This document shows positions 1 to 64,000 of a stretch of 64,000 nt of DNA, piece by piece. The DNA lies in IMG/VR virus record IMGVR_UViG_3300044974_001280, positions 1 through 64,000 of that record; one strand, given 5' to 3'. Position 1 is the stretch's first letter, and each line of letters starts with the position of its first letter. The notes beneath the pieces are model-generated. The model made no database searches. It was not told the origin of the DNA and saw nothing but the letters and a program-made list of their open reading frames with translations. Made by a program: the position numbers and the translations under genes.

Positions 1-642
1 GGTTCGTCCGGAACCTCTGGTTCGAGTGGATCAAGTGGATCTTCCGGATCTTCGGGTTCTTCTGGATCCTCGGGCTCTTCGGGTTCATCTGGAACTAGAG
101 GGACTTCTGGAACCTCTGGTTCGAGTGGATCAAGTGGATCTTCTGGATCTTCGGGTTCCTCCGGAACAAGAGGAACTTCTGGAACCTCTGGTTCAAGTGG
201 CTCTTCTGGATCATCAGGCTCGTCTGGATCTTCGGGTTCTTCTGGAACATCCGGCTCGAGTGGTTCTTCTGGATCAAGTGGATCTTCGGGATCATCAGGG
301 TCTTCTGGTTCTTCTGGATCGTCAGGTTCTTCAGGAACCTCTGGTTCGAGTGGATCAAGTGGATCATCAGGATCCTCTGGCTCTTCTGGATCTTCGGGCT
401 CTTCAGGTTCATCTGGAACTAGAGGGACTTCTGGAACCTCTGGCTCTTCAGGATCTTCAGGCTCTTCAGGATCATCTGGCTCTTCAGGTTCCTCAGGATC
501 TTCAGGTTCCTCTGGAACTAGAGGGACTTCTGGAACCTCTGGCTCTTCAGGTTCATCTGGCTCTTCAGGGTCTTCAGGCTCTTCAGGTTCATCAGGAACC
601 TCTGGCTCCTCTGGAACCTCTGGTTCATCAGGAACCTCTGGT
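1..642 (+). repeat. 9-bp-period Gly-X-Y repeat (about 71 triplets, X/Y almost all Ser/Thr)
   Basis: GGN codon every third codon, with register kept from 1 to 642. Confidence 0.95.
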
Positions 643-3600
643 GAATCTTTAACTATCAACGATAACATAGATAATTATGTTTTAACAGCAACGGGTTTAA
701 CTAATGTAATTCAAGGAGAATCCTTGTTAACATTTGATGGTTCACTACCATCTCCCTTTTTGAACGTAAATGGTGTACACGTTGGCCCAGGTGGTGGTAA
801 TTGTTCAACTAATATCGCTATTGGTGAGTGTTCTCTCTCAAGTAACACTACAGGAATTAAAAATGTTGCCGTCGGATTTGGAAGCCTTTATTCGAGTTCT
901 TTCGGAATTGCCAATGTTGCGGTAGGTTACACTGCCCTCTATAATTTTACATACCCTTCTGATTCTTCGACTGCTTCTTTGGCCGTTGGTTACAAAGCTC
1001 TTTGTTCTTCTACAAATGGTAGAAGTAACACTGCGGTTGGCACCAGATCTATGTTGTCAAATTCAACAGGAGAACGTAATACTGCTTTGGGGTCTGATTC
1101 CCTAATAAGTAACTTAACCGGGTGCTTTAACACAGCCGTAGGTTTTAAAAGTTTGTATAGCAACCTAGGAGGATCTGCTAATATAGCCATTGGTAATCAA
1201 TCTCAATATTCTAACATAAGCGGAAGCTCTAATGTTGCTATTGGCAATTCAGCTTTGTCTTCGAATGCCGGAAATGCTAATGTTGCTATCGGTCAATCCG
1301 CTTTATGCTCGCAGAATTTTGCCTCCGCCTCAAACACCGCCAATGTTGCAGTTGGATATTTTGCCATGGCCTTTAATACAACGGGAAGTGGTAACGTCGC
1401 CTTAGGTACCAGAGCTCTGTTGTGTAATACGACTGGAAATTTTAATACTGCGGTAGGAATCTCTGCTTTAGCAGCAAACAACACTGGTAAATACAACACA
1501 GCCTTGGGCAGATATTCTCTTCGGTGTAATACCTCAGGAAATTTCAATACAGCAGTAGGTTTAAATGCTCTTTTTGCTAACACAACAGGCGCAAGCAACA
1601 CCGCAGTAGGTATCAGTGCTCTTCGATGTAACACAATAGGCACATGCAACACCGCACTAGGTACATCTGCTCTTTATGATAACACAACAGGCTCAGACAA
1701 CACCGCAGTAGGTACAAATTCTCTTCGATTTAACACAACAGGCACAAACAACACCGCAGTAGGTACAAATTCTCTTCGATGTAACACAATAGGTATAAAC
1801 AACATCGCAGTAGGTTCAAGTGCTCTTTGTTTAAACACAACAGGCGTAAACAACACCGCAGTAGGTTATAATGCTCTTCGATGTAACACTTCTGGTTCTA
1901 GCAACACTGCAATAGGGACCAATTCTCTTTTGGTTAATGTAACCGGAAACTCCAACACAGCTCAAGGTTTTTATTCTCTAAGATCCAATACCACAGGGGG
2001 TAATAATACTGCAGTAGGAGCTAGCTCTCTTAGATGTAACATAACAGGAAAATATAACGTAGCAATTGGATCAGGTTCTCTTTGTTGTAATTTAACAACA
2101 AACGGGAGTGTTGCAATAGGTGTAAATGCTCTAAACTTAAACCTAGTTTCTTATAATACCGCCGTAGGTGCTTTTTCACAAAGGTGCACCTCTACAGGTA
2201 CGGAAAATGTTTCTGTAGGATCAAGCACTTTGTTCAATAACACGACTGGTTCAGGTAACACCGCAGTAGGTACAAATTCATTGTGTTCAAATGTATCCGG
2301 TTCAAACAACGTAGCAGTAGGTAGATCTTCTTTATTAACAAATACTACCGGCGGATTTAACACTGCTATTGGATTTGATGCATTAAGAAGTCAGAATTTT
2401 GGTTCAACCTCTACAACTGCCAATGTAGCAGTTGGTTATGGGGCGTTAAAAACAAATTCTACAGGCACAAATAATACAGCTATAGGTACACGTTCGCTGG
2501 AACAAAATGATGCTAATTTTAATACTGCGATAGGTGCATCCGCTCTTCGATGTAACACAACAGGAATACAAAATGTTGCTGTTGGGGCAGGTGTATTGCT
2601 TGTTAACACGGGAGGATGTAATAACTCTGCTGTGGGTTTCTATGCTCTAAGATCAAATACAACAGGAGCCCTTAACACCGCAGTAGGTCAACGTGCTCTT
2701 TATTGTAACACAACAGGCTTAAATAACACCGCAGTAGGTAGCTCTTCTTTATTAACAAATACTACCGGCGGATTTAACACTGCTATTGGATTCCATGCAT
2801 TAAGAAGTCAAAATTTTGGTTCAACCTCTACAACTGCCAATGTAGCAGTTGGTTACAGAGCTTTAACAGTTAATACCACTGGTTGTTGCAATACAGCCTT
2901 AGGTAATAGATCTTTTCAAGCTAATACAATTGGAAACACTAATGTGGCCGTAGGATCTGATAGTTTATTTTCCAGCGTTTCAGCTAACAATAATGTGGCA
3001 GTGGGTATCAATACCCTCCGTAGTAATCTATCGAACGGTAACTTGGTTGCCGTAGGAGCAAATGCCCTTTGTTGTAATTGTGCTGCTAATAATGTGGCCG
3101 TTGGAGCTTTTGCTATGAGATATACCACAACAGGAACAGGGGTAGCTATTGGGTTCCAGGCACTAAGAGATAATGTAACTGGTGCCAATAATGTTGCTAT
3201 CGGTGCTAACGCGATGCGAGATAACAAAGGAGCTAATAATAACGTAGCAGTTGGATATCAAGCTCTCTTTTGCACAACGGGTTCTTCGAACGTTGCACTT
3301 GGCTTTTGTTCTCTAAGAAATAACCAAATCGGGGTCCACAATGTAGGAATAGGCTGCAATGTACAACTTCAAAATATATCAGGAGATAGAAATATAGCTG
3401 TAGGTACACTATCTCTTTCTTGTAATACCACCGGTAACTCGAATGTGGCAATAGGCTATCAATCTTTAAGAAATTCAAACTTCGGTTCCATCTCCACTAC
3501 TGCCAACGTGGCCGTGGGTTACTGCTCATTGGCATGTAATTGTATCGGAAATTCTAATGTAGCAGTTGGAACGAGAACTCTTATTAGCAATCAAACAGGT

Positions 3601-4878
3601 TCTTTTAATACTGCCATTGGGGCAAACGCCCTGAGATCTTTTGCCCCGACCCTCCCTGACACTGTTGGCAACACCGCTGTTGGAGCTTTCGCCTTAGAAA
3701 TCACAACCACAGGAGAAGGAAACGTGGCGGTGGGAAGCAATGCCTTAGATTCGAACGTCGTCGGTAATTTCAATGTGGCCATCGGAACATTCACCTTGTC
3801 CAATCAAAACTTTGATTCTGCCTCCAACACCGCTAATGTGGCGGTGGGTTACAGAGCTTTGGACTCTAATACAACAGGATGCTGGAACACAGCTCTGGGT
3901 ACCCGAGCTCTTGCTTCCAACACAACGGGTTGCGGAAATACGGCGGTGGGTTTAATGTCGCTTTTATGTAACACTTTTGGTAGTTTCAATACTGCCGTTG
4001 GTAATTGTACTTTAATAAGTAACACCACCGGGATTTGGAACACTGCTGTTGGAATGTGTAGTCTCACATGCAACACAACTGGTTGTAACAACACCGCTAT
4101 TGGGGTTGGTGCTCTTTTCTGTAATACAGGAGGGAATAGGAATGTTGCTATCGGTATAAATTCTTTATACTTTAACACTACAGGTTGCGAAAACGTTGCA
4201 GTTGGAAGTTATTCTTTAAAATGTAATAATTCGGGCATTAACAACATTGCAATTGGGATCTCATCTTTATGCCAAAATGAAAATGGTTTCCAAAATATCG
4301 CAATTGGAAACACGTCTCTCTTTTCTAACACAATTGGCTATAGAAATACTGCAGTAGGAAACTTGACATTAGGTTGTAATGTTACTGGTCGAGGTAACAC
4401 AGCAATAGGTCATTCTGCTCTTGGATGTCAAAACACAGACACCACAGGTTCTAACGCCAACGTAGGGGTTGGTTATGGAGCTTTAGAGTGTAATATAACA
4501 GGGAAGTGCAACACAGTAGTAGGCACATTCGCGGGTAGATGTAATCTTGCCTCGGGTAACACTTTTGTGGGCATCATGGCCGGCGCATCTGGCGGCACGG
4601 GCGCTTGCAACACCGCTATTGGAGCATGTGCCATGAGCACTAACTTGACAGGCAGTAGCAACGTAGTGGTAGGATTTAACCAACAAGCATGCAACCGAGT
4701 AGGTGTTTCCATGATTGGAGTGGGTGACACAGCCACCGGTAACAACCAGATGAGATTTGGAAGTACCACAGTAAACAACGGAGAAGTGGTAATGACTCCG
4801 TTATCTGTAGAAGGTTACTGGAAAGTCTTCATAAACGGTACAGAATATTGTTTATTATTACATTCAGGAGGGGTCTAA
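1..4878 (+). CDS. Large fibre/adhesin-like protein (5' partial): collagen-like G-S-S/G-T-S region followed by a long NTAVG beta-roll repeat domain; probable tail or head fibre
   Basis: Frame +1 is open from base 1 (GSSGTSGSS...) through GESLTINDNIDNYVLTATG into the track's 724..4878 ORF, so the true CDS starts before the window. It carries dozens of N(T/V)A(V/I)G repeats. Confidence 0.85.
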   Translation, partial: GSSGTSGSSGSSGSSGSSGSSGSSGSSGSSGTRGTSGTSGSSGSSGSSGSSGSSGTRGTSGTSGSSGSSGSSGSSGSSGSSGTSGSSGSSGSSGSSGSSGSSGSSGSSGSSGTSGSSGSSGSSGSSGSSGSSGSSGSSGTRGTSGTSGSSGSSGSSGSSGSSGSSGSSGSSGTRGTSGTSGSSGSSGSSGSSGSSGSSGTSGSSGTSGSSGTSGESLTINDNIDNYVLTATGLTNVIQGESLLTFDGSLPSPFLNVNGVHVGPGGGNCSTNIAIGECSLSSNTTGIKNVAVGFGSLYSSSFGIANVAVGYTALYNFTYPSDSSTASLAVGYKALCSSTNGRSNTAVGTRSMLSNSTGERNTALGSDSLISNLTGCFNTAVGFKSLYSNLGGSANIAIGNQSQYSNISGSSNVAIGNSALSSNAGNANVAIGQSALCSQNFASASNTANVAVGYFAMAFNTTGSGNVALGTRALLCNTTGNFNTAVGISALAANNTGKYNTALGRYSLRCNTSGNFNTAVGLNALFANTTGASNTAVGISALRCNTIGTCNTALGTSALYDNTTGSDNTAVGTNSLRFNTTGTNNTAVGTNSLRCNTIGINNIAVGSSALCLNTTGVNNTAVGYNALRCNTSGSSNTAIGTNSLLVNVTGNSNTAQGFYSLRSNTTGGNNTAVGASSLRCNITGKYNVAIGSGSLCCNLTTNGSVAIGVNALNLNLVSYNTAVGAFSQRCTSTGTENVSVGSSTLFNNTTGSGNTAVGTNSLCSNVSGSNNVAVGRSSLLTNTTGGFNTAIGFDALRSQNFGSTSTTANVAVGYGALKTNSTGTNNTAIGTRSLEQNDANFNTAIGASALRCNTTGIQNVAVGAGVLLVNTGGCNNSAVGFYALRSNTTGALNTAVGQRALYCNTTGLNNTAVGSSSLLTNTTGGFNTAIGFHALRSQNFGSTSTTANVAVGYRALTVNTTGCCNTALGNRSFQANTIGNTNVAVGSDSLFSSVSANNNVAVGINTLRSNLSNGNLVAVGANALCCNCAANNVAVGAFAMRYTTTGTGVAIGFQALRDNVTGANNVAIGANAMRDNKGANNNVAVGYQALFCTTGSSNVALGFCSLRNNQIGVHNVGIGCNVQLQNISGDRNIAVGTLSLSCNTTGNSNVAIGYQSLRNSNFGSISTTANVAVGYCSLACNCIGNSNVAVGTRTLISNQTGSFNTAIGANALRSFAPTLPDTVGNTAVGAFALEITTTGEGNVAVGSNALDSNVVGNFNVAIGTFTLSNQNFDSASNTANVAVGYRALDSNTTGCWNTALGTRALASNTTGCGNTAVGLMSLLCNTFGSFNTAVGNCTLISNTTGIWNTAVGMCSLTCNTTGCNNTAIGVGALFCNTGGNRNVAIGINSLYFNTTGCENVAVGSYSLKCNNSGINNIAIGISSLCQNENGFQNIAIGNTSLFSNTIGYRNTAVGNLTLGCNVTGRGNTAIGHSALGCQNTDTTGSNANVGVGYGALECNITGKCNTVVGTFAGRCNLASGNTFVGIMAGASGGTGACNTAIGACAMSTNLTGSSNVVVGFNQQACNRVGVSMIGVGDTATGNNQMRFGSTTVNNGEVVMTPLSVEGYWKVFINGTEYCLLLHSGGV
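1579..1884 (+). repeat. Six tandem 51-bp (17 aa) units of the fibre beta-roll
   Basis: Units of type aacacaacaggcNNNNNCaacaccgcagtaggt...ctctt start at 1579, 1630, 1681, 1732, 1783 and 1834. Confidence 0.9.
2314..2855 (+). repeat. 125-bp near-identical direct repeat (2314-2438 and 2731-2855)
   Basis: Manual alignment shows 4 mismatches; both copies encode SSLLTNTTGGFNTAIGF.ALRSQNFGSTSTTANVAVGY. Confidence 0.9.
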
Positions 4879-4909
4879 AAATTAACTTAACAAAATACTT
4901 GAAGTTGAA

Positions 4910-4937
4910 GGAACACTCTTGATTAATTGAGATAAAA
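4910..4937 (+). promoter_or_regulatory. Putative ECF-sigma (middle) promoter for the glycosylation cluster
   Basis: GGAAC-N17-ATAAAA, the same layout as 7 other intergenic sites. Confidence 0.55.
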
Positions 4938-4942
4938 AAAAG

Positions 4943-5599
4943 GTGAAAAAAGTACTCATCGGAACCCCATCCTACGACGGTCGAATTGACACCTGGTTTG
5001 CAGATTCTCTAGTAAGAACTATTAAACAGGCAGACCCCAAACTGATAAACATTCACGCCATTTATCCTTCATATGATTCTCTGGTCCAAAGGGCTAGAAA
5101 CGATCTGGTCAGAATGGCAATGGATGGTGGCTATGACACCCTCTTTTTTATTGATTCCGATGTGGAGTGGGAACCCGAATGGTTTTTTAGATTTTTGGCC
5201 AGACCTGAACCGATCGTGGGAGCAGCCTTGATCAAAAAATCTGATCAAGAGTCCTATACGGTCAAGATCATAAAAAAGAATCTGACCAAATCCGAGGATG
5301 ATGTATTAGTTCAGGTAGATGGTTTAGGAACAGGTTTTCTAAAGGTGGACCGATTTGCCTTGGAAAAACTCTGGTTGATGAGTGAACCTTACGTCCACGA
5401 CGGAGTTCCCAATCGGATGGTTTTTGATTTGAAGATTGTGGATGGTGATTTGATCTCCGAGGATTACGTCATGTGCCACAAATGGCAAAGTTTAGGCTAC
5501 AAAGTGTGGCTGGATCCTAGCATCACCATCAATCACAACGGGGTGAAAAAATATCAAGGCAACTTGTCCTCCTTCCTTCAAAGAAATGGCTATGTTTGA
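4943..5599 (+). CDS. GT-A fold glycosyltransferase (GT2-like)
   Basis: IGTPSY start, RARN, FFIDSD (DxD), GTGF and SEDY motifs. Confidence 0.8.
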   Translation: MKKVLIGTPSYDGRIDTWFADSLVRTIKQADPKLINIHAIYPSYDSLVQRARNDLVRMAMDGGYDTLFFIDSDVEWEPEWFFRFLARPEPIVGAALIKKSDQESYTVKIIKKNLTKSEDDVLVQVDGLGTGFLKVDRFALEKLWLMSEPYVHDGVPNRMVFDLKIVDGDLISEDYVMCHKWQSLGYKVWLDPSITINHNGVKKYQGNLSSFLQRNGYV

Positions 5600-6512
5600 A
5601 AAACCTATGGGTGGCACCGAACTGATGTTCGAAGAATTGAAAAGAAGATTACCTGATTCTGTTTGGGGTAATTACTCCATTTTTAATTATCTTCCCCAAG
5701 CTGATTTTACCAAAAAGACTATTTACTGGAATCAGCTTTCCTGGGATCAACAGGCGGTTCAATTTCTAAAGGATCGGGATCTGGTGGAAAAAATAGATCA
5801 TTTCGTCTTCGTCAGCCACTGGCAGGCGGAGCAATTCAGACAGAGGTACAATATTCCTGGTTATAAGACCCATGTCCTAAAGAATGCCTCTCTCGGAGTG
5901 GAAACCAGACCTGTAGGTCCCCGATCTATCGTCAAATTGTGTTACACTTCCACCCCTTGGAGAGGACTAAATGTTCTTCTGCGAGCCTGGGAAATACTTC
6001 AGCCCCAGAATTGTGAACTCCACGTCTTTTCTTCCTGCCACATTTACGGTCCAGAATTCGGTAAATCTGATGCCCAATACGCAACCTTATACGAAAAGTG
6101 CCGAACCACTCCTGGTATAGTTTATAGGGGCTCTATTCCCAATCCACAGCTAAGAGGGGAGTTACCGAATTTCGATCTGTTGGCCTACCCCTGTACCTTC
6201 GAGGAAACCTCCTGTATCGCCGTCATTGAATCTCTATCCGCCGGTTTAAGGGTTGTTTGTTCCAACCTGGGTGCCCTGCCTGAAACAACAGAGGGCTGGG
6301 CTCGGCTGTACCCTTATCTCATGGATCCCGAAACCCACGCCCGCAGATTTTCAAAAATTCTGAGTTCAGAAATAGAAAAGGTCAGAGACGGCGGTTGGGA
6401 TTCTTCTTTACAAGCTGTCCATTATTCTCGGGGTTGGAGTTGGGACGAGAGAATAAAAGAATGGGTCGATTTTTTTCATCAATTGGCGAATGAACTGGAC
6501 GAAAATTTTTGA
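5586..6512 (+). CDS. GT-B glycosyltransferase (GT4-like); may start at 5592
   Basis: GGTE, FVSHWQ, YTSTPWRGL and YPCTFEETSCIAVIES (EX7E) motifs. Confidence 0.85.
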   Translation: MAMFEKPMGGTELMFEELKRRLPDSVWGNYSIFNYLPQADFTKKTIYWNQLSWDQQAVQFLKDRDLVEKIDHFVFVSHWQAEQFRQRYNIPGYKTHVLKNASLGVETRPVGPRSIVKLCYTSTPWRGLNVLLRAWEILQPQNCELHVFSSCHIYGPEFGKSDAQYATLYEKCRTTPGIVYRGSIPNPQLRGELPNFDLLAYPCTFEETSCIAVIESLSAGLRVVCSNLGALPETTEGWARLYPYLMDPETHARRFSKILSSEIEKVRDGGWDSSLQAVHYSRGWSWDERIKEWVDFFHQLANELDENF

Positions 6513-7104
6513 AAAAATTCAACCTCAGACCTTTTTGGACATTGGAGCCAACGAAGGTAATTTTACCTCTACCCTTTTAAAATTTTATCCTGACTGCAAG
6601 TGTCTGATGGTAGAGCCCAACCCAGCTTGCCGTCCCTTCTTAGTTTCGATCGGTCACCCTTTTGAGATCGTTGCTGTTTCTGGCTCTAACGGTAAGGGTC
6701 TTCTTCATGTTGAAAACTCTAACTCTTTGGCAACAGGTGCTTCTTTGTACAAAGAAAACACTCAATTTTATGCCCCAGGAAAATCACACCAGACAGAAGT
6801 TCAATTGATTACCTTGGATTCTTTGAACCCTTTTCCTAACACCGAGATAGATCTCATTAAGATTGACACACAAGGGTCTGAATTGGACATTTTAAAGGGC
6901 GGGAAACTAACGATTCAACGCACAAAATTTCTCTTGCTGGAAGTATCTCTCTTAGAATATAATTTAAATGCTCCTTTGATAGATGAAGTTCTTGATTGGA
7001 CTTCTGCACACAATTTTAACTTATGTGAGATTGTAAATTATCACCGGCTAGCTAATAATCAAATATTTCAGCTAGATGTTTTATTGATGAGATCTAGCAT
7101 CTGA
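6490..7104 (+). CDS. FkbM-family SAM methyltransferase
   Basis: LDIGANEG, VEPNP and IKIDTQGSELDIL motifs. Confidence 0.9.
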   Translation: MNWTKIFEKIQPQTFLDIGANEGNFTSTLLKFYPDCKCLMVEPNPACRPFLVSIGHPFEIVAVSGSNGKGLLHVENSNSLATGASLYKENTQFYAPGKSHQTEVQLITLDSLNPFPNTEIDLIKIDTQGSELDILKGGKLTIQRTKFLLLEVSLLEYNLNAPLIDEVLDWTSAHNFNLCEIVNYHRLANNQIFQLDVLLMRSSI

Positions 7105-7115
7105 CCTGATATCTT

Positions 7116-7268
7116 GTGATTTACAATTTTAAATATTCCAACTACAATTCAAGGGGAGCAGTAATTGACTATCTAAAAGAAAACAATTTCGGCCGATCTA
7201 TAGACGTTGGAGCTTCCATGAATGGCTGGTCAAAAGATTTCACGACTCATTATGATGTATCCTGGTAA
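7116..7268 (+). pseudogene. 50 aa ORF, probable truncated class I methyltransferase fragment
   Basis: GTG..TAA encodes MIYNFKYSNYNSRGAVIDYLKENNFGRSIDVGASMNGWSKDFTTHYDVSW; IDVGAS resembles SAM motif I. Confidence 0.45.
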
Positions 7269-7303
7269 ATGATGATTTAGATTAAGAAACAATTCTAATT
7301 TTT

Positions 7304-7311
7304 GATATATA
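7304..7311 (+). promoter_or_regulatory. Putative late promoter GATATATA
   Basis: Recurrent motif, 16 nt upstream of the ATG. Confidence 0.7.
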
Positions 7312-7327
7312 GTAACAAAATAATCTT

Positions 7328-7684
7328 ATGGCAAATACACTTTTGTTTGGAAAAATAAGTCCTGTTTTGAGTGTACCACAACAAGCAAATCAATTCAGTC
7401 AAAATATCACTTTTTTAACGGCCGATTATATGGCCGCTATCGCTGATCCATATCCTCTCGGAGCGACACAAGTCAACTTTTCTGTCCTATACGGTAACTG
7501 TCAGTTCAATGAATCTAACGAAATTATAGGATTTACGACCCTCTCTAGATCTGGGATCAATCTATCAGGTTCAGTGATCCAAAGCTGGGGTGTTGATGAC
7601 AAGGTTGTTCTAAATGCTATTGCATCTGCTCAAGGAACATCTATAGTTTCGACCCAAATTGGAACAGTGGATTCTTTTTTCTAG
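7328..7684 (+). CDS. Hypothetical protein, possibly fibre-associated or virion
   Basis: Clean ORF behind a late motif; no family recognised. Confidence 0.6.
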   Translation: MANTLLFGKISPVLSVPQQANQFSQNITFLTADYMAAIADPYPLGATQVNFSVLYGNCQFNESNEIIGFTTLSRSGINLSGSVIQSWGVDDKVVLNAIASAQGTSIVSTQIGTVDSFF

Positions 7685-7704
7685 TTTTTTTAAATTTCTG
7701 ACCT

Positions 7705-8526
7705 TTGGTTCAAAAAATCTTTTACAACAGTTCAATGCCCAGAGCAGGGTCTACTCTGATCCAAAATATACTGGGTCAGAATCCTCTTATTTACCCAACT
7801 CCAACCTCTGGTGTTTTCGAGATGCTCGCCGGGGCTAGAACAATTTTCACAGATGGTATAGAATTTAAAGCTCAATCGGAACAGGAAATGCTGGAGGGGT
7901 TTAAAGGATTCTTGAAAGGGGGACTTTATGGATTCTATAACAATATTACAGATAAACCTTACGTGATGGAAAAGTGTCGGGGCTGGAATTCGGAATGGGA
8001 GTTTGTGAATGCCTTCGATCCCAATCCAAAGATGATCTGTATGATTAGGGATATTAGGGCGGTCTATGCTTCTTTAGAAAAGAAATTCAGACAACATCCC
8101 CTTTTGGATCATCATCTAGCCAACTGGGGTAATTTGTCTGGAACTACCACCGATAAAAGGATCCAGGTTTGGTCGACTTCTCCGCCTATTGGTCCTTCCA
8201 TGGATAGAATCTACCAAGTTTTGGTCCAAGGGTTGCACGAAAAAATTCTGTTTGTTAAATTTGAAGATCTCTGTCGGGATCCAGAGTTTCAGATGAAAAG
8301 AATTTATGAATATCTCGATCTTGAATTTTTTCATCATGATTTTTACAACATTCCACAAATAACCAAAGAAGACGACCGGTGGTACGGTATTTTTGGAGAT
8401 CACGTCATTAGAAAGGAATTAAAGCCAGTGAGGGATGATTTCAGAGAAGTTTTAGGAACTAATGCCTGTAAATTAATTGAGGACAGCTATGCCTGGTTTT
8501 TTAACGATTTCGAATATCAAAGATGA
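7705..8526 (+). CDS. PAPS-dependent sulfotransferase
   Basis: 5'-PSB loop SMPRAGSTL, 3'-PB motif IRDIRAVYAS, and KFEDLCRDP. Confidence 0.9.
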   Translation: MVQKIFYNSSMPRAGSTLIQNILGQNPLIYPTPTSGVFEMLAGARTIFTDGIEFKAQSEQEMLEGFKGFLKGGLYGFYNNITDKPYVMEKCRGWNSEWEFVNAFDPNPKMICMIRDIRAVYASLEKKFRQHPLLDHHLANWGNLSGTTTDKRIQVWSTSPPIGPSMDRIYQVLVQGLHEKILFVKFEDLCRDPEFQMKRIYEYLDLEFFHHDFYNIPQITKEDDRWYGIFGDHVIRKELKPVRDDFREVLGTNACKLIEDSYAWFFNDFEYQR

Positions 8527-9542
8527 AGGTAGGATATAAAACTTCTTCTGAAATCCAGATCTCTCCCGAGCAAAAAGGAGAGATGAATTTACCCAAAGCG
8601 ACTGCCCGTAATTCAGACACAATAGTATCAATAATCACACAACAACAACAGTCCATGGAACATAAATATTTAGTTTGGCACATCGAAGGAGGTTTGGGTA
8701 AAAATGTTGCGGCTACTTCTCTTCTTTTACCCCTGGTAGAGAGATATCCCGAGAGAAAAATAATTGTGGTGGCTTCTTACCCTGAGGTTTTTTTAAACAA
8801 TCCGAACATCTATCGAGTTTATCGAGTTGGTATGACACCGTATTTTTATGACGATTACATTTTGGGTAAGGACACTTTAGTTTTTCGGCAAGAGCCTTAT
8901 TTTCAAAGCGGGCATATTCTGAAACAGAAACATCTGATTCAAAATTGGGCGGATCTTCTAGGATTAGATCTGGTTCAAAATCCTCTGCCTGATTTGAGAT
9001 TTAATATGGTTCAAAGCCAATTAACGAGCAATTGGAAAAGGGAAAGACCCATCTGTCTTATTCAAACAAACGGAGGACCCTTAGAAAATCAAGCCTACAC
9101 CTATGCCTGGACCCGAGATATTCCTATCGATTGGGCAATCTATCTGGCCAACAAGCTTTCCGACGTGTACCACATCATACAGGTCACTAGACCAGGTTCT
9201 CCTCAAATTCCCGGAGCTGAAGTGATTACTTCTCACTTGACCTCCTCTGATCTTTTTTCGCTCCTCAAAATGTCGGAAAAAAGAATTCTGATCGATTCTT
9301 GTCTCCAGCACGCCGCGGCAGCCTTCGGACTTCATGCTTTTGTTTTTTGGATAGGAACATCACCTGAGAACTTTGGTTACGGCTTGCATACTAACATCAA
9401 AGCCCTCCCACCTACAGGACAAACAAAGATGGTGGACTCTTATCTCTTCGATTATTCTTTTGACGGCGTTCTACACGAATGCCCCTATCAAAACGTGAAT
9501 GATATGTTTGATCCCACCCACTTAGAACAGATCTTTGTATGA
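8523..9542 (+). CDS. GT9-like (heptosyltransferase-fold) glycosyltransferase
   Basis: GGLGK N-terminal loop, EVFLNNP and IDSCLQHAAAA motifs. Confidence 0.7.
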   Translation: MKVGYKTSSEIQISPEQKGEMNLPKATARNSDTIVSIITQQQQSMEHKYLVWHIEGGLGKNVAATSLLLPLVERYPERKIIVVASYPEVFLNNPNIYRVYRVGMTPYFYDDYILGKDTLVFRQEPYFQSGHILKQKHLIQNWADLLGLDLVQNPLPDLRFNMVQSQLTSNWKRERPICLIQTNGGPLENQAYTYAWTRDIPIDWAIYLANKLSDVYHIIQVTRPGSPQIPGAEVITSHLTSSDLFSLLKMSEKRILIDSCLQHAAAAFGLHAFVFWIGTSPENFGYGLHTNIKALPPTGQTKMVDSYLFDYSFDGVLHECPYQNVNDMFDPTHLEQIFV

Positions 9543-10000
9543 TCTATTGGTTTACCGGTCAGCCGGGGGCTGGAAAAACAACCCTGGCCAAAGCTTTGAA
9601 GGAGACTTTGGAAATGCAAAACTCGAAAGAGGTAATGCACATTGATGGGGATGATATTCGATCCATCTTTAACAACACAGATTACAGCAGAGCTGGACGA
9701 GAAAAAAACATTCAATTAGCTCAACAGATTTCTCATTTTTTATCTATCAAGGGTCTGGATGTTGTGGTTAGTCTGGTGTCACCTTATTTGGAACAGAGAG
9801 AAGAGTTCAAAAAAAGGATGGGCTCCTCCTTGCAAGAAATTTACGTGCACACAACTGAAATCAGAGGCAGAGAAAAATTCCACGTCGAAGACTACGAAAA
9901 ACCTGAAACTAATTTTATTGAAGTAGATACTACTAATACTTCTATCATCTCAAGTCTAAATCAATTCTATGACCAAAAAATTTTCCCTTTTCATCGGTAG
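9539..10000 (+). CDS. cysC: Adenylyl-sulfate (APS) kinase, compact form
   Basis: WFTGQPGAGKTT, IDGDDIR, DYSRAGREKNI, VSPY and YEKP motifs. Confidence 0.9.
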   Translation: MIYWFTGQPGAGKTTLAKALKETLEMQNSKEVMHIDGDDIRSIFNNTDYSRAGREKNIQLAQQISHFLSIKGLDVVVSLVSPYLEQREEFKKRMGSSLQEIYVHTTEIRGREKFHVEDYEKPETNFIEVDTTNTSIISSLNQFYDQKIFPFHR

Positions 10001-10325
10001 GTGGCAGCCTTTACACGAGGGACATAAACATATTTTTAATGAGAGATTAAAATTAGGTAAGAATGTCTGGATAGCTATTCGAGATGTTACGCCCGATGAA
10101 AACCAACCCTGGACTGCTTCAGAAATCAAAGACAATATAGAAAAAATTTACTCTCGGGAAATCTCGGAGGGAAGGATTATTGTTACCATAGTTCCTGATA
10201 TTGAATCTATTAACTATGGTAGAGGAGTAGGCTATGAGATTATAGAACACGTGGTCCCAGCTGAAATTGCTTCTATTTCTGCTACCAGCATCAGAGAACA
10301 GATGAGAAAAGAAGGAACTTTATAG
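9969..10325 (+). CDS. HxGH-family nucleotidyltransferase (cytidylyltransferase-like)
   Basis: FIGRWQPLHEGH and ISATSIR motifs. Confidence 0.8.
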   Translation: MTKKFSLFIGRWQPLHEGHKHIFNERLKLGKNVWIAIRDVTPDENQPWTASEIKDNIEKIYSREISEGRIIVTIVPDIESINYGRGVGYEIIEHVVPAEIASISATSIREQMRKEGTL

Positions 10326-10334
10326 ATATAAAAC

Positions 10335-10607
10335 ATGAACCAAGAATCTAAACTAACACCAGAAGAGTTAGAAAAAATCATCACTCTTAGAGACAGCATT
10401 AGAACCAATGTTGAAAAAATTGGCAAGATGAACATCCAAAAATACTTCCTTCAAAAGGAACTGGATTTTGTCAATGAACAATTGTCTGCCCTTTATGACG
10501 AAAGCATGACCCTGTCAGAGCAGGAAAAGGCATCGATTCAAGAAATTGTTACAAAATACGGCGAGGGTCAATTAGATTTCTCAACAGGAGTTTACTCTAA
10601 GTCATAA
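10335..10607 (+). CDS. Small coiled-coil hypothetical protein
   Basis: Heptad-rich, ending YGEGQLDFSTG. Confidence 0.65.
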   Translation: MNQESKLTPEELEKIITLRDSIRTNVEKIGKMNIQKYFLQKELDFVNEQLSALYDESMTLSEQEKASIQEIVTKYGEGQLDFSTGVYSKS

Positions 10608-10609
10608 AG

Positions 10610-11674
10610 ATGACTCCAGTAGAGGTTCTCAGAAGTACCAAAAGGCATCTATTAAAATCCCTGTGGGAAGTTCAAAAGGCACTGGATGAAGCTACCAATT
10701 CACAATTGAGAATTCTTTACGTGGCCCCTCATCTTTCTACAGGAGGTATGCCACAGTACCTATATAAACTCATTGAAATTTTCAATACCCAGGCGGATGT
10801 TTACTGTTTAGAATACAGCAACATCTCTGACGAGTACGTCGTGCAAAGAAACAAAATTCAAAAATTACTAGGCAGCAGATATTACCGGATAGACGATCAC
10901 GAGGACAAGAGTCAGTTTTTGCAAATTCTAGACGAGATCTGTCCAGATGTCATTCATTTTCAAGATTTTGTAGAATTCTTTTTGGATAGGAAAATCTGCG
11001 AACACGTCTATGCCTACAATCGGCCCTGGTACATCATGGAAACCCCTCACTCTTCGGCCAATGTACCGAGTGACAAATATTGGTTACCTGACAAACTAGT
11101 TATGGTCAATCAGTGGATGGCGGATAAATTTTCCGACTGTGGCATTCCGACCGATGTTTTAGAATACCCTATTGAGCATTTTGAAAGAAGAATCTCCCGA
11201 TCAGAAGCCCAAGGAATCCTGGGTTTAGACCCTGGAAAGAAACACGTTATCAATGTCGGTCTTTTCACTCCGGGAAAAAATCAAGGTGAACTGATATCCT
11301 TTGCTAGCCAGATGTTGGATTTGCCCGTTGAGTTTCATTTCATCGGCAACACGGCAGTTAATTTTCAAGAATATTGGCAGCCTCTCGTTTCAAATCTTCC
11401 TGAAAACTGTCGTGTGTGGGGAGAAAGAGGGGACGCCGAAATTTTTTATCAAGCGGCAGATCTGTTTGTTTTTAATTCAACTTGGGAACTGAATCCAATT
11501 GTTATTAAAGAATGTCTTTCTTGGCAACTTCCGATCCTCATGAGACGTCTGACCTCATACGGTGATTTCTACGACACTGATCCCTTAGTAACTTATTTAG
11601 AAGAAGGAACTACAGGCTTGGATTTTGAAACAAATCTTGATAGACTAAAAAATTTAGTGCAGCCAGAATCATGA
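10610..11674 (+). CDS. GT4-family glycosyltransferase
   Basis: PHLSTGGMPQY, VGLFTPGKNQ and ADLFVFNSTWELNPIVIKE motifs. Confidence 0.85.
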   Translation: MTPVEVLRSTKRHLLKSLWEVQKALDEATNSQLRILYVAPHLSTGGMPQYLYKLIEIFNTQADVYCLEYSNISDEYVVQRNKIQKLLGSRYYRIDDHEDKSQFLQILDEICPDVIHFQDFVEFFLDRKICEHVYAYNRPWYIMETPHSSANVPSDKYWLPDKLVMVNQWMADKFSDCGIPTDVLEYPIEHFERRISRSEAQGILGLDPGKKHVINVGLFTPGKNQGELISFASQMLDLPVEFHFIGNTAVNFQEYWQPLVSNLPENCRVWGERGDAEIFYQAADLFVFNSTWELNPIVIKECLSWQLPILMRRLTSYGDFYDTDPLVTYLEEGTTGLDFETNLDRLKNLVQPES

Positions 11675-12855
11675 AAAACAGAGGTATCAAAGTTTACACC
11701 GAGGTAATCAGACAGAAAAAATCCAGAGTTCCTGATCAAACGGGTTTTGTATTCACCTTTGATTATGGACCAAAAGTGGTGATGAGTGGTAATAATCCAG
11801 AGCTCAAAAGAACCGTTAAGTTTTGGGACAAAAAAAATTCTAAATACGAGTATATTGGTGAAATACAGCCTGGTCTTTTTACAACTTTGTTTAGAAAATG
11901 GTATACCCCCTGGGTAGCTGAAATTTTTGATGGAGAAGAAAAGATTTGGTCGTATGATTTCGAGGAAAATCTCAAGGGCCAAAAAATTTTAGTATCTATT
12001 GACAGTGCCTCTATAGGAGATACTCTAGCCTGGATGCCTGTTATAGCTAAATTTGGTCAAAAGCACGAAGCTGAACTACTGGTCAGTACTTTTTGGAATC
12101 CTCTTCTATCTAATTTTTTTGAGAGCATTCAATTCGTAAATCCTGGCTATCGTCATCCCTCCATTCACAGCATTTTCGGAATTGGTTGGTACGAGGAGGA
12201 CGATAGATACAAACACCCCAGAGATCCAAGAACCATTTCTCTCCAGCACGTGGCTTCGGATCTTCTAGGGATCGAAGAGACCTCAGAATTGCTGATGCCT
12301 AACATCTCAGCCCAACTGGGATCTCAGCCTCGTCCTATCGAAGAAAAATATGTTTGTATAGCAACTGAATCGACAGCTAACGCAAAACATTGGCACTATC
12401 CTGGAGGATGGCAAGAGATAGTTAATTATTTAAGAGAACTCGGTTACAAGGTTGTAGTAATTCATGAACAAGCCAACAGATTAGAAAATGTAGAGGATCG
12501 CACTGGTTCAATTGATCTTTGGGAAAGAATGGTAATGCTGCATCACGCAGAGTTTTTTATTGGGATAGGGTCTGGAATTTCTTGGTTGTCCTGGGCGGTG
12601 AACGTTCCTGTCGTCATGATCTCTGGATTTTCTCTCCCTTTTTGTGAATTTTCCACCCGAAATTATCGGGTGATAAATCCCCATGTGTGTCACGGATGTT
12701 TCAACGATCCAAGATTTAAATTCGATAAAGGAGACTGGAACTGGTGTCCTAAATTAAAAAACACGGAGAGAATTTTTGAGTGTACGCGTCAGATCACTCC
12801 TGGAATGGTTAAAGAGGCCATTCACAATCTAATTCAAGATATTTCTCAGGGCTAA
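11671..12855 (+). CDS. Autotransporter strand-loop-strand O-heptosyltransferase (TibC/Aah, BAHT family)
   Basis: SIGDTLAW catalytic-loop motif, GIGSGISWLSW, VMISGFS, and a four-Cys Fe site (CHGC...WCP...FECT). Confidence 0.85.
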   Translation: MKNRGIKVYTEVIRQKKSRVPDQTGFVFTFDYGPKVVMSGNNPELKRTVKFWDKKNSKYEYIGEIQPGLFTTLFRKWYTPWVAEIFDGEEKIWSYDFEENLKGQKILVSIDSASIGDTLAWMPVIAKFGQKHEAELLVSTFWNPLLSNFFESIQFVNPGYRHPSIHSIFGIGWYEEDDRYKHPRDPRTISLQHVASDLLGIEETSELLMPNISAQLGSQPRPIEEKYVCIATESTANAKHWHYPGGWQEIVNYLRELGYKVVVIHEQANRLENVEDRTGSIDLWERMVMLHHAEFFIGIGSGISWLSWAVNVPVVMISGFSLPFCEFSTRNYRVINPHVCHGCFNDPRFKFDKGDWNWCPKLKNTERIFECTRQITPGMVKEAIHNLIQDISQG

Positions 12856-12866
12856 TAATTTCTAGG

Positions 12867-12874
12867 GATATATA
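12867..12874 (+). promoter_or_regulatory. Putative late promoter GATATATA
   Basis: Recurrent motif upstream of a structural gene. Confidence 0.7.
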
Positions 12875-12903
12875 GGAAACGATGCTAAATAAAATCGTTT
12901 CTT

Positions 12904-15453
12904 ATGTCCATTGTTCCTCCTAATAAAGCTCCCTTTGAAGGTTTACCTGTCTACAATGGCAATGGCAAACAATTAAACATTACTGACCCCAGATATGCAT
13001 ATCAGGATAATCTCCCTAACACGGAGAAGGTAGTAGATTCTAGTACCAATAACCTTTACAGCACAATCGATGCAGCTACGGCTAGAGCCATTCAGATAGG
13101 ATGTAACGGACACCACGTTGTTTTAGGCAGCGATGGTGTTTATTACTATGCTCCCTGTGCTACTGAAACCTGGTTGGTAGAAAGACTTGAACAATTAGAC
13201 AGTGCTCTCAACTTCACCTATATTGGAAACTATCGGGTTTTAAGCTGGGATGCTCCTTTCTATTATGTCAATTCTTTTGATGGCTGGATCATAGATACGG
13301 CGGGTGCTGTTAATGCCTATCCCATTAACTTGGATACAGTCTCCAATGCACAGATCACCAATGACATTGCTATAGATTTTAGATATTCGGTGGACGGAGA
13401 GACATGGTCCTTGTGGGTACCAGTTGGAACAGCACTGACCGGTTACAATAAATCTTCCACTTCGGGGGAAAAAGCCGAGATTTTTTCCATTCCTCTTAAT
13501 CCAACTAAACCTTTCTATCCAGAATTTAGATTTACTTCGGTGGTGGTAAATCAGGATGGCACTATTGCCTATTCCACCGATCAGCCAATCGATCCCAGTG
13601 TAGTAATAGTTTCTTTTGATCTTGATTTGACATATAATACCAATGTAGTGGATGGACCTGATAAGTTGGTGATCCGCAATCCTGTCCCTCAATGTTCTCC
13701 CGAAAAATCAAATCGGCCAGTTGTTTTTAACGAATGTGGTCCCTTCACTTTTCAGCCCTACAACATTAACAAGGCGATCAATTTGTATCAGGATTTGAGC
13801 TTAATAGTCAACCGGATGTTTGGTTTTGAAACTAATTACTATTCGGTGCAACCACAGTCTAGATCCAAGGACGTTATTCTTAAGGAATGGACTTTATTTG
13901 ATGTGGTAGAGGAAAAATGTGTCAAGGTCATGGTTCCCCAGAATCAGTTCCCAGACAATAAGGTGAACTACGATCCCTTTGGTATTTCTTTTGAAGAGCC
14001 CTTTGAAGTTCATATCGACAAAATTTATTTCGAATCCCTTTTCGGAAGAGGATCCCAGCCCCGAAAGAGGGACATCATTTATTTTCCTTTAACCAATAGG
14101 ATCTATGAAATAAACTCAACCTACCTGTTCAGAGATTTCATGTACTCCCCTGTTTATTTCAAATTGGAACTCAAAAAGTACAACCCAAAATCAAATACTT
14201 ATTTCAGAGATCCTGCCTACAAGGAAGAACTGGATGGTATAGCGATCAACTCCCAAGAGCTTTTCGGTCAAGAAACAACCTCGCAAGAAGAACAGATCAC
14301 AAAACCTCAACAGTACGTCACAACCACCAATGAAAGGGGTATAGATCCAACTCGGGGTTATGTCTATCAGAATTTACCTATCATCAACTACGAATTGAAC
14401 AACAACTGGACCATTATTTTAAACCAGTATTACGACCTGAACGATGCCTTTTTGACGGACAGCAATTTTCAATTCGAACCCAACAAATACCGCAATGCGG
14501 TCAGATACAGAGTTGCTCCAAAACTGGATTCAAACGGAGAAATTGCTTATTCTTCTTGGTTTAGCCTCAAAAATTACGTCAACGAGAATTCATTGACTAA
14601 AAAACCATTCCCCCCGTTGGCAATGGTGAAAGAAGGTGAAACCGAGTCTAGAATAGTTTACAATACCTATCCCTACAAACACGGCTTGAGCGTCTGGAGA
14701 GGATTCGATTCTAACCCGGAGGGCTATGTGGCCATTAAATCTGATGCCAACCACAGTGGAGGATTTATGGTCTCTTCGGTCATAGATCCGTATAAATTTT
14801 CAGTGGTTAATCCCAATACTCCTTTCTCTCAGGGAACAACCCCTCTCAAAATGCAGAAGGCACAGGCCCGAAATTTAATTTCGGCAGATCTCATCAATAG
14901 TATAGGTCAACTAGAGGGTTTTAGGATCGACCTGATCCATTCGGGAGTTCAGGAACCTGGTAACACCAATTTCATTCAAGAAGGGTCGATTCAGATTTAT
15001 CTCAATTCTTTAACCTATAATTCCAAACTCCAATTCGTTCCCCAACTGGGAGACTGGTACGGGGTAGTAGTGAATATTTCTAATAAGTACCAACAAATGT
15101 CTATCAACATTTGGGGCTTATCCTATGATCCCAATAATCCACAAGAACAAACTTCTGAATTAATCCCTCTCCATCAGGATTTTGTGGCTTTAACCCAAAC
15201 CTACACCTTCGATTTACCCAGACAAATAGTAGAAGATGTAGCAAATCCTCTTTATGGCACCAATAATAACAGTTATCGTATTTACACCTCTCCGCTGTTG
15301 TTAAGCAACATCAGAATTTTCAATTCCATGATCGATATAGATAAACAATCGATTGTCCTGAACCAGAATGTGGTCAGAGATTCTCAGTTAGCCCAGATCA
15401 TCGACAACGCCAAACCAACCTTAGCTATTCCTAAAATTTTGAGAAAGGGGTAG
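12904..15453 (+). CDS. Large structural protein containing a T4 gp14-like neck domain
   Basis: Central DVILKEW...FEVHIDK...PRKRDIIYFPLTNRIYEI matches the gp14 pattern; located upstream of terminase. Confidence 0.6.
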   Translation: MSIVPPNKAPFEGLPVYNGNGKQLNITDPRYAYQDNLPNTEKVVDSSTNNLYSTIDAATARAIQIGCNGHHVVLGSDGVYYYAPCATETWLVERLEQLDSALNFTYIGNYRVLSWDAPFYYVNSFDGWIIDTAGAVNAYPINLDTVSNAQITNDIAIDFRYSVDGETWSLWVPVGTALTGYNKSSTSGEKAEIFSIPLNPTKPFYPEFRFTSVVVNQDGTIAYSTDQPIDPSVVIVSFDLDLTYNTNVVDGPDKLVIRNPVPQCSPEKSNRPVVFNECGPFTFQPYNINKAINLYQDLSLIVNRMFGFETNYYSVQPQSRSKDVILKEWTLFDVVEEKCVKVMVPQNQFPDNKVNYDPFGISFEEPFEVHIDKIYFESLFGRGSQPRKRDIIYFPLTNRIYEINSTYLFRDFMYSPVYFKLELKKYNPKSNTYFRDPAYKEELDGIAINSQELFGQETTSQEEQITKPQQYVTTTNERGIDPTRGYVYQNLPIINYELNNNWTIILNQYYDLNDAFLTDSNFQFEPNKYRNAVRYRVAPKLDSNGEIAYSSWFSLKNYVNENSLTKKPFPPLAMVKEGETESRIVYNTYPYKHGLSVWRGFDSNPEGYVAIKSDANHSGGFMVSSVIDPYKFSVVNPNTPFSQGTTPLKMQKAQARNLISADLINSIGQLEGFRIDLIHSGVQEPGNTNFIQEGSIQIYLNSLTYNSKLQFVPQLGDWYGVVVNISNKYQQMSINIWGLSYDPNNPQEQTSELIPLHQDFVALTQTYTFDLPRQIVEDVANPLYGTNNNSYRIYTSPLLLSNIRIFNSMIDIDKQSIVLNQNVVRDSQLAQIIDNAKPTLAIPKILRKG

Positions 15454-15459
15454 AGTTTG

Positions 15460-15467
15460 GATATATA
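15460..15467 (+). promoter_or_regulatory. Putative late promoter GATATATA
   Basis: Recurrent motif. Confidence 0.7.
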
Positions 15468-15498
15468 AATTTCAAACCGAGCCTAAAAGTTCTAAGCT

Positions 15499-16401
15499 AT
15501 GCCTAGAAGAAAACCAAAAGTTCCCAAAGAAGTCCAGGAAAAAATTAAGATTTCACTGGATAAAATCCTCCTGGACGAGAATTTGGATCAGAGTGTGGTG
15601 GAGGTGGGAGATCTACCTAGACTTAAAACCACAGGGGTTTTAGATTTTATTGATGTATCACAATCCACAGGAACCGACTCCAGAGATCTAGTGGAATCCA
15701 TGGCCAAATTTCACGTTGATGACAACCTGGTTGACGAGACAAGCTATATTCAGGCTAGAAAAAAACTAGATTCTTCAAATCTGGCTTTAATGATGATGCA
15801 GTTTAAAACTGCCCAACACGCCATCACTAAATTAGTAGAGGAAATAGATTTAGGAAACACCGCACCTAAGATGTTTGAAGTCTTAGCCCATTTGCAGGGA
15901 CAAATCATTCAGATGCCAAAAGATCTCCAGAATTACATTGAAAGATCCGAAAATTCCTACAAGAATTTGAACAAGGATCTGGAGAAAAAAACAACCTCCG
16001 GTTCCATTGATATTCATCAGCCCGGCATGGTGTCTACCCATACCCAGCCTTCTGGATTTCATAACGGTCATTCTCACCAAAATCCGAATTTTGGATCTGG
16101 CCAAGTGTACAGAAATCAAGACTCAAACCAAAATCAGGTTAACTCCCAAGATCAACCCGGAGCCCAACAGGGACAAAACCCTACTGGGAGGGACAACCTG
16201 ATTAAGGTCAGAGGAACTAAAAGTTTAATGGAAGGACTTAGAGACATTATCGGAGCTGAGATACAAGACGTTAACGTTGTGGAAGAACAGAGCGAAACCG
16301 CAGTCGTTAATGCCCGACAAAAAGTAGAATCGGATGGCTTGAAAAGCATTAGTGTGGCTGAAGAAAAAGGATTTGATATTGACGATGAACTTTTTCAATA
16401 A
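15499..16401 (+). CDS. Probable terminase small subunit (gp16-like)
   Basis: Directly upstream of TerL; APKMFEVL resembles the gp16 PR.(Y/F)EV motif. Confidence 0.5.
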   Translation: MPRRKPKVPKEVQEKIKISLDKILLDENLDQSVVEVGDLPRLKTTGVLDFIDVSQSTGTDSRDLVESMAKFHVDDNLVDETSYIQARKKLDSSNLALMMMQFKTAQHAITKLVEEIDLGNTAPKMFEVLAHLQGQIIQMPKDLQNYIERSENSYKNLNKDLEKKTTSGSIDIHQPGMVSTHTQPSGFHNGHSHQNPNFGSGQVYRNQDSNQNQVNSQDQPGAQQGQNPTGRDNLIKVRGTKSLMEGLRDIIGAEIQDVNVVEEQSETAVVNARQKVESDGLKSISVAEEKGFDIDDELFQ

Positions 16402-16408
16402 ATCTTAG

Positions 16409-18202
16409 ATGAAAGAACAAGTAGTAGAAAGAGATTCAAATTATTGGAGTACTCAGAAAATTCAAGAACTACTCAGAAAAGGTGAGGAAGAAGGACTGGA
16501 TTATAAATCGGTTGACAACCCCTTTCACGAGGGTGAGACAGATCTTAAAAGAGCCAATCTGCTGTATGAATACACTCCAGAGGAAATAGTTGAAATTCAA
16601 AAGTGCGCCCAGGATTCTGTTTATTTTGCTAAATATTGTCAGGTCATGACTGACGACGGTCTCAGGAACATTGAATTGAGGGACTATCAGAAATCCATTT
16701 TAAGAGAGTATCAAAGACATCGTTTTTCAATTTTACTCGCACCACGTCAGATAGGTAAGAGCGTTACCAGTTCCATGATTTTAGTCTGGTATTTGCTCTT
16801 TAACCACGATAAAAACGCCATGATTTTGGCCAACGTGGGCTCGACTGCAGAAGAATTGATGGATAAAATTAAGGGCATAGTTAAAGGATTGCCTTGGTTT
16901 CTAAAACCGGGCATGGTTGTTAATAATGTCATGTCCATGAAATTCGACAATGGGTGCAGGGCTATAGCTAAAACAACCACTAAAACTTCTGCCATTGGAT
17001 TTACCATCCATTTTCTCTACATGGATGAGTTTGCCCACATTCACCCCAATTTCATTGAATCTTTCTTCAGATCGACCTACCCTACTGTTTCATCTTCTAA
17101 AGTCTCAAGAATTATTATTACTTCTACCCCTAATGGCATGAACAAATTCTATGATTTGTACCAAGGGGCTTTAACGGGGGAAAATTCCTTCAATCCTATA
17201 AGGGTTGATTGGTGGCAAGTACCCGGCAGGGATGAGGACTGGAAAAATCAAGAAATAGCCAATCTGGGCAGTGAAGAACTCTTCAACCAAGAATATGGCA
17301 ATCAATTTCTTAGCTCAACTACTCTTCTTCTCAGCTCGGCAGATTTAAGAAAAATGAAATCTAACGAGGCTGAATACACCTGGAGGGAAATAGATGCTTT
17401 GAGCGATCAGAAATTGAAATACCACAACTTCAGATGGCACCCTAAATTCCAGCTAGGAAGTGATTCTCTAGATGGAAAAAGCTTTGTTATTTCGGTCGAT
17501 TTGGCCTCGGGAAGCAGAGGTGACTACACTGTCGTCAACATCTTTAGGGTTGTACCTCTCCCCAAATCTTACATCGAAGAAATGTATGATTATAGCGATG
17601 AGGCTGATTTTTTCGGGCTTCTTCAGGTTGGCATCCTCAGAGACAATGAGATAGAGATAGAAGATTTTAAGAGAATGCTAGAGGCCTTAATTCTAAAGGT
17701 TTTCGACAGGGAAAGACTTACAGTTATCTTGGAAATGAATTTTAAAGGAGAATTGTTACTGGATAAACTCCTCCTTCACGATGACATTTCTCTGGATATA
17801 TTTTTACACACCAAACACACTGAATCTGCCAGAACTCCTAAGCCTGGTATTAAATACAATGAAAAAAACAAGCTCAAATACTGTGAAAGGTTGAGATACC
17901 TGGCCCGCAATAATAAAATCATCCTGAACGAAAAAAACTGGACCATCCCTGAAATGTTCTCTTTTGGTCTTAATACTACCGGTACTTATTCGAGCCAGTC
18001 AGGTCATGACGATGTGGCTATGTCGGTGGTAAATCTTTCGGGCCTGTTTGAAAGTACAGCTTTCCACGATTTAGTGGGTCAGATTTATGATGAGATAGAC
18101 GAAAATTACAAATCCCTAATCGACAAAAAACTCTCAGCCAAAATGGGGGAATTTGGAAGTAAGGAAAGCGATTTTTATTCTTCTTTCAGCAAGCTTCTTT
18201 AG
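16409..18202 (+). CDS. terL: Terminase large subunit (T4 gp17-like)
   Basis: LRDYQ, PRQIGKS (Walker A), YMDEFAH (Walker B), TSTPNG, QEY and HDDVAM nuclease motifs. Confidence 0.95.
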   Translation: MKEQVVERDSNYWSTQKIQELLRKGEEEGLDYKSVDNPFHEGETDLKRANLLYEYTPEEIVEIQKCAQDSVYFAKYCQVMTDDGLRNIELRDYQKSILREYQRHRFSILLAPRQIGKSVTSSMILVWYLLFNHDKNAMILANVGSTAEELMDKIKGIVKGLPWFLKPGMVVNNVMSMKFDNGCRAIAKTTTKTSAIGFTIHFLYMDEFAHIHPNFIESFFRSTYPTVSSSKVSRIIITSTPNGMNKFYDLYQGALTGENSFNPIRVDWWQVPGRDEDWKNQEIANLGSEELFNQEYGNQFLSSTTLLLSSADLRKMKSNEAEYTWREIDALSDQKLKYHNFRWHPKFQLGSDSLDGKSFVISVDLASGSRGDYTVVNIFRVVPLPKSYIEEMYDYSDEADFFGLLQVGILRDNEIEIEDFKRMLEALILKVFDRERLTVILEMNFKGELLLDKLLLHDDISLDIFLHTKHTESARTPKPGIKYNEKNKLKYCERLRYLARNNKIILNEKNWTIPEMFSFGLNTTGTYSSQSGHDDVAMSVVNLSGLFESTAFHDLVGQIYDEIDENYKSLIDKKLSAKMGEFGSKESDFYSSFSKLL

Positions 18203-18235
18203 AATAAATAATTACAAAATTCCTGTTTTTTTGTG

Positions 18236-18243
18236 GATATATA
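18236..18243 (+). promoter_or_regulatory. Putative late promoter GATATATA
   Basis: Recurrent motif. Confidence 0.7.
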
Positions 18244-18269
18244 AGCTGAAAAATATCCTCTGTAAAATA

Positions 18270-21200
18270 ATGGCAAAGAAAATAAAATTAGATCTCTCTC
18301 AATTCAAAGCTTCTGGTGTTTATACGCTGGAGTTTGATGCCTCCGAAAACGTCATTCTCACCTCCCAAACAATCAGGCTGGTGGTAGGATTTTCTAATAA
18401 AGGACCATTTAATGCTCCTGTTTACATTCCAGACATCACCACTGCTATAGCCATTTTTGGTGATATTGATAAGACTTTAGAAAGTCAAGGTTCTTATTTT
18501 CAAAGATCTATTTTTACTTGTCTGCAAACAGGTCCAGTTTTTGCCTTGAATCTATTAAAGCTAAACAATGATGAAGATAGTCCTACGGCAGATAAGGTAA
18601 ACTATTTTGGCTTTTCTGTTGCAACAGATGAACCTAATGGGGTTTTAACCTCTAGGCTCTATTCATCTTTCTACAATAAAGAAAGATTTTGGTACGCCGA
18701 TGTAGATTATTTCTTGGCAACAATGTCAATTCCTGATCAAGGTAGAATTTTTAATTTAGTGAATCTGGGTCAAGAGCCCATGAGCGTTATCGTCAGAAAA
18801 TCTACTGATGCTAACCCACCTTTACAAGGCTATGATGTTTTTGCCATCGATTGGTACGGAGCTGACAATGTTCCTAGCTACGTTCATCCTTATGACTACA
18901 TTTCAGATTGGTTCATAGATATTATTGCGGTGTCTGGTAACTGGACTGATTATGCATCTTTGTCACAAGACCCCGAATGGGCAGAATATTTTACTAGAAA
19001 TGGATTTGTTAAAAGTAAAATCAACCAATTCTTAAGCCAACAAAACGTTAATATCATTTCACAAACTACGGGCTGTTTGATCGTTGACTTTGTAGATCTG
19101 AATGGTAATAACCAATTCATCCAGACCCTAGTCAATAATAACACTCCTTCAACGGGTCTATTTTGTGCGGTTGACGCAGAAGCTTTGGATTATTTGTGTC
19201 AAAATAGGTTTAAAGTCGATTTAGTCGGTAATTTTTTAATTGATGAACTAACTGGTGACAGAGATCTTGAAGATCCAACTCTGAACTTTTTGAGCTACGA
19301 CCAGCAGCTCGTTCAAGATTACGTTTATACCCAAAATTACATAGGAATTACTGGTGCTGGTGGGGTAACAGGGGGAACAGCCGCTATTGCCTATTCGGGA
19401 TTGAACGTTGGTACTTTGCACAGAATAGATGGCGTAACAGGATCTTATGGTATTCCTGCCTCAGCTCTAGTTCCTTACAGTTCCACAGCTACTTTCGGGG
19501 GTCTACATTACGTTAGAACCAATTCGGGCGTGACGGGGGGTGCAGTTGTGAATGTTTATATTACCAACGGAGGTACCGGTTACACTAGTGCACCAACAGT
19601 CACTTTCTCTGGACCTGGAACTGGTGCTGCTGCCACTGCGGTCATAACTGGAGATGCGGTTTCTAGCATTACTTTAACAGCTAGCGGATCTGGATACACG
19701 TCCGCTCCTTCGGTCACTTTTTCGGGAGGCGGAGGCACGGGAGCGGCCGCTTCTGCAGATATCTTAACAGAACCTTCTTTGACCTCTGCTCAAAAAACTT
19801 TACTGAAAGATTTCTTGACCCCTTCTGCTACCAGTTCGCCTTTCATAGTAGGAACGGTCACTATTCCTGCGGGAGCATCGGGTAATGTCGTAAATCAGTT
19901 CTCTTCAGGGAATTTGGTTAAATTAAAAGTATCAGGTGTAGCTGAAACCTCTGGTGATTTAACTATCACCTTTACCCATCCATTGGACACCGGATTTTAT
20001 TCGGCTCAAGGAATTTCAGTTCAACCTACTTTCTTAACTGCCGGTATTACTGGAAGTTTTGTTAATGCCTTCTATCAGCAATTTGGAGCATCAGATTATT
20101 TAAATATAGATGCAATTGCTTCCGTCACAGGGGCAGCTCAAAGTAATACCCTCGTCGGACAAATTTCAACTAGTTTGTATCAAAATATTCAATACGATGA
20201 AATCCAAGACGGAGATACGGTTTGGTTGAACTCGGAGGGATCTTCTATTTACTACCTCGACACACAGTTAACTGTAGATAGAGATCAATACAACGTGGCT
20301 TACGTCAGGGCATTCGATAATATTGCCAGACAAAACCCTGACGATTTGGTGAATTATCCTCCCTTCGGTTCTGTTTATGCATCAGACAACATTGGAATTG
20401 GTGTTACTGCAGGTAAGACCGATATAGTTTCATCTGTTGCTTCCATAAATCAGTTTTTGGATGTAGTTCCTGGAGCTACAGGGTCCAGATCTAATCCCAA
20501 CACTTTTCTTTTTGCCCCAGATCAGGCGAACGATAAAATTATTTCAGTTGGAGATTTGCTGGTTTCTACTGATTTGGAACTCTGTGAAACTGTGGGGGCC
20601 AACCGACAGTCCAGACTAACCAAGGTCACTTCAGTGGCTCAGACGACAACTTCAGGGATAGTAAGAGTCACATGTTCCAGACCAATCTATTTCTATGCTG
20701 GAGACCCCGTCCAAGTACAAAAATTCAAATCGATCCCTCAATTTACTAGATCCTTCGATTTCATTTATTTACAGGGTTACACTATGAGAGATGCTCAGAG
20801 ACCTAACGGTTCTGATCTAAGGGTCAACGAAATTTTAGATGTCTTATACAACACGAACTTGGCTGCGACTCTTGCCACTAAAGACGTCATTTCATTCCGT
20901 TACATTGTCGATACCTTCAGCGGAACTATTCAGCCTAATTCTAAATTCCAGCTTTCAAAATTGGCAATGATGAGACAAAAAGCTTTGGCCTTCATCAATG
21001 CTCCTTCTATGGCTCAATTCAGAGCCAGTACGGATCCCAGATTTACTAATGCACCAACAGCAACAGATCCATTCCCTCCTTTGGAAGCCAGATATATCGC
21101 AGAGGGTGGAAATCTATCTTTAAATCCCTCCTACACCTTTAGCTTACCAACCCAAGATTTAGGAGCATCGTATGCTGCTTTCTACACTCCTTACATCACG

Positions 21201-21815
21201 GTCAGAGAGAACAACAGAAATCTAAACGTTCCTCCAGCTGCTTACGTTTCGAACAACTTTGTCCGGAAGTTTGCCAACGGAGAACCTTACAACATTATAG
21301 CTGGTCAGAAAAGAGGTACGATCTCAGGAGGTACTATCGTAGGAGTAGAATACGACTTCACCAACGACGATAGGGGCTGGCTAGAACCTTTCGGTCTCAA
21401 TCCAATCATCAAGAAGAGAGGATTCGGGGTCGTTATTTTCGGAAACCAAACCGCTTATCAGGTTGTAAATTCTGCATTTAATCTTGTGCACGTTCGGGAT
21501 TTACTGATCAGTCTTGAAAACGACGTCGAAGAAATTCTCTCTAATTATCTCTTTGACTTCAACGAGGACTCAATTCGTTTAGAGATCAAGACTATCGTTG
21601 ATACCTATTTGGATGGAGTGAGAGCAGGGGGTGGTATTTATGCCTACCAAGTTATTATGGATGCTTCCAATAATCCTCCTTCTATTATCGATCAGAACAT
21701 CGGTATCATCGATGTGATAATCGAGCCAGCAAGGGGTATTCAAAAATTCATTAACAGAATCACAGTCACCCGAACCGGAGGCATAGCTGCAGGAGGTTTC
21801 ATCAACTTTGTGTAA
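18270..21815 (+). CDS. gp18: Contractile tail sheath protein (gp18-like) with large insertion domains
   Basis: ASGVYTLEFD and GFSNKGPFNAP at the N-terminus; VPPAAYV, GNQT, VHVRDLL and FDFN at the C-terminus. ATG 18270 is preferred over 18153 because it follows the promoter. Confidence 0.92.
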   Translation: MAKKIKLDLSQFKASGVYTLEFDASENVILTSQTIRLVVGFSNKGPFNAPVYIPDITTAIAIFGDIDKTLESQGSYFQRSIFTCLQTGPVFALNLLKLNNDEDSPTADKVNYFGFSVATDEPNGVLTSRLYSSFYNKERFWYADVDYFLATMSIPDQGRIFNLVNLGQEPMSVIVRKSTDANPPLQGYDVFAIDWYGADNVPSYVHPYDYISDWFIDIIAVSGNWTDYASLSQDPEWAEYFTRNGFVKSKINQFLSQQNVNIISQTTGCLIVDFVDLNGNNQFIQTLVNNNTPSTGLFCAVDAEALDYLCQNRFKVDLVGNFLIDELTGDRDLEDPTLNFLSYDQQLVQDYVYTQNYIGITGAGGVTGGTAAIAYSGLNVGTLHRIDGVTGSYGIPASALVPYSSTATFGGLHYVRTNSGVTGGAVVNVYITNGGTGYTSAPTVTFSGPGTGAAATAVITGDAVSSITLTASGSGYTSAPSVTFSGGGGTGAAASADILTEPSLTSAQKTLLKDFLTPSATSSPFIVGTVTIPAGASGNVVNQFSSGNLVKLKVSGVAETSGDLTITFTHPLDTGFYSAQGISVQPTFLTAGITGSFVNAFYQQFGASDYLNIDAIASVTGAAQSNTLVGQISTSLYQNIQYDEIQDGDTVWLNSEGSSIYYLDTQLTVDRDQYNVAYVRAFDNIARQNPDDLVNYPPFGSVYASDNIGIGVTAGKTDIVSSVASINQFLDVVPGATGSRSNPNTFLFAPDQANDKIISVGDLLVSTDLELCETVGANRQSRLTKVTSVAQTTTSGIVRVTCSRPIYFYAGDPVQVQKFKSIPQFTRSFDFIYLQGYTMRDAQRPNGSDLRVNEILDVLYNTNLAATLATKDVISFRYIVDTFSGTIQPNSKFQLSKLAMMRQKALAFINAPSMAQFRASTDPRFTNAPTATDPFPPLEARYIAEGGNLSLNPSYTFSLPTQDLGASYAAFYTPYITVRENNRNLNVPPAAYVSNNFVRKFANGEPYNIIAGQKRGTISGGTIVGVEYDFTNDDRGWLEPFGLNPIIKKRGFGVVIFGNQTAYQVVNSAFNLVHVRDLLISLENDVEEILSNYLFDFNEDSIRLEIKTIVDTYLDGVRAGGGIYAYQVIMDASNNPPSIIDQNIGIIDVIIEPARGIQKFINRITVTRTGGIAAGGFINFV

Positions 21816-21819
21816 AAAA

Positions 21820-21827
21820 GATATATA
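21820..21827 (+). promoter_or_regulatory. Putative late promoter GATATATA
   Basis: Recurrent motif. Confidence 0.7.
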
Positions 21828-21835
21828 AATGAATC

Positions 21836-22390
21836 ATGGCAGGTTTACCTCATTTTCAGAATTCTCTGTACTCTATTAACAAATACGAGCCAGTTTATCT
21901 CAACCAATTCGAAGTGGTTGTAATTCCTCCAGCAGCTGTGGCAGGGGGTCAGCTTCTTCTTGAACAAGTTATGAGCGTAACCGGAATGGACGTGGATAAA
22001 AACCCGTCCTTTGTTTTCCAGAAGTACAAGTTTGCCAAAAGAAACTATGCCGGTGGTAAGCCAGATAGTACCGTCTTCGATTTAGGCTTAAGATTCAATG
22101 TCAATTTGAACGATGACAATTCAATGTACACTTTCAAGACTTTAAGACAGTGGACCGATTTGATCTATAATCCTTTGACGGGAGCCATGGGCATTAAATT
22201 AGATTACACAGGCACTATCATCATTTCGATTTTTAATAAAAATGGTGATGTTTTCAGAAGGATTACCTGCCGAGATTGTTTTCCGCTCAAGGCAATCGAC
22301 CCCATGGAACTTGATTACACTAATGGCACAACCTTGTATGAAATCAACATGAATTGGGCAGTTGATTATTGGGAAGATCTTTTCCTCTAA
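21836..22390 (+). CDS. Tail tube protein (gp19-like), paralog 1
   Basis: Follows the sheath; EPVYLNQFEV, LRQW.DLIYNP.TG and DYW motifs. Confidence 0.8.
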   Translation: MAGLPHFQNSLYSINKYEPVYLNQFEVVVIPPAAVAGGQLLLEQVMSVTGMDVDKNPSFVFQKYKFAKRNYAGGKPDSTVFDLGLRFNVNLNDDNSMYTFKTLRQWTDLIYNPLTGAMGIKLDYTGTIIISIFNKNGDVFRRITCRDCFPLKAIDPMELDYTNGTTLYEINMNWAVDYWEDLFL

Positions 22391-22405
22391 AAAATAAAAT
22401 TCACT

Positions 22406-22987
22406 ATGTCCGGTTTACCACATTTCAATAATTCACTAGCAGCCAGGAACAATTTCGAGCCAGTTTTCTTAAACCAGTTCGAAGTTATCATTACCCCACC
22501 TGCTGCCGTGACTTTAGCAAATGTCAGATTTAACGGGGAGTCTATCATGACACAGCAGGTAAAAAGTATTGGTGGGAGTTTAGCAGTAGACATCCAGCCA
22601 GCCGCGCCGGTGACTCAATACTACAAATTCGCCGAAAGAAGATATGCCGGCGGTGAACCGTCAACTTCGGACGTAGAGTTTACCGTTAATTTCGAGGTGA
22701 ATTTAGATGAGAACAACTCGATGACTATTTACAAAATCCTGCGCCAATGGTCCGATTTGATCTACAATCCTTTGACAGGTGCGATGGGCCTAAAAAGAGA
22801 TTACGTTGGTCAAATGATTGTTTCTATTTTTAACAAACAAGGGGATGTATTCCGACGTCTAACTTTTAATAACTGTTTTTTGGTCAATCCTCTAACTACT
22901 ATGGCCCTTAGCTACGAGACTGGTGACGGCCTTTACGAGCTTGAAACAACCTGGAAGTCTGACTATTGGCAAGATCAGTTTTTATAA
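22406..22987 (+). CDS. Tail tube protein (gp19-like), paralog 2
   Basis: Clearly paralogous to the preceding gene. Confidence 0.8.
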   Translation: MSGLPHFNNSLAARNNFEPVFLNQFEVIITPPAAVTLANVRFNGESIMTQQVKSIGGSLAVDIQPAAPVTQYYKFAERRYAGGEPSTSDVEFTVNFEVNLDENNSMTIYKILRQWSDLIYNPLTGAMGLKRDYVGQMIVSIFNKQGDVFRRLTFNNCFLVNPLTTMALSYETGDGLYELETTWKSDYWQDQFL

Positions 22988-23014
22988 GAAACTTTTCTCT
23001 TTTTCTTTCTATGA
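22988..23014 (+). promoter_or_regulatory. Possible ECF-type promoter
   Basis: GAAAC-N16-CTATGA (weaker -10). Confidence 0.4.
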
Positions 23015-23073
23015 ATTAATATATTGGATCGTTGTGTTTTATAATCGGCTGATTCACAAAAATAATTGCATTC

Positions 23074-24156
23074 ATGGATTTATCAAACTTGTCTCCCGAA
23101 AACATACTTAAACAAAAGGAATTGGCCCACGGGATTGTTTATGATGATCCCATCCCAGAACCACAAAATTCTCCTCAATTAACGGCAGAGGATAAAATTG
23201 ATAGAGAGATCGAATCCATTAAAGTTAAAAAGGAAGAGATTCTGATGGAATCTTCCCTGGTCAAGCAAATCAAAAAAGCTCCCGATAGCAATCCTGCAAT
23301 TCCAGAGAACGGACCACCTCTTCAAACGGGCTGGAAAAACCTACCGGTTTCTATTCTACCTTCTGAAGGTTTTTTCTATCCACCTAATACCCAAATTGCA
23401 ATCAGATCAGCAGAGGTGAAGGAAATACGGCATTTTTCTTCTATTGATGAAAGTGATGTCTTAGATATCAACAGCAAGTTAAATATGATTCTATCGTCTT
23501 GCTCTGTTGTTAAATTTGGAAGTCATGGTGTGGTCTCCTACAAAGAATTGAAACAGGAAGACAGGTTCTTCATAGTTATGGCTATTAGAGATTTGACCTT
23601 CATTAAAGGGGAAAACAGAATCATTTTAAAACCTCAAACTGATTGCGGAGGACAGAAAGATTGTCCATTTTCCCAAGGTGTTGAACTCAGAACCGGTGTT
23701 TTATCCAGATACAAGATTCCTGATAAGCTGATGCAGTATTATTCCCCGGCTGATAGAAAATTCATTTTCCAAATTCCTAAAGTAGGTAAAAAGCTAAGCA
23801 TCACAATTCCCTCTATTGGTGTCATGGAAATATTTTCCAATTACACAAGTCAAAAAATTCAATCTGGGCAGGAGGTAGACGAAAGTTTTATTAAGATAGC
23901 CCCATATATCTACGAAAACTGGAAAGATTTAGACGTCAAGAAAATAGAGCAACTAGAAAAAGAATCTAGCAATTGGTCTAAGGAAGAGTTTTCGGTTTAT
24001 TTTGAAGTAGTTGATCAACTAAAAATTGGAACTAAACTGGAAGTCAGTTTGCCATGTTCAAAATGCGGTGCAGAGGAGGTCACCGCCAGAATCTCCTTTC
24101 CCCGAGGGTTCAGATCTCTTTTCGTTATTTCAGATATCTTTGGAGAACTTCTTTGA
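23074..24156 (+). CDS. Baseplate hub / tail assembly chaperone (gp26-like)
   Basis: LPSEGFFYP, DRFFIVMAIR and C-terminal CxxC; located after the tubes. Confidence 0.65.
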   Translation: MDLSNLSPENILKQKELAHGIVYDDPIPEPQNSPQLTAEDKIDREIESIKVKKEEILMESSLVKQIKKAPDSNPAIPENGPPLQTGWKNLPVSILPSEGFFYPPNTQIAIRSAEVKEIRHFSSIDESDVLDINSKLNMILSSCSVVKFGSHGVVSYKELKQEDRFFIVMAIRDLTFIKGENRIILKPQTDCGGQKDCPFSQGVELRTGVLSRYKIPDKLMQYYSPADRKFIFQIPKVGKKLSITIPSIGVMEIFSNYTSQKIQSGQEVDESFIKIAPYIYENWKDLDVKKIEQLEKESSNWSKEEFSVYFEVVDQLKIGTKLEVSLPCSKCGAEEVTARISFPRGFRSLFVISDIFGELL

Positions 24157-24328
24157 TATTAAATTCAGGCTTTGGAGAGAACACCGTTTGGATCCAGTCT
24201 GGATTGAATCTTTGCCTTATTACGAATATCAAATTTGGTTAGAAAAGTTGAACAAATCCATCGAAAAGGAAAACGCAGATAGAATGAGTGAGTCTGGTCA
24301 AGTCCAAGTTTTCAACTTTACCAAATAA
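24140..24328 (+). CDS. gp51-like small assembly protein (TTG start or frameshift product)
   Basis: LENFFDIKFRLWREH...IESLPYYEYQIWLEKL resembles gp51-like proteins; no ATG nearby. Confidence 0.55.
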   Translation: MENFFDIKFRLWREHRLDPVWIESLPYYEYQIWLEKLNKSIEKENADRMSESGQVQVFNFTK

Positions 24329-24376
24329 TTCCTATCCTTTTCTTTTAGAATATATAGTCTAAAAGAGACCTAAATT

Positions 24377-26053
24377 ATGGCAGACGATTCTCAAAAGATC
24401 TTGAAAGAATTATCCAGTTTGTCTTCTAACTTGGATGTTTTGAGTCGAGAGCTGAGACAGAACAACAAACTCTTGTCAGACCAAAAACAGGTTCAAACAA
24501 AAATTCTAGAGGACAAAGCAGACGAAAAAACGGAAGAAAAAGGAGATTCCAAACAACCCTTCGATCAAAAATTTTTCGAAAATTTTGCAAAATCTTTAGC
24601 CGATAATTTTCAGAAAGATCAGGGTAATTTGACCAGCTCTATTACTCAAACCCTAGGCAAAGAACTGTCTGGAATCCTGCAGAAAAAAGAGAACAAGCCT
24701 GCCCAGATCAAGCCTTTACCTGCCGGTGATAAAGAAAATAATCCCATCAATTTTTTATTGAATAGTCTTAAGTCACTCCCTAAAATGCAGGATGGAGGTA
24801 AAGTCACTTCTTCAGGAACTGCCATTGTGGGAGAAAAAGGACCAGAAGTTGTAAACCTGGTCCAAGGTAGTAAAGTCAGTCCTACTTCTAATTCTGGAAG
24901 CTTTGTAAATCAAGGAAACAAAAAATCAGGAGAAGAACTTGGGAAGCTCCTATCAAGTCCAGTCGATGGAAGTATGACCAAAAAAATAGACTACGCCTCA
25001 GAAAATAAAATTCAACCTACTGGGAAAAAAGAAATCACAAAGAACGGATCTACCGTAGCTCAGACATCCCTTTCTTCAATAGAAAGCTCAATCCAAAAAA
25101 ATGGTCCTCCGCCGATCAGAGATGTAGAAAAATTCGAAAATTTCAAAAACGTCTGGGGGATAAAAGTTCCAATGGATGTATTAAATAGTTACAGATACAG
25201 ATTATACCACGAAGATCCAGATTTTTATTCACAATATGATGATGGTAGTGATCTGGATTCAGATACTTTGAGACATTTCAAATACAGTACAGACTATCCT
25301 GAATATCTCCCTAATTCAACGGAACCCGGTCAAATTGATGAGACTTTAAAAAAGGGGATTGAGGATGATCCTGAATTAATGACCCCACAAGATGTGGCTA
25401 AACTAGCAACCCCGGTTAAAACTCCTCCTCCCGCCTCTAATGTTGATATGCAGTCCCCTTCTTCTAGTTCCTCTAAAAAGAAAGAAAAAAAAGGTGCAAA
25501 GGAAACAGTAGAGGGTGAGTTAGAAAGAAAGAGAAGAGATGGAAAAAAATTATCGGAAACTAAATTCGGCAAGACCGTTACTAATTCTGCAAAGTTGATA
25601 GGGGAAGTCGGAAAAGAAGTAGGGAAGAATTTTATCAATAATAAAATAGAATCCTTTACTGGGGTTTCTCCTACTTTTTTGAAAGAGAGGGTCAAAGAAT
25701 TTCAGGAGAGGCAGAAGGGAACTTCGGAGATCTCAAATGAGCAACAGCAGTTAAAAGTCATGGAAAAACCCAGAGTAGAAAATAAGGAGACCCAGCCTAA
25801 TCCTGTCCCTCAACAAGTCGAAAAAAGACAGGAAACAACTTCAGCCCAAACTGAAACAAAAACACCAACTACTTCTATACAATCACCCCAGACACAATCT
25901 CAACCTAAAATTAACGGCGGCCAAGAACCTATGGACTTGACTAAGGATATGAAAGAGTTAAAAGGTTTATTAGCAGGGATCTATAAATCCCTGCAGTCGC
26001 ATTTAGATATTTCATCCAATTCCCCCTATAGACCAAATTCCAATATCATTTAA
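24377..26053 (+). CDS. Tape-measure/hub-like low-complexity protein
   Basis: GG.VT...AIVGEKGPEVV motif typical of tape-measure proteins; follows the chaperones; AATATATA at 24349. Confidence 0.5.
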   Translation: MADDSQKILKELSSLSSNLDVLSRELRQNNKLLSDQKQVQTKILEDKADEKTEEKGDSKQPFDQKFFENFAKSLADNFQKDQGNLTSSITQTLGKELSGILQKKENKPAQIKPLPAGDKENNPINFLLNSLKSLPKMQDGGKVTSSGTAIVGEKGPEVVNLVQGSKVSPTSNSGSFVNQGNKKSGEELGKLLSSPVDGSMTKKIDYASENKIQPTGKKEITKNGSTVAQTSLSSIESSIQKNGPPPIRDVEKFENFKNVWGIKVPMDVLNSYRYRLYHEDPDFYSQYDDGSDLDSDTLRHFKYSTDYPEYLPNSTEPGQIDETLKKGIEDDPELMTPQDVAKLATPVKTPPPASNVDMQSPSSSSSKKKEKKGAKETVEGELERKRRDGKKLSETKFGKTVTNSAKLIGEVGKEVGKNFINNKIESFTGVSPTFLKERVKEFQERQKGTSEISNEQQQLKVMEKPRVENKETQPNPVPQQVEKRQETTSAQTETKTPTTSIQSPQTQSQPKINGGQEPMDLTKDMKELKGLLAGIYKSLQSHLDISSNSPYRPNSNII

Positions 26054-26092
26054 TTTTTTTTTTTTGAGAGGTTACATACACATCTTGTGATG

Positions 26093-26100
26093 TATATTTG
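26093..26100 (+). promoter_or_regulatory. Bacteroidota-type -7 element TAnnTTTG (putative early promoter)
   Basis: TATATTTG upstream of the dCMP deaminase-ECF sigma operon. Confidence 0.6.
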
Positions 26101-26123
26101 CATCTCTTCCCCAATCAATCCTT

Positions 26124-26732
26124 ATGTCAAAATTTCTCAAAATCGTCGGATTCGATGAAGTCTTTTCCGTCCTCCAAAGTCTACCCACTCAGGTTCCCGA
26201 GCACCCCCTGTTTTCTCATTCCTGGGTAGCTAAATTTAATCCTTTTGAATTGATTTTCTTCAATGATATTAACAGCGAAATCGACGAAACTTTTTATCAC
26301 CCTAAAAATATTAAGAACGATCGGGTATATTTAACTATGGCGGAAGTGTGGTCTAAAAATTCTCATTGTCAAAGAATGAAAGTCGGAGCACTTATAGTTA
26401 AAAATAGATCTATTATCTCAGATGGTTATAATGGATCCCCCTCAGGATTTCCCAATCCCTGTGAAGGCCCAGATAATGTCACTTTGCCATACGTTTTACA
26501 TGCCGAAGCAAACGCCATTACTAAACTAGCAAAAAGCACCCAAAGCTGTGAAGACTCAACTCTTTTTGTAACAGTTTCCCCCTGTTACGATTGCTCCAAA
26601 TTGATAATTCAATCCGGAGTAAAAAGATTGGTTTTTAGAGAACTATATCGCAAAACAGAATCCTTGAGTTTTCTCTATCAAGGAGGACTAGAAATTATTC
26701 GTCTTAAAAATCCAACTCTCCCCAATGATTAA
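26124..26732 (+). CDS. cd: dCMP deaminase
   Basis: VGALIV, GYNG, HAEANAI and SPCYDC motifs. Confidence 0.92.
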   Translation: MSKFLKIVGFDEVFSVLQSLPTQVPEHPLFSHSWVAKFNPFELIFFNDINSEIDETFYHPKNIKNDRVYLTMAEVWSKNSHCQRMKVGALIVKNRSIISDGYNGSPSGFPNPCEGPDNVTLPYVLHAEANAITKLAKSTQSCEDSTLFVTVSPCYDCSKLIIQSGVKRLVFRELYRKTESLSFLYQGGLEIIRLKNPTLPND

Positions 26733-27336
26733 AGAAAAAAACATTCAGGTTCTGGCCGAAAATTTTATCTCTCAACGCGACAACAAGACCTTTAAAATTC
26801 TCTACGACAGGATCAGACCTGGTGTTTTGAACCACTGTTACACTATTCTAAAAGACCTCGAGCTGGCAGAGGATGCATTTATGAATTCCATGGCCAAAGT
26901 CTGGGAAAAAATTGAACAGTATGATTTATCAAGAGGTAACTTTTCTACCTGGTGCTACAATATAGCTAGAAACGAATCTCTACTTCTACTTAAAAGCAGA
27001 AAAAAATACATTTCCAAATCTTCGGAAGATTTAGAAATAGATTCCACCCAAAACGAGGAGTCAGGGGGTTTTCATGATGTAGAAACAGATCCTTTATGGC
27101 ATTTCTTCTTCCAAAGTCCAAATATTGATGAACTTTATGATCAGATTGTTGATGAAATTAGAGAGCTCCCAATTCTTTACAAGGACATCATGATAGATAG
27201 AGAGATCAATGGCATGAAATACAAAGATATAGCAGACAAATACGACATTAAAAAAAGATCTATTGCCACAAGAATAAGAAGGGCTCGAACCAAAATCAAG
27301 AACAAGATCGAAAAGTTCAACAAAATGAAGAAATAG
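26725..27336 (+). CDS. ECF-type sigma-70 family RNA polymerase sigma factor
   Basis: Region 2 AEDAF...FSTWCYNIARN; region 4 YKDIA...IATRIRRARTKI. Confidence 0.9.
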   Translation: MIKEKNIQVLAENFISQRDNKTFKILYDRIRPGVLNHCYTILKDLELAEDAFMNSMAKVWEKIEQYDLSRGNFSTWCYNIARNESLLLLKSRKKYISKSSEDLEIDSTQNEESGGFHDVETDPLWHFFFQSPNIDELYDQIVDEIRELPILYKDIMIDREINGMKYKDIADKYDIKKRSIATRIRRARTKIKNKIEKFNKMKK

Positions 27337-27340
27337 TCCT

Positions 27341-27820
27341 ATGAAACATCTGTCAAAAATTTTTGTAATTTTTAGAATCTTTGGAGTGCTAAAGGATCTG
27401 AAGCTTTATTCAGATTTTCTCACCATAGTAAAGAACGAATCTCTCAACTCTCCCCAGTGGAGCAGACTGAAGCTCAGGAGGGATTGGATCGGAAGAATCT
27501 ATACCGTTGTAAATCTTCCTCCTGAAGTAACAATGTCCAGAGATTTTCCTAGAGAAGCCCGACCAGCTTTTGTATTCGAAGAAATCCGGCCCATCAACGA
27601 ATATCTAACGAAGCTGAATCTCCATGAAATCATTACTCCCCTGTTAAAACCAATTCCTGAAACAAATGATGATTCTTTTCTTATCATCTATTCTTTTGTG
27701 TTCAGAGAATTGAGTTGGTTTTGGCTCATTAGATTCTTCATCGAAATTTTTCTATTTATCTGGCTTTATAACCACCTAGATCAAGTAACCCAAATTTTAA
27801 ACCTTAATGCAATTGGATAA
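27341..27820 (+). CDS. Hypothetical membrane-associated protein
   Basis: Hydrophobic C-terminal helix. Confidence 0.6.
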   Translation: MKHLSKIFVIFRIFGVLKDLKLYSDFLTIVKNESLNSPQWSRLKLRRDWIGRIYTVVNLPPEVTMSRDFPREARPAFVFEEIRPINEYLTKLNLHEIITPLLKPIPETNDDSFLIIYSFVFRELSWFWLIRFFIEIFLFIWLYNHLDQVTQILNLNAIG

Positions 27821-28601
27821 ACTGAAGGAAGAGTACCAGCAAAAATTAGATTTTTTTAAAGACCCTAATTTCCTATTTGAAGAAAAAGCTCACGTTTATT
27901 CTTACGAAGGTTCTAAATTTGATTCCGTTACAACCTTTTTAAGGAGATTTAAAACCCCATTCGAAAGAAATTATTGGATTCAAAGAAAAGCACAGGAAAG
28001 AGGAGTAGATCCGTCAGTCATAGATGCGGAATGGACCCAACTGGCCACTCACGCCGCTGCTCTTGGTACCAAAGTACATAAATGGATTGAGGATTTTTGG
28101 TCTGGATTGGAACCAGAGTTACCAGAAAACCCAGAAGAATTACAGAGGGTCAATTCTTTCTTAGATCTATACGAGGCCAGATTATCAAAACTAGTTCCCC
28201 TGGAATCTGAATTGAAAATTTTTTCCAAAAAATGGAGATTAGCTGGAACGATAGATCAACCTTTTTTAATGTGGGACGAAAAGTCGGGTAAGCCTCTTTT
28301 TTTGCTTGGAGACTGGAAAACGAACAAGGATTTCAAAGACGATAATCATCCCAAGGGTAGGTACAAGAAATTGCTCCACCCTTTTGTGGATCTTTTTGAA
28401 AATTCTTTGAATGAATATTCTATCCAGATCAGTCTCTATCGTTTGATTTTAGAAGAAGAACTAGGTATAGAAACTCACAGTGGTTTTTTGGTACATCTAG
28501 GACCAGAAGGGTCAAAAATTTATCAAGTTAAGGATCTTAGGGAGAGACTTAAAGTTTACCTGCAACACAACAGAGAAAACATGGATATTTTCGATGTTTG
28601 A
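27807..28601 (+). CDS. PD-(D/E)XK exonuclease
   Basis: SVTT, GTKVH, E...AGTID...DWKT and QISLY motifs. Confidence 0.85.
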   Translation: MQLDKLKEEYQQKLDFFKDPNFLFEEKAHVYSYEGSKFDSVTTFLRRFKTPFERNYWIQRKAQERGVDPSVIDAEWTQLATHAAALGTKVHKWIEDFWSGLEPELPENPEELQRVNSFLDLYEARLSKLVPLESELKIFSKKWRLAGTIDQPFLMWDEKSGKPLFLLGDWKTNKDFKDDNHPKGRYKKLLHPFVDLFENSLNEYSIQISLYRLILEEELGIETHSGFLVHLGPEGSKIYQVKDLRERLKVYLQHNRENMDIFDV

Positions 28602-28603
28602 TT

Positions 28604-28630
28604 GAAACAAATCCAAACCCAATCGTAAAA
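28604..28630 (+). promoter_or_regulatory. Putative ECF-type promoter
   Basis: GAAAC-N16-GTAAAA. Confidence 0.55.
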
Positions 28631-28645
28631 TAAAAAAAACATAAA

Positions 28646-29158
28646 ATGGCAAAGAAAAAAACAGATACTCTCAAAGGTACCGTTGTCCAATTACAATCTG
28701 AGGATTTAGGAGAAACCATCTTGAATTCCCTTGATCAGGCAAGAATAGAAGCATGTCAAAAAAATCTAGACGAGACAAAAGAAAGAATTTCAAAAAAAGT
28801 CTATGCAGTTAAATTTGATGCTCAGGAGGATTTAAATAGATTTATTGATTTTATTAATAATAAAGCTCAGTGGAAAGAGAAAGAAGCCTTGGGTGTCATT
28901 GAAATCAACAAGGTTTTAGAAAAAGCCCAGCGGGAAGGAATTCAACAAAACGCTCTTTATCTTCAAGCCTTACCTTTAGAAGCCAGCTATTATTTCTTGA
29001 GCAAAATCACGGGTTCTGGTTTGGAGGAAGCTAAAAAATATATTGCTATGCTCAAACCTTTTGACGTAGCACTTAGTTCGGTTAAAGCTGACGCCGTAGA
29101 AATTCAGAATTTAGAGAAAGAATTAGCTGCAGCTCAGCAAGGAATAGAAATCTCCTAG
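28646..29158 (+). CDS. Hypothetical helical protein
   Basis: Clean ORF with an A-rich leader. Confidence 0.7.
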   Translation: MAKKKTDTLKGTVVQLQSEDLGETILNSLDQARIEACQKNLDETKERISKKVYAVKFDAQEDLNRFIDFINNKAQWKEKEALGVIEINKVLEKAQREGIQQNALYLQALPLEASYYFLSKITGSGLEEAKKYIAMLKPFDVALSSVKADAVEIQNLEKELAAAQQGIEIS

Positions 29159-29182
29159 ATCAGAGAAATCTATCCTTCGTCG

Positions 29183-29211
29183 AAAGTCCAGTTCCCAACT
29201 GGACTTTTTTT
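29183..29211 (+). terminator. Intrinsic terminator
   Basis: AAAGTCCAGTT-CCC-AACTGGACTTT stem-loop plus T tract. Confidence 0.85.
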
Positions 29212-29226
29212 GTGAGAAAAAATGTG

Positions 29227-29234
29227 GATATATA
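29227..29234 (+). promoter_or_regulatory. Putative late promoter GATATATA
   Basis: Recurrent motif. Confidence 0.7.
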
Positions 29235-29254
29235 AACAAACTAAAAAAACATTT

Positions 29255-29545
29255 ATGATGCAAAAATTAAAAGAACATTCCTGGCTTATCACAATGTGCC
29301 TATTGTTCTTTGTTTTTTTTAAACAATGCGGAGTTTCCTCCACCTTGAAAAAGACAAACAAGAGGCTGGAATATCTGACTGAAGAAGTGTCAAAATTGAA
29401 GGACACCGTTGCCACTAAACAAGATCTAGAAATTGAAGGGCTTAGAGCAGAAAAAAGAATGATCCAATCAACAGATCGAAGAATGATGGATGTGAACAGA
29501 CAGTCTGAAATAGATTCAAAACTCAAAAATTTAGAAAATAGATGA
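29255..29545 (+). CDS. Membrane-anchored coiled-coil protein (spanin-like candidate)
   Basis: N-terminal TM helix ending KQCG, then coiled coil; ATG 29255 lies after the promoter. Confidence 0.55.
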   Translation: MMQKLKEHSWLITMCLLFFVFFKQCGVSSTLKKTNKRLEYLTEEVSKLKDTVATKQDLEIEGLRAEKRMIQSTDRRMMDVNRQSEIDSKLKNLENR

Positions 29546-30339
29546 ACCAATCTTGGGTCCGAGGGTTTATTATCACAACTTTTGTCTCTTTGTACCTAGT
29601 TGTGTCAATCATCTCGACTATACACGTGATAGATTTTTTCAGACTCTCCAACCCTAATTGGCTGGCAGTTTCGTTGGCTATTGCTTTTGAATTGGGAGCA
29701 GCTGCTTCTTTGGCTTCTTTGATTGCCTTGGATAAAATGAACAAAGCCCTGATTTGGTTTCTTTTTATTCTTCTAACTGCCATGCAGATGATGGGAAACA
29801 CCTACTATGCCTTTACCCATTTGAACGACTACCAAGCTTGGGTTGATCTCTTTGGTCTGAATGAAGAGGACGTCCTTTATCAAAAGCGGTTTCTCTCTAT
29901 CATCAGTGGGGCTATCCTCCCCATCGTGGCTTTAGGATTTATCAAATCTCTGGTCGATTATATTCGTCCGTCTGAAATAAACACCATAGAACAAAAAAGC
30001 GATTTATTATTCACCTCCGAAGAAGTTACTCAGGAAAAAGAGGATCCTACACCCCCCATCGAAACAGAGACCGTCGAAGAAGGAGTAGAAGAAAAAGTCG
30101 AGAAAGTTGACGATATTGTCTTCGACGGGGGCGGCTCTATTTTTGGAAACCCCACACCTCCTGAGCCAGAATCAGAATCCCAAGAAGAACCAAAACCAGA
30201 TGAGATTATTGAAGAGGTACCAGAGGCACCAGAACCCGGTGGAGTTACTTTTATAGAAAATTCTCCGACTTCAATTAATTATGCTAAAGCAAAGTCCTCA
30301 CACCAATCGGTCTACATCGATCCTACAAAAATAATCTAA
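29542..30339 (+). CDS. Multi-TM membrane protein with acidic Pro-rich tail
   Basis: About 4 hydrophobic helices; overlaps the upstream stop. Confidence 0.65.
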   Translation: MNQSWVRGFIITTFVSLYLVVSIISTIHVIDFFRLSNPNWLAVSLAIAFELGAAASLASLIALDKMNKALIWFLFILLTAMQMMGNTYYAFTHLNDYQAWVDLFGLNEEDVLYQKRFLSIISGAILPIVALGFIKSLVDYIRPSEINTIEQKSDLLFTSEEVTQEKEDPTPPIETETVEEGVEEKVEKVDDIVFDGGGSIFGNPTPPEPESESQEEPKPDEIIEEVPEAPEPGGVTFIENSPTSINYAKAKSSHQSVYIDPTKII

Positions 30340-30340
30340 C

Positions 30341-31015
30341 ATGTCTCAAAACTCAATCACCGGCGGAGATCTTGATATTTTTGGTGGTTCTTCTACCAAC
30401 GAATCTCCCCAACCCCTCTTTGGAGAAGGAACTGCTATTTCGGGTTTAGACCCTGGACCTAGTGCTACCTTCGAAACCCGCTATACCTTAATAGCCCTGA
30501 ACCCCAGCGGTCTTGAGAGAGTTAACTTGACATTTTCTGACGTCAATGATCCTAACAACATTCGATTTTATAACACCTCTATGAATGTTGCATGGCAGGA
30601 TGTTACCGAGCAAAAGTTAAATCTAAGCGACTTCTTTTACCCTCTACAAGATTTTTCAGGTTATCAGCAACAGACTTTTGTCATTTCCCCTAATACCTCT
30701 GTTAATTTAGATCAAGGAGATTTCGACACTACCCTTGGGGAGATAGGTCTTTTAATGGCCAGAGCCCAGTTCAATGCTGATGCAGAACCGGAACAACGTC
30801 TTCTATATTGGCAATACGGAGGAGATGACCGTTATATTATGGCAGATTTTATGATGCTAACTGGCCAAGTTAAAAACGGATTTCCTTGGAAGGGCTGGCA
30901 AACAAGTAACAACGTTAGCCAAGAAATAGGCTATACAGGAGCCGCTACTGGTGGATTTATTTTTTCGAATCCGACCGAGTATTCTGTAAAATTAACAATA
31001 TTAACAGCAAGCTAA
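30341..31015 (+). CDS. Hypothetical structural protein, paralog of next gene
   Basis: Shared ending: M.LTG...GW...GG..F.NP...VKL.IL. Confidence 0.65.
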   Translation: MSQNSITGGDLDIFGGSSTNESPQPLFGEGTAISGLDPGPSATFETRYTLIALNPSGLERVNLTFSDVNDPNNIRFYNTSMNVAWQDVTEQKLNLSDFFYPLQDFSGYQQQTFVISPNTSVNLDQGDFDTTLGEIGLLMARAQFNADAEPEQRLLYWQYGGDDRYIMADFMMLTGQVKNGFPWKGWQTSNNVSQEIGYTGAATGGFIFSNPTEYSVKLTILTAS

Positions 31016-31557
31016 TGGCAACTAGACCTATCCCTTGTCCTCCTGCAGTTCCTAATGGCTGGGTTTTTTTTAAGGACCAATTTGTGTTAGAACAAGACTA
31101 CCAATACACCACTTTTTTTAATTTCAAAGATTTGGCTTTTGGAGTTGTAGCATATTCCAGGCTTAGAATTAGTTTAAAAAGAGGCAGATCTGTTAAATTA
31201 AGTCAATCCAATATTGGAACTGAAGGTTTTGTTCGATGGATAGCAGTAAAAGTGCAGTATCCAGCTCCTAAGAATCCTATCCTTTATGCATCTCAAACCC
31301 CAATTATTCCAGGTGTTCCAACTCCTACCAATGGCACACCCCAAATTCAGAAATATATCACCTGGACCTATCAGGGTAGAACTTTAAATCTGGGAGATAT
31401 GATGGTGCTTACAGGTAATCCTTTAGGGTCGACTGATTCTGAAGTTACTGGTTGGAACCTGAGTGAGGATGATTTCCTATTTGCTGGAGGCGGAATTACT
31501 TTCACGAATCCTCATTCAGATTTTGATGTCAAACTAGAAATTTTAGTTGCAAAATGA
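31015..31557 (+). CDS. Hypothetical structural protein, paralog of previous gene
   Basis: As above; coupled by a TAATG overlap. Confidence 0.65.
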   Translation: MATRPIPCPPAVPNGWVFFKDQFVLEQDYQYTTFFNFKDLAFGVVAYSRLRISLKRGRSVKLSQSNIGTEGFVRWIAVKVQYPAPKNPILYASQTPIIPGVPTPTNGTPQIQKYITWTYQGRTLNLGDMMVLTGNPLGSTDSEVTGWNLSEDDFLFAGGGITFTNPHSDFDVKLEILVAK

Positions 31558-31591
31558 ATATATACTAAACAAATTTTCAAGTTTGTCTTTA

Positions 31592-31599
31592 GATATATA
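31592..31599 (+). promoter_or_regulatory. Putative late promoter GATATATA
   Basis: Recurrent motif. Confidence 0.7.
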
Positions 31600-31626
31600 A
31601 AATGTAAAAAAACAAAATAAATCAAA

Positions 31627-34335
31627 ATGGATTTACTCACACAACTCAAAACCCTCAAAGAAAATTCTCAGAATCCTGAGGTTGTTCTTTTTTGCGAAAA
31701 TAGCATCAGGGAGATACAGCAAGGTAACAGCAACCTAAATGAAACAATGCTGTTTGATCAGGTTCAATCTTTGCAAAACACACAGCAGTCAACGGAGAAA
31801 AATCCTTTGGAAATCATTAGAGAGCAAGAAATGTCAACCTCTAAGAATGCTGCCACTAGAATTCTTGAATCATGGGGTGGTATAGGTTCTAAAACTTTCA
31901 AAAGTGCTGGTAGCTATGTCGATGGTGTTGAGGAGAAAAAACAGGTCTCACATCAGAACATCAATGAGGGCATTTCTTCTTTTGCATCTCAAGACGCAGG
32001 AGTAGCTTCTCTGATGAAATCTCAAGAAGTTCACAATCTTGGAATTTTAGAATCCATTTTGAGCCTTAAGGATGCAGGAATCTTCGAGCATCCTTCTGTT
32101 AAGATCCTGGCAGAAAGATACTATCATTTGTTGAAAGGGAAAAATCTGCCTGAATTTATTATAGCAGAATCTTTTCTTGGAGAACTAGGTAACTTCAACT
32201 GGGATCAGGACGTTAAACGGATGTACGAAGGTATTTCGAATAAAATTTCTAATTTGAGACCTGAAATCGAAGTGGCCAAAGCTTTGTACGCAATCAGTCA
32301 AAATGGAACACCTGATTTTTACTCTCCAGTAACAGAATCTCTGAACAAATGGCTGGTGTCTGAAAACAAATCGATTTCTCTACTTTCTCAAGAGATTTCT
32401 AGATGGCAGTTCAATCCTATTGTTAAAAATCTCCTAAACAATCTTTCTCTGATGGAAAGTACAAGCCGTCAGCTTCATGTTCCTGTTAGTTCTGGTAACA
32501 GTGAAGTGAGTAAAGTTTATTCTCCTGTTTTTGTAGAAGGTGGAAAAACCCTATTTGTTCTGGGCAAAAATGTTTTCGAAGCAACTTCAAATGGAATTTC
32601 AAAGCTCAGACACGGTCAAATAGCTTCTCTGCCAAACCGGTATCTGTCCTTGTTAGAGTCCTATGCTAATTTGAACACCAAGGCTGATGAAAAAGGTCTT
32701 TCGATTTACTTAGGCAAAACCAGAATTCTTTTGGTGGAAGAGAGCGAAAAAACTTCGGTTTACTTCGGTGGTAAGAAATTGAACTTCTCTGACTATAATC
32801 AATTTGCTCGAATTCTGTCGATTGAGATGAGCAAAACTTTGGGTCTCAACGAGAACAAGATCATCAGAGACGTTATCAATATCTATGAGAATTTCAGTAG
32901 CATCGTGGAATTGGATTTCGCCAAAACTATTTCTTCTAAATTGTATGAAGGTGCCGCAGTACATTTGATGAAATGGGACGGTAAGATCTATTTGAACAAG
33001 ATCAACGAGTCAATGAGAGAAGATTCTTTCTATGTTGTGAATGGCAATCAGGCTACATCAATGGTGAAAGAATTCTTGAAATATGATATTTCTGAAGGTC
33101 TCACTCAATTTTTAGATGGTGAGAATAGAGTTAAATCTGTTATGATGAACGATAGAAAAGTTCTGATGGAGAATATAGCTCTAGTTGAAACTCAGATCCA
33201 GAAGATTGAGAACCAGATGTCAAAAAGTCCTTTGTTTGCAAATTCTCAAGAAATGCAAAATGCCAAATACCTCTTAGAAAGAGAGCTTGGAATTCTGAGA
33301 CAGAAATGGTCGGTTGTGAATGAAGAAATTAAGAAAATTGAATCTGCTCCAGATCCAATTCATAACATGAACGAGGACGATGATTTCAATGTGGGGGAAT
33401 ACGTAAAGGTGAAAGAATCAGGCAACACGGGTAAAATCATTTCTATCAACGGTTCATCTGGTTCCTATACTGTCTTAATGGACAACGGCAGAACTGGAGA
33501 ATTTAGATTGGATGAAATCATCAATCTAGACGATGCGCTGGCTGCCGCTGGTGACGAGAACGAAGCCGAAGCAGAAACCCAAGAAGAATTGAAAGAAGGA
33601 ACTCAGCCTTTAGCATCGGCTCCAGGTTCGTCAAAAACGGGTAAATTAGACAAATCTGTTGCTGCCACTATGAGAAAAAGTACCACAAAAGCTCCTGCAG
33701 GTTCTCATCAAAACGAAGCTGGAAAAAAGGACATTGAAGATCTGGATGACGCCAATCTAGAAGAAGCACCAGCAGGTCAAAAACTAACAAAATATAAGGC
33801 TTACAAAAAAGCTGGATATAACCTGGCTGAATCTAAAGGCACAGGTAAATCCACTTCAGCCCCAGAAACCAGTTGGGAATCAGCAAAGGCAAAGGAAATG
33901 AATCTGGCAGTTGCCCCAGGTAAAACAAACTATGACTCCAGTTATTTCTACAAGACAAAAGTCACTCAAGGGGAATCTAAGAATCCCGAAGTGATGAAAA
34001 CGGACCCCAATTTTGCTGCTGCTCCAGGTACTCAAGGAGCTGGTAAAGATCTGAAGTACAGAGTCAGCTCGGAGATGGGTTACAACGTAGATGAAATGGC
34101 GGAGATCGAAAAGACCAATCAAGAGTTGGCAAAAGCCCCTGGTCCTATTGGAACATACGGCAAAAAATTCGGCGCCAGAACCATCCACGGAAAACCAGGT
34201 AAACCCGAGGTCATGAACATCGATCCTAATTTTGCTAATGCCCCAGGAATGAACTCAAAAGGTGAAGTTGATTACGATCTAAATGACGAAATGGGTTACA
34301 ATCTGGACGAAAGCCAGGAGTCAAAAAAAAACTGA
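31627..34335 (+). CDS. Large probable prohead core/internal protein with a KOW/SH3-like domain and C-terminal APG...GYN repeats
   Basis: Many (L/I)NE-type protease sites; FNVGEYVKV...GKII; repeated APG and GYN(L/V) motifs. Confidence 0.6.
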   Translation: MDLLTQLKTLKENSQNPEVVLFCENSIREIQQGNSNLNETMLFDQVQSLQNTQQSTEKNPLEIIREQEMSTSKNAATRILESWGGIGSKTFKSAGSYVDGVEEKKQVSHQNINEGISSFASQDAGVASLMKSQEVHNLGILESILSLKDAGIFEHPSVKILAERYYHLLKGKNLPEFIIAESFLGELGNFNWDQDVKRMYEGISNKISNLRPEIEVAKALYAISQNGTPDFYSPVTESLNKWLVSENKSISLLSQEISRWQFNPIVKNLLNNLSLMESTSRQLHVPVSSGNSEVSKVYSPVFVEGGKTLFVLGKNVFEATSNGISKLRHGQIASLPNRYLSLLESYANLNTKADEKGLSIYLGKTRILLVEESEKTSVYFGGKKLNFSDYNQFARILSIEMSKTLGLNENKIIRDVINIYENFSSIVELDFAKTISSKLYEGAAVHLMKWDGKIYLNKINESMREDSFYVVNGNQATSMVKEFLKYDISEGLTQFLDGENRVKSVMMNDRKVLMENIALVETQIQKIENQMSKSPLFANSQEMQNAKYLLERELGILRQKWSVVNEEIKKIESAPDPIHNMNEDDDFNVGEYVKVKESGNTGKIISINGSSGSYTVLMDNGRTGEFRLDEIINLDDALAAAGDENEAEAETQEELKEGTQPLASAPGSSKTGKLDKSVAATMRKSTTKAPAGSHQNEAGKKDIEDLDDANLEEAPAGQKLTKYKAYKKAGYNLAESKGTGKSTSAPETSWESAKAKEMNLAVAPGKTNYDSSYFYKTKVTQGESKNPEVMKTDPNFAAAPGTQGAGKDLKYRVSSEMGYNVDEMAEIEKTNQELAKAPGPIGTYGKKFGARTIHGKPGKPEVMNIDPNFANAPGMNSKGEVDYDLNDEMGYNLDESQESKKN

Positions 34336-34508
34336 AAAAAATCCTGAGCCGAGTTTGGTCTTTCGCTCCTTCCAGCCCGGATCAAAACGACAAGCCTAAG
34401 CCTTTTGTGGTAGACTACAAAAAAGGCATGAGCTTTGCCCCCACCGGCAAGAATGAGGGTGAAAACCTCATCTCTGATGAGGATGGTGATTTTTCAGAAA
34501 AAGAATAA
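34329..34508 (+). CDS. Putative -1 frameshift extension (59 codons) of the 902 aa protein
   Basis: Slippery A_AAA_AAC precedes the TGA; the -1 frame is open with SFAP motifs and ends at TAA 34506-34508. Confidence 0.55.
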   Translation, partial: KLKKILSRVWSFAPSSPDQNDKPKPFVVDYKKGMSFAPTGKNEGENLISDEDGDFSEKE

Positions 34509-34511
34509 ATG

Positions 34512-34539
34512 GGAACTTTTCTAATTTTAGTTGATATAA
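34512..34539 (+). promoter_or_regulatory. Putative ECF-type promoter for the late sigma gene
   Basis: GGAAC-N17-ATATAA, overlapping a GATATAAA late-like site. Confidence 0.5.
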
Positions 34540-34563
34540 AAAAAACAAGATATGTTTTTTTAA

Positions 34564-34923
34564 ATGTCGAAGATCTATGTAACTAATCAAAATCTGATGG
34601 AGGCAATTCTTGAATCTAAAGAGAAGGGAGAATTAACACCAGCAGCCATAGAAATGTTCACTCTGATGATCTCGGGCATTTCTAAAAAAATGTCTTATAA
34701 GGATCCTGATGATAAAGATGATTGTATGGCTTTTGCCATGGAGGATCTTTGCAAATATTGGAATAGATTCGACCCAGAAAAATCCAACAATCCTTTTTCC
34801 TATTACACCCAAATAGCCAAAAATGGGTTTGCAAAAGGCTGGAAAAAAATACATCCCCCCAAATCACCTAAGACTATTCCTTTTTCTCACATCACGGGAG
34901 AAGATAATTCTTATAATGTGTAA
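34564..34923 (+). CDS. gp55: Late-transcription sigma factor (T4 gp55-like), minimal
   Basis: YVTN...FDPEKSNNPFSYYTQIA motif. Confidence 0.85.
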   Translation: MSKIYVTNQNLMEAILESKEKGELTPAAIEMFTLMISGISKKMSYKDPDDKDDCMAFAMEDLCKYWNRFDPEKSNNPFSYYTQIAKNGFAKGWKKIHPPKSPKTIPFSHITGEDNSYNV

Positions 34924-35405
34924 TGACTGATATCAAAAAAATCAAGCCAAATGGCAATTTTAAATCTGGCGTATTTGCCCCTTTAAATCCAGAAAAATAC
35001 ATCGGAGATATCAATAACATCATTTGCAGATCAAGCTGGGAATACAGGTTCTGTAAATACTGTGATTCGAATCCACTGATTTTAAAATGGTCTTCTGAGC
35101 CCCTGCCAATTCCTTACTACAACCCTTTAGATCAGAAAGATCATAAATATCATGTTGACTTTTACATGAGGGTCCAGCAGGAAAACGGGGAACAGCAGGA
35201 ATGGCTTATCGAGGTAAAGCCCCAGAGACAGCACGAAAAACCAGTTTTCGAAGGAAGCAAAACCAACGAAAAATTGAAATCCTACAACGATAAGATGAAA
35301 GTCTGGATCACCAATCAGGCTAAATTTAAAGCGGCAAAAATCTGGGCAGAAGCGAGAGGAATGAAATTTGGAGTAGTAAACGAGAATTTCCTATTTAACA
35401 AGTAA
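34923..35405 (+). CDS. gp4: Head completion nuclease (T4 gp4-like)
   Basis: NPEKYIGD, RSSWE, WSSE..IPY, Y.VDF, IEVKP and NQAK motifs. Confidence 0.9.
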   Translation: MTDIKKIKPNGNFKSGVFAPLNPEKYIGDINNIICRSSWEYRFCKYCDSNPLILKWSSEPLPIPYYNPLDQKDHKYHVDFYMRVQQENGEQQEWLIEVKPQRQHEKPVFEGSKTNEKLKSYNDKMKVWITNQAKFKAAKIWAEARGMKFGVVNENFLFNK

Positions 35406-35440
35406 AAAATACCGACTGGAAAAAGCAATATCATCCAACG

Positions 35441-35448
35441 GATATATA
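35441..35448 (+). promoter_or_regulatory. Putative late promoter GATATATA
   Basis: Recurrent motif. Confidence 0.7.
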
Positions 35449-35506
35449 CTTGCTGTAAATCGAAATAAAATTCACGTCGGTGGTAAAAAGGAGGAATAGT
35501 TTCTAA

Positions 35507-37111
35507 ATGGCAGGTTTTAGCGAGAATCCAAACACCAATCCAATCTTTCAGAAGATTAGGGATTCGGTTAAAAATCTGAGTAATTTCGGGATCCGATATG
35601 GTGACATGGTTGTCAAAAATTCTCAGGCTATTGGGGCCACTGAAGCTGAATTTTTGAAAAAAGGACCTATTGAGGATGAAACCACCTTCTTTTCTTTAGG
35701 TCGCCAAGACACAACCACCAGGCAGTATATTTCTTATTTTGATAAAGACTATGCGGGAAAAAGAGATTATCTGAGAAAATTCTCTTTGAACCCTGAGATA
35801 GAATACATTTTAGACACTGTCTGTGATGAATCTATTACTTACGATTCTTATAATTTCTTTGCCTATCCAGCTTTTCTGAACCTATCTAATCTTAAAAAGT
35901 CCGTTATCGATCGCATCGATTCGACTTATAAGAAACTGTATGACATGTTCGGTTTCAACGATGACATTTCGGCCTGGCAGTATTTCAGGCAAATGCTGGT
36001 GGATGGATTTATTGCCTTTGAGATTGTCTTTGATGATAGCGGCAGAAACATCATCGGATTTAAAGAGCTAGATGCCACGACCCTCATGCCTTCTGTGGAA
36101 AAACAGAAAGACGGAACTTTTTTGAATGTTTGGTATCAATACCCTAAAGATGAAAGAAAAAGAAGAATGTTGTACGACTCTCAGGTCATCTACATTTCTT
36201 ACGCCAAAGGCAATTCTATTTCTAGAGTTAGCTACACAGAAAGACTGATTAGACCTTACAATGTCTTGAGAATTATCGAATACACCAGAGTTATTTGGTC
36301 GGTCATGAATGCTTCTTTTAGGATGAAGATGACCATTCCGGTGGGATCTAGATCCCAACAGAAAGCAATGCAAACTCTGGGAGAATTGATGTCTATCTAC
36401 AAAGAGGACATCCAGTTTAACGACGAGAGTGGAGAACTTTCTGTTAACGGCCAACCCAAGATTCAGTTCTATAAGAACTATCTAATGCCCAAAGGAGCAG
36501 GAGGCACCCCTTCTATTGAGCCTCTAAACACGGCAGGCCCCAATCTGAATGATCCTGCCCCATTAGCCTATTTTTTCGATAAATTAGTGCAGGAATCAAA
36601 AATTCCTTTTTCCCGGTTTCAGGGGCCTGATGGCGGATCTATTGGAAAATACGCTAATGCTGCCGAAGGTTTAGATAAAGAAGAAATCAGATTCTCTAAA
36701 TTTATTATGAGGCTTAGATCTGTATTTCAGGATATCCTGGTTAAGCCTCTATGGATTCAAATCTGTAAAGATTTTCCCCAACTAGAAAAGGATTACACTT
36801 TTAAATCCCAATTAGGTCTAAGCTATGTTTCAGATAACCCCTTCCGGGTTAACCAGGAGATTGAAACCATTACGAAGAGAAAAGAATTTATAGATTCTCT
36901 TTATACCCTCACCGACGAGGAAGGAAATCCTTTCTTTTCTATCTCATATCTAGTGGAAAACTACATGGGTCTTACTGAGGATGATATAGCTTCTAATAAA
37001 AAAGCCAGAAGTGATAACAAATTAAAATCTGCTGAAGAAGCTGCGGCTGCCAGCGCATCTCCGCCAGCGGGCGAGTCCGAGCCAGAAGTAGCACCAGAAA
37101 CCCCAGTATAA
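35507..37111 (+). CDS. Portal protein (gp20-like), paralog 1
   Basis: EIEYILDTVCDE, WQYFRQMLVDG, SY.ERLIRPYN.LR, KIPFSRF and EEIRF.KFI.RLR motifs. Confidence 0.85.
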   Translation: MAGFSENPNTNPIFQKIRDSVKNLSNFGIRYGDMVVKNSQAIGATEAEFLKKGPIEDETTFFSLGRQDTTTRQYISYFDKDYAGKRDYLRKFSLNPEIEYILDTVCDESITYDSYNFFAYPAFLNLSNLKKSVIDRIDSTYKKLYDMFGFNDDISAWQYFRQMLVDGFIAFEIVFDDSGRNIIGFKELDATTLMPSVEKQKDGTFLNVWYQYPKDERKRRMLYDSQVIYISYAKGNSISRVSYTERLIRPYNVLRIIEYTRVIWSVMNASFRMKMTIPVGSRSQQKAMQTLGELMSIYKEDIQFNDESGELSVNGQPKIQFYKNYLMPKGAGGTPSIEPLNTAGPNLNDPAPLAYFFDKLVQESKIPFSRFQGPDGGSIGKYANAAEGLDKEEIRFSKFIMRLRSVFQDILVKPLWIQICKDFPQLEKDYTFKSQLGLSYVSDNPFRVNQEIETITKRKEFIDSLYTLTDEEGNPFFSISYLVENYMGLTEDDIASNKKARSDNKLKSAEEAAAASASPPAGESEPEVAPETPV

Positions 37112-37116
37112 TAGAC

Positions 37117-38742
37117 ATGGCAGGATTTTTAGATAATGCTCAGGAAAAATCTTTTTTGGGGGTTCTGTACAGAAACCTCGGAAAGATTAGTAAATTCGGG
37201 ATGCAATATGAAGATATGGTTATCCGTAATTCTCAGGCCATTGGTGCTACCGAATCGACCTTTTTTAACAATCAAGGCACTGGTTTTACCGAAAATGATG
37301 CCTTTTTCTGGACTTTAGGTTACCAGGATACCAGAATCAGAAAATACATCGCCTATTTTGATAAGGATTATCTTGGTAAAAGAGAATTCCTTCGCAAATT
37401 TGCTCTCAACGGAGAAATAGATTTCATTCTAGACACCGTTACTGATGATGCGATAAACTACGATGACAAGAATTTTTTCTGCTACCCCAGTTTGGTGAAT
37501 ATTGAGCTGAAAGACAACGTCAGGGAGAGAGTGGAAGAAAATTTTAGAACCTTATATAATCTTTTTGGCTTTCAACAAAGCATTCTGGCTTGGCAGTACT
37601 TCAAGCAGTTTTTGGTTGATGGTTTTTTGGCTTTTGAGATTGTTTATTCTACAGATGGCAAGAAAATAGTTGGATTCAAAGAACTAGACGCCACCTCACT
37701 TCAGCCGGCCACTGAAAAACAGCCCAACGGGGAATTCCAACAAATTTGGATCCAATATCCTCAGGACAACCGAATGACCAGAAAGCTGAAATCGGAACAG
37801 GTTATTTACTTGTCTTACGCCAAGGGCAATGCTGTCTCCAGAGTTAGCTACACAGAAAGGCTCATTCGTTCCTATAACATTTTAAGGGTGATGGAAAATA
37901 CGAGAGTTATTTGGAATGTCATGAATGCATCCTATCGACTGAAGTTCATTATCCCTGTTGGTACTCAATCCATGCAAAAAGGCATGCAGACTCTTGGTCA
38001 ATTGATGTCCCAGTACAAGGAGGAGATCCAGATCAACGACACTTCGGGGGAACTAACGGTCAATGGTGCACCCAGAGTCCAGTTTTATAAAAACTATCTG
38101 TTCCCTGAGAAGGACGGCGAATCTCCTGATATTAGCACACTCAACCCCAGCGGACCGGATTTTAACGTGATGGAAAATGTTGTTTATTTTTACAACAAAT
38201 TGAAGTTGGATTCTAAAATCCCTTACGCCAGGTTTTCAGCCAGATCCGGAACCCCTGCTAATTATCAGATTAGCATAGATCAGTTGGAGAGGGACGAAAT
38301 TCGATATGAAAAATTTGTAACTCGTCTGAGATCTGTTTTCCAGGAGATCCTAGTTAAACCTCTTTATATCCAAATGTGTCTAGATTTTCCTGTTTTGTCA
38401 AAGGATCGTACTTTTAAGGTAAATTTGGGTTTAGATTATGTGAAGGAAAATGTCTTCGAACAAATGATTCAGTTGTCCAACTATTCCAAGAGAGCATCTT
38501 TTATTTCCAGCATGGGTGAGATAAAAATGAAAGTGGGGGAAGAGGAATTACCCTATTTTGACAAAGAATGGCTTATCAAAAGATGGCTGGGTCTTAGTAT
38601 GGATGAATACAGGATGAACGAAAAGTACAAGAAGGAAGAGAAGGAAGAAGCAGATAAATTAAAGAAAGATCAAGAGAAAGAAGGAGAGAAGAAAGGAGAA
38701 GGGGGAGAGGGACAAGCAGAAACACCTAGTTTTACCCTATAA
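37117..38742 (+). CDS. Portal protein (gp20-like), paralog 2
   Basis: Same motif set, collinear with paralog 1. Confidence 0.85.
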   Translation: MAGFLDNAQEKSFLGVLYRNLGKISKFGMQYEDMVIRNSQAIGATESTFFNNQGTGFTENDAFFWTLGYQDTRIRKYIAYFDKDYLGKREFLRKFALNGEIDFILDTVTDDAINYDDKNFFCYPSLVNIELKDNVRERVEENFRTLYNLFGFQQSILAWQYFKQFLVDGFLAFEIVYSTDGKKIVGFKELDATSLQPATEKQPNGEFQQIWIQYPQDNRMTRKLKSEQVIYLSYAKGNAVSRVSYTERLIRSYNILRVMENTRVIWNVMNASYRLKFIIPVGTQSMQKGMQTLGQLMSQYKEEIQINDTSGELTVNGAPRVQFYKNYLFPEKDGESPDISTLNPSGPDFNVMENVVYFYNKLKLDSKIPYARFSARSGTPANYQISIDQLERDEIRYEKFVTRLRSVFQEILVKPLYIQMCLDFPVLSKDRTFKVNLGLDYVKENVFEQMIQLSNYSKRASFISSMGEIKMKVGEEELPYFDKEWLIKRWLGLSMDEYRMNEKYKKEEKEEADKLKKDQEKEGEKKGEGGEGQAETPSFTL

Positions 38743-38752
38743 ATTTCAATGA

Positions 38753-39751
38753 ATGAATTTACTAAAATTATTTTCCACCCAAAGGATCTTGGTGGTTGGA
38801 GATTCGATTCTAGATCACTATGTCTATGGTAAAGTTCACCGGGTTTCCCCTGAGGCACCAGTCCCGGTTGTTCTCAAGAACAGAGAAGAGTATTTTCTAG
38901 GAGGAGCGGCAAACGTGGCTCAGAACATCACCGCCTTCGGAGCTAAGTGTACCCTGTTGTCCTTGATAGGGCCCGACGTCGAAAGCAAAATTCTTTTGCA
39001 AAAATGCCTGGATGAAAACATCGAGCCTCTTTTTATTGAAGAAAGAGGAAGACCGACAACCAAAAAAACAAGAGTTTTAGGCAATAGACATCAGATTGTT
39101 AGAATCGATGTGGAAGAATCCAGAGATTTATCTTTGGGCTCCAGTTTAAAAATCATGAAAATTTTCGAAGAACAAATTCAATCCCACGATGGGGTCATTT
39201 TCCAAGATTACGGTAAAGGACTATTTACAAATTCCCTTCTGAATCAGCTTGTTCAGATTTGTCAAAAACACGACAAAAAGATTCTGGTGGATCCTAAAGA
39301 GCCAGATCTTTTTCGCTACCAAGGTGCCTGTTTTATCAAGCCCAATCTGGCAGAGTTCAAAGCCATGTTAAAACTAAAGACCGAGGATGAATTAGAAATC
39401 CATCAAATCTCTGATTATGCCCAACGAGCCCTGGAAGAATTTGATTATAATTTCTTTTTGATCACTCTGTCTGAACGGGGTATTTTATTAGTGGGCAGAG
39501 ACTTTTCCCGACATCTCCCAGGTATCAATGTGGATGTCTCGGATGTGTCAGGAGCAGGAGACACAGTTTCTGCTGTTTTTGGTTTGGGTTTTTTCTCTAG
39601 CCTTAAAAATCCAAAGCCTGGACTGGAGCTACACCACATAGCCGAACTGTCCAATTTGGCTGGATCTCTGGTGTGCAGACACTCTGGAGCGGTTCCTGTT
39701 GATCCTGAAGAATTACAAAAATTATTTGAAAAAAGTTCGTTTTTTTCCTGA
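38753..39751 (+). CDS. rfaE: D-glycero-D-manno-heptose-7-phosphate kinase (RfaE/HldE domain I, PfkB fold)
   Basis: VGD.ILDHY.YG...RVSPEAPVPV, GGAANVA, DYGKG, VDPK, KPN and DVSGAGDT motifs. Confidence 0.9.
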   Translation: MNLLKLFSTQRILVVGDSILDHYVYGKVHRVSPEAPVPVVLKNREEYFLGGAANVAQNITAFGAKCTLLSLIGPDVESKILLQKCLDENIEPLFIEERGRPTTKKTRVLGNRHQIVRIDVEESRDLSLGSSLKIMKIFEEQIQSHDGVIFQDYGKGLFTNSLLNQLVQICQKHDKKILVDPKEPDLFRYQGACFIKPNLAEFKAMLKLKTEDELEIHQISDYAQRALEEFDYNFFLITLSERGILLVGRDFSRHLPGINVDVSDVSGAGDTVSAVFGLGFFSSLKNPKPGLELHHIAELSNLAGSLVCRHSGAVPVDPEELQKLFEKSSFFS

Positions 39752-39780
39752 ATGGATTTTTTTTCTACGCAGTTTAGTTC

Positions 39781-39788
39781 TACATTTA
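39781..39788 (+). promoter_or_regulatory. Near-consensus Bacteroidota -7 element (TACATTTA)
   Basis: One mismatch to TAnnTTTG; ends 5 nt before the ATG. Confidence 0.35.
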
Positions 39789-39792
39789 CATC

Positions 39793-41130
39793 ATGATAAA
39801 CGAACTAAAAATCCTCTCCACCCTTGAATCCCTCACGGGCAACGGGTCCCAAAAAGAGAAGCAAAGACTTCTTTCCGAAAATCTCACCGAAGTAATGTCT
39901 TACTTGCTGGATGTGTGCTTCAATCCATTTGTGACTACTAAGTTACACAAGCTGGATCTACAGCCAACCCCGACAGGGGAATTTCCTGGTTTCGAGACCT
40001 TTAAATCCGTAATGGAAAACTTGAAATCGGCCCCGGCTGCCAACGACAACCTTAGAGGTCAAGCCACATCACTCATCAATTCCCGTCTTTCAGAAGATCC
40101 AATCGAAGACAAACAGCTTCGGGAAATTCTAATGAAGATTTTTACCAAAAGAATGAACTCCGGAATTGGTGCCAAACTCATCAACAAAGCTTTAGGTACA
40201 GAGCTAATTCCGGACCCATCTTTGATGCTGGCCACTGATGATCAAAAGGAAGTTCTGGACTGGGATAAGATCTATTGTGAAGAGAAATATGACGGGGTAA
40301 GAGTAATAGCAGTTGGTGATAAAGATAAGGGATTCCAATTTTACACCAGAGCCTTTAACGAGTTGGATAAAAGCAGACTTTCTTCTATCGAACGGGATTT
40401 GATTCAAATCTTACACAATGCTAATATCGTAGGGGAGATATTTTTTGATGGTGAATTGACAGACCTAAATAGAAAGTCGGTTTCAGGAAAGGTAACACAA
40501 ATTCTGAAGGGCACAGCACCCAAGGATATAGATAAGGAATTCATGTTCAACGTGTTCGACATAGAAAAGGCCTCAGTGCTCAAAATTGGCAATGGAACCA
40601 CCCCCTTTCTCAAAAGAAGAAAAGAACTGGAATTCTTAACTTCCTTTCTGTCCCCTAATTCCCAGGTTAAACTTGCTCGTCAGTGGGTAGTTGATTCAAT
40701 GGAGGAAACCCAAAAGATTTATGGTCTAATCATTTCTATGGGTGGAGAAGGGGTCATTCTAAAACCAGGTAATCACGTGTACGAGTGTAAACGAAGTAGA
40801 AGCTGGGTTAAATTGAAGCAAGTCCAAGATTGTGATTTGGAAATCATCGGTTGGTATCCAGGAGAAGGTAAGAGAGAGGGATTGATCGGGGGTTTCATTT
40901 GTACCGATGCTTCCAGAACTTTACAAGTAAAAATAGGATCTGGATTTACCGATGCCGATTTAAAAACTCTCAGTTCCAATCCAGATCAATTCATTGGTCG
41001 GGTTGCTGCCGTTCAATTCAACGAGCCCATCACAGACAAATTTGGCAATCGGAGCTTATTTCTTCCCCGTTTCATCGAAGTTAGATCCGATAAGAATCAA
41101 GCTGATGATATGTCCCCCTTTTTCAAATAG
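39793..41130 (+). CDS. lig: ATP-dependent DNA ligase
   Basis: EEKYDGVR, DGEL, EGVILK, WVKLK, GSGF and LFLPRF motifs. Confidence 0.95.
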   Translation: MINELKILSTLESLTGNGSQKEKQRLLSENLTEVMSYLLDVCFNPFVTTKLHKLDLQPTPTGEFPGFETFKSVMENLKSAPAANDNLRGQATSLINSRLSEDPIEDKQLREILMKIFTKRMNSGIGAKLINKALGTELIPDPSLMLATDDQKEVLDWDKIYCEEKYDGVRVIAVGDKDKGFQFYTRAFNELDKSRLSSIERDLIQILHNANIVGEIFFDGELTDLNRKSVSGKVTQILKGTAPKDIDKEFMFNVFDIEKASVLKIGNGTTPFLKRRKELEFLTSFLSPNSQVKLARQWVVDSMEETQKIYGLIISMGGEGVILKPGNHVYECKRSRSWVKLKQVQDCDLEIIGWYPGEGKREGLIGGFICTDASRTLQVKIGSGFTDADLKTLSSNPDQFIGRVAAVQFNEPITDKFGNRSLFLPRFIEVRSDKNQADDMSPFFK

Positions 41131-41133
41131 GAG

Positions 41134-41161
41134 GAAACAAATCTTTGACTTTTTTGTAAAA
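41134..41161 (+). promoter_or_regulatory. Putative ECF-type promoter
   Basis: GAAAC-N17-GTAAAA. Confidence 0.6.
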
Positions 41162-41175
41162 AGACAAAGACAAAT

Positions 41176-42126
41176 ATGGTCAACCAACTTCTTACTGAAA
41201 AGCTCAGGCCCCGGGAGCTAAAACACATGATTCTTCCTGAAAGGATCCGGGTTCTCTTCGAAAATAAACCCTTGAGCCAAAATTTACTTCTGGCGGGTTC
41301 TCCTGGGTGTGGCAAAACAACACTCGCCAAAATTTTAGCTACTGGATCTCCCTATTTGTTCATCAATGTTTCCGACGAAAGCTCTGTTGATGTTATCAGA
41401 ACAAAGATCAACGACTTTTGTTCTACCCTCAGTGTGATGGATGGCAAATCAACCTTTAAAGTTGTCATTCTGGACGAGTTTGATGGAGCATCGGATCAGT
41501 TCTATAAAGCTCTCAGAGGAACCATTGAGAAATTTGCCAAAAACGCCAGATTTGTAGCTACCTGTAATTGGATTACGAAGGTTCCTGATGCTATTCAATC
41601 TAGATTTGAAGTCATTAATTTTGACCCAGTTAACCAGCAGGAAGAAGATCAATTGAAGTCAGAATGGAAAGCCAGAATATCTTTGATCCTCTCCAAATTA
41701 AACATCCAGATTCAGCCCGATGCCTTGGATGTCTTTGAAAGAGACTATTTTCCGGATTTAAGATCTGCCTTGAATAAAATTCAATCTTGGTCTATCGAAG
41801 GAATCTCTGAAGTTGATGCCAAAAAAATCCAGGACACTGCTTTTTCCTATGAAGAGCTCTATCAGTTAATTTGTTCCTCTCAGGATCCGATCAAAAATTA
41901 TCAGTTTGTGATCGGTCAATATTCTGGTAAAGTTGACACAGTCATGCAGGCTCTGGGCAGTGAATTTATCAATTGGTTGATTCGGCATAGACCTGAATTA
42001 TCCAAGACTATCCCCATGATTTTAGTCATGGTGGCAGAACACCAGGCCCAAAGATCATCAGTGATAGATCCTATCGTCTCTCTTTTGGCTCTAATCTTCA
42101 AAATACAGAAACAAATACAAGCCTAA
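41176..42126 (+). CDS. gp44: Sliding clamp loader AAA+ subunit (gp44/RFC-like)
   Basis: EKLRP, GSPGCGKTT, ILDEFD, QSR and PDLR motifs. Confidence 0.92.
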   Translation: MVNQLLTEKLRPRELKHMILPERIRVLFENKPLSQNLLLAGSPGCGKTTLAKILATGSPYLFINVSDESSVDVIRTKINDFCSTLSVMDGKSTFKVVILDEFDGASDQFYKALRGTIEKFAKNARFVATCNWITKVPDAIQSRFEVINFDPVNQQEEDQLKSEWKARISLILSKLNIQIQPDALDVFERDYFPDLRSALNKIQSWSIEGISEVDAKKIQDTAFSYEELYQLICSSQDPIKNYQFVIGQYSGKVDTVMQALGSEFINWLIRHRPELSKTIPMILVMVAEHQAQRSSVIDPIVSLLALIFKIQKQIQA

Positions 42127-42431
42127 TGGAATTATTACCAGAAGAAATACGAAAAGGCAGCTACATGTACAGGCTGGTAAAGAGAGGAAAAAAAGCTCTG
42201 TGGTACGAGCAATTTTGTTTGGACTCTGAAAAAATCGTTGCCTGGGAGGTTTTCAAAATAAAAATAGATCCGCCTAAAGAACTTTTTGGAGTTCAGATGG
42301 GGGAAAGGGAGATTTTTCCAGGTAATGAAGATTTTGGCAAATGGGCTTGGGCACCTTTCAATTTCGATATAGCTGCCACTTATTACGAAAGATTAGAACA
42401 AGGTTTGCACCCTAAAGATTGCGAGATTTAA
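42126..42431 (+). CDS. Hypothetical protein
   Basis: Coupled ORF; E.FP..EDFGKWAW motif, family not named. Confidence 0.65.
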   Translation: MELLPEEIRKGSYMYRLVKRGKKALWYEQFCLDSEKIVAWEVFKIKIDPPKELFGVQMGEREIFPGNEDFGKWAWAPFNFDIAATYYERLEQGLHPKDCEI

Positions 42432-42440
42432 TAAAATTTT

Positions 42441-43019
42441 ATGAGACAGTCCCAGTACGACAAGGAATTTCCTATATACAATTACACCTTTTTCCAAAAA
42501 CCAATCAAGAGGCTGATTATCTGTGGACCCGGTGGATCTGGTAAGGACTATTACCGCTATCATCTACAAAAAAAGGGATTCAAATATTCCATCCCCTGGA
42601 CTTCTAGACCTATCAGGCTTGGGGAAGTGCAAGGAGTAGATTACTTTTTTGTCTCTCCTGAAGAAGCTTCTGCTGCTATTGCCCAGGAATCTTTTTACGA
42701 GTATAATTTTTTTGCTAGCTGGTTTTACGGAACACCTAAAGCCGAATTTTATGCTAGTAATTTATTCATTATGACCCCTTCTGGAATTGCCAAGCTCCAT
42801 CAAAAAGACAGGTCAGAGTCCTTTATTCTGTACTTGGATATAGATCTGGAGGTTCGTCGAGCTAGGATGCAAAATAGAAATGATGCCGATTCCGTGGAGA
42901 GAAGACTTAAAACAGACAGTGAGGATTTTTCAGATTTCGTGAATTTTGATTTGTCAATTACAGATCCCTCCTATAAAATAACTGACGAAATTTGGTCAGA
43001 CCCTTCCTACTATAAATAA
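42441..43019 (+). CDS. gmk: Guanylate kinase-like protein
   Basis: GPGGSGKD, TSRPIRLGEVQGVDYFFV and YGT motifs. Confidence 0.85.
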   Translation: MRQSQYDKEFPIYNYTFFQKPIKRLIICGPGGSGKDYYRYHLQKKGFKYSIPWTSRPIRLGEVQGVDYFFVSPEEASAAIAQESFYEYNFFASWFYGTPKAEFYASNLFIMTPSGIAKLHQKDRSESFILYLDIDLEVRRARMQNRNDADSVERRLKTDSEDFSDFVNFDLSITDPSYKITDEIWSDPSYYK

Positions 43020-43024
43020 AAAAT

Positions 43025-44176
43025 ATGTTAAACGTTCTTATTGATGGACACTATTTGTTCCATAAAACTTTTGGTATTTTCAGTGGTTACGGCACGAAAG
43101 AACCCAATGAAATTCTAGGCCACAAAAACGACAGGGCTATGTTCATCAGAAAGCTGGCAACCGACCTGTGTTCATCTCTGAAACAAATCCCTATTACCGG
43201 GAGAGTGGTGTTTGTTTCTGATTCAAGAAGTTGGAGAAAAGATATTCCAATCGAAGGTGGGGGATACAAATCCAATCGGGTTAAGAGTCCCCAGGTCGAT
43301 TGGAGCATTTTCTTTAATTTAATTAATGAATTTGGTCAACATCTAGAGCAGAAAGGTTTTATTTTTTCAAAAGTGGAGGGAGCAGAGGGAGATGATCTTC
43401 TCTATTTCTGGTCCAAATATTTCAATGAAAAAGGAGAAAATTGTCTCATTGTTTCGGGTGATAAGGACATGGATCAACTTGCACGTTGGACAGAAGATAG
43501 CTGGACAGTCGTTTGGAGTTCTAACTCTAAAAATAACACCTTTAGAGTTCCTCTGGGTTGGGGCTCAGAGTATTTGAACAAAAAGACCGAAATTACGGTT
43601 TTTGATCTAGGTGAATCTATTTCACCAGAAAAGAAAAAAATTCAAGAACTAGTTGGCAAGTGTAACATTGAGGAAATAGATGCCCAGACTTTTGTTTTTT
43701 TAAAAATGATGGAAGGTGATAAGGGTGATGCCGTTCCCAGCGTTTGGGAAGTTAAAAGCCCGGACGGGAAAACCTTCAGAATCACTCCTAAAAAAGCCCA
43801 ACAAATTTTAGACTCAGTCAGAGAATCGGGATGGAGCATTTCAGATTTTCAATTGTTGTTGATGGATGAAGCTTTTCTGGAATGGATTAGCGGGTTTGTT
43901 CTAAGATTCATGAAAGATTTAGATAACGAAACCAACAGACAGAAAGTTGTCGATAATTTTCAAAGAAATTTCTCTTTAATGTGGTTGGATACCTCAGTTA
44001 TTCCAGAGGCTGTTGCAGATAGAGTCACTTCCCAAATTAAAGGGTATTCTATCCTACCCAACTCAAGTGTTCCTTCAGATTGGAAAATTTTGTTGGAAGG
44101 TACAGAGTGGTTGGAAAGTAAAGCTCCTTCTTATTTAGACCCTTTTTCAAATTATCAGTCCAATGGATTTATTTGA
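43025..44176 (+). CDS. rnh: 5'-3' exonuclease / T4 RNase H-like (FEN family)
   Basis: IDG, SWRK, YKSNR, EGDD, SGDKDMDQL and GDKGDAVP motifs. Confidence 0.88.
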   Translation: MLNVLIDGHYLFHKTFGIFSGYGTKEPNEILGHKNDRAMFIRKLATDLCSSLKQIPITGRVVFVSDSRSWRKDIPIEGGGYKSNRVKSPQVDWSIFFNLINEFGQHLEQKGFIFSKVEGAEGDDLLYFWSKYFNEKGENCLIVSGDKDMDQLARWTEDSWTVVWSSNSKNNTFRVPLGWGSEYLNKKTEITVFDLGESISPEKKKIQELVGKCNIEEIDAQTFVFLKMMEGDKGDAVPSVWEVKSPDGKTFRITPKKAQQILDSVRESGWSISDFQLLLMDEAFLEWISGFVLRFMKDLDNETNRQKVVDNFQRNFSLMWLDTSVIPEAVADRVTSQIKGYSILPNSSVPSDWKILLEGTEWLESKAPSYLDPFSNYQSNGFI

Positions 44177-44588
44177 GCTAGTTAAATCGGTTTTTAAATC
44201 CGACGAAGAGTGGAAAAAGGTGCCAAGAAGTGTGAAGACAAAACATTTTTTCATGGTTAATAGAATTATGTCCATCCAGTTTCCGATTCATGCCCATCTA
44301 TTTAACCACTCCAAGATCGAAATGGTGCCAGTAGTGGATTGGTGGCACGGATTTTTATGCAATGCTTTTAAAAAACCACCCACCTGGATCTATACAACTG
44401 GACCTAAAAAAAATGCGGTTCAGGCAGTAGAGAAAAATCATGACACAGAAGAATTCATTAGAACCAAATACGAATTAAGCTCCAGGGATCTGAAACAGCT
44501 CCAGACCTTTTACCCTGAATCTTACTCCCAGTGGATGGACTCAATCTCTGACCAATTGGGAAGAAATAAAAAACAATCGGATATATAA
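44163..44588 (+). CDS. Possible clamp loader small subunit (gp62-like)
   Basis: FMVNRIMS resembles the gp62 core; near gp44. Confidence 0.4.
   Translation: MDLFELVKSVFKSDEEWKKVPRSVKTKHFFMVNRIMSIQFPIHAHLFNHSKIEMVPVVDWWHGFLCNAFKKPPTWIYTTGPKKNAVQAVEKNHDTEEFIRTKYELSSRDLKQLQTFYPESYSQWMDSISDQLGRNKKQSDI
44580..44587 (+). promoter_or_regulatory. Putative late promoter GATATATA
   Basis: Recurrent motif. Confidence 0.65.
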
Positions 44589-44598
44589 ACCAACTATC

Positions 44599-45135
44599 AT
44601 GGAAAAGCAGCACCAAAAAATTGTCAAAACCATTATTAAAAACTTGGATTGGGATTCTATTTCTCGAATTCATGACTCTTTTAAGTATGGGGTAGGACAA
44701 TCTAATCAAGTCTTACCTGGGATGAAGAGAAAAGATTTTTCTCAAGGCATCACCAAAAAAGACATTCAGGACGAGCTCACTGTGGTTCTACAATATGTTA
44801 TCGACAACGATTTTCAAACCTATATTTACGGACCCTGGATAATTTCTTGGTACAATCAGGAATGGGGAGAAAAGATCGTGCAAGAAACAAAGTCAAACGG
44901 AGAAGAAGATATTCAGATAGAAATTGAGGTTGATCAAGATTCCAAACTGGAAGTTGCCTATGCTCCTCAGAGAATTTGTGTCACGATGGACACGGAAATC
45001 TTCAGTGATAGTACAGGTTCAGTGTCCGAGAGTACAACTCTTCAGAAAATGCTCGATAAAGCTATTTCTCAAGAAAAATATGAAATCGCCCAGAAAATTC
45101 AGGAAATCCTGAAATTGACAGAGATAGATTCCTAA
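44599..45135 (+). CDS. Hypothetical protein with C-terminal UVR (UvrB/C) motif
   Basis: LQKMLDKAISQEKYEIAQKIQE. Confidence 0.65.
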   Translation: MEKQHQKIVKTIIKNLDWDSISRIHDSFKYGVGQSNQVLPGMKRKDFSQGITKKDIQDELTVVLQYVIDNDFQTYIYGPWIISWYNQEWGEKIVQETKSNGEEDIQIEIEVDQDSKLEVAYAPQRICVTMDTEIFSDSTGSVSESTTLQKMLDKAISQEKYEIAQKIQEILKLTEIDS

Positions 45136-45150
45136 AAAAAAGAAAAAAAC

Positions 45151-45633
45151 TTGAAACATATCCTCAGCCTGCATGAATTTTTCGACACAGGAATCTTCGG
45201 AGACACTTACGGCTATGGGGGAGCAAATGGAATTTTTAAGGTTGCCTATAAACCATATAAAGATCTCTCCGTTTCGGTAGGTCCGGATCCCAAAGTTCCC
45301 CGCAACATTCCTGGTTCTAAATTTCAGGTGGGAGACATCGTCATTGGAATGCCGATCGAGGGCAAGAAAAAAGTTGCCGGCATGGTGGTGAAAAATGTGC
45401 TGGCACCAGACCAAAAAAGCTACAAATATTTCGTCCAGGTCCACACTAAAGGGAAAAAAGAACAGAAAGTAATGGAACTGGTTCCTGATTCTGTCGAGTT
45501 TGTAGATATGGGGGACAAGGGACATCGCCAGATTGTTTCTCAGTATAAGTTCAACGATCTACCAGGAGATGTGTACAATTCTAAAACAGTCTACAACAAT
45601 CCTGGTTTGGGGATAGAGGCTGTTGGTTCTTAA
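45151..45633 (+). CDS. Hypothetical protein with CTS-like N-terminus and SH3-like core
   Basis: MKHILSLHEF; FQVGDIV. Confidence 0.65.
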   Translation: MKHILSLHEFFDTGIFGDTYGYGGANGIFKVAYKPYKDLSVSVGPDPKVPRNIPGSKFQVGDIVIGMPIEGKKKVAGMVVKNVLAPDQKSYKYFVQVHTKGKKEQKVMELVPDSVEFVDMGDKGHRQIVSQYKFNDLPGDVYNSKTVYNNPGLGIEAVGS

Positions 45634-45635
45634 GG

Positions 45636-45663
45636 GAAACTTTTTGTTCATCTTCCTGTAAAA
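45636..45663 (+). promoter_or_regulatory. Putative ECF-type promoter
   Basis: GAAAC-N17-GTAAAA. Confidence 0.6.
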
Positions 45664-45669
45664 ATTCAG

Positions 45670-46554
45670 ATGATTCTCAGTAAAACAAGACACGGCTTGG
45701 GTGTCGTGTATCGACATTCTAATTCAGGATTGGAACCTCAGGAAGAAGCTTTAAATTTTTTAAATGTGATGCTTCGGAAGGTCTCCCAGAACAATAAGCA
45801 CGGAATTGATGTTACCTGTCTTGAGCTAAAAGAGTCGGATTTTCCCAAATTTTTCTACGACAGAACCTCTGAGTGTGATCCTTTGCAAGAAAGGATTCAC
45901 GAGCTTTCAGGCTTCTTAAAAGCCTCGAACCATCGTCTTTTTTTCTTCCTGTCTTCCTATTACTACTTCGGGAGTCAGTTGACCCAGCCCGTTGAAGACA
46001 CCCGAAAGATTGTGCAAAACATCTACCATTTGCTCGAGGATCTCGGAATTCAATATCCTGCTGTCATTCTGAAGATCGGATCTGCCTATGGGAAAAGAAA
46101 AGAAACGATGGCCAGATTTGTTGAAGAAATAAATTGTTTAGAACCAGAGGTCAGAAAAGTGCTGGCGGTAACAAATGACGATAAACCATCTCTCTTCTCG
46201 GTTACCGATCTGCTGTCCGGGATTTTTTATTCCTCTGGAATTCCCATTTGTTTTCGTACTTTGGCCCACAATTTTAACACCGGAGACTTATCGGTCAGAG
46301 AGGCTCTTTTTCTGAGCTGCTCGACCTGGCAAAAGGGGATTAAACCAATTTTTCTGCATGCAGAAAGTCTCAAAGTTGATCCAAAGGGGTTTCCTTTGAG
46401 TCCCTTGCCTTCCGAGGATTTAAAATACAGAATTCCTGTTTTTGGTTTGGATGTGGATGTTGTGATAGAATGTCCCACCTCTTTTGAGACTGCCGTTAAA
46501 TATCTAGGAGCATATCAGAGTCTTAAACCTTTGGTAATTGATAAAGACTGGTGA
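45670..46554 (+). CDS. Divergent UV-damage endonuclease (UvsE/UvdE-like)
   Basis: IGSAYG.R..T..RF, TNDDKPSLFSV.DL, STW...KP and DVVIE motifs; several metal ligands substituted. Confidence 0.65.
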   Translation: MILSKTRHGLGVVYRHSNSGLEPQEEALNFLNVMLRKVSQNNKHGIDVTCLELKESDFPKFFYDRTSECDPLQERIHELSGFLKASNHRLFFFLSSYYYFGSQLTQPVEDTRKIVQNIYHLLEDLGIQYPAVILKIGSAYGKRKETMARFVEEINCLEPEVRKVLAVTNDDKPSLFSVTDLLSGIFYSSGIPICFRTLAHNFNTGDLSVREALFLSCSTWQKGIKPIFLHAESLKVDPKGFPLSPLPSEDLKYRIPVFGLDVDVVIECPTSFETAVKYLGAYQSLKPLVIDKDW

Positions 46555-46586
46555 AATTTTATCAGAGCTAGATCAAAAAATTTTCT

Positions 46587-46594
46587 TAAATTTG
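46587..46594 (+). promoter_or_regulatory. Bacteroidota-type -7 element TAAATTTG
   Basis: Perfect TAnnTTTG, ending 5 nt before the ATG. Confidence 0.55.
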
Positions 46595-46598
46595 CTGC

Positions 46599-47402
46599 AT
46601 GCCAGAATTAGCCGAAGTCAGATTGACCTCAGAGTACGTCAGTCAAGTTTCAGATAGAATTGTTTTTCATTCTGTTTGGAAAAATCCAGTTCACAAAGGA
46701 AAAGAAGTAGAAATTAGAACTCCTTTTTCTCTGCGGGCAGAGTCCAGAGGGAAGGAGATGAGACTGACTATTTCTCCAGCCCCCAATTTTTTTTCTGATG
46801 CTACCCAAGAAAAAAAGACCCTCTATTTAATGATGACCATGGGCATGTCCGGTCATTTCAAATGGGCGCCGAAGATCGATGAAATGCCTAAACACACCCA
46901 TTTAAGTTTCAATTCTAACTTGGGAAATCTGTGCTTCGTAGATGTCAGAAGATTTGGCAAGTGGTCTTTTGGATCTTGGAATCCTCAAAGAGGTCCAGAC
47001 CCAACCCAAGAGTTTTTCCTCTTCTCTGAGCATGTGACCAAAAATATGTTCACTAAGGCTTTTCAAAAACCGATTCACGAGGTTCTCATGGACCAGTCCT
47101 ACTTTAACGGAATTGGTAATTATCTTAGGGCTGAGATTTTATACAGAACTGAATGTGACCCCTTTTCTTCGGCTACATTAGCTTTACAGGCTCACCCCGA
47201 AATCCTAACTCTCTGCCGGGATCTCCCTTTGCAGGCCTATGCCTTGGGAGGGGGAAGATTAAAAGACTGGGAGAATCCCGCTGGCGTGCCCGTGCCCGAA
47301 GGATGGAATTCATTCATGCTCTGCTACGGCAACCCGGTCATGTCCAGAATAAAAGATAGAAACGGCAGAACTTTCTGGTACGATCCTAAATGGAACTCTT
47401 AA
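46599..47402 (+). CDS. nei: Fpg/Nei DNA glycosylase, NEIL1-like (no Zn finger)
   Basis: MPELAEV, RGKE, GMSG, DVRRFG and H2TH FNGIGNYLRAEILY; no CxxC finger. Confidence 0.9.
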   Translation: MPELAEVRLTSEYVSQVSDRIVFHSVWKNPVHKGKEVEIRTPFSLRAESRGKEMRLTISPAPNFFSDATQEKKTLYLMMTMGMSGHFKWAPKIDEMPKHTHLSFNSNLGNLCFVDVRRFGKWSFGSWNPQRGPDPTQEFFLFSEHVTKNMFTKAFQKPIHEVLMDQSYFNGIGNYLRAEILYRTECDPFSSATLALQAHPEILTLCRDLPLQAYALGGGRLKDWENPAGVPVPEGWNSFMLCYGNPVMSRIKDRNGRTFWYDPKWNS

Positions 47403-47417
47403 ATAAAAAATAAAAAA

Positions 47418-48122
47418 ATGATCCCTTCCTACACTCTTGAAAAGCACCTTTACTTCGACGTCGAAACTGCGGGAATTACCCCAGATTTGCAAACTCTTCA
47501 GCAAACAAACCCCAGATTGGCAAAACTCTGGGAAAGAAGGGTCAAATACTACAGATCCTACCCCGAATACGCCCAAGCCACTTCGGATGCTATTTTCTTG
47601 GATAAAGCTGGGCTAGAACCAGAATTTGCCCGGGTTGTCTGTGTTTCTTTTGGTCAGATAGATTCAGATGGAAAAAGTAGATTCGTTTCTTTCTCAGGGG
47701 AAGAAGAGGCAGAAATCCTCGCCAAATCCAAAAAAGTTATTATCAACGCCCAGGGCAAAAACATGAAGCTGGCAGGCCATAATATCAAAGGCTTCGATGT
47801 GCCCTGTCTGTGCAAAAGGATGCTTTTCAACGGAATCAAACCCCCAGCCTTACTTCAGGTTTGGGATAAAAAACCCTGGGACATTCCCTTTTTGGACACC
47901 TCTGAAGTGTTTGCCTTTGGGAGCTGGTCCCAACAGAAATACTTGAGCCTAGATCTATTGGCCTGCTCTTTGGATGTTGTTTCCCCGAAAGAGGATATCG
48001 ATGGCTCACAGGTTCATCGGGTTTTCTGGGAAGAAAAAGATCACGCCAAAATCTCTCAATATTGCGAAAAGGATGTTGAAACTGTCATCAACGTGCTTCA
48101 AAAGGTTGCCCGGTTGGAATAA
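47418..48122 (+). CDS. Stand-alone DEDD 3'-5' exonuclease (PolB-exo-like)
   Basis: FDVET, GHNIKGFDVP, LDT and YCEKDV motifs. Confidence 0.88.
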   Translation: MIPSYTLEKHLYFDVETAGITPDLQTLQQTNPRLAKLWERRVKYYRSYPEYAQATSDAIFLDKAGLEPEFARVVCVSFGQIDSDGKSRFVSFSGEEEAEILAKSKKVIINAQGKNMKLAGHNIKGFDVPCLCKRMLFNGIKPPALLQVWDKKPWDIPFLDTSEVFAFGSWSQQKYLSLDLLACSLDVVSPKEDIDGSQVHRVFWEEKDHAKISQYCEKDVETVINVLQKVARLE

Positions 48123-48148
48123 AAAATTTTAATTTAACAGACACTGAG

Positions 48149-48183
48149 ACTGGTTTAGATATATACTCTAAACCAGTTTTTTT
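48149..48183 (+). terminator. Intrinsic terminator whose stem/loop contains a GATATATA late motif
   Basis: ACTGGTTTAGA-TATATAC-TCTAAACCAGT plus T run; GATATATA at 48158-48165. Confidence 0.8.
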
Positions 48184-48888
48184 GTGGCCTACATTTCAGA
48201 TTTTGAAAATTTTCTTCTAGTTGAATCCGATTCAACTTCCCAGCCTGTTTTTAACGGGATCTGGGATCCTATGGTAGACGGAAAGGGAAAAAGACACTGG
48301 AGGTTGAATGTGTTAGTCTTATCCAAACTCAAAAAGATAGCAGAGGAGGCTCACGATCACTGCCGGGGGAATTTCCAAACTGAATTAAAGGATGTGGTTC
48401 TACTGTGTCCTGCTAATTTTACGAATTCCGAGGACGATCTGGATCTGGTTCTGCTCGTGGAAAAAAGAGGGAATTTAAAAAAAGGATCCAGATCAGAAAT
48501 GGAAGACCAAATGAACGAACATCTCTCTGACTACGTGGCTGAAAAAAACCCCCGTCTTAGAGGCAAAGAGGTGGAGATAGAAGCTTCTACATCCGATTAC
48601 TTTCCTAAAAGGCTAGGAGTTTATTCACTTTTTGACAACAAGTGGCTCCAATCACCTCCCTCTGATCAGGATTTAGATTTTGTGGGGGTATCAGTCAAAA
48701 AAATTATCGGAGCAATCAAAAAACTAGATTCTTCTTCTTTATCAGAGACCCCCCGAAAAAAAATTCAGAAAATATCCAGACAGATCCAGAGACTCAAAAG
48801 ATCCGGTCCAACTGGCATAGGGTCCTACAATCATCTGTTGTCGGGTGGATATATACACAAAATAATGGATCTCCTTTCCAAAAAATAA
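48184..48888 (+). CDS. Degenerate nucleotidyltransferase-like protein with CTS-like N-terminus
   Basis: MAYISDFENF; DVVLL...AN...DDLDL...GVYSL..NKW pattern but lacking the GS motif. Confidence 0.5.
   Translation: MAYISDFENFLLVESDSTSQPVFNGIWDPMVDGKGKRHWRLNVLVLSKLKKIAEEAHDHCRGNFQTELKDVVLLCPANFTNSEDDLDLVLLVEKRGNLKKGSRSEMEDQMNEHLSDYVAEKNPRLRGKEVEIEASTSDYFPKRLGVYSLFDNKWLQSPPSDQDLDFVGVSVKKIIGAIKKLDSSSLSETPRKKIQKISRQIQRLKRSGPTGIGSYNHLLSGGYIHKIMDLLSKK
48848..48855 (+). promoter_or_regulatory. Putative late promoter GATATATA (inside upstream CDS)
   Basis: Recurrent motif, about 40 nt before ATG 48896. Confidence 0.55.
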
Positions 48889-48895
48889 TTTTCTT

Positions 48896-51397
48896 ATGTA
48901 CACCATTCTCGACACAAAAAAAATCATCAAGGGCAGTTATGCTGACCCTAAAAAAGAACCTGGTATTTTTCCAATTGTTAATTTACCACTGGACGACGAG
49001 GGCGAGGACATGGAGTTAAACGACTTTCAGTGGGTTGCCCCAACAGATAGATGGTTGGAGTGGTTAAAAGAAAACCCCAGAGATTGGCAAGCCGAGAGCG
49101 AAGATTCTCGATATGAATTCGACTATATTCTGGTTGAATCATATTCAACAGAGGAAGATCCCTACCTATTTCTATTTCAACCTCAAAATTACGACCAGCC
49201 CACATCAGAAAGTTATCTCCAGTCCTTCGATGAGTTTGCCCAGATCTACGAGGAGGAATTGGACGGTGGATCGGAGGAATTAACAGGCAGAGCGGTCAAA
49301 CTTGCCTTTGCCTTAGAGAAATTAAACAAAGAAGGCAAACTGAAAGAGGAGCTCAACCCCAGCGAGCTAGACAAAGCTAAAGAATATGCCATCATTTTCG
49401 ACCCGGTCGACTCCGCCAAGAACGAGGTCATTCCAAGCGGGAGAAACGCAGTCCGATTTAAACTTCTCTCTCAAGATGAAGACACAATTTCAGTTGGTAA
49501 AATAGATTATTCCCTGTTGACCGACGAAGACCTGCCCGACAATATGACAGCTGAAGAGCAGAGTGAGTGGATGAAAGGGTTACTTGATGAGGCAGGAGAC
49601 ATAGGAAAGGCAGGGATCTGGGGTTTAACTGCCTATGGTGTAGCAACAACTGTAGGTGGAACAGTCGGTACCTATCTTAGTTATAAGGGTATTCAGAAGT
49701 GGATGCGAAGAGGAACTACAACACCTCCTCCAGGTGGTACCCCTCCAGCCGGTCCTGGTTTAGTATCCAGAATTGGAACCTGGCTCAGCGGACGTAGAGC
49801 CTGGCTTAGCGGAACACGAGCAGCCTCAGGACTAAGATCACTTCACGTTGCGGCAGCTGGAATTCCAAGACTTGGCTCTTTATTTGGAGGAGCCGCATCC
49901 GCTGCTGCCGGAGGGTCAGCTGCAGTTGGAGCCGGTATAGCTGCTGGTGTTTTAGCAATAGTTTCAGCTGCCCAACAAGTTTATAATTGGTCGTCTACCA
50001 ATCAAGCTCCCACATACAGTAAACTGAAATCTTTCGCCAAAGATTCTTTCGTTCCTAGAAACACTCCTGCCGGTGGTTTAATTACTGTGTGTTGGACCGC
50101 AGACGGAGGGAAAGGTTTTTGGGGAAATATAACAAATATCTTCAAAGACGATACTAGAACAACCATGAATCTAATGAAGCTGGCAAACACGGATAAAAAA
50201 GCTGTTTTTCTCCTTCTCTCTGTCAACTCTGAACAAATCCAAAAAGAGAGGAACCAGTACGATGCTATTCTTTTTTCTTTCGATCTAGATTCTGCTTTTG
50301 AACACGGATATTTGGATAACGACGATTTAGAATTCCAAATCATTAGGATCAAACCTCTCAGTGATTTCTCGACCCCGACCTCGTTTGTCGCCTACTGTGA
50401 ATGGTCGGAACTAAAATCAGCTTTTGATTCGGCTCCAGATAGTCCGTTTGTTGTTCCGGCAGATGCTCCTGACAGCTATGTCTTTAATTATCAGCAAGGA
50501 GATCAGAGAGCCAATATACAAGGTTCTCTTCTATCAGCTGAAACCATAGCTTCTCAACGTAGTTTGTTTGAGAGTGATTCGGCAGATCTTTCGGATGTTG
50601 TCTTTATTAGTAACACCTCGGTTCTGGAAGGCAACAAGGCTTTAGGCTTCAATGAATTCTGGAGATCTAACTCTATCTCTCTGTTCGAAGAAGACAAAAA
50701 TTCAGCAGATGAGAGCAAAAAAGATTCTAAATCGGTTCAATTAGGAATCTCGAAAGATTCGGATTATTCACAAACCGAAATCATAGTGTACGAGGTCAGT
50801 AGTAACGAATTTGCCAACCCCAATGCCAGCGGAAACCCTCCAGAAGTTAACTACTTTATAGTAGACAAAAGAAGCTTATCAGCCACTGATGGCCAATCTG
50901 TGAAAGTTGAATCGTCGGCAGGAAAAAGATTCCAGGATGCTAAATACGGTTTAGCAATTTATAAAGAAGAGACCGAAGACACAAAACAGAAAAAAGGGGA
51001 AGGAGATGAAGAAGATGAGGAATCTTTAGCCCCAATTCCACCAACAGATGGCAAAAAAGACACAGGTTCATTACTCACCTCTCCTGATGATGTTTCAATC
51101 AAGGATAGAAGAAGAAGAACTGTTATTAAAGACAAACCAACCAATAGGGAGGAAGATGTCAATATTATAGATGATATTCTTACAAACGATGATAAAAAGT
51201 CTTTAGGTATTCAGGATTGGAAAACCCTCACAAAAATAGTTCTAGTTAAAGATAAAGAAGGTTATCCAGAAAAAGTCATTCTGAAAAATCAAACCCAAGG
51301 CAGAGATAGAACTAGAAGAATTAAGAGAGGTGAATCAGGATTTGAAACCGCTGTTAAGATAGCTGATAAGGTTAAAAGTTCAATCAAATACAAATAA
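48896..51397 (+). CDS. Large hypothetical protein with Gly/Ala-rich hydrophobic segments (possible ejected/membrane-inserting protein)
   Basis: GGAASAAAGGSAAVGAGIAAGVLAIV segment; internal F.EF motifs. Confidence 0.65.
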   Translation: MYTILDTKKIIKGSYADPKKEPGIFPIVNLPLDDEGEDMELNDFQWVAPTDRWLEWLKENPRDWQAESEDSRYEFDYILVESYSTEEDPYLFLFQPQNYDQPTSESYLQSFDEFAQIYEEELDGGSEELTGRAVKLAFALEKLNKEGKLKEELNPSELDKAKEYAIIFDPVDSAKNEVIPSGRNAVRFKLLSQDEDTISVGKIDYSLLTDEDLPDNMTAEEQSEWMKGLLDEAGDIGKAGIWGLTAYGVATTVGGTVGTYLSYKGIQKWMRRGTTTPPPGGTPPAGPGLVSRIGTWLSGRRAWLSGTRAASGLRSLHVAAAGIPRLGSLFGGAASAAAGGSAAVGAGIAAGVLAIVSAAQQVYNWSSTNQAPTYSKLKSFAKDSFVPRNTPAGGLITVCWTADGGKGFWGNITNIFKDDTRTTMNLMKLANTDKKAVFLLLSVNSEQIQKERNQYDAILFSFDLDSAFEHGYLDNDDLEFQIIRIKPLSDFSTPTSFVAYCEWSELKSAFDSAPDSPFVVPADAPDSYVFNYQQGDQRANIQGSLLSAETIASQRSLFESDSADLSDVVFISNTSVLEGNKALGFNEFWRSNSISLFEEDKNSADESKKDSKSVQLGISKDSDYSQTEIIVYEVSSNEFANPNASGNPPEVNYFIVDKRSLSATDGQSVKVESSAGKRFQDAKYGLAIYKEETEDTKQKKGEGDEEDEESLAPIPPTDGKKDTGSLLTSPDDVSIKDRRRRTVIKDKPTNREEDVNIIDDILTNDDKKSLGIQDWKTLTKIVLVKDKEGYPEKVILKNQTQGRDRTRRIKRGESGFETAVKIADKVKSSIKYK

Positions 51398-51430
51398 TCT
51401 CAAAAATTTAAAATTTCAGAAATTAGAATA

Positions 51431-51438
51431 GATATATA
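51431..51438 (+). promoter_or_regulatory. Putative late promoter GATATATA
   Basis: Recurrent motif. Confidence 0.7.
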
Positions 51439-51462
51439 ATTCTAAATAAAAAATAACAGCCC

Positions 51463-53493
51463 ATGAGTCTAGGTCCTTTTGGAGAAGATATGGTTTTCAT
51501 TCTGGAAAAACAGAATCACCATGTTAATGTTTCGAAACAGAAAGTAGATGGGGACAATGTTTACACATTGAAAGGAATTGCTGCTCAATTTGGTAAAGAA
51601 AACAACAACAATAGAATCTACGAAGAAGCAGAATATCTACCCCATCTTGACTACTTGAACGAGAAAATCAAACAAAAAAGATTGGTTGGTGAACTAGATC
51701 ACCCCGAGAAATTTGATGTCTCTCTCAGAAACATTTCACACATCATCGAAAATCTCGAGTATGATAAAAACGGTCGGGTACTGAACATTAAAGTCAAGTT
51801 GCTTGATACTCCCGCAGGTCAGATTGCCAAGAAGCTGGTTGATGCCGGTGTTCCTCTTTCTATTTCTTCAAGAGCTGCTGGTAATGTGGGTCCGGATAAA
51901 AAGGTTCAGATCAAAAAGATCTTCACTTACGACCTAGTCGCAGATCCTGGTTTTCAAGACGCCCAATTAGAAAGAGTCTATGAAAGCGCGGGCTTTTCTT
52001 TTTCGGAATTCGCCGACAAGACTAAAAATTCCATTGTGAGCCATTTAGAGTGTATCAATGAATCTTTGGGTCTAAAAAATAACGATTCAGTAAAGATATA
52101 TAGAGTCGAAAATAACGAAGAATTCGAAAAAATATTCACAACAGAAAAAAATAACATCGATATTATGGAGTCACAAAAAAGAGAATTCGTTACGGCCGAA
52201 GAGCTCAACAAATATTCTATTTTTCTGAAAAAGAAAATGGAGGAAATGGAAATGCAAATTCAGGAGATGAAGAGCAGTTCACCACAGTCAAGCAATGCAT
52301 CTGAAAATGCTCAGCTGTTGGAGAGAATTGACCGTCTAGAAGAATATTCCGAATATCTAGCCGAAAATTTAGAGGATGCTATCAAATACGGCGAATATTT
52401 GGCTGAAAATTTGGACGACTCCATCAATTACAGCAAGTATCTGGCCGAGAGCCTGGATAAATCGATCTCTTACTCGAAGTATTTGGCCGAGAATGTAGAC
52501 AACTCTATTTCTTATTCAGAATACGTAGCAGAGAATGTGGATAGAACCATCAACTACTCGAAATATTTGGCAGAAAAGATCGACGATGGTATTCAGTACA
52601 GCGAGTATGTGGCTGAAAACCTAGGTAACAGTATTGCCTACTCTGAATATCTGGCCGAAAACGTCGACAGAGGAATTGCCTACTCTGAATATCTGGCCGA
52701 GAAGGTTGATAGGAACATTTCGTACTCTGAATATCTGGCCGAGTATATCGATAAAGACATCGCCTACTCTGAATATCTAGGAGAAAAAATAGATCAAGGT
52801 ATTTCTTACTCTGAATATCTGGCTGAAAAACTAGATCAGGGTATCTCTTATTCGGAATATCTGGCTGAAAATGTGAACAGGACTATCTCTTACTCTGAAT
52901 ACATTGCAGAAAAATTAAACGGCACAATTGAATTTGGTGAGGCACTATCAGAAAAAGTTGGTTATCCAACCCATCTGAATTCCAGAGCCAGATCAGAAGC
53001 AAATCTTGCCGCTAAAACTGAATTATTTGAATCAGGATTTGCCGGGGATTATAATAACCTCGGAAGTCAAATCGATTCATTAATCGAATCGGTCCAAACC
53101 CAAAAGACCGAATTAACCCGGGCCCAACTGGTTGGAAGGCCCTCTGCCCACACTCCAAAGGCAGAAGAGATGCTCAACGAGAATCAATCAGCCACCATTT
53201 CCTCCTCAGGTCATAAATTTATCGACGAAATGCCGGAAAATTATGCTCCAATTTGGGAATCTCTCAACGAAGGACAGAAGCAATCTATTATTGCTCAGTC
53301 CGCTTTCTATCGATTGGAGACACCTTATCAGATCAACAATTTCTGGTCTACTCGTAACTTGAGGAAAGAAACGGTGACTATGCAGAGACTCGATGAGAAT
53401 CAACAAACCCATGCTCTTCCCCAGTCGACGACTCGTGCTTATGGAAGTGATTACCTAAACTGGGTAGCTCAATCACTGGAGAAAAGATTCTAA
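51463..53493 (+). CDS. gp21: Prohead protease (gp21-like) fused to a scaffold-like region
   Basis: N.N.RIY, GELDHP, LLDTPAG, ISSR and TYDLVADPGF, followed by coiled-coil repeats; upstream of the capsid gene. Confidence 0.9.
   Translation: MSLGPFGEDMVFILEKQNHHVNVSKQKVDGDNVYTLKGIAAQFGKENNNNRIYEEAEYLPHLDYLNEKIKQKRLVGELDHPEKFDVSLRNISHIIENLEYDKNGRVLNIKVKLLDTPAGQIAKKLVDAGVPLSISSRAAGNVGPDKKVQIKKIFTYDLVADPGFQDAQLERVYESAGFSFSEFADKTKNSIVSHLECINESLGLKNNDSVKIYRVENNEEFEKIFTTEKNNIDIMESQKREFVTAEELNKYSIFLKKKMEEMEMQIQEMKSSSPQSSNASENAQLLERIDRLEEYSEYLAENLEDAIKYGEYLAENLDDSINYSKYLAESLDKSISYSKYLAENVDNSISYSEYVAENVDRTINYSKYLAEKIDDGIQYSEYVAENLGNSIAYSEYLAENVDRGIAYSEYLAEKVDRNISYSEYLAEYIDKDIAYSEYLGEKIDQGISYSEYLAEKLDQGISYSEYLAENVNRTISYSEYIAEKLNGTIEFGEALSEKVGYPTHLNSRARSEANLAAKTELFESGFAGDYNNLGSQIDSLIESVQTQKTELTRAQLVGRPSAHTPKAEEMLNENQSATISSSGHKFIDEMPENYAPIWESLNEGQKQSIIAQSAFYRLETPYQINNFWSTRNLRKETVTMQRLDENQQTHALPQSTTRAYGSDYLNWVAQSLEKRF
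52345..52932 (+). repeat. 14 tandem 42-bp (14 aa) repeats YSEYLAE(N/K)xDxxIx
   Basis: Direct translation; tactctgaatatctggccga recurs. Confidence 0.92.
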
Positions 53494-53519
53494 AAAAAAA
53501 CAAAAAAAACAATAAAAAA

Positions 53520-55241
53520 ATGAAACTAATTAACGAAGCCGAGATTTTTGATACCTGGGCACCTATTATTGAACAAAAAGCTGGTATCACTGATCCCTCA
53601 AAACAAACTTGGTTGGCAAAATATTGCCACTACCACTCCCTCAACGAGTCTGCCGGTGCATATCAGTCGTTGAATGTCGTCAACGGTATGGGTGCCGTTA
53701 CACCTCCTACCTTCCCAGCAGCAACAGCAGCCGGTTCTCTTGGCGGTCTAACTCCTAACCAAGGATTCTACAGCCAGTCTTGGCAAGGATCTGGCGATAA
53801 GTTCCCTTCACTTCTTCCTTTGGCTATTCAGGTAGCTGCGAAGACTGTAGGTTTCGACATCGTTCCAGTTATTCCAATGTCCGGTCCTTCTGGCGTTTTG
53901 TCCTACCTTGACTATGTGTATGCCGGTGGTAAGATCAGCCCGCAAAACGCCGGAACTACAGCTGCCGAGGCTTTGGCAAATGCTCCTACAATGATCAAAT
54001 TGCAAATCACTACCCAGACGAACATGTCTTTACTAGAGGTAGGACCAAATACACCAGGTACAGATTATTACATCTCCAACGCCAGTGCTTCAGCTACTGA
54101 ATACATCACTGCTAGGTTTGTAGGCTACTCTAGAATTGATGGATTTCCAATTTTTGAAATCACAGCAATGACCGCAGGTGAAACTGTTGCCTCCGTTCTT
54201 AGCGGAGGTGCTTTCATTGGTACTACAATTGCCGGAGATGAAGTTGGTAGTACCACAGCTACTGCTTCTCTGGTTAAGGCTCTAGAGGATCACATTCAGG
54301 GTTTCTCTGGTGCAGGTTTTTATGACGATCAGAATTGGCAAGGTCCCTTCACCGATGGCACACAGACTTACAATCCGATGCTAAGAAGTGTAGGTGAAGA
54401 AAACTACTACAATTTGATGGGTCTAACGACTTTCACTAAGTTCGTAGAAGCCGACACCTTCCAGGTAGCCGCTTCCGTTACCACGGAGCAAATCCAGGAT
54501 CTCAACAAGCAATTCGGAATCGATGTTATCTCAATGATCGAAAACGCATTGGTGAATGAGGTTTCTCAGGCTATCAACAAGCACATCTTGTCAAGGGCAT
54601 TTGCTTTAGGATGGTCTAACACCTATGCTTTCTTCCAAACAGAAGCACAGAATTTGAACTTGAGCCTAGTATTGGGTGGTGCAACAGGAACTACCCTTGC
54701 CTATGTTACTAAAACTGACGGAACCCAATCAATGTCTATCCCAGCCGGGCCTGCTAATGGAGGTTACGAGAATTTGTCAACTCTACAGAGAAGGCTTTTC
54801 TCCCGGATCTTGGCAGCTGCCAACATGGTAGCTAACAGAGGTAGAAGAGGTCCTGCTAACTTCATTGTTACCAACGCTAATTTGGCTTCGGCAATGCAGG
54901 ACATCAGCCAATTCACTTTCGCTCCTTTCACTAACACCTTGACTCAGAACAATGGTACTCTGTATCCAGTAGGTTCTTTGGCAGGTATGACTGTCTACGT
55001 CGATCAAAACATGAGATTCTCCGATAACCGTATCCTAGTCGGTAGAAAAGGTGGAGACGACGAGCCAGGTCTAAAATTCATGCCTTACATGATGGCTGAA
55101 TCTATCCAGACTATCTCCGAGGGAACTATGTCTCCTAAAATCGCGGTCAAGTCTCGTTACGCTCTAGTAGAAGCTGGTTTCCACCCAGAAACCATGTATG
55201 CTACTTTCTTCGTACAAGTTCCGGTTGGAGGTATCAACTAA
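53520..55241 (+). CDS. gp23: Major capsid protein (gp23-like)
   Basis: PMSGPSG, EQIQDL, EV...INK, ANRGRRGPANF, PY and KSRY motifs. Confidence 0.92.
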   Translation: MKLINEAEIFDTWAPIIEQKAGITDPSKQTWLAKYCHYHSLNESAGAYQSLNVVNGMGAVTPPTFPAATAAGSLGGLTPNQGFYSQSWQGSGDKFPSLLPLAIQVAAKTVGFDIVPVIPMSGPSGVLSYLDYVYAGGKISPQNAGTTAAEALANAPTMIKLQITTQTNMSLLEVGPNTPGTDYYISNASASATEYITARFVGYSRIDGFPIFEITAMTAGETVASVLSGGAFIGTTIAGDEVGSTTATASLVKALEDHIQGFSGAGFYDDQNWQGPFTDGTQTYNPMLRSVGEENYYNLMGLTTFTKFVEADTFQVAASVTTEQIQDLNKQFGIDVISMIENALVNEVSQAINKHILSRAFALGWSNTYAFFQTEAQNLNLSLVLGGATGTTLAYVTKTDGTQSMSIPAGPANGGYENLSTLQRRLFSRILAAANMVANRGRRGPANFIVTNANLASAMQDISQFTFAPFTNTLTQNNGTLYPVGSLAGMTVYVDQNMRFSDNRILVGRKGGDDEPGLKFMPYMMAESIQTISEGTMSPKIAVKSRYALVEAGFHPETMYATFFVQVPVGGIN

Positions 55242-55265
55242 TCCATCGGATCAAATACGTCAACA

Positions 55266-55299
55266 AAAATCCCAGTGTTTTTCACTGGGATTTTTTTTT
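55266..55299 (+). terminator. Intrinsic terminator after the capsid gene
   Basis: AAAATCCCAGTG-TTTTT-CACTGGGATTTT plus T run. Confidence 0.9.
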
Positions 55300-55331
55300 G
55301 CAGTATTGTCTTGGATTATATTCGATGGAAG

Positions 55332-55339
55332 GATATATA
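55332..55339 (+). promoter_or_regulatory. Putative late promoter GATATATA
   Basis: Recurrent motif. Confidence 0.7.
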
Positions 55340-55359
55340 CTTAGAAAATAATAAAGGGT

Positions 55360-56052
55360 ATGTCATACATTTTAGATTTTGAATCTTATGATTCTGGAAG
55401 AAAAAAATCTGAGGACACTCTGGATGAAAAATCTCTACTAGCTCTAGAATCCTGGATTGAAGACCTGAACGAATCTCGACTACTGGACGAAATAAAAAAC
55501 AGATTTTCCAAACTGTTGGGCGGTTTTTCTAATATCAATGCAATAGACGAAATTAGAAAAGGTATGCTGAAACTGAAAAAAGAAATTCTGGAGAAAAAAT
55601 ACGAAACCCAAGAAGAGATCTCAGATTTAGAATTAAAACTTGAGCAACTAGAGCAGAAGAAAACTAAAACATCTACCGATAAAACAGCTATTGAGGCAGT
55701 CGAAAAAGAAATTATAGCCAAAAAAGAAGAGTATAGAGCTTTCTTAAAAAGTCAAAACGACAGAATGCAGAAAGGCAAAGAACTGCTCCAGAAAACAATA
55801 AGCAAAAAAGACCGGCTCAAGAGGTACTTAGAATCTGTCGAGACTGATGATAAATTAGAAATCTCTGAGTATGAGTACGAGCTGGCCAAAAAACACTCGG
55901 CCGATGCGGCTGAAATCTCTAAATTAAAGAATCGAATAGATAAGGCAAAAAAAGATGCCAAAGATCTATTAAGCTCTTTAAGAAAAAAGCCCAGTCCGGG
56001 CGCAAGAGGTTCAACAAACTCGTCAAGCTCTGGTTGGGGATTTTTTCCTTGA
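55360..56052 (+). CDS. Coiled-coil protein with CTS-like N-terminus
   Basis: MSYILDFESY; LNES site. Confidence 0.7.
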   Translation: MSYILDFESYDSGRKKSEDTLDEKSLLALESWIEDLNESRLLDEIKNRFSKLLGGFSNINAIDEIRKGMLKLKKEILEKKYETQEEISDLELKLEQLEQKKTKTSTDKTAIEAVEKEIIAKKEEYRAFLKSQNDRMQKGKELLQKTISKKDRLKRYLESVETDDKLEISEYEYELAKKHSADAAEISKLKNRIDKAKKDAKDLLSSLRKKPSPGARGSTNSSSSGWGFFP

Positions 56053-56103
56053 GAATCTAGGTAATATAATTCCTTAAAATCAAACACAAATTAGTTAAAA
56101 GTT

Positions 56104-57048
56104 ATGTTGTACACATTCGAACAATGGGATCAAAACCTAAAACATAAAACCGGATCGGTCGAAGAGAGTGTTTCCCTTCAGGGGATTCTGAAGTGGTTTT
56201 CAAACACTTTTGGCGGGGACAAAAATAAAATCGATCTGCTCATTTCGGATCTCCAGGAGATAGAATACAAATTTGCCGAAGAATGGAATGAGATTCAGGT
56301 GGATATCGACGAACTAGAAGTACAGAAAGCTCAGATCAAAAACGACCCAGCCGAAATTAGAAAACTAGAAAGGTTAATCGAAAGAAACGATAGATTGTTG
56401 GATGCCTTAACCAAAAAGAAAAGAACTGCAATCTCAGAAATAGAAAGCAAAATAGAAAAAATAACCGACAAGAAACCAAAATTGGTTTCTTATTGGAATT
56501 TGCAGAAAACCAAAGCCGAGGCAGAAATAGCAGAAAATTTGTATCAATTGGCTAAAAAATTATCCAGGGAAGAAGTAGCAGAAGAACTTTACTCCAAGTA
56601 CAAAGAAGCTTCTCTCAGGGCAAAAAAGAAAGACGAGGAATTTAAAAGAAAATTTGGAAACCTAAAAATGCCATCAGGCCTAAAAACAAGAGTACCTAAA
56701 GAAGACAAAGAAACCTCTAAAAGAACTTCAGTGCCGGCAGAAATCTCCCACAAGTACACTGCGGAGTTTGAAGAATCGATGGATTTTCCTCCCCTCGAGT
56801 TCGATCGTTATGTTAAGGGACTAGATAAGAAGGTAGTTCAGCAGCTCAAGAAATATTTAATTGAGCAAAGGAATGAAAGGTATGTCTTGATCGATAGTAG
56901 AGAAGCCAAAGTCAGCGAGATGAAAAAAACTATGAGTGCCGTAGAGGCCAAAGAAATCCAAGCCAGATTCATAGAATTCAGGAAATCTACCATGGAGCAG
57001 ATCCGTCAGCTTCGCACAAAAATAACTATTTGCAATAGATATGATTAA
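56104..57048 (+). CDS. Coiled-coil protein with CTS-like N-terminus, likely paralog of previous gene
   Basis: MLYTFEQW; shared FS...GG...ID pattern. Confidence 0.7.
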   Translation: MLYTFEQWDQNLKHKTGSVEESVSLQGILKWFSNTFGGDKNKIDLLISDLQEIEYKFAEEWNEIQVDIDELEVQKAQIKNDPAEIRKLERLIERNDRLLDALTKKKRTAISEIESKIEKITDKKPKLVSYWNLQKTKAEAEIAENLYQLAKKLSREEVAEELYSKYKEASLRAKKKDEEFKRKFGNLKMPSGLKTRVPKEDKETSKRTSVPAEISHKYTAEFEESMDFPPLEFDRYVKGLDKKVVQQLKKYLIEQRNERYVLIDSREAKVSEMKKTMSAVEAKEIQARFIEFRKSTMEQIRQLRTKITICNRYD

Positions 57049-57301
57049 AAAATTTGACTCCTTTAGACTGAACGAGGATGTGAACAAGGACCTCTCTACA
57101 GCTAAAAAGCTTGTTAACGATCAGATGGATCTGATTCGTCAGGAGATTAGCAATGAAAAATCGCAGGAGGATCCACTCCAAAAGATCGGCAGTATTAAGA
57201 AGCAAGCCACGCTATATGCAGCCTTGCCTGCTCTGTTGAATAAACTAGCTGCTGCCATGGATGCAAAACAAAAATCAGGAGATAAAACAAACGTCTATTA
57301 A
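57041..57301 (+). CDS. Small protein with CTS-like N-terminus
   Basis: MIKKFDSFRLNED. Confidence 0.7.
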   Translation: MIKKFDSFRLNEDVNKDLSTAKKLVNDQMDLIRQEISNEKSQEDPLQKIGSIKKQATLYAALPALLNKLAAAMDAKQKSGDKTNVY

Positions 57302-57302
57302 T

Positions 57303-59771
57303 ATGAACAATTATTTCAGGAGTAACCCAGTAGCACATCAATTTCTTATCAGTACTCTGAATTTAAACGAGAATGCCTCGGTCGACAATTTGTTGAAGAA
57401 AACCACAGAGGCAGCTTTGGACACTTTCAAAAAGATCGTTTTTGATTTAACCACCAAAGAGAACAGAAACCCAGATAAATTTAGGAGTATGCTCAATGAG
57501 GTTGGGTCTGCCAAAGGGGTTAGAGGAATGATCGCCAAGATGAAAGATTTCGCAGAAGAAGCTGATATTTCTGATTCAAAATTAGCCCAGGTAAAGCAGA
57601 TCTATCTGGATGCCTTGGGACAAGTGGGAGAGGCTTTAAAAAGATTGGTTGAGATAGATGGTAAAATGGGAGCCATGATTTTGGATCACTATCGGCTCAT
57701 GGCAAAGAGACTTATCTCGGCCATGGATGATATTGCCTCTGCCTATTCTAAGAAGATTCTTCTAACTGAAAATTTTAGGACTGCCCTGAATTTGCCCCTT
57801 AACGAATCAGAAAACGTTGGGTTCCACGGGAGGATCAACAAGCTGAAGAAAAAGTTGGTTAATCTTATTTCAGATGCACAGGGAAAAGATGCCAAAAACG
57901 GATATGGCAGAGACTGGCAAAGGCTTTTCTCTGGGATCCACCAAAAACTCGAGGCCCTGATCAGCGATAAATCAGTTGTCTCCGAGCGGGAAAAGAAAAG
58001 TTTGCTAGAGATAGAAAAGCAGTCCGATAATTTAGCGGAAGAATATTACAACTACAAGATTAAGGCGGCTGAATTGACGATGAAGAAAATTATTGATGAT
58101 GATGAATTAGTAACCAAGTTTTCCGATGTAACTGATCTGTTGACCAAATCTTTAGATCTTATAGCCAAGGCTAACGTGCAAGAAGTTCTGATCGACCAGA
58201 AAATCAGAGAGGAATTGGAAGAGGTTGAAAACAAGATCGTGCAGAAGGTTTTTCCCGTCCGCCCGGGAGCGAAAGATTCTGATCTGAAGTTCAAAAAATC
58301 AGGTCTCATCTCTGCTGTGCAAAAGGCCTTAATGTCTGCATTTCCCTCTGTCAAAAAACTGCTTTCTGACCACGAGAAAGACAGTGGCACTTTTGGTCCG
58401 GCTACATCCCTGGCTATCAAATCCATCCAGACCTCATTGGGTAACAAAAATGCTAATGGTGACCTGGATAAACCCCTGCTGGATCTGATCTTGACTATGG
58501 AACAGGTAGCCGACGTGGACAAGAAAAAGATTTCAGCCGCTCTTAAATCGCTCAAAAGCTCCTATGCCATGTCAGAATCAAGAGTCCTGCAGATGTCCGA
58601 TTTCTCCAGACTTTCCGAGGCGGTTTATATCGATGATGATGACTTGCAAAAAGAAATCGAAAGAGGTCAGGAGGAACTGAAGAAATCTGGGTCTGGAAGT
58701 CTTTCTCATCTAGCCTCGGACGAAACGACGGGTGCGGATACAGCTCTGGCCAAGAAGCTGGCCAAATTACTGAGAGGAGGTGGTTTTAATAAAAACGCCG
58801 AAGAAGAGGATTTTTTAAAAGACGATGGCACCTTTAAGAATTCTTACCCCACCCGTTTTATCGAGTCTTGGCTCCAGTGCCTTTCTGCCACCAAAGAATC
58901 CAAAGACAAGCCTGGTTTCTTCTGGATCCAAGGACCTGATGAAAAAATTGGAGCACTATATTCAACCAAAAGAATTGCAGGAAACGTTAAAAAACCCTAT
59001 AACTGGGCCAAATGGAAAGAGATTTCAGGTGATGATTCTCAGGAAGAGAGAGAAAGGTTTGCCCGTTGGTATACCTCCTATTTCTCAGGTTTCGGGGGAC
59101 TCATGGACAAACAGAGATTGAATGTTGCCTCAGAGATTCTAACCTACTACGGAGATCCAAAAAACAGTACTGAGGCACCTGAAAATCTTCAATCTGAATT
59201 TAAAGACTACTGCTCAGTTTACGATGGTCTGAAAGATGTTCTGAGAAGCGGCAGAACTTCAAGGGACTCAGAACCCTATCAGTATTTTGCCCAAGGCTTG
59301 TTGACGAAAGAGACCATGAAGAAAATCTCTGAAGCTGTTTCTAAATTTTCTCAGTTGGACAAATCGGATCCAGATTTGACTTTTTATGATTTTATGATCT
59401 TAACAGTGTGTGTGTTTTTAACGGCTTCCTGTGTTGCCTGGGACGAGTCTAATAGAAAGTGGGCTCCTGCCTTTTCTATTTTGACCGACGGTGCACTATC
59501 TGATTCGGTTGTTAACAGAATCCTAGACGACCAGATTCACGATGCAGATCCCAGCGCACCCGTTCCTCAGATGTCAAAAGAATCTGGAGCCATGGTTATC
59601 AGCAAGGGCTACGATGGAAAAATCAAGACCATTTTCAAACAGAACTACAACAGAGCCCAAAAAGTATTAGAACCCCTGGTACAAAGACACGCGGACCGGA
59701 TGAACTATGTTGACAAAGACGATATAGAAAATTTCGATCGAGAAAATGTGTATGTAATTCCGAATTCTTAA
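57303..59771 (+). CDS. Large helical protein with a peptidoglycan-binding-like domain
   Basis: AVQKAL...GTFGPAT..AIKSIQ...GDLD pattern; LNE sites; ATG 57303 follows the upstream stop. Confidence 0.6.
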   Translation: MNNYFRSNPVAHQFLISTLNLNENASVDNLLKKTTEAALDTFKKIVFDLTTKENRNPDKFRSMLNEVGSAKGVRGMIAKMKDFAEEADISDSKLAQVKQIYLDALGQVGEALKRLVEIDGKMGAMILDHYRLMAKRLISAMDDIASAYSKKILLTENFRTALNLPLNESENVGFHGRINKLKKKLVNLISDAQGKDAKNGYGRDWQRLFSGIHQKLEALISDKSVVSEREKKSLLEIEKQSDNLAEEYYNYKIKAAELTMKKIIDDDELVTKFSDVTDLLTKSLDLIAKANVQEVLIDQKIREELEEVENKIVQKVFPVRPGAKDSDLKFKKSGLISAVQKALMSAFPSVKKLLSDHEKDSGTFGPATSLAIKSIQTSLGNKNANGDLDKPLLDLILTMEQVADVDKKKISAALKSLKSSYAMSESRVLQMSDFSRLSEAVYIDDDDLQKEIERGQEELKKSGSGSLSHLASDETTGADTALAKKLAKLLRGGGFNKNAEEEDFLKDDGTFKNSYPTRFIESWLQCLSATKESKDKPGFFWIQGPDEKIGALYSTKRIAGNVKKPYNWAKWKEISGDDSQEERERFARWYTSYFSGFGGLMDKQRLNVASEILTYYGDPKNSTEAPENLQSEFKDYCSVYDGLKDVLRSGRTSRDSEPYQYFAQGLLTKETMKKISEAVSKFSQLDKSDPDLTFYDFMILTVCVFLTASCVAWDESNRKWAPAFSILTDGALSDSVVNRILDDQIHDADPSAPVPQMSKESGAMVISKGYDGKIKTIFKQNYNRAQKVLEPLVQRHADRMNYVDKDDIENFDRENVYVIPNS

Positions 59772-59803
59772 TTGCAAAAGGACTTAGTTTGAATTTTTAT
59801 TCT

Positions 59804-59811
59804 TATATTTG
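59804..59811 (+). promoter_or_regulatory. Bacteroidota-type -7 element TATATTTG
   Basis: Perfect TAnnTTTG upstream of ATG 59834. Confidence 0.55.
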
Positions 59812-59833
59812 GGTTCTTTATAAACCCATAATT

Positions 59834-60199
59834 ATGAATAGAAATTGGTTTTCTATTTTTTTAGCTGTGACAATTTCTTGCACAGCCGATCCTCAGCCCA
59901 TTCAAACAGAAATTCGCCCTGTCGACAAAACTGTTTATTTTCAGGATAAAATGCTCCAGACTGCCAGAATTTTAGAAAAGTCTGGCATCGATTTCAAATC
60001 TTCAGGAAAACTTCTTCATGCCCTGTATTTGTACAAAGAAAGGTACGGCACCATCGAGTTTGAAAAATTTCACGCCCAACTTCAGCAGGCAAACGGGTGG
60101 GGCAAGGCTAAAATTCTCAAAAAGAATCGAAAATTTGTCAGGATTGCAAAAGAAGTGAATCTAGACCTGACCAAGTTAGATTACATTAAATCCTTGTAA
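59834..60199 (+). CDS. Putative lipoprotein
   Basis: MNRNWFSIFLAVTISC signal peptide with lipobox-like ISC; this start is preferred over 59789. Confidence 0.6.
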   Translation: MNRNWFSIFLAVTISCTADPQPIQTEIRPVDKTVYFQDKMLQTARILEKSGIDFKSSGKLLHALYLYKERYGTIEFEKFHAQLQQANGWGKAKILKKNRKFVRIAKEVNLDLTKLDYIKSL

Positions 60200-60203
60200 A
60201 GGG

Positions 60204-60231
60204 GAAATTATTTCCCCTCTTGTTTCTATAA
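60204..60231 (+). promoter_or_regulatory. Putative ECF-type promoter
   Basis: GAAAT-N17-CTATAA. Confidence 0.45.
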
Positions 60232-60247
60232 AACAGAAACATCCGCG

Positions 60248-60790
60248 GTGATTAAAATTTTCGAAGGAGCTAGAAATTCAGGGAAAACATATCTGTCCTC
60301 TGAATTTTCTAAAATGTCCAACCTCCCCCTCTTTAAATTCCAATTCTCAGATTGGTTTGGCCTGCTGAATCTGACCGATCAAGATCCCAAGACCCACTAT
60401 TTTGCCCTGGGCAAAGAGCTCATGCTGCTCCAGACCAACAAAGAAGGTCTTTTAGCTGATTTAATCCTAGATAGAGGATTTTTAACTGTTTTTACCTGGG
60501 CTATTCTCAGTAGCAGAACCACTGAAGAAAATGCCATGACCCAATTTGATCTGCTTCAAACCATGGGTCTTCTAACCAATCTGCAGATCTTCCTGGTTGT
60601 TGGTAAAAATCCTAGTCAAGACCCCAGGAATAAGGACCACTGGGATTTCAGAGACGGCCAAGACGACGAGGCCAGAATCCTACTGAAGCTCTTGTCTCAC
60701 CTGAAAAAAATTGCTCCTCAGGTTCCCGTAATTGAGATCCAGAATGATTTTAGCCCTCGTACTCTTGCCCAATTAAGACAAAATTTTTAA
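60248..60790 (+). CDS. P-loop nucleotide kinase (dTMP-kinase-like)
   Basis: IFEGARNSGKT and LDRGFLT motifs. Confidence 0.75.
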   Translation: MIKIFEGARNSGKTYLSSEFSKMSNLPLFKFQFSDWFGLLNLTDQDPKTHYFALGKELMLLQTNKEGLLADLILDRGFLTVFTWAILSSRTTEENAMTQFDLLQTMGLLTNLQIFLVVGKNPSQDPRNKDHWDFRDGQDDEARILLKLLSHLKKIAPQVPVIEIQNDFSPRTLAQLRQNF

Positions 60791-60791
60791 T

Positions 60792-62195
60792 ATGTGTGGA
60801 ATTTTACTTTCCTTATCCGGGACCGACTCTGTTTTGAATAGCATCTCCCATCGGGGAATAGAAAGGAACACCCTAGAAAGAGATGGTGTTTTTTTAACCC
60901 ACCATCGTCTGCCCATTCAGACAGAGGCAGGAGACGGCTGGAAGCAACCTCTAGAAATTTCTCCTGGCATTTTCTTGATGTACAACGGAGAGATCTTTAA
61001 CTATGATAAATCTCTTTACACCTCTGATATTGATTATCTGTCCCGCCTTTTTGGGACTTGGACGGGAGGGGATTTTCAGATGTTCTGTGCAATTTTTCTA
61101 GCCCGTATTCAGAACTGGGATGGTTTTTGGTCCGTAGTCATCTACGATTCAAAGCAGAAGAATGTTATTTGCTTTACTGACCCTTTGGGTAAAAAATGTT
61201 TGTATAAGAACGAGGACGGGGAATTGTCTTCTGAAATTAAGTCCCTGGTGACCGAGTTTTCTCCACTTGATGTTTCCTATTTAAGTTCGGTAAAGAAATT
61301 TGGTTACGTGCCAAACGGTGACACTCCTTACCGAAATGTGAAGAGGCTGCTTCCCAACACAATCTATTCTTATTCTCTTCAGAGTCCTGATTTTGTCACA
61401 GTCTTTCCTCACTATTACAGATTTTTGAATTTTCCTCTTGCTGAATTATCTAATGCCTCCTACGATGAGCACATGGAGTGGTTATGGAACAAACTTTTCG
61501 AATCCGTTCAGAACAGACTTCTGTCTAAAAATTATCCTATTTCTCTCCTGGTGTCAGGGGGTTTAGATTCTTCTATCATAGCTGGTATTTTATCCGAATT
61601 AAAAGCTAGTACTACCTGGTTTAGTATCGAAAACGGAGAAAGAGAATACGTGGATCTTCTCTCCAAACATCTGGGACAAGAGGTTGTGTTTTTGGACTAC
61701 GAGGTTCAAAACGAAAAAAACGCCGAAATTTACGCCAGATGGAACGAGGGCCCGGTCGATCTAGGCTCGGTTATTCCCCAATATTATTTGTTCGAGTCCA
61801 TTAAGAAATTTGGTCAGCATCGGATAGTTCTGAGCGGGGATGGAGCAGATGAACTGTTTGGAGGTTATTCTCGCATTTTGGATTACGATTCCCAACAATC
61901 AGATGTCTTTCAAGAACTGTCTTTTTATCATTTACCCAGATTGGATAAACTCTCTATGGCTCACACTCTAGAACTGAGAAACCCTTTTTTGCACCTCGAT
62001 CTAGTCAGATTTGCCTTGTATCTGCCTTTGGAATGGAGAACAGGCAAAAAAATTCTTAAAGACACTTTTGGTCCTTTGCTCCCTTCTGCAATAATCGATA
62101 GACCCAAGGAGGCCCTTAAAAATCCTTTAATCAAACAGGATAAAATCAAATACAGACTCTGGGTAGCGGATCTCTTTGAAAACAATCATATTTAA
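60792..62195 (+). CDS. asnB: Asparagine synthetase B-like glutamine amidotransferase
   Basis: MCGI, HRG, NGEIFN, SGGLDSS, SGDGADELFGGY and E.R.PFL motifs. Confidence 0.9.
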   Translation: MCGILLSLSGTDSVLNSISHRGIERNTLERDGVFLTHHRLPIQTEAGDGWKQPLEISPGIFLMYNGEIFNYDKSLYTSDIDYLSRLFGTWTGGDFQMFCAIFLARIQNWDGFWSVVIYDSKQKNVICFTDPLGKKCLYKNEDGELSSEIKSLVTEFSPLDVSYLSSVKKFGYVPNGDTPYRNVKRLLPNTIYSYSLQSPDFVTVFPHYYRFLNFPLAELSNASYDEHMEWLWNKLFESVQNRLLSKNYPISLLVSGGLDSSIIAGILSELKASTTWFSIENGEREYVDLLSKHLGQEVVFLDYEVQNEKNAEIYARWNEGPVDLGSVIPQYYLFESIKKFGQHRIVLSGDGADELFGGYSRILDYDSQQSDVFQELSFYHLPRLDKLSMAHTLELRNPFLHLDLVRFALYLPLEWRTGKKILKDTFGPLLPSAIIDRPKEALKNPLIKQDKIKYRLWVADLFENNHI

Positions 62196-62206
62196 AATCT
62201 TTTGGA

Positions 62207-62214
62207 GATATATA
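62207..62214 (+). promoter_or_regulatory. Putative late promoter GATATATA
   Basis: Recurrent motif. Confidence 0.7.
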
Positions 62215-62257
62215 AGTCAGATGTTGCATCTACCTTATAAAAAACCAAAAGATTGTT

Positions 62258-63001
62258 ATGATTAAAAAGTTTTCTGAATTTAGAAATAGGGTCACACCAG
62301 GTCCCGATGACCAACCTGAACTCAATGAAGGAATAGGAGATTGGCTAGGTCAAACCTTTGGCAGTATTTGGGGAGGAGCCAAGGATCTATTGACCAAAAA
62401 AATAACAGCTCATCTGCTCAGTAAACTTGGTATCGAGGAGAATAGCATTTTCGCAGAGCTGGTGAGCAAATTCGTTCAGCAAATCCCAATCAGTGACTAT
62501 TACGGTATTTTGTTCAATTCTAAACTGAACGCCAAATACTTGGCTCCCAAAATGGCTGAAGCGGCAATGGAATTTATTTCAGGCCAGGGTTACGATGGTA
62601 TAGCTCAGTCTTTAGGTTTTAATCGTGATGGATTAATATACCAATTATTAAGGGAGACCTTCACTAACGAGGCAGCTAAATTGAATTTTAAAAAGAATTT
62701 AGAAAATTTCTTCCTATCGGTGTTTCAAGGATTTCCATCCACTAGTGCGACTGAATTTGAAAAAAGTTTGACTAGTTCTGAAAAATCCGCCTTAACGAGG
62801 CCTCTTCTTCAAACAGCCAAAGATAAAGGAATAAAGATGGATAAATCTGCTAGGGGAGAAGGAAATATTCTGACTAATTTCCTTACTAACATGCAGAATG
62901 CTAACCAGGCTAACTCTGCCCAAATTGCATCTTCCTCAACCACTTACAATCAAGGTCTAACTGCTCAGCAGTATGAAGATTTAATAAAATTCAGATCTTA
63001 A
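62258..63001 (+). CDS. Hypothetical protein with CTS-like N-terminus
   Basis: MIKKFSEFR...ELNEG. Confidence 0.7.
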   Translation: MIKKFSEFRNRVTPGPDDQPELNEGIGDWLGQTFGSIWGGAKDLLTKKITAHLLSKLGIEENSIFAELVSKFVQQIPISDYYGILFNSKLNAKYLAPKMAEAAMEFISGQGYDGIAQSLGFNRDGLIYQLLRETFTNEAAKLNFKKNLENFFLSVFQGFPSTSATEFEKSLTSSEKSALTRPLLQTAKDKGIKMDKSARGEGNILTNFLTNMQNANQANSAQIASSSTTYNQGLTAQQYEDLIKFRS

Positions 63002-63019
63002 AAATATAACCCCGAATTT

Positions 63020-63376
63020 ATGAACATTAACGACGTTGCCCAAAGAGAAATTTTAGATTTCAAACAGTTCAGAGGAAAGGTAATGGATGACACCTACAAA
63101 CCTTTCGATCCTCAGAATCAGAAGGACTCTTATTCTAGAACAGGACTGCACCCCATCAAAAGGGAACCTGCTTATGATTTCGTAGGGTACGCGGACGCCA
63201 TCTTTTCTCCTGACAAGGCTGGTATTGGCCTGCCTGGTTACAACGCAGGACAAAGCAGACAGTACATCAACGCTATCGGTGGTCCTGGTCTGGCACAAAC
63301 CCCTGCTACTAACGAGTCTGAAAATCAGGAAATTGACGAACCTATAATTTTAGGTCTCAGAGATTTTAGAGGCTAG
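63020..63376 (+). CDS. Hypothetical protein
   Basis: ILDFKQF motif near the N-terminus. Confidence 0.65.
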   Translation: MNINDVAQREILDFKQFRGKVMDDTYKPFDPQNQKDSYSRTGLHPIKREPAYDFVGYADAIFSPDKAGIGLPGYNAGQSRQYINAIGGPGLAQTPATNESENQEIDEPIILGLRDFRG

Positions 63377-63391
63377 GTTTGATTCAAGCCC

Positions 63392-63418
63392 GAAATTTTT
63401 TTTCATTCTGACGTAAGA
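63392..63418 (+). promoter_or_regulatory. Putative ECF-type promoter
   Basis: GAAAT-N16-GTAAGA. Confidence 0.45.
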
Positions 63419-63423
63419 CGAGC

Positions 63424-64000
63424 ATGGAAAAAATTAGACTCGTTCACATTCTGACTGAATTAGATCACACAAGAGAAATAGCATCCGTAAATTCTCTATC
63501 GGTCTTGCCGAGTGTGGGAATAGAATACATTCAACAGGTAAATCAAAGATACACTGGTGACGATTGGAAGTTAGTTAAAGCTTTATCTCAAAATGAACAT
63601 ACCCGACACGGAGCAGGACATTATGGGGCTTTTCAATCTTTCAAGAAAGCCATTTTGGAAAATTTCACTCCTGATCTGGACGCCTTGATATTATGTGAGT
63701 GTGACTGCGTGCTTGAAGTATCCCCCGAGGCTTTCTTGATTAACGTTAAAAGAGGTTTAGAATTTTGTCAAACACACCAACTAAATTATTTTTCTTTGGG
63801 TGGGAGGTTTGCTTTAGGACATCTTCAATCTCCTATTTTAGAAACAGATCCCAGGTTCGAAGATTTTTACGTCACTAATAAAATTATTCTGGCCCATTGT
63901 ATAGTCTTAACCCCAATAGGCCGAGAATTTTATTTGAATGTACTGCAGGGAGATTCTTGGGACAGTCCAGATCTATGGTTTTTTGAAATCAATTGGAAGC
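63424..64000 (+). CDS. Probable GT25-like glycosyltransferase (3' partial, not in the ORF track)
   Basis: My translation: MEKIRLVHILTE...GHYGAFQSFKKAI...LILCECDCVL, similar to the GT25 G..GC..SH...ILEDD pattern. Confidence 0.5.
   Translation, partial: MEKIRLVHILTELDHTREIASVNSLSVLPSVGIEYIQQVNQRYTGDDWKLVKALSQNEHTRHGAGHYGAFQSFKKAILENFTPDLDALILCECDCVLEVSPEAFLINVKRGLEFCQTHQLNYFSLGGRFALGHLQSPILETDPRFEDFYVTNKIILAHCIVLTPIGREFYLNVLQGDSWDSPDLWFFEINWK

Follow-up and report, generated by a model that had tools for sequence, protein, structure and literature searches.

A lake-water phage carries a cluster of sugar-, methyl- and sulfate-adding enzymes directly behind a giant serine-rich, collagen-like fibre gene. 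This arrangement raises the question of whether the virus glycosylates its own fibre. The analysed window comprises the first 64,000 nucleotides of a 230,445-bp IMG/VR virus record (IMGVR_UViG_3300044974_001280). A sequence-only reading had proposed that the phage repurposed the arrangement of the TibC/Aah heptosyltransferases, which modify autotransporters encoded next door, to place heptose on its own fibre and then extend and methylate it. Our comparative analysis supports that proposal with several refinements. Because no biochemical or proteomic data exist, the substrate assignment rests on gene neighbourhood.

The fibre gene

The window begins within the 3' part of a fibre gene (1-4878, + strand) whose N-terminus is lost at the contig end. 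The first 213 residues (bases 1-639) are exactly 71 Gly-X-Y triplets, consisting of 53 GSS, 14 GTS and 4 GTR, and Pfam Collagen matches with an E-value of 9e-30. A linker of roughly 57 residues connects this tract to about 75 copies of a 17-residue repeat, followed by a short C-terminal domain. The motif was detected 66 times, with 50 hits spaced exactly 17 residues apart, and has the consensus N-T-A-V-G-x-x-S/A-L-x-x-N-T-T-G-x-x. The visible protein is 16% Ser, 16% Gly, 13% Asn and 12% Thr. A single-chain AF2 model of residues 448-686 is all-beta at pLDDT 80, with no solved look-alike. Homologous fibres occur in L003 and L330/L331 (L numbers designate the loci compared here). An ORF at 26-652 in another frame is a by-product of the triplet repeat.

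The downstream enzyme cassette

The genes following the fibre are all on the + strand. The first (4943-5599) encodes a GT-A fold glycosyltransferase. It has no Pfam hit, however, it contains a DSD motif and its Atlas neighbours are GT2/Anp1. It is 66% identical to the gene at the same position in L330 and is also found in L003. The second (5586-6512) encodes a GT4 glycosyltransferase (retaining GT-B; PF13692/PF00534) with an EX7E motif, also 66% identical in L330. An FkbM-family SAM methyltransferase follows at 6490-7104 (PF05050 at 7e-21, TIGR01444 at 1e-20). The 118-residue protein encoded at 7328-7684 has no family hit and its role is unknown, but it is 44% identical at the same position in L330.

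The sequence-only reading recognized the GT-A, GT4, FkbM and GT9-like genes but missed the genes for sulfation. A PAPS-dependent sulfotransferase is encoded at 7705-8526 (PF13469 at 2.6e-15, PF00685 at 3e-12), with a PRAGST 5'-PSB loop and an RDIRAVYAS 3'-PB motif. It is 77% identical in L330 and is present in L077/L079. A short APS kinase, which makes PAPS from APS, is encoded at 9539-10000 (PF01583 at 2.2e-21) and has the GQPGAGKTT P-loop and the DGD motif, although its TIGR00455 score of 80 bits is below the cut-off of 139. A third gene that was missed (9969-10325) encodes a 118-residue HxGH nucleotidyltransferase (PF01467 at 1e-5). Only weak NMNAT-like hits and no RfaE domain II match were found for this protein, and it could be a heptose-1-P adenylyltransferase or part of the sulfate-activation route. 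In L077/L079 it travels with the sulfotransferase, the GT9-like gene and the APS kinase.

Between the sulfotransferase and the APS kinase lies a gene (8523-9542) for a predicted GT9-fold, heptosyltransferase-like glycosyltransferase from a large viral family with 3666 homologues. It has no Pfam hit, and profile alignment (hhalign) against the bacterial autotransporter heptosyltransferases (BAHT) is weak. However, an AF2 model built from a 22-sequence alignment has pLDDT 74, and its top 31 Foldseek PDB hits are all GT9. These are led by 3tov at 6e-9 and include 1psw, WaaF, WaaC and TibC, with 3tov, 1psw, WaaC and TibC spanning E-values of 6e-9 to 4e-5.

A small 90-residue protein (10335-10607) without a family hit is conserved directly upstream of the GT4-BAHT pair in the window's phage clade (46-62% identity in L002-L037). 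The GT4 glycosyltransferase of that pair (10610-11674, assigned by Pfam) is found next to or fused with BAHT in 75 of 80 viral loci.

A BAHT-family enzyme from a separate clade

The last gene of the cluster (11671-12855) encodes a true BAHT. It scores 300 bits (1.8e-89) on TIGR04414 against a cut-off of 200, and the TibC structures 4rb4/4rap match at 4e-64 over residues 28-391, with the SIGDTLAW loop and all four Cys aligned. The catalytic Asp, the four ADP-heptose contacts and the four iron-finger Cys are all retained (D117, T235, K239, R286, W305 and C340/C343/C359/C371). The roles of these residues were shown experimentally in TibC (PMC4358343). D117, K239, W305 and the four Cys are invariant across 108 dereplicated homologues. 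T235 is invariant in a 13-sequence alignment and is Thr or Ser in 107 of the 108. R286, the adenine contact, is kept in the window enzyme but replaced in about half of its clade.

Phylogenetic analysis places the enzyme in a deep clade (clade B, 100% SH-aLRT support) that is sister to the classical autotransporter enzymes (clade A) and contains all the viral BAHTs. The enzyme is not a recent borrowing from autotransporter systems. Most members of clade B, including the window enzyme, lack the beta-hairpin thumb of TibC. Without this thumb the enzyme probably does not form the TibC dodecameric ring and must engage a thin Gly-rich chain differently from a beta-helix.

The phage also encodes an HldA-like heptose-7-phosphate kinase (38753-39751, + strand), likewise missed by the sequence-only reading. 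TIGR02198 scores 303 bits (cut-off 345) with the next family at 58 bits, and HldA (PDB 4e84) matches at 5.7e-46. The gene is conserved in two related genomes, G001 and G002. However, the record lacks GmhA, a GmhB-type phosphatase, a recognisable HldC/RfaE domain II and HldD, so the donor depends on an unknown host. If the host is in Bacteroidota, it may or may not make ADP-heptose.

Association with serine-rich Gly-X-Y proteins

Adjacency does predict the substrate in this family, as clade-A BAHTs of Kosakonia and Franconibacter in the same dataset are followed directly by AIDA autotransporters (PF16168 at 7e-96 and 2e-150). In contrast, clade B sits beside S/T-rich Gly-X-Y proteins. Of 38 dereplicated BAHT-seeded viral loci, 22 have such a protein within 10 kb, and many of the others are cut at contig ends. 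The gene orders differ. The collagen gene lies upstream on the same strand in the window's clade, is convergent and 0.4 kb away in L041/L062 (ORFs of 3122 and 3196 residues with up to 956 triplets), and follows immediately downstream in L320. However, one sub-clade of close relatives (L013-L018, L037) has GAQ/GAK rather than GSS triplets at the visible fibre end.

In a reverse search, of 44 viral contigs selected only by a (G-[S/T-type]-[S/T-type])x8 DNA pattern, 12 carry a BAHT, compared with none of 46 contigs selected by a non-Ser collagen pattern (Fisher p = 7.7e-5). Nonetheless, three of six near-complete S/T-collagen viral contigs have no BAHT. In bacterial genome records, 21 of 27 clade-B loci have an S/T Gly-X-Y protein in the locus, 19 of them within 3 kb, although a few of these records are phage contigs binned into MAGs. 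The proteins are mostly small lipobox proteins with (GSS/GTS)n tracts, usually less than 200 bp away. None of 32 clade-A loci has one (Fisher p = 6e-11, not corrected for phylogeny). The co-occurrence counts are not phylogenetically independent.

Domain fusions tie the other enzymes to the BAHT, with GT4-BAHT, GT2-GT4-BAHT, FkbM-GT(DXD)-GT4-BAHT and methyltransferase-GT4-BAHT forms observed. In addition, the whole unit recurs in a different phage lineage (L330/L331), where an S/T collagen plus 17-residue-repeat fibre is followed by the GT-A, GT4, FkbM, 118-residue protein, sulfotransferase and GT9-like genes at 44-77% identity, and then by a GT4-BAHT fusion.

Proposed function of the cluster

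Given its genomic context, we infer that the window encodes a virion-fibre glycosylation system, with moderate confidence (0.62). In the infected cell's cytoplasm the BAHT would transfer heptose from ADP-heptose onto serine hydroxyls of the (Gly-Ser/Thr-Ser)n tract. The donor would be made by host enzymes with help from the phage's HldA-like kinase. The tightly linked GT4 (10610-11674) would add the next sugar, and the variable cassette (GT-A, GT4, GT9-like, FkbM, sulfotransferase with APS kinase) would then extend, O-methylate and sulfate the glycan. The sugar and the order of the enzymes are likewise inferred. TibC modifies Ser in folded beta-helix repeats, and nothing shows that a BAHT can act on a Gly-X-Y chain; prediction of the complex gave no answer. 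The result would be a long, densely glycosylated, negatively charged fibre resembling a bottle brush. It is possible, although speculative, that the glycan stiffens or stabilises a proline-free triple helix, protects it from proteases, and mediates first contact with host or particle surfaces.

It is less likely that the acceptor sites are Ser/Thr in the 17-residue beta repeats, with the collagen tract only a spacer. TibC and Aah act on Ser in repetitive beta-helical passengers such as AIDA-I and TibA (PMC4358343). The 17-residue repeat is predicted to be all-beta, with Ser at a fixed position and N-S/T-x-G turns, and the repeat fibre also accompanies BAHT in L003-L005, L034, L056-L061, L322 and L330/L331. 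However, the repeat is found in only a few lineages, and most BAHT-linked fibres and all the bacterial neighbours have (G-S/T-S)n tracts but no such repeat. Additionally, the repeat is Thr-rich at its turns, whereas TibC was found to modify Ser and not Thr, and the thumb that builds the ring through which a beta-helix is proposed to slide is missing.

We consider it unlikely that the cluster instead remodels host LPS, capsule or (GSS)n surface lipoproteins to block superinfection or aid release. Phage glycosyltransferases that alter host surface glycans are well known (PMC12619734), bacteria encode (GSS)n lipoproteins beside clade-B BAHTs, and GT4, GT9, FkbM and sulfotransferase genes are typical of LPS and EPS loci. 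However, the genes sit inside the structural module, between the fibre and the neck, terminase and sheath genes, and the association follows the phage's own collagen-like fibre across gene orders and lineages. No flippase, polymerase or lipid-carrier enzyme was detected among the ORFs scanned between 4943 and 12855.

Modification of other virion proteins (capsid, sheath, neck) also appears doubtful. Mycobacteriophage glycosyltransferases modify capsid and tail-tube subunits (Freeman et al. 2023, cited in PMC12619734), and the order fibre-cassette-GT4-BAHT-neck-TerL-sheath is inherited in the window's clade, so adjacency within that clade carries little weight. However, distant phages with other gene orders still place the BAHT next to S/T collagen ORFs, the reverse pattern search is specific for S/T-type collagen, and no other ORF of the 230-kb record has a comparable S/T-rich Gly-X-Y tract. 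Least likely is a BAHT by descent that uses another donor sugar or is catalytically altered, leaving a non-heptose glycan, for although the adenine-contacting Arg varies within clade B, most ADP-heptose pathway genes are absent and the host is unknown, the window enzyme keeps all five TibC catalytic and ADP-heptose residues and the phage and its close relatives carry the HldA-like kinase.

Relationship to known systems

The enzyme belongs to the same family as those of the TibC-TibA and Aah-AIDA-I systems of E. coli, with roughly 40% alignable identity to TibC over the full length, and likewise lies next to a long repetitive Ser-rich surface protein. However, it is encoded by a virus, its neighbour is a phage fibre with a Gly-X-Y tract rather than a type V autotransporter, and it is paired with a GT4. 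The recurrence of this enzyme-fibre pairing in many unrelated phages and in some bacteria suggests a previously undescribed way of glycosylating Gly-Ser-Ser proteins.

Mycobacteriophage glycosyltransferases also lie in or near the structural genes, and have been shown to decorate virion proteins with O-glycans (Freeman et al. 2023, cited in PMC12619734). Those enzymes belong to different families with no BAHT, target the C-termini of capsid and tail-tube subunits, act in Gram-positive-type hosts and involve no sulfation or heptose supply genes.

Microcystis phage Mel-JY01 (PP395634) is the only named cultured phage in the searched collection with a BAHT domain (40% identity). The domain is fused behind a GT4 domain in a 1226-residue protein annotated 'methyltransferase FkbM', and an S/T-rich Gly-X-Y open frame of 202 triplets, not annotated as such in the record, lies 1.7 kb upstream. 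This phage differs in lineage and host (a cyanobacterium), its enzymes are fused into one polypeptide, and no HldA-like kinase was found.

The clade-B loci of Arenicellales, Methylococcales, Polaromonas and related bacteria encode BAHTs with 35-42% identity, mostly with the short thumb region, and are immediately flanked by proteins with (GSS/GTS)n tracts. These are cellular loci without phage genes, a GT4 partner or a methylation or sulfation cassette, and the neighbouring proteins are small signal-peptide or lipobox proteins, often ending in poly-Asp.

Genome and phage context

The window is the first 64 kb of a 230,445-bp linear IMG/VR virus record estimated to be 85% complete. Near-identical DNA is present in at least 18 lake-water metagenome runs. 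The window encodes a terminase, a 1220-residue tail sheath, a T4-type neck protein, two portal-like proteins, and replication and repair genes. The portal-like genes (35507-37111 and 37117-38742) are adjacent, both match the portal-protein family phrog_213 at about 5e-59, and form a tandem pair of portal paralogues. The repair set is sizeable, as UvsE-like UV-damage endonuclease and Fpg-like DNA glycosylase genes stand side by side at 45670-47402, next to clamp-loader, guanylate kinase and 5'-3' exonuclease genes.

A megablast search with 20 kb of the sequence found no similarity to known phages, and a blastn search with the cluster found only a 130-bp hit in a 735-kb metagenomic phage. The terminase is only 31-37% identical to those of huge metagenomic phages, Sphingomonas phage PAU, Tenacibaculum phage PTm1 and the Lak phages. 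It is therefore a large, uncultured myovirus-type phage of unknown host. Contigs in RNA libraries match four short pieces of the cluster, but as DNA carry-over cannot be excluded this evidence for transcription is ambiguous.

The fibre gene

Frame 1 is open from base 1 to the stop at 4878, so the fibre gene is cut by the contig end. The visible 1625 residues begin with exactly 71 consecutive Gly-X-Y triplets (53 GSS, 14 GTS and 4 GTR), and Pfam Collagen (PF01391) matches at 9e-30. A short linker is followed by about 75 copies of a 17-residue unit, N-T-A-V-G-x-x-S/A-L-x-x-N-T-T-G-x-x, with 50 of 65 successive motif spacings being exactly 17 residues. The repeat region (811-4878) carries Cys at a recurring position, with 52 Cys in the visible protein, and many N-x-T/S sequons (NTT, NTS, NIT, NVT). 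No HMW1C-type N-glycosyltransferase was seen in the cluster. Long ORFs in other frames (26-652, + strand, frame 2) and on the minus strand over 1-4878 are by-products of the triplet and 17-residue repeats, and could be mis-called as genes.

The sequence-only reading described the repeat region as a beta-roll. A single-chain AlphaFold model of 14 units is all-beta, with two short strands per unit and pLDDT 80. However, a Foldseek search with this model found no significant match (best E about 1, TM below 0.25), and a phmmer search of the fibre against PDB found nothing. We therefore accept an all-beta repeat but not a specific beta-roll fold. Two further structural-looking ORFs in genome C1, at 110935-112449 and 112448-114559 and outside the window, have short Gly-X-Y runs (10-11 triplets). 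They lie beside a 3778-residue ORF at 99591-110924 and are probably other fibre or baseplate components.

Glycosyltransferases and methyltransferase

The sequence-only reading placed a GT-A enzyme, two GT4 enzymes, an FkbM methyltransferase, a GT9-like enzyme and a TibC/Aah-type protein directly behind the fibre gene, and these assignments hold, although the evidence for the GT9-like enzyme is mixed. The GT-A gene at 4943-5599 has a DSD motif, and its Atlas neighbours are GT2/Anp1. The GT4 genes lie at 5586-6512 and 10610-11674, and the FkbM gene lies at 6490-7104 (7e-21). The gene at 8523-9542 was resolved only at the level of the predicted fold. It gave no hit in Pfam (including PF01075), NCBIfam or PDB sequence searches, and the hhalign result was weak (probability 5%). 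However, a model built from 22 homologues matches only GT9 structures among its top 31 PDB hits, led by 3tov at 6e-9 and followed by WaaF, WaaC and TibC, with TM about 0.5-0.58.

The gene at 11671-12855 encodes a member of the BAHT family (TibC/Aah; TIGR04414). It scores 300.4 bits (E 1.8e-89) against a curated cut-off of 200, covers profile positions 9-373 of 374, and aligns with TibC structures from residue 28 to 391 at E 4e-64. The functional residues were mapped using the TibC structure paper (PMC4358343), and all are present. The catalytic base D110 of TibC corresponds to D117, which lies in a SIGDTLAW loop and is invariant in 108 homologues. The ADP-heptose contacts T226, K230, R286 and W305 correspond to T235, K239, R286 and W305, although R286 varies elsewhere in the clade to which this enzyme belongs (clade B, described below). 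The iron-finger cysteines 339, 342, 358 and 370 correspond to C340, C343, C359 and C371, and are conserved in 107 of 108 homologues.

One defining feature of TibC is missing. The beta-hairpin thumb (tip F265/V266) that builds the dodecameric ring is lost through a 9-residue deletion that removes TibC 264-272. In addition, the neighbouring gene is not an AIDA/TibA-type autotransporter, as the fibre hits only Pfam Collagen and has no AIDA, ESPR or autochaperone domain.

Sulfation and possible heptose supply genes

Four genes were overlooked in the sequence-only reading. The first, at 7705-8526, encodes a PAPS-type sulfotransferase (PF13469 at 2.6e-15; 57.7 bits against a cut-off of 27 for the PF13469/PF00685 sulfotransferases), with the 5'-PSB (PRAGST) and 3'-PB (RDIRAVYAS) motifs both visible in the sequence. 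The second, at 9539-10000, encodes a short APS kinase (PF01583, 2.2e-21) overlapping it by reading frame. The third, at 9969-10325, encodes a 118-residue HxGH nucleotidyltransferase. Together these form a sulfation module inside the glycosylation cluster, and the same genes travel together in the viral loci L077 and L079 and partly in L330. The small nucleotidyltransferase next to an APS kinase could be an unusual sulfate- or heptose-1-P adenylyltransferase. However, a search for an HldC/RfaE domain II role revealed only weak NMNAT-like similarity.

The fourth gene, at 38753-39751, encodes an HldA-like protein, probably a heptose-7-phosphate kinase, and lies between the portal genes and the DNA ligase. 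It scores 303 bits on TIGR02198, below the curated cut-off of 345, but the next family scores only 58 bits, and it matches B. cenocepacia HldA (4e84) at 5.7e-46. The gene is conserved in two related phage genomes (G001, and the 319-kb G002) but absent from more distant BAHT-carrying phages. No GmhA, GmhB-type phosphatase, RfaE domain II or HldD was found in the record. The second CTP_transf-like domain in the genome belongs to an RNA-ligase-like fusion. At 126811-128757 of genome C1, outside the window, a 653-residue ORF combines an N-terminal ligase-like domain (KMDGS motif) with a C-terminal NMNAT-like GRFQPFHLGH nucleotidyltransferase domain.

Association of the BAHT with Ser/Thr-rich Gly-X-Y proteins

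Whether the fibre is the substrate can only be argued from comparative genomics, and we tested this from both directions. IMG/VR contains at least 192 stretches encoding relatives of the enzyme, and the protein database contains 1256 at E below 1e-10. In the window's own clade the order is always a collagen-like fibre cut at a contig end, a variable glycosyltransferase cassette, a small protein, GT4, BAHT, neck, terminase and sheath. Within one clade this could be mere inheritance. However, phages whose BAHT is only 30-42% identical and whose gene order differs show the same pairing. There the BAHT is fused behind a GT4 domain into proteins of about 700 to 1450 residues, and beside these lie giant ORFs that are almost pure (G-S/T-S)n. 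Examples are the viral loci L041 (3122 residues, 852 triplets, convergent, 0.4 kb away), L062 (3196 residues) and L055. After dereplication at 90% identity, 22 of 38 BAHT-seeded viral loci have an S/T-rich Gly-X-Y run within 10 kb, and many of the rest end at a contig edge.

In the reverse direction, we scanned IMG/VR for a DNA pattern encoding eight G-[S/T-type]-[S/T-type] triplets and searched the whole contigs with the BAHT model. Twelve of 44 contigs had it, although most are fragments of 3-40% completeness, and among those at least 90% complete 3 of 6 had it. A control pattern for collagen triplets without Ser gave 0 of 46 (Fisher p = 7.7e-5). Around the 12 hits, the collagen ORF is the direct or near neighbour of the BAHT in L320, L321, L322, L323 and L325, and in L080. 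A complex prediction of the BAHT with fibre residues 134-347 scored 0.00, which is no evidence either way.

A distinct clade of BAHTs in phages and bacteria

A scan of one genome per prokaryotic species gave 80 loci. A maximum-likelihood tree of 108 dereplicated BAHT domains splits into two clades, each with 100% SH-aLRT support. Clade A (32 sequences) is purely bacterial and occurs in Enterobacteriaceae, Burkholderia sensu lato, Selenomonadaceae and Elusimicrobia. All members have a 22-residue thumb region, and none has an S/T Gly-X-Y protein in its locus. In the two loci examined, the next gene is an AIDA-type autotransporter (PF16168 at 7e-96 and 2e-150) with ESPR and autochaperone domains.

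Clade B (76 sequences) holds every viral sequence plus 27 from bacterial genome records. Its thumb region is mostly 12-13 residues long, and is 13 residues in the window enzyme. Of the 27 members from bacterial records, 21 have an S/T Gly-X-Y protein in the locus, 19 of them within 3 kb and usually within 200 bp. In an Arenicellales chromosome the clade-B BAHT lies among a sensor kinase, a sigma-54 regulator and metabolic genes, and is flanked by three small proteins, each with a signal peptide and lipobox, a (GSS/GTS)n tract and a poly-Asp tail. Similar proteins occur in Methylococcales, Polaromonas and others. Such proteins, which often end in poly-Asp, are found in the bacterial locus L337 (8420-8833, 11076-11687 and 12029-12490) and also in L334, L344, L347, L385, L400 and L405, and are a candidate new class of heptosylated surface lipoproteins.

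Thus, in the clade-A loci examined the neighbour is the known substrate class, while in clade B the neighbour carries a (G-S/T-S)n tract, whether in a phage or in a cell. This is the strongest argument that the tract is the acceptor. It is not corrected for shared ancestry, although the hosts and gene orders are diverse. However, a sub-clade of close relatives shows GAQ/GAK rather than GSS triplets at the visible fibre end.

Conservation of the accompanying enzymes

The other enzymes appear to belong to the same pathway. The GT4 at 10610-11674 accompanies the BAHT in 75 of 80 viral loci. In other phages GT4, GT2 or DXD-type GT-A, FkbM and other methyltransferase domains are fused with the BAHT in one polypeptide. 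The cassette from 4943 to 9542 (GT-A, GT4, FkbM, a 118-residue protein, sulfotransferase and the GT9-like gene) recurs at 44-77% identity in a different phage lineage, represented by loci L330/L331, which has a 584-residue sheath. There it again sits directly behind a fibre with (GTS/GTT)n triplets and the same 17-residue repeat, and is followed by a GT4-BAHT fusion. The sulfotransferase, GT9-like gene, APS kinase and nucleotidyltransferase also travel together in L077 and L079.

Possible function of the cluster

The family membership, the intact active site and the gene context are evident from the sequence. Although no glycan has been observed, we infer that the BAHT puts heptose on Ser of the Gly-Ser/Thr-Ser tract in the cytoplasm, before or during fibre assembly. 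The donor, which is inferred from conserved residues and one pathway gene, would be ADP-heptose from the host pathway, boosted by the phage kinase. The GT4 would add a second sugar, and the cassette enzymes would then extend, methylate and sulfate the glycan, with PAPS supplied via the APS kinase. More speculatively, the glycan may stabilize and stiffen a proline-free helix, shield it from proteases, and provide an anionic, adhesive surface. There is no Pro and there are almost no charged residues in the X and Y positions, so the stability of a (GSS)n helix is uncertain. Without the thumb, the enzyme probably works as a smaller oligomer than TibC.

The closest known system is TibC-TibA / Aah-AIDA-I, which shares the family and probably the chemistry. 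The cluster described here is viral and has a BAHT of a different clade, probably a different oligomeric architecture and a different substrate class, and different partners. Protein O-heptosylation is so far known only for autotransporter adhesins of pathogens. Phage virion glycosylation has been demonstrated essentially only in mycobacteriophages, with other enzymes and other targets. We found no paper on phage BAHTs or on heptosylated Gly-X-Y proteins in the partial body of literature searched, and a 2025 paper on large aquatic 'moraphages' notes core glycosyltransferases only in general terms.

It is possible that thumb-less clade-B BAHTs define a widespread, undescribed protein glycosylation system whose acceptor is the (Gly-Ser/Thr-Ser)n tract, operating on the giant collagen-like fibres of many aquatic phages and on small surface lipoproteins of Proteobacteria. 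In this phage it would be built up, using phage-supplied heptose phosphate and PAPS, into a methylated and sulfated glycan that turns the fibre into a mucin-like brush. We put this forward tentatively, as somewhat less likely than not. If it is right, a second BAHT branch, probably as large as the first, modifies Gly-X-Y tracts, and hundreds of environmental phage contigs would carry heavily glycosylated, possibly sulfated fibres. A heptose-7-phosphate kinase and an APS kinase would then be phage auxiliary genes that serve virion decoration. This would bear on how large aquatic phages find hosts and survive outside them, how proline-free 'collagens' are stabilized, and what the many unexplained glycosyltransferase genes in jumbo-phage structural modules do.

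Clade-B loci in deposited records

Several 'bacterial' MAG contigs carrying clade-B BAHTs (L333, binned in a Saprospirales MAG, and L357, L363 and L377) are really phage contigs, with neck, terminase, sheath, GT4 partner and fibre genes. Their bins (Saprospirales, Winogradskyella, Flavobacteriales and Bacteroides) give a weak hint that the hosts are in Bacteroidota.

In Microcystis phage Mel-JY01 (PP395634; L082), the deposited annotation calls the GT4...BAHT fusion (4750-8430) 'methyltransferase FkbM'. The annotation also places small minus-strand hypothetical genes over a plus-strand open frame of 1016 residues (2-3049) with 202 S/T-rich Gly-X-Y triplets, and the start of the record lies inside this frame.

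What the first reader, a model, noticed from the sequence alone, without database searches (positions are those of the whole stretch)
7304..62214. GATATATA: a variant late promoter before structural genes
Seen: 14 perfect copies shortly upstream of starts, at 7304, 12867, 15460, 18236, 21820, 29227, 31592, 35441, 44580, 48158, 48848, 51431, 55332 and 62207. Variants occur at 10325, 24349, 31557 and 34533. Known: T4 gp55 reads a -10-only TATAAATA. Inference: the 119 aa gp55 homologue here has shifted specificity, and the motif flags unknown ORFs (7328, 29255, 44599, 48184, 48896, 55360, 62258) as late genes.
Basis: partly seen in the sequence, partly recalled or inferred. Interest (0 to 1): 0.6.

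Follow-up and report, generated by a model that had tools for sequence, protein, structure and literature searches.

The report
Variant T4-type late promoter motif
An eight-base signal, GATATATA, sits just upstream of about 40 genes of an uncultured 230-kb freshwater phage and its many relatives; it is most likely their late-gene start signal, a shifted version of phage T4's TATAAATA, and it helps to annotate giant-phage genomes whose genes are mostly unknown.

Summary
The window is the first 64 kb of a 230,445-bp IMG/VR phage contig. In the whole contig, 40 of 47 copies lie within 80 nt upstream of a gene in the gene's orientation (p = 1e-47). It is the top-ranked 8-mer there, whereas T4's TATAAATA scores 1 of 8. 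A 99%-complete relative gives the same result (41 of 48). In 80 related contigs the strand count is 217 to 1, and the copies sit at orthologous intergenic positions. There is no -35 element. Natural variants at orthologous sites are AATATATA and GATAAATA, so the consensus is R-[G/A]ATA[T/A]ATA, with the same ATAxATA core as T4-type late promoters. The downstream genes encode sheath, tube, portal, protease/scaffold and capsid, baseplate, fibres and three endolysins. They also encode SSB, PhoH and nucleotide enzymes, so the class is "late-type", not "structural only". The 119-aa gp55 homologue has a sigma-region-2 fold (best PDB match T4 gp55) and is the likeliest reader, but this is inferred. 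A second, ECF-type sigma is also encoded, no gp33 or gp45 was found, and no start sites are mapped. This is a new variant of a known kind, of moderate interest.

The parts
7304..7311 (+). GATATATA, 16 nt before ATG 7328 (unknown 118-aa ORF)
12867..12874 (+). GATATATA, 29 nt before ATG 12904 (849 aa, weak neck/head-closure match)
15460..15467 (+). GATATATA, 31 nt before ATG 15499 (300-aa unknown; large terminase 16409 follows)
18236..18243 (+). GATATATA, 26 nt before ATG 18270 (tail sheath), just after a T-run
21820..21827 (+). GATATATA, 8 nt before ATG 21836 (tail tube; a second tube paralogue at 22406)
24349..24356 (+). Variant AATATATA, 20 nt before ATG 24377 (558 aa, weak tape-measure match). 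Relatives have an exact GATATATA here.
29227..29234 (+). GATATATA, 20 nt before ATG 29255, after a hairpin plus T-run. Some relatives carry GATAAATA at the orthologous site.
31557..31564 (+). Variant AATATATA, 35 nt upstream of the 31592 copy. Relatives have two exact copies about 30 nt apart here, i.e. a tandem promoter.
31592..31599 (+). GATATATA, 27 nt before ATG 31627 (902-aa unknown). Exact in 45 of 45 relatives.
35441..35448 (+). GATATATA, 58 nt before ATG 35507 (portal paralogue 1). Exact in 75 of 77 relatives; the other 2 have AATATATA.
44580..44587 (+). GATATATA in the last codons of ORF 44163-44588, 11 nt before ATG 44599 (unknown)
48158..48165 (+). GATATATA embedded in the 5' arm and loop of a terminator-like hairpin (-19.9 kcal/mol, then U7) that follows gene 47418-48122. 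It lies 18 nt before GTG 48184 and 105 nt before ATG 48271.
48848..48855 (+). GATATATA in the 3' end of ORF 48271-48888, 40 nt before ATG 48896 (833-aa unknown)
51431..51438 (+). GATATATA, 24 nt before ATG 51463 (prohead protease-scaffold ORF, followed by major capsid gene 53520-55241, which has no promoter of its own). Conserved in 6 of 6 relatives.
52095..52102 (+). It is a candidate internal promoter for a nested scaffold gene plus the capsid gene.
   Evidence: present in 6 of 6 relatives (63-75% aa identity) with invariant codons AAG ATA TAT (codon usage 26%, 17% and 56%) and a conserved ATG; metatranscriptome contigs in three of four runs begin only downstream of it.
55332..55339 (+). GATATATA, 20 nt before ATG 55360 (unknown 230 aa, right after the capsid gene). 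Conserved in relatives.
62207..62214 (+). GATATATA, 43 nt before ATG 62258 (unknown 247 aa)
34564..34923 (+). gp55-like late sigma, 119 aa, sigma-region-2 domain only. It is the presumed reader of the motif.
   Evidence: phrog_234 E 1.4e-14, covering profile positions 7-111 of 181. PDB 7D7C_F E 7.5e-4. AF2 model pLDDT 82.5, best fold match T4 gp55 with TM 0.74.
26725..27336 (+). Second phage sigma, ECF-type (Sigma70_r2 + r4_2), 203 aa. It is the rival reader, and more likely serves a separate class with a -35 element.
34512..34540 (+). GGAAC-N16-GATATAAA before the gp55-like gene.
26093..26100 (+). TATATTTG box, 23 nt before the operon of dCMP deaminase and the ECF sigma. It belongs to a second promoter-like class that is concentrated in the small-gene region at 189-228 kb.

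Best explanation
GATATATA (fuller consensus R-[G/A]ATA[T/A]ATA) is the -10-only late-type promoter of this phage clade. It is functionally homologous to T4's TATAAATA at -13 to -6.

Proposed mechanism: host RNA polymerase core carrying the phage's 119-aa gp55-like sigma-region-2 protein melts the element and starts transcription about 6 nt downstream, giving short A-rich leaders. Some 45-60 such promoters head the transcription units for virion, lysis and some nucleotide and DNA-metabolism genes over 0-173 kb. One is an internal promoter inside the protease-scaffold gene.

Shown: the enrichment, orientation, absence of a -35 element, conservation and natural variants of the motif; the identity of the downstream genes; and the gp55 homology and fold.

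Inferred: Also inferred: a cascade of host-type TATATTTG promoters (early region and ECF sigma operon), then ECF-type GRAAC-N16 promoters (including the gp55 gene), then GATATATA.
For: 1. Statistics. There are 15 copies against 1.03 expected, all on +. In the whole genome 40 of 47 copies lie within 80 nt upstream in sense, p = 1.4e-47, the top-ranked of all 8-mers; TATAAATA is 1 of 8. Minus-strand copies precede minus-strand genes, and two divergent gene pairs share a palindromic GATATATATC.
2. Replication. The 99%-complete relative G002 gives 41 of 48, p = 1.4e-47. Across 80 IMG/VR loci the count is 217 forward to 1 reverse.
3. Footprinting. The exact motif lies before the portal in 75 of 77 relatives, before ORF 31627 in 45 of 45, and before ORF 29255 in 31 of 41. 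The exceptions carry AATATATA or GATAAATA at the same place, and the flanks diverge. Clades whose gp55 is only 52-57% identical still have AGATATATA or GATAAATA in intergenic spots, including before the portal.
4. Architecture. There is no information upstream of position -1, only 2 of 47 sites have an ECF-like -35 pentamer, and purines are enriched where +1 is expected. Sigma-70-type sites are not enriched: 29 against 36 expected.
5. Fit to the T4 gp55 structure. T4 reads A-12 and A-8 in deep pockets (Y97, T99) and A-9 in a shallow one (PMC7892883). Here positions -12 and -8 tolerate almost no change and -9 is the variable one. Y97, T99 and N13 equivalents are kept.
6. Downstream genes. These are sheath, tube, portal, protease and capsid, baseplate-like, fibre-like, and 3 endolysins. 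Only 2 exact copies fall in the roughly 100-gene small-ORF region at 173-225 kb, where the TATATTT[GA] class sits instead.
7. Expression. RNA-library contigs from 4 freshwater metatranscriptomes (3 studies) cover the scaffold part and capsid gene but not the flanking genes.
8. Conservation of the factors. gp55 is 80-90% identical in relatives with an invariant motif, whereas the ECF sigma is only 54-68% identical.
Against: - No transcription start site or time course exists. The RNA data are assembled contigs and cannot show 5' ends.
Distant relatives (Lak, LR756500) also carry extra sigmas, so presence or absence cannot discriminate.
- The T4 co-activator gp33 and clamp gp45 were not found here or in 92-99%-complete relatives. 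The gp55 homologue lacks T4's helix-loop-helix and C-terminal clamp-binding tail. The T4 mechanism therefore cannot simply be transferred.
- Several downstream genes are not classical late genes: SSB, PhoH, dTMP kinase.
- The H95->F change does not track the -9 base across clades.
- Four copies lie only 4-5 nt from the called start, which implies leaderless mRNAs or mis-called starts.
- The gene calls are my own simple ORF calls.
Confidence: 0.75

Rival explanations
1. The motif is a real phage promoter, but it is read by the ECF-type sigma (26725-27336) and not by the gp55 homologue.
For: The ECF-type sigma gene is present and conserved in all relatives whose loci reach that region. It sits behind a host-type box, so it could be made early and switch on the GATATATA class. 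No strong promoter class of its own was defined: the strict ECF pattern gives only 3 upstream of 8, and the looser pattern 16 of 65.
Against: ECF sigmas carry region 4.2 and need a -35 element, and GATATATA sites have none. The ATAxATA core is that of gp55 promoters in T4, cyanophages and Aeh1. A GRAAC-N15-17 class enriched upstream of genes, including the gp55 gene, fits the ECF sigma better. The ECF sigma diverges (54-68% identity) while the motif stays invariant.
Confidence: 0.12
2. The motif is read by the host's own primary sigma, as a general phage promoter active at all times.
For: It also precedes non-structural genes. The element is A/T-rich like a -10 box.
Against: There is no -35 or -33 element. 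The G (or A) at the first position is essentially invariant, which is unlike TATAAT or the Bacteroidota TAnnTTTG. Sigma-70-like sites are not enriched. A separate TATATTT[GA] class with a complementary genomic distribution looks like the host-type promoter.
Confidence: 0.05
3. The motif acts at the RNA level in 5' leaders, as a processing site or a translation or stability signal, and not as a promoter.
For: It is sense-oriented and upstream of starts, which an RNA signal would also be. Some copies are only 4-11 nt from the start codon.
Against: The spacing to the start codon varies from 4 to 67 nt. Two palindromic GATATATATC copies serve divergent genes. 17 of 47 copies follow a T5+ run within 45 nt, and one lies inside a terminator hairpin, that is, at unit boundaries. 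The sequence is homologous to known late promoters.
Confidence: 0.05
4. The pattern is a chance or compositional artefact, or the footprint of a repeated mobile sequence.
For: The word is a simple A/T-rich alternating sequence.
Against: None of 100 shuffles reaches 15 copies. The strand ratio in relatives is 217 to 1. The flanks are unrelated to each other. Orthologous positions are conserved while the flanks diverge.
Confidence: 0.01

Closest known systems
Phage T4 late promoter TATAAATA (-13 to -6), read by gp55 with gp33 and the sliding clamp gp45
   Same: Both are 8-bp, -10-only elements with no -35, lying short distances upstream of virion and lysis genes. They are identical at 6 of 8 positions (7 of 8 for the natural variant GATAAATA). 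A gp55 homologue with a sigma-region-2 fold is encoded. The pocket residues for A-12 and A-8 (T4 Y97, T99) and N13 are conserved, and those two bases are invariant here.
   Different: Position -13 is G (sometimes A) instead of T. Position -9 is T in about 90% of sites instead of A. The sigma is 119 aa against 185 aa and lacks the helix-loop-helix motif and C-terminal clamp-binding tail. No gp33 or gp45 homologue is detectable. An extra ECF-type sigma is encoded.
Late promoters of other T4-like phages: cyanophage S-PM2/Syn9 NATAAATA, Aeromonas phage Aeh1 CTAAATA
   Same: They show that positions -13 and -12 drift between T4-like lineages while the ATAAATA core and gp55 stay (PMC2984593; PMC1524935). 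This clade is a further step of the same kind.
   Different: Those variants keep A at -9, and those phages keep gp33 and gp45. Here -9 is mostly T, -13 is a specified G or A rather than N, and gp33 and gp45 are not found.
Huge phages with short gp55: Lak megaphages of Prevotella and the uncultured phage LR756500
   Same: Their gp55 homologues are the nearest named relatives (47-50% identity). They are also about 115-125 aa beyond the start and also have F at the T4 H95 position. The portal and head genes are the nearest in the phage database.
   Different: In a 40-kb sample, Lak-A1's best upstream 8-mer is AATAAATA (11 of 16) and LR756500's is ATATATAA (8 of 14). Those genomes are 460-540 kb and about 25% GC. 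No promoter analysis of these phages was found in the searched literature.

Membership tests
T4-type late promoter / gp55 late transcription system | Short A/T-rich -10-like element with the core ATAxATA | tested here: met
   GATATATA and GATAAATA against TATAAATA; variant tolerance measured.
T4-type late promoter / gp55 late transcription system | No -35 element (a -10-only promoter) | tested here: met
   No information content upstream of -1 in 47 sites; only 2 of 47 have GRAAC at -35 distance.
T4-type late promoter / gp55 late transcription system | Located upstream of virion-structure and lysis genes, in their orientation | tested here: met
   It also lies before some metabolic genes.
T4-type late promoter / gp55 late transcription system | Phage encodes a gp55-family sigma (sigma-region-2 homology domain) | tested here: met
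   phrog_234 E 1.4e-14; 7D7C_F E 7.5e-4; fold match TM 0.74.
T4-type late promoter / gp55 late transcription system | gp55 carries the helix-loop-helix motif and a C-terminal sliding-clamp-binding tail | tested here: not met
   The match covers only profile positions 7-111 of 181. The protein ends about 20 residues after region 2, in a Pro-rich, low-confidence tail. A different conserved C-terminal [YH]N[VIF] exists, of unknown function.
T4-type late promoter / gp55 late transcription system | Co-activator gp33 encoded | tested here: not met
   phrog_254 gives no match in G000. In three relatives (79-99% complete) there is one noise-level hit (E 0.015), which turned out to be a head-protein-like ORF. 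Small and divergent homologues could escape HMMs.
T4-type late promoter / gp55 late transcription system | Sliding clamp gp45 encoded (the mobile enhancer) | tested here: not met
   phrog_223, PF02916, PF09116, PF00705 and PF02768 all give no match, although a gp44-like clamp loader is present. Clamps diverge fast, so absence is not proven.
T4-type late promoter / gp55 late transcription system | Transcripts start about 6 nt downstream of the element, appear late, and depend on gp55 | not testable with these tools
   Only assembled metatranscriptome contigs were available. They show that the capsid region is expressed but show no 5' ends.

The most novel reading that the evidence does not exclude
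This large clade of uncultured freshwater jumbo phages, and perhaps the wider short-gp55 group that includes Lak-like megaphages, may run late transcription with a minimal sigma. The sigma would be a 115-120-aa region-2-only protein that works without the T4 gp33/gp45 sliding-clamp activation. It would sit at the end of a three-tier cascade: host-type TATATTTG box, then phage ECF sigma with GRAAC-N16 promoters, then gp55 with RGATAWATA. Late transcription would then be uncoupled from replication, or coupled through an unrelated partner that binds the conserved C-terminal [YH]N[VIF] tail.
Probability: 0.25. Interest if true: 0.65.

Novelty: new variant of a known kind. Interest (0 to 1): 0.45.

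Why it matters
Most genes of jumbo and mega-phages from metagenomes have no recognisable function. A verified late-promoter word gives a sequence-only way to split such genomes into transcription units and temporal classes. It also nominates unknown ORFs as late (virion, assembly or lysis) genes, and it reveals nested genes such as the internal scaffold start at 52165.

The finding also extends the known drift of the gp55 promoter. Previously only -13 and -12 were known to vary; here -9 varies, in a lineage whose gp55 is stripped to the region-2 domain and in which gp33 and gp45 are not detectable. That makes it a natural test case for which parts of the T4 late machinery are dispensable. The motif and factor are abundant in freshwater metagenomes (hundreds of contigs), so the rule applies widely.

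Tried and rejected
1. Megablast of 20 kb against 50,697 phage records found no match. There is no close cultured relative, so no ready annotation.
2. Sigma-70 consensus scan: not enriched, 29 against 36 expected. Bipartite Bacteroidota TTTG-N17-21-TAnnTTTG and TTGACA-type patterns have almost no upstream sites.
3. Strict ECF pattern GGAAC-N15-18-CGT: only 3 upstream of 8.
4. Structural explanation of the -9 shift by T4 H95->F: rejected. F is invariant in the whole short-gp55 family and also present in Lak-A1, whose enriched motif has A at -9.
5. GATGTATA looked tolerated (3 of 4), but the copies are parts of other boxes (TGATGTATATTTG at 26089; TATAAT-like at 195273). It is not counted as a variant.
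6. TTTAACAC and TAAAACAA upstream enrichments are fixed-distance leader sequences of paralogous small genes, not promoters.
7. The marginal gp33 hit in a relative (E 0.015) is an orthologue of G000 133378-133791 and resembles a head protein. Rejected.
8. Metatranscriptome contigs cover about 52.25-55.22 kb but cannot give 5' ends. They break at the A-run before the capsid gene, which is an assembly effect.
9. Literature search for GATATATA together with phage promoters found nothing relevant.
10. Complex prediction, the search of protein representatives and the protein-atlas search were not used. No binding claim rests on them, and the family scans sufficed.

Full report
**What the window is.** The window is the first 64 kb of a single 230,445-bp IMG/VR viral contig. 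It is 39.8% GC, linear, and about 85% complete by CheckV. About 91% of my ORF-based gene calls are on the + strand. Megablast finds no phage record. By protein, the nearest records are uncultured huge phages (LR756500 and others), Prevotella Lak megaphages and Sphingomonas phage PAU, with portal identity of 31-44%. IMG/VR holds at least 266 contigs with a gp55 gene 80-100% identical. The sequence also occurs in freshwater metatranscriptomes. It is therefore an abundant, uncultured freshwater jumbo phage with a T4-like core.

**Window gene content.** The window encodes:
- a repeat-rich fibre or spike protein (724-4878), large terminase (16409), sheath (18270) and two tube paralogues (21836, 22406);
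- a gp4-like head-closure protein (34923) and two portal paralogues (35507, 37117);
- ligase, gp44-like clamp loader and exonucleases;
- a prohead protease-scaffold ORF (51463) and the major capsid protein (53520);
- many unknown ORFs.

**Check of the observation.** GATATATA occurs 15 times, always on the + strand, against 1.03 expected; none of 100 shuffles reaches 15. Twelve copies are in the 4.6% of the window that is non-coding. Two are in the last codons of the preceding ORF. The spacers to the next start are 8-58 nt.

**Whole-genome test.** There are 38 copies on + and 9 on -. The minus-strand copies sit just upstream of minus-strand genes, and two divergent gene pairs share a palindromic GATATATATC. 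In an unbiased test of all 8-mers, GATATATA ranks first for lying within 80 nt upstream of a gene in sense orientation: 40 of 47, p = 1.4e-47. T4's own TATAAATA scores 1 of 8. Sigma-70-type sites are not enriched.

**Anatomy of the element.**
- Aligning the 47 sites shows no conserved -35. The base before the motif is a purine in 42 of 47 sites. An A often follows the motif. Purines are enriched 5-6 nt downstream, where a T4-like register would place +1.
- One-mismatch analysis shows which positions tolerate change. G->A at the first position gives 7 of 10 upstream, and T->A at the fifth position (GATAAATA) gives 5 of 13 upstream. The two A's corresponding to T4 -12 and -8 tolerate almost nothing.
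- This mirrors the T4 gp55 open-complex structure, in which A-12 and A-8 enter deep pockets and A-9 a shallow one (PMC7892883).

**Conservation.**
- In 80 related loci (1.26 Mb) there are 217 forward copies and 1 reverse copy, at orthologous offsets.
- Anchoring on the downstream gene rather than on the motif gives the same picture. The exact word is present before the portal in 75 of 77 loci (the other 2 have AATATATA), before ORF 31627 in 45 of 45, and before ORF 29255 in 31 of 41. The remainder carry GATAAATA at the same spot. The motif is the only block at least 95% conserved in these leaders.
- Contigs whose gp55 is only 52-57% identical still show AGATATATA or GATAAATA in intergenic positions, including before the portal.
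- A 99%-complete relative (270,629 bp, 36% GC) reproduces the genome-wide result independently: 41 of 48, p = 1.4e-47, with AATATATA at 21 of 36.
- The consensus for the clade is R-[G/A]ATA[T/A]ATA.

**What lies downstream.** In the window the downstream genes are sheath, tube, portal, protease-scaffold (with the capsid gene behind it, which has only an A-run leader and no promoter of its own), a neck-like protein, and unknown ORFs. Elsewhere they are three endolysin-like genes, a baseplate-wedge-like and a fibre-like gene, three paralogous minus-strand genes, and many unknowns. They also include a gp32-like SSB, PhoH, dTMP kinase, an NTP pyrophosphatase and a nuclease. Variant copies precede the giant 3,778-aa ORF and other large fibre-like genes. 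The class is thus 'late-type' rather than strictly structural, as in T4 and cyanophages, where some replication genes also have late promoters.

Only 2 exact copies fall in the region of roughly 100 small ORFs at 173-225 kb. That region instead carries a second promoter-like word, TATATTT[G/A]. It has 13 upstream sites, 11 of them at 189-228 kb and one before the operon of dCMP deaminase and the ECF sigma. It resembles the Bacteroidota primary-sigma -7 box TAnnTTTG (from my own knowledge).

**The factor.** ORF 34564-34923 is a true gp55 homologue. It matches phrog_234 with E 1.4e-14, T4 gp55 chain 7D7C_F with E 7.5e-4, and annotated cyanophage gp55 at 30-35% identity. An AlphaFold model (pLDDT 82.5) has T4 gp55 as its best PDB match (TM 0.74), followed by sigma region-2 domains.

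It covers only the region-2 part of the profile (positions 7-111 of 181). T4's helix-loop-helix motif and C-terminal clamp-binding tail have no counterpart. The family (over 120 clusters, 114-120 aa) instead ends in a Pro-rich linker and a conserved [YH]N[VIF]. Equivalents of T4 N13, F86, Y97 and T99 are kept, and H95 is F. This F is invariant in the family and also present in Lak-A1, whose best upstream word is AATAAATA. It therefore does not explain the T at -9.

gp33 and gp45, and the beta-clamp and PCNA families, were not detected here or in 92-99%-complete relatives. A gp44-like clamp loader is present.

**The rival reader.** The genome has exactly two Sigma70_r2 genes. The other (26725-27336) is an ECF-type sigma with region 4.2. 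However, an ECF sigma needs a -35 element, and only 2 of 47 sites have one.

A separate pattern, GRAAC-N15-17-nnTAnnnA, is enriched upstream of genes: 16 of 65 here and 20 of 86 in the relative. It occurs before the gp55 gene itself (GGAAC-N16-GATATAAA at 34512), and GRAAC is present in 31 of 41 distinct gp55 leaders of relatives. This suggests a cascade from host sigma to ECF sigma to gp55, but it does not show one. The exact late word is absent from gp55 leaders in relatives.

**Expression data.** Contigs from four freshwater metatranscriptomes (three studies), nearly identical to the window, cover about 52.25-55.22 kb, which is the scaffold part and the capsid gene. They do not cover 50.0-51.2 kb and barely cover 55.4-56.0 kb. 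This uneven coverage argues for RNA rather than contaminating DNA and fits high late expression. Contigs cannot show 5' ends, however.

**The internal copy.** The copy at 52095 lies 62 nt before an in-frame ATG (52165, codon 235), just after the protease domain. In six relatives with 63-75% protein identity, the word, its three codons (AAG ATA TAT, of which AAG at 26% and ATA at 17% are minority codons) and the ATG are all invariant, while neighbouring codons vary. I read this as an internal promoter for a nested scaffold gene plus the capsid gene. This is inferred.

**Comparison with what is known.** T4 uses TATAAATA at -13 to -6. In other T4-likes, -13 is A or T. S-PM2 and Syn9 use NATAAATA, and Aeh1 uses CTAAATA. 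A specified G or A at -13 with T preferred at -9 was not found in the searched literature. The system meets the promoter-side and sigma-side features of the T4 late system but fails the clamp-side features (see the membership table). It works like a T4 late promoter. Whether it is activated like one is open.

**Verdict.**
- Observation: confirmed.
- Interpretation: partly supported.
- Novelty: a new variant of a known kind.
- Interest: moderate. The motif has practical value for annotating uncultured jumbo phages, and the minimal gp55 without detectable gp33 or gp45 is a more interesting open question.

Noticed in passing
window 35507-37111 and 37117-38742: Two adjacent portal (gp20-like) paralogues, 52% identical. 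The duplication is kept in 70 of 76 related loci and in the 99%-complete relative, whereas more distant clades (L111, L112) have one portal. Two portal genes in one phage are unusual.
   Followed up: partly
window 26725-27336: A phage-encoded ECF-type sigma factor (Sigma70_r2 + r4_2, 203 aa). It lies in an operon with dCMP deaminase and an exonuclease, behind a TATATTTG box at 26093.
   Followed up: partly
G000 189-228 kb (L102-L104), plus window 26093 and 59804: A second promoter-like word, TATATTT[G/A], often preceded by a T-rich stretch. It has 13 sense-upstream sites, concentrated in the small-ORF region. It resembles the Bacteroidota sigma-A -7 box and so hints at the host phylum and at the early promoter class.
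   Followed up: partly
window 34512-34540; G000 4910, 130996, 133035, 224884: A possible third, bipartite class, GRAAC-N15-17-(R)(A/C/T)TA(A/T)A(A/T)A, of which 5 of 6 occurrences are upstream of genes. One precedes the gp55-like gene, and GRAAC recurs in most relatives' gp55 leaders.
   Followed up: partly
window 52095-52167: An internal GATATATA plus a conserved in-frame ATG (codon 235) inside the protease-scaffold ORF. This suggests a nested scaffold gene, as in lambda C/Nu3-type arrangements.
   Followed up: yes
window 48142-48186: The GATATATA copy at 48158 lies in the 5' arm and loop of a strong hairpin (-19.9 kcal/mol, z -3.9) followed by U7. A terminator and a promoter are superimposed.
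   Followed up: partly
window 53494-53519: The capsid gene leader is an almost pure A-run (taaaaaaaaacaaaaaaaacaataaaaaa ATG) without a Shine-Dalgarno sequence. A-rich words are the next most enriched upstream 8-mers genome-wide. RNA assemblies break at this run.
   Followed up: no
G000 147039-149936, minus strand (L100): Three tandem paralogous genes (260-367 aa, of unknown PHROG families). Each has its own GATATATA and a nearly identical leader (gggattgtctagaGATATATAaggcgtgaaacacctcc).
   Followed up: no
G000 99591-110927 (L097/L098): A single ORF of 3,778 aa preceded by the variant GATAAATA. The neighbouring large ORFs give fibre-like hits.
   Followed up: no
G000 212.9-213.9 kb (L103): TTTAACACcaaataNaaATG is repeated at a fixed distance before four small tandem genes. 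It is a shared leader of a paralogous gene array.
   Followed up: no
gp55-like family (alignment A1): All of the 40-plus short gp55 homologues end in a Pro-rich linker and a conserved C-terminal [YH]N[VIF]. This may be a docking peptide that replaces T4's clamp-binding tail.
   Followed up: no
L085 (Lak-A1) and L084 (LR756500): In 40-kb samples around their gp55 genes, the best sense-upstream 8-mers are AATAAATA (11 of 16) in Lak-A1 and ATATATAA (8 of 14) in LR756500. These are candidate late promoters of those megaphages.
   Followed up: partly

Follow-up and report, generated by a model that had tools for sequence, protein, structure and literature searches.

Sulfate activation is the entry to all sulfation and to assimilatory sulfate reduction, and to our knowledge no types of sulfate-activating enzyme are recognised beyond Sat and CysDN. 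The sulfurylase domain of the human enzyme requires its HNGH motif (PMC11697783). In the case of Campylobacter MeOPN, the cytidylyltransferase Cj1416 and the CysC-like Cj1415 lead to CDP-phosphoramidate 3'-phosphate (PMC11800397, citing Taylor and Raushel 2018). Phage NMN adenylyltransferase (NMNAT) has been interpreted in a cyanophage study as NAD-related and countering NAD-depleting defences (PMC12801897).

Here we analyzed a 64,000-nucleotide stretch (the window; positions 1 to 64,000) of the virus record IMGVR_UViG_3300044974_001280, which comprises 230,445 bases and is 85% complete (CheckV). The window encodes a 118 aa HxGH nucleotidyltransferase (NT) next to an APS kinase. By a modest margin we favour the view that NT represents a third, minimal type of ATP sulfurylase, of a family separate from Sat (PF01747) and CysDN; the evidence is comparative only and includes no enzymology.

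The four-gene block and its surroundings

The phage is T4-like, with 230 kb of sequence, and the block belongs to a glycosylation cluster within its structural module (Table 1). The preliminary description had recognised a sulfotransferase, a GT9-like gene, an APS kinase and the 118 aa HxGH protein. All four ORFs were confirmed at the same coordinates on the + strand, the GT9-like assignment holding only as a remote relationship. The genes overlap, in order, by 4, 4 and 32 bp and are translationally coupled. The ORFs are long, the family matches are significant and dozens of related contigs share the gene order, so that a chance arrangement can be dismissed.

Table 1. Features of the block, its cluster and the distant heptose kinase gene
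Feature	Length (aa)	Coordinates	Strand	Evidence
Conserved ORF, weakly GT2-like	218	4943-5599	+	PF00535 E 0.027 only
GT1/GT4-type glycosyltransferase		5586-6512	+	PF13692 E 3e-9; PF00534 E 6e-8
FkbM-family methyltransferase		6490-7104	+	PF05050 E 7.4e-21
Conserved ORF, function unknown, immediately 5' of sulfotransferase	118	7328-7684	+	no Pfam/PHROG match
Sulfotransferase	273	7705-8526	+	PF13469 E 2.6e-15, 57.7 bits (cut-off 27)
Putative GT-B glycosyltransferase, remotely GT9-like	339	8523-9542	+	ESM-Atlas neighbours
Short-lid APS kinase	153	9539-10000	+	PF01583 E 2.2e-21, 76.9 bits (cut-off 21.1)
HxGH nucleotidyltransferase (NT)	118	9969-10325	+	PF01467 E 1e-5, 26.2 bits (cut-off 21)
ORF, function unknown	90	10335-10607	+	no family match
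GT1/GT4-type glycosyltransferase		10610-11674	+	PF00534 E 8.6e-9
GT9 (heptosyltransferase-family) glycosyltransferase		11671-12855	+	PF01075 E 5.4e-8, 32.9 bits (cut-off 22)
HldA-like D-glycero-beta-D-manno-heptose-7-phosphate kinase, stand-alone		38753-39751	+	TIGR02198 303.3 bits, E 1.7e-90 (cut-off 345)

The 273 aa protein also matched PF00685 (E 3.2e-12, 46.8 bits, cut-off 22) and phrog_27463 (E 1.6e-33), and contains both PAPS-binding motifs, the 5'-PSB PRAGST (12-17) and the 3'-PB RDIRAVYAS (115-123). By its Pfam matches and the two motifs it meets the criteria for a PAPS-dependent sulfotransferase of the Sulfotransfer_3/1 type, the activity itself being inferred from sequence, and it is the sole sulfotransferase detected in the whole 230 kb record. 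The Pfam search with the 339 aa protein revealed nothing even at E 10, and viral GT9 (PF01075) clusters are among its ESM-Atlas neighbours (feature score 0.97, TM 0.72-0.9); the term GT9-like is restricted to a remote relationship because it rests on these neighbours alone. This gene and the sulfotransferase were found together in 26 of 80 phage loci.

The 153 aa protein is an APS kinase by Pfam and motifs. Its best PDB matches are APS kinases (E 2e-14), and the alignment showed that the P-loop, DGDxxR, R54, SP and R87 are retained. The criteria of equivalog score (TIGR00455, 80 vs 138.7 bits) and full-length lid were not met, about 20 lid residues being absent in comparison with canonical CysC. 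That it converts APS to PAPS is inferred. No APS kinase other than one of this short type was detected in the SAR406 genomes G071 and G060.

The 218 aa ORF keeps its position in loci L001-L003, and in L001-L004 a 121 aa ORF occupies the slot preceding the sulfotransferase. The 90 aa ORF fills the slot held in most related phages by DUF2061, which follows NT in 63 of 80 related loci and was not found in this phage genome. The earlier observation that the window contains no Sat or CysD held and was extended to the whole 230,445-base record, in which neither Sat (PF01747) nor CysD (TIGR02039/PF01507) gave a match. No Sat was found in 32 related or named phage records.

The nucleotidyltransferase and its nearest relatives

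NT belongs to the PF01467 HxGH nucleotidyltransferase superfamily, all criteria (Pfam score, HxGH, ISxTxxR) being met, and to a large, uncharacterised family of about 1,100 representatives. Its motifs are GRWQPLHEGH (10-19), IRD (37-39), NQP (45-47), PDIE (76-79), GRGVGY (84-89) and ISATSIR (103-109). In an alignment of 61 diverse members the HxGH and ISxTxxR catalytic residues were all invariant or nearly so (invariant: G10, R11, H16, G18, H19, S104, T106 and R109), and R38, D77, G84, R85, G88 and Y89 were conserved as family-specific residues. The AF2 model (pLDDT 94.2) gave Z 10.5-11 against the cores of PPAT and of archaeal NMNAT, PPAT being the top VIA-align match (Z 11.0). The nearest relatives by sequence and structure are the NMN adenylyltransferases and PPAT, not Sat, and the family clearly descends from archaeal/NadM-type NMN adenylyltransferases. 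Compared with its NMNAT relatives, NT lacks about 40 residues of the substrate-side subdomain.

The preliminary description had also placed Sat in the same superfamily as the small protein, which was confirmed. Foldseek matched the NT model to the ATP sulfurylase 8a8g with probability 1.0, but only at rank 39, and hhalign of NT against Sat domains (E 1e-4, probability 57.5%, 119 columns) paired HxGH with HRAH and ISATxIR with LSGTKxR. Membership in the Sat family itself was rejected, since there was no PF01747 match and the QxRNP and GRDHAG motifs are absent; PF01747 gave only sub-threshold matches of 14.2 bits, in the HxGH region, to the NT genes of loci L044 and L045.

Routine annotation would make NT a true NMN/NaMN adenylyltransferase for NAD+ synthesis or salvage, for example against NAD-depleting defences. 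In favour of this reading, the best matches are archaeal/NadM-type (profile E 1.4e-13 to 1f9a, 24-27% core identity) and JGI labels NT homologues as NMNAT. On the other hand, with the NMNAT models TIGR01527, NF002243 and the NadM models the window NT reached 19-33 bits (best NCBIfam matches 30-33 bits) and its SAR406 orthologue 27-38 bits, against cut-offs of 127-409. The profile homology is limited to the N-terminal 75-80 residues or so, and in comparison with the DSS3P8 NadM domain NT lacks the C-terminal helices and about 40 residues between PDIE and ISATxIR, a segment which, from NMNAT structures, we take to be part of the NMN pocket. The genomic context also differs: the genuine phage NadM of DSS3P8 lies two genes 5' of NadV, whereas no NadV, Nudix or PnuC was present among the annotated recurrent neighbour clusters of NT. 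Moreover, NadD scored above cut-off in 9 of 10 NT-bearing cellular genomes, and at another place the phage genome separately encodes a full-size NMNAT-like domain. The NMNAT reading is thereby weakened and is held to be very unlikely.

A second possibility, raised in the preliminary description, is an HldC-like enzyme that would act with the phage HldA-like kinase to make ADP-heptose for the GT9-family heptosyltransferases of the phage. This is supported by the kinase itself, encoded in a 230 kb record with no fused or separate HldC, by the two GT9-type genes flanking NT, and by the HldA-like PfkB kinase and histidine phosphatase that adjoin NT in some SAR406 loci. Against it, NT gave no TIGR02199 match even at E 0.1 and its motifs are of the NMNAT type (GRxQPxHxGH, ISATxIR). 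A separate bona fide HldC (194-212 bits, cut-off 181.5) was present in all five SAR406 genomes tested; these true HldC genes, and not the NT genes, were among the TIGR02199 matches at E <= 1e-3. Where SAR406 has the PfkB gene at all, it lies on the strand opposite to NT. Among 30 large related phage records that carry the pair, an HldA-like gene occurs in only 2, with none in the 5 records of at least 90% completeness. The phage record contains no GmhA/SIS and no HldC (TIGR02199 search, E <= 0.1), and an HldC role would leave the obligate pairing and the fusion with CysC and the APS-reductase context described below unexplained. This alternative is therefore weakened and is considered unlikely; a residual ADP-heptose possibility remains for this genome because the phage has an HldA-like kinase without HldC.

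Genomic partners of NT and the distribution of known sulfurylases

Of 80 phage loci, 76-77 have an APS-kinase homologue directly 5' of NT; of 80 cellular loci, about 68 have an APS kinase that adjoins NT or is fused to it. CysC fusions, which the preliminary description had named as worth seeking among homologues, were found in both orders: the best 150 representatives at 50% identity included 27 kinase-NT and 12 NT-kinase fusions, and phrog_10255 is itself a fusion of kinase and NT. The cellular partner is a genuine CysC by the TIGR00455 equivalog cut-off (138.7 bits), with 257.9 bits for the kinase of locus L090 and 152-187 bits for those of Chitinophagaceae and Pyrinomonadaceae, which are the sole APS kinase of each genome. 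In Xylella, Xanthomonas and Stenotrophomonas phages the fusion lies amid early/DNA-metabolism genes without an annotated sulfotransferase; we take CysDN to be present in the hosts of these phages.

The recurrent annotated neighbours of NT are CysC, DUF2061, sulfotransferases and glycan genes, and four distinct sulfotransferase groups adjoin NT across phage and cellular loci. Among 80 phage loci, 30 have the Sulfotransfer_3/1 type and 8 have Sulfotransfer_2, Sulfotransfer_5 (E 4e-48) lies near NT in 24 SAR406 loci, and in Chitinophagaceae and Acidobacteria a sulfotransferase-like gene of 321 aa follows NT immediately (Atlas score 0.99). A complete related phage (G026, 176.6 kb) carries the kinase-NT pair with no detectable sulfotransferase. 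In four Nitrospirota loci NT occurs without the kinase and comes, on the same strand, after a sulfite/nitrite-reductase-family gene and a thioredoxin-dependent APS reductase (TIGR02055 273 bits, cut-off 235; CC and CxxC cysteine pairs). The Nitrospirota genomes with this operon also contain a canonical Sat-CysC fusion, which counts against the sulfurylase reading.

NT and the kinase could instead produce another 3'-phosphorylated nucleotide-activated donor, not PAPS. That a CysC homologue can work on a nucleotide other than a sulfate one is known from the Campylobacter route (PMC11800397), and CoA synthesis, with its PPAT and dephospho-CoA-kinase steps, is a further precedent for such a pathway. 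Also in favour of this alternative, the window kinase falls below the CysC equivalog cut-off and its shortened lid could admit another substrate, PPAT is structurally as near to NT as NMNAT, and some phages carry the pair without any sulfotransferase. However, the cellular partner kinases clear the CysC equivalog cut-offs, and the genes that recur beside NT encode sulfotransferases with PAPS motifs and, for one lineage, an APS reductase. No glutamine-kinase-like or amidohydrolase/gamma-glutamyl-CDP-amidate hydrolase partner recurred among the annotated neighbour clusters, and the loss of the substrate subdomain points to a very small second substrate. Another donor thus appears unlikely.

Among 44 cellular genomes with the kinase-NT pair, Sat was detected in only 2 and CysD in only 2, so that approximately 90% have neither. 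Many of these carriers are SAGs or MAGs of unstated completeness; those lacking both enzymes include Chitinophagaceae and Pyrinomonadaceae genomes of 4.1-4.7 Mb, which are also without CysH and sulfite reductase. In 121 Marinimicrobia genomes, each at least 80% complete, Sat or CysD was present in 72 of 78 genomes with APS kinase and without NT (8% having neither) compared with 0 of 3 NT-bearing genomes (Fisher p = 0.001, uncorrected for phylogeny). Many marine bacteria and archaea with no known sulfate-activating enzyme carry the pair, which for this reason could fill a real gap in the sulfur pathway.

It is also conceivable that NT is a non-catalytic or regulatory ATP-binding partner of APS kinase, the host supplying APS. 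NT is very small and has lost one subdomain, and many phage hosts would own an ATP sulfurylase. Against this, the HxGH/ISxTxxR catalytic residues are maintained across the 61 members, most cellular carriers lack any other way to obtain APS, and NT is found kinase-less beside APS reductase; we regard this explanation as very unlikely.

Proposed activity and comparison with known systems

Gene structure, family memberships, conserved motifs, fusions, neighbourhoods and phyletic patterns are shown by the data above. A minimal ATP sulfurylase is the best explanation because of the coupling or fusion to the kinase, the sulfotransferase neighbours, the Nitrospirota switch, the absence of Sat and CysD, and the NadD and HldC that carriers already possess. 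The suggestion in the preliminary description that the small HxGH protein may be a minimal sulfate adenylyltransferase is therefore supported by several independent comparative lines, without enzymology. Counting against it are the closer kinship of NT to NMNATs and PPAT than to Sat, the related phage G026 and the Xylella, Xanthomonas and Stenotrophomonas phages in which no sulfotransferase accompanies the pair or fusion, the Sat-CysC fusion of the Nitrospirota carriers, the HldA-like kinase and GT9-like genes of this phage in the absence of HldC, the unstated completeness of many carrier genomes, Fisher tests uncorrected for phylogeny, and the low equivalog score and shortened lid of the window kinase.

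In this reading NT would adenylylate sulfate (ATP + sulfate -> APS + PPi), an EC 2.7.7.4 activity inferred from comparative evidence only. The GRWQPLHEGH and ISATSIR motifs would grip the triphosphate of ATP, as they do throughout the HxGH nucleotidyltransferases, and the family-specific invariant basic residues R38 and R85 would stand in for the deleted NMN-binding subdomain, orienting sulfate, a small anion, so that it can attack the alpha-phosphate in line; both the substrate and the roles of R38 and R85 are inferred. APS formation is strongly unfavourable. NT would therefore work only coupled to an APS consumer, a need that would explain its overlap or fusion with APS kinase, or the APS reductase alongside. 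In this phage the overlapping 153 aa short-lid kinase would turn APS into PAPS, which the sulfotransferase, two genes 5' of the kinase-NT pair, would use to sulfate an acceptor. The acceptor, also inferred, is most likely a glycan made by the nearby GT1, GT9-like and GT2-like transferases and the FkbM methyltransferase. A self-contained route to sulfated virion glycans had been proposed; the virion target is possible, being suggested only by the location of the cluster in the structural module, and virion versus host surface is untested.

A bolder reading, which taken as a whole we hold to be slightly favoured by the evidence, is that a third ATP sulfurylase class of about 115-135 aa arose from an NMNAT-type ancestor by loss of the NMN-binding subdomain. 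It would be obligately partnered with an APS consumer (adjacent or fused CysC, or APS reductase) and would be the sole sulfate activator in streamlined SAR406, marine group III archaea and Chitinophagaceae, and in some Acidobacteria, CPR bacteria and DPANN archaea. Marine and plant-pathogen phages would have acquired this enzyme as a portable module for PAPS synthesis, which in this phage would serve to sulfate phage-built glycans.

If this is true, many genomes now deemed unable to activate sulfate could produce PAPS, among them those of the abundant ocean SAR406 and marine group III archaea. This would account for their 'orphan' CysC genes and sulfotransferases, and metabolic reconstructions and sulfur-cycle surveys would need an additional marker gene. 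The 118-residue NT would be the smallest sulfurylase known and a clean case of substrate switching through domain loss, and might serve as a compact part for enzymatic PAPS regeneration. Phages would possess a sulfation module sufficient in itself, and virions or infected cell surfaces would by implication bear sulfated glycans, of which we found no report for phages in the literature searched. Phage 'NMNAT' annotations, read as NAD-related counter-defence, may be wrong for the NT subfamily.

With the NadM-type NMNATs (1f9a, 1ej2, 2qjo; TIGR01527, NF002243) NT has in common the fold (Z 10.4-10.7, 24-27% identity over 110-114 residues) and the GRxQPxHxGH, NP(F/W) loop, PDI(E) and IS(A/G)TxIR elements. 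It is, however, about 50 residues shorter and does not meet the criterion of a complete domain (about 170 aa); the invariant R38-D39 and GRxVGY are specific to the NT family, and its partners are CysC, sulfotransferases and APS reductase, not NadV/Nudix. HldC and HldE domain II (TIGR02199) are, like NT, small adenylyltransferases of the cytidylyltransferase superfamily found in glycan clusters with GT9, but NT gives no detectable match to them and has another motif type, and HldC coexists with NT in SAR406.

Sat (PF01747; 8a8g; the ATPS domain of human PAPSS1) belongs to the same HxGH/HxxH superfamily, and the chemistry proposed for NT is alike. Both end in an SGTxxR-like motif and both are fused to APS kinase in either order, as in PAPS synthases. 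NT differs in lacking the PUA-like N-terminal domain and in being about one third of the size (118 aa vs 383-440 aa for stand-alone Sat ORFs). CysDN resembles NT in the proposed reaction and in its place before CysC, but the fold is unrelated: CysDN consists of a PAPS-reductase-like ATP pyrophosphatase and a GTPase and is driven by GTP hydrolysis, whereas NT would depend on coupling to the kinase or reductase. The logic is shared with PPAT plus dephospho-CoA kinase and with Cj1416 plus Cj1415, where a small HxGH nucleotidyltransferase makes NMP-X and a P-loop kinase phosphorylates the 3'-OH. The substrates differ in these routes, while the cellular kinase of NT is CysC by curated thresholds and the consumers beside NT are sulfotransferases or APS reductase.

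The putative sulfation block and its phage genome

The stretch analyzed makes up the first 64 kb of a virus record of 230,445 bases (85% complete by CheckV), which belongs to a T4-like myovirus with two portal paralogues, a large terminase, tail sheath, DNA ligase, clamp loader and 5'-3' exonuclease. The four genes of the sulfation block lie head to tail with overlaps of 4, 4 and 32 bp. The overlapping block described in the preliminary description therefore held, although its GT9 label stands only as a remote relationship, since a Pfam search with that product gave zero matches and the label rests on ESM-Atlas neighbours. Both PAPS-binding motifs are present in the sulfotransferase, PRAGST (residues 12-17) and RDIRAVYAS (residues 115-123). 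The kinase scored under the cut-off of the CysC (APS kinase) equivalog model TIGR00455 (80 vs 138.7 bits). This short-lid type keeps the P-loop, DGDxxR, second arginine and SP motif, and is the only APS kinase found in two SAR406 genomes (G071 and G060). Neither Sat nor CysD, the two recognised ATP sulfurylase types, was found across the whole 230 kb record, extending the earlier observation that both are missing from the window. A DNA-level search of the 3.4 kb block against GenBank phages gave zero matches.

Features of the phage and of related loci (window positions unless another record is named)
Feature	Location	Strand	Evidence
Repeat-rich virion structural/tail-spike-like protein	724-4878		1,384 aa; 10-15 repeated matched stretches to phrog_23837, phrog_6002, phrog_4636
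Sulfotransferase	7705-8526	+	PF13469 57.7 bits, PF00685 46.8 bits
Remotely GT9-like gene	8523-9542	+	ESM-Atlas neighbours including viral GT9 clusters
APS-kinase family gene	9539-10000	+	PF01583 76.9 bits; best PDB matches all APS kinases
HxGH nucleotidyltransferase (NT)	9969-10325	+	118 aa; PF01467 26.2 bits
Tail sheath	18153-21815		1,220 aa; sheath match at residues 823-1208
T4-like portal (gp20), first paralogue	35507-37111		534 aa; PF07230, E 3e-62
T4-like portal (gp20), second paralogue	37117-38742		541 aa; PF07230, E 3e-60
HldA-like heptose-7-phosphate kinase	38753-39751		TIGR02198 303 bits
RNA-ligase-like/NMNAT-type ORF, beyond the window	whole phage record (G000) ~126811-128760 (L175:61-2010)		649 aa
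DUF2061 genes of related loci	L001:6354-6830, L005:5351-5557, L006:6386-6598, L139:9303-10001

The block belongs to a wider glycan gene cluster spanning 4.9-12.9 kb, whose other members are an FkbM methyltransferase gene, two GT1 genes, one further GT9 gene and an ORF that weakly resembles GT2; structural and packaging genes follow downstream. Since the cluster lies between a huge repeat-rich virion protein and packaging/tail genes, its genes may be expressed late and act on a glycan of the virion or cell surface. The sulfated virion glycans proposed in the preliminary description thus remain a guess from cluster position. The repeat-rich protein, encoded directly upstream of the cluster, might be the glycan acceptor.

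Other features of this genome were also observed. The portal paralogues are in tandem; a duplicated portal gene is unusual. The sheath protein looks very long for its kind, and its insert at about 450-540 matches domains of fibre, baseplate and head-decoration proteins. In window positions 1-64000 no tRNA or tmRNA gene was predicted by ARAGORN.

Partners of the nucleotidyltransferase in phages and cells

A word-indexed search returned 4,779 homologues of NT, many of them about 70% identical and 116-133 aa long. When 1.84 billion cluster representatives were searched exhaustively, 1,101 belonged to the family at E <=1e-3. In the 80 related IMG/VR loci retrieved with the single NT protein as query, the kinase gene was directly upstream of NT in 76-77 and a DUF2061 gene directly downstream in 63. 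A sulfotransferase of the window type (Sulfotransfer_3/1) was present in 30 and Sulfotransfer_2 (PF03567) in 8 more; the other neighbours were glycan genes and, beyond them, genes for sheath and baseplate. CysC fusions among homologues, a check proposed earlier, were found: the best 150 representatives included 27 kinase-NT, 12 NT-kinase, 3 NT-NT and at least one NT-DUF2061 fusion. As both orders occur, the kinase/NT fusion arose more than once. The N-terminal half of phrog_10255 (230 aa, labelled 'kinase') matches the window kinase and its C-terminal half NT. The fusion is also present in the Xylella phages Salvo, Sano and Bacata, the Xanthomonas phages AhaSv and Seregon and the Stenotrophomonas phage DLP_6.

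Not every phage context fits sulfation. The complete related phage G026 (176.6 kb) has the kinase-NT pair, but no sulfotransferase was detected in it by two Pfam families, four custom HMMs and a motif scan, which remains unexplained. In the Xylella, Xanthomonas and Stenotrophomonas phages the fusion lies among early genes with no sulfotransferase annotated, and its product may possibly feed host enzymes. The fusion gene of Salvo (gp32) is flanked by MazG, 'cysteine dioxygenase' and topoisomerase genes and that of DLP_6 (AAY80_227) by DNA ligase, Fe(II) oxygenase and Ser/Thr phosphatase genes, with no annotated sulfotransferase near either. Salvo and DLP_6 are cultured phages of plant-pathogen/soil bacteria and convenient for experiments.

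Variants of the locus were noted. Two APS-kinase-like genes precede NT in L012, L016, L018-L022, L029, L041, L047-L049 and L056. The phage-like contig L005 (GCA_028508435.1) has its DUF2061, kinase and NT genes inside a region of 7-deazaguanine (QueC, QueD/PTPS, radical SAM, GTP cyclohydrolase I) and carbamoyltransferase genes. The divergent stand-alone members P0158, P0144 and P0177 are on contigs of just 0.9-1.7 kb, whose context is uninformative.

A scan of one genome per prokaryotic species with a 12-sequence alignment yielded 177 cellular relatives. The carriers included SAR406/Marinimicrobia single cells (contigs up to 640 kb), chromosomes of 4.5-4.7 Mb from Chitinophagaceae and Pyrinomonadaceae, marine group III archaea, Verrucomicrobiota, CPR bacteria and Nitrospiraceae. 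Of the 80 cellular loci kept, about 68 had the kinase gene next to NT or fused to it. The partner kinase of a SAR406 locus (L090) scored 257.9 bits with TIGR00455 (cut-off 138.7), and those of Chitinophagaceae and Pyrinomonadaceae, the sole APS kinases of their genomes, 152-187 bits, so by curated thresholds the cellular partner is a genuine CysC.

Family matches also place PAPS consumers beside NT in unrelated lineages. Sulfotransfer_5 (E 4e-48) was found in 24 SAR406 loci, within a capsule/EPS biosynthesis and export cluster, and a sulfotransferase-like gene of 321 aa (Atlas score 0.99) lies directly 3' of NT in Chitinophagaceae and Acidobacteria. In SAR406 a different gene, also of 321 aa, accompanies the pair; the suspicion that it encodes a new sulfotransferase or transporter was rejected, as its product is a Wzz-like chain-length determinant. 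In L090, L095, L109, L113, L118 and L123 (SAR406/Fidelibacterota) a class IV aminotransferase and Sulfotransfer_5 form a constant pair that remains at most a few kb from kinase-NT, while gene order varies elsewhere in the capsule locus. Two marine group III archaeal loci (L127 and L136) have co-directional genes for AdoHcy hydrolase, SAM synthetase, short APS kinase, NT and SHMT, a gene order from which a link between sulfate activation and the methyl cycle can be inferred.

It could be argued that the pair makes a different 3'-phospho-nucleotide donor by a two-step, MeOPN-like or CoA-like pathway, as in Campylobacter MeOPN synthesis a CysC homologue acts on CDP-phosphoramidate (PMC11800397). 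This is still possible for the short-lid phage kinases, but fits ill with canonical CysC partners, sulfotransferases and APS reductase, and we consider it unlikely. The APS reductase is found in four Nitrospirota loci. There NT has no kinase, and upstream of it on its own strand are a gene of the siroheme sulfite/nitrite reductase family and one for a thioredoxin-dependent APS reductase (TIGR02055 273 bits, cut-off 235), which has both iron-sulfur cysteine pairs, CC and CxxC. A kinase where the neighbour needs PAPS, and none where APS is needed, is as predicted for an APS-forming enzyme. However, this switch counts as one observation, being confined to a single lineage, and the Nitrospiraceae with the APS-reductase operon also carry a Sat-CysC fusion, which fits the sulfurylase reading poorly.

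Sat was present in only 5 of 50 NT-bearing cellular genomes, three of them Nitrospiraceae with kinase-less NT, and CysD in 2-3. About 90% of the 44 kinase-NT cellular genomes lacked both. In the large genomes G078-G080 and G082, CysH and sulfite reductase are missing as well, indicating that these genomes do not assimilate sulfate at all, and yet CysC, NT and a sulfotransferase are retained. The control was a sample of 121 Marinimicrobia genomes with a completeness of 80% or more, 81 of which have an APS kinase. Sat or CysD was present in 72 of the 78 (92%) NT-negative genomes of this group and in none of the 3 NT-positive ones (Fisher p = 0.001); against the kinase-NT genomes (4/44) the same comparison gave p = 4e-21. 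No phylogenetic correction was applied to the tests, and completeness is not stated for the 44 genomes, so these numbers describe a pattern and are not proof.

DUF2061, the third conserved partner, is a small protein with an HERxWY motif, annotated by JGI in the homologue P0008 as 'uncharacterized membrane protein'. It is fused to CysC in Chitinophagaceae and to NT in P0003, P0008 and P0130, and was not found in the genome of the window's phage. The literature holds only incidental mentions of it, in metal-/iron-regulation transcriptome papers, and its role is not explained by the sulfurylase reading.

Fold of the nucleotidyltransferase and alternative identities

Among 61 diverse members G10, R11, H19 and G88 are invariant, and H16, G18, R38, P47, D77, G84, R85, V87, Y89, S104, T106 and R109 nearly so. 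They comprise the two superfamily motifs that bind ATP, HxGH and ISxTxxR, together with a family-specific R-D after strand 2 and GRxVGY. The AlphaFold model (pLDDT 94.2) aligned over 110-114 of 118 residues with the cores of archaeal NMN adenylyltransferase (NMNAT) and PPAT (Z 10.5-11; Foldseek, VIA-align). The best structural identity, 24-27%, was to NMNAT, and no close structural match was found among reviewed UniProt proteins. The family profile matched archaeal NMNAT 1f9a with E 1.4e-13, confined to the first ~75 residues. Compared with the genuine phage NadM domain of Roseobacter phage DSS3P8 gp110, whose gene is two genes upstream of NadV, the NT family is missing about 40 of the residues between PDIE and ISATxIR, as well as the C-terminal helices. 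Motifs, model and alignment thus indicate that NT is of NMNAT descent and keeps the full catalytic core, but little of the region on the side of the second substrate.

In view of this ancestry NT might itself be an NMNAT, and one phage paper that mentions a phage NMNAT interprets it as NAD metabolism (PMC12801897). This is unlikely. NT scores far under the cut-offs of every NMNAT model, part of the domain is deleted, no NAD-salvage genes occur among its annotated neighbours and NadD is above its cut-off in 9 of 10 carrier genomes. The phage also has a separate, full-size NMNAT-like domain at ~128 kb, fused to an RNA-ligase-like protein. This ORF, with an RNA-ligase-like N-terminal part (KMDG) and the motifs GRFQPFHLGH and SATEVR, is a second and different HxGH nucleotidyltransferase of the same phage.

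The alternative raised in the preliminary description, an HldC-like enzyme making ADP-heptose, was taken seriously. In its favour, the phage encodes a stand-alone HldA-like kinase and GT9-type genes, with no HldC or GmhA in the 230 kb record, and in SAR406 loci an HldA-like gene is often near NT, where PfkB/HldA, histidine phosphatase and SIS genes resemble a heptose pathway. However, NT had no TIGR02199 match even at E 0.1, bona fide HldC was found elsewhere in all five SAR406 genomes tested, and the SAR406 HldA gene is absent or on the opposite strand. An HldA-like gene is present in just 2 of the 30 large records of related phages that carry the pair, and in none of the 5 that are at least 90% complete. 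On these grounds heptose activation was rejected as the conserved role of the pair and is an unlikely identity for NT, although a moonlighting role in ADP-heptose synthesis in this phage cannot be excluded. The phage's HldA-like (D-glycero-beta-D-manno-heptose-7-phosphate kinase) gene sits between the portal paralogues and DNA ligase.

Proposed reaction and relation to Sat-type sulfurylases

On balance we favour, with moderate confidence, the view that NT is a sulfate adenylyltransferase; the minimal enzyme suggested in the preliminary description is supported by comparative genomics alone, and the activity is inferred. In the proposed mechanism, HxGH and ISATxIR would hold ATP, the family-specific R38 and R85 would position sulfate where the deleted subdomain would hold NMN, and APS and PPi would be formed. 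The equilibrium of APS formation lies far towards ATP and sulfate, so a sulfurylase is useful only if APS is removed at once, which would account for a kinase gene that overlaps NT or is fused to it, and for the lineage in which NT is paired with APS reductase instead. PAPS would then be made by the kinase of the phage and used by the sulfotransferase to sulfate a product of the glycosyltransferases encoded nearby.

NT falls outside the Sat family, and no PF01747 match was found in the phage genome. Across 32 phage records, the only sub-threshold Sat matches (14 bits, positions 29-67 of the model) fell on the HxGH region of NT genes. The full-text literature searched yielded no description of another type of ATP sulfurylase, or of what the NT family does. 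Profile-profile comparison of the family with twelve Sat catalytic domains gave a probability of 57.5% (E 1e-4), a moderate support that is consistent with shared superfamily and chemistry and cannot decide function. In this alignment HxGH corresponds to HRAH of Sat, ISATxIR to LSGTKxR, and NYGR-GVG falls onto the NYGC...GRDHAGVG segment; the histidines of HNGH are essential in the human sulfurylase domain (PMC11697783). Both the reaction and the superfamily are thus known, and what would be new, if the sulfurylase reading is correct, is an enzyme family not recognised so far, unusual in both its size and its distribution.
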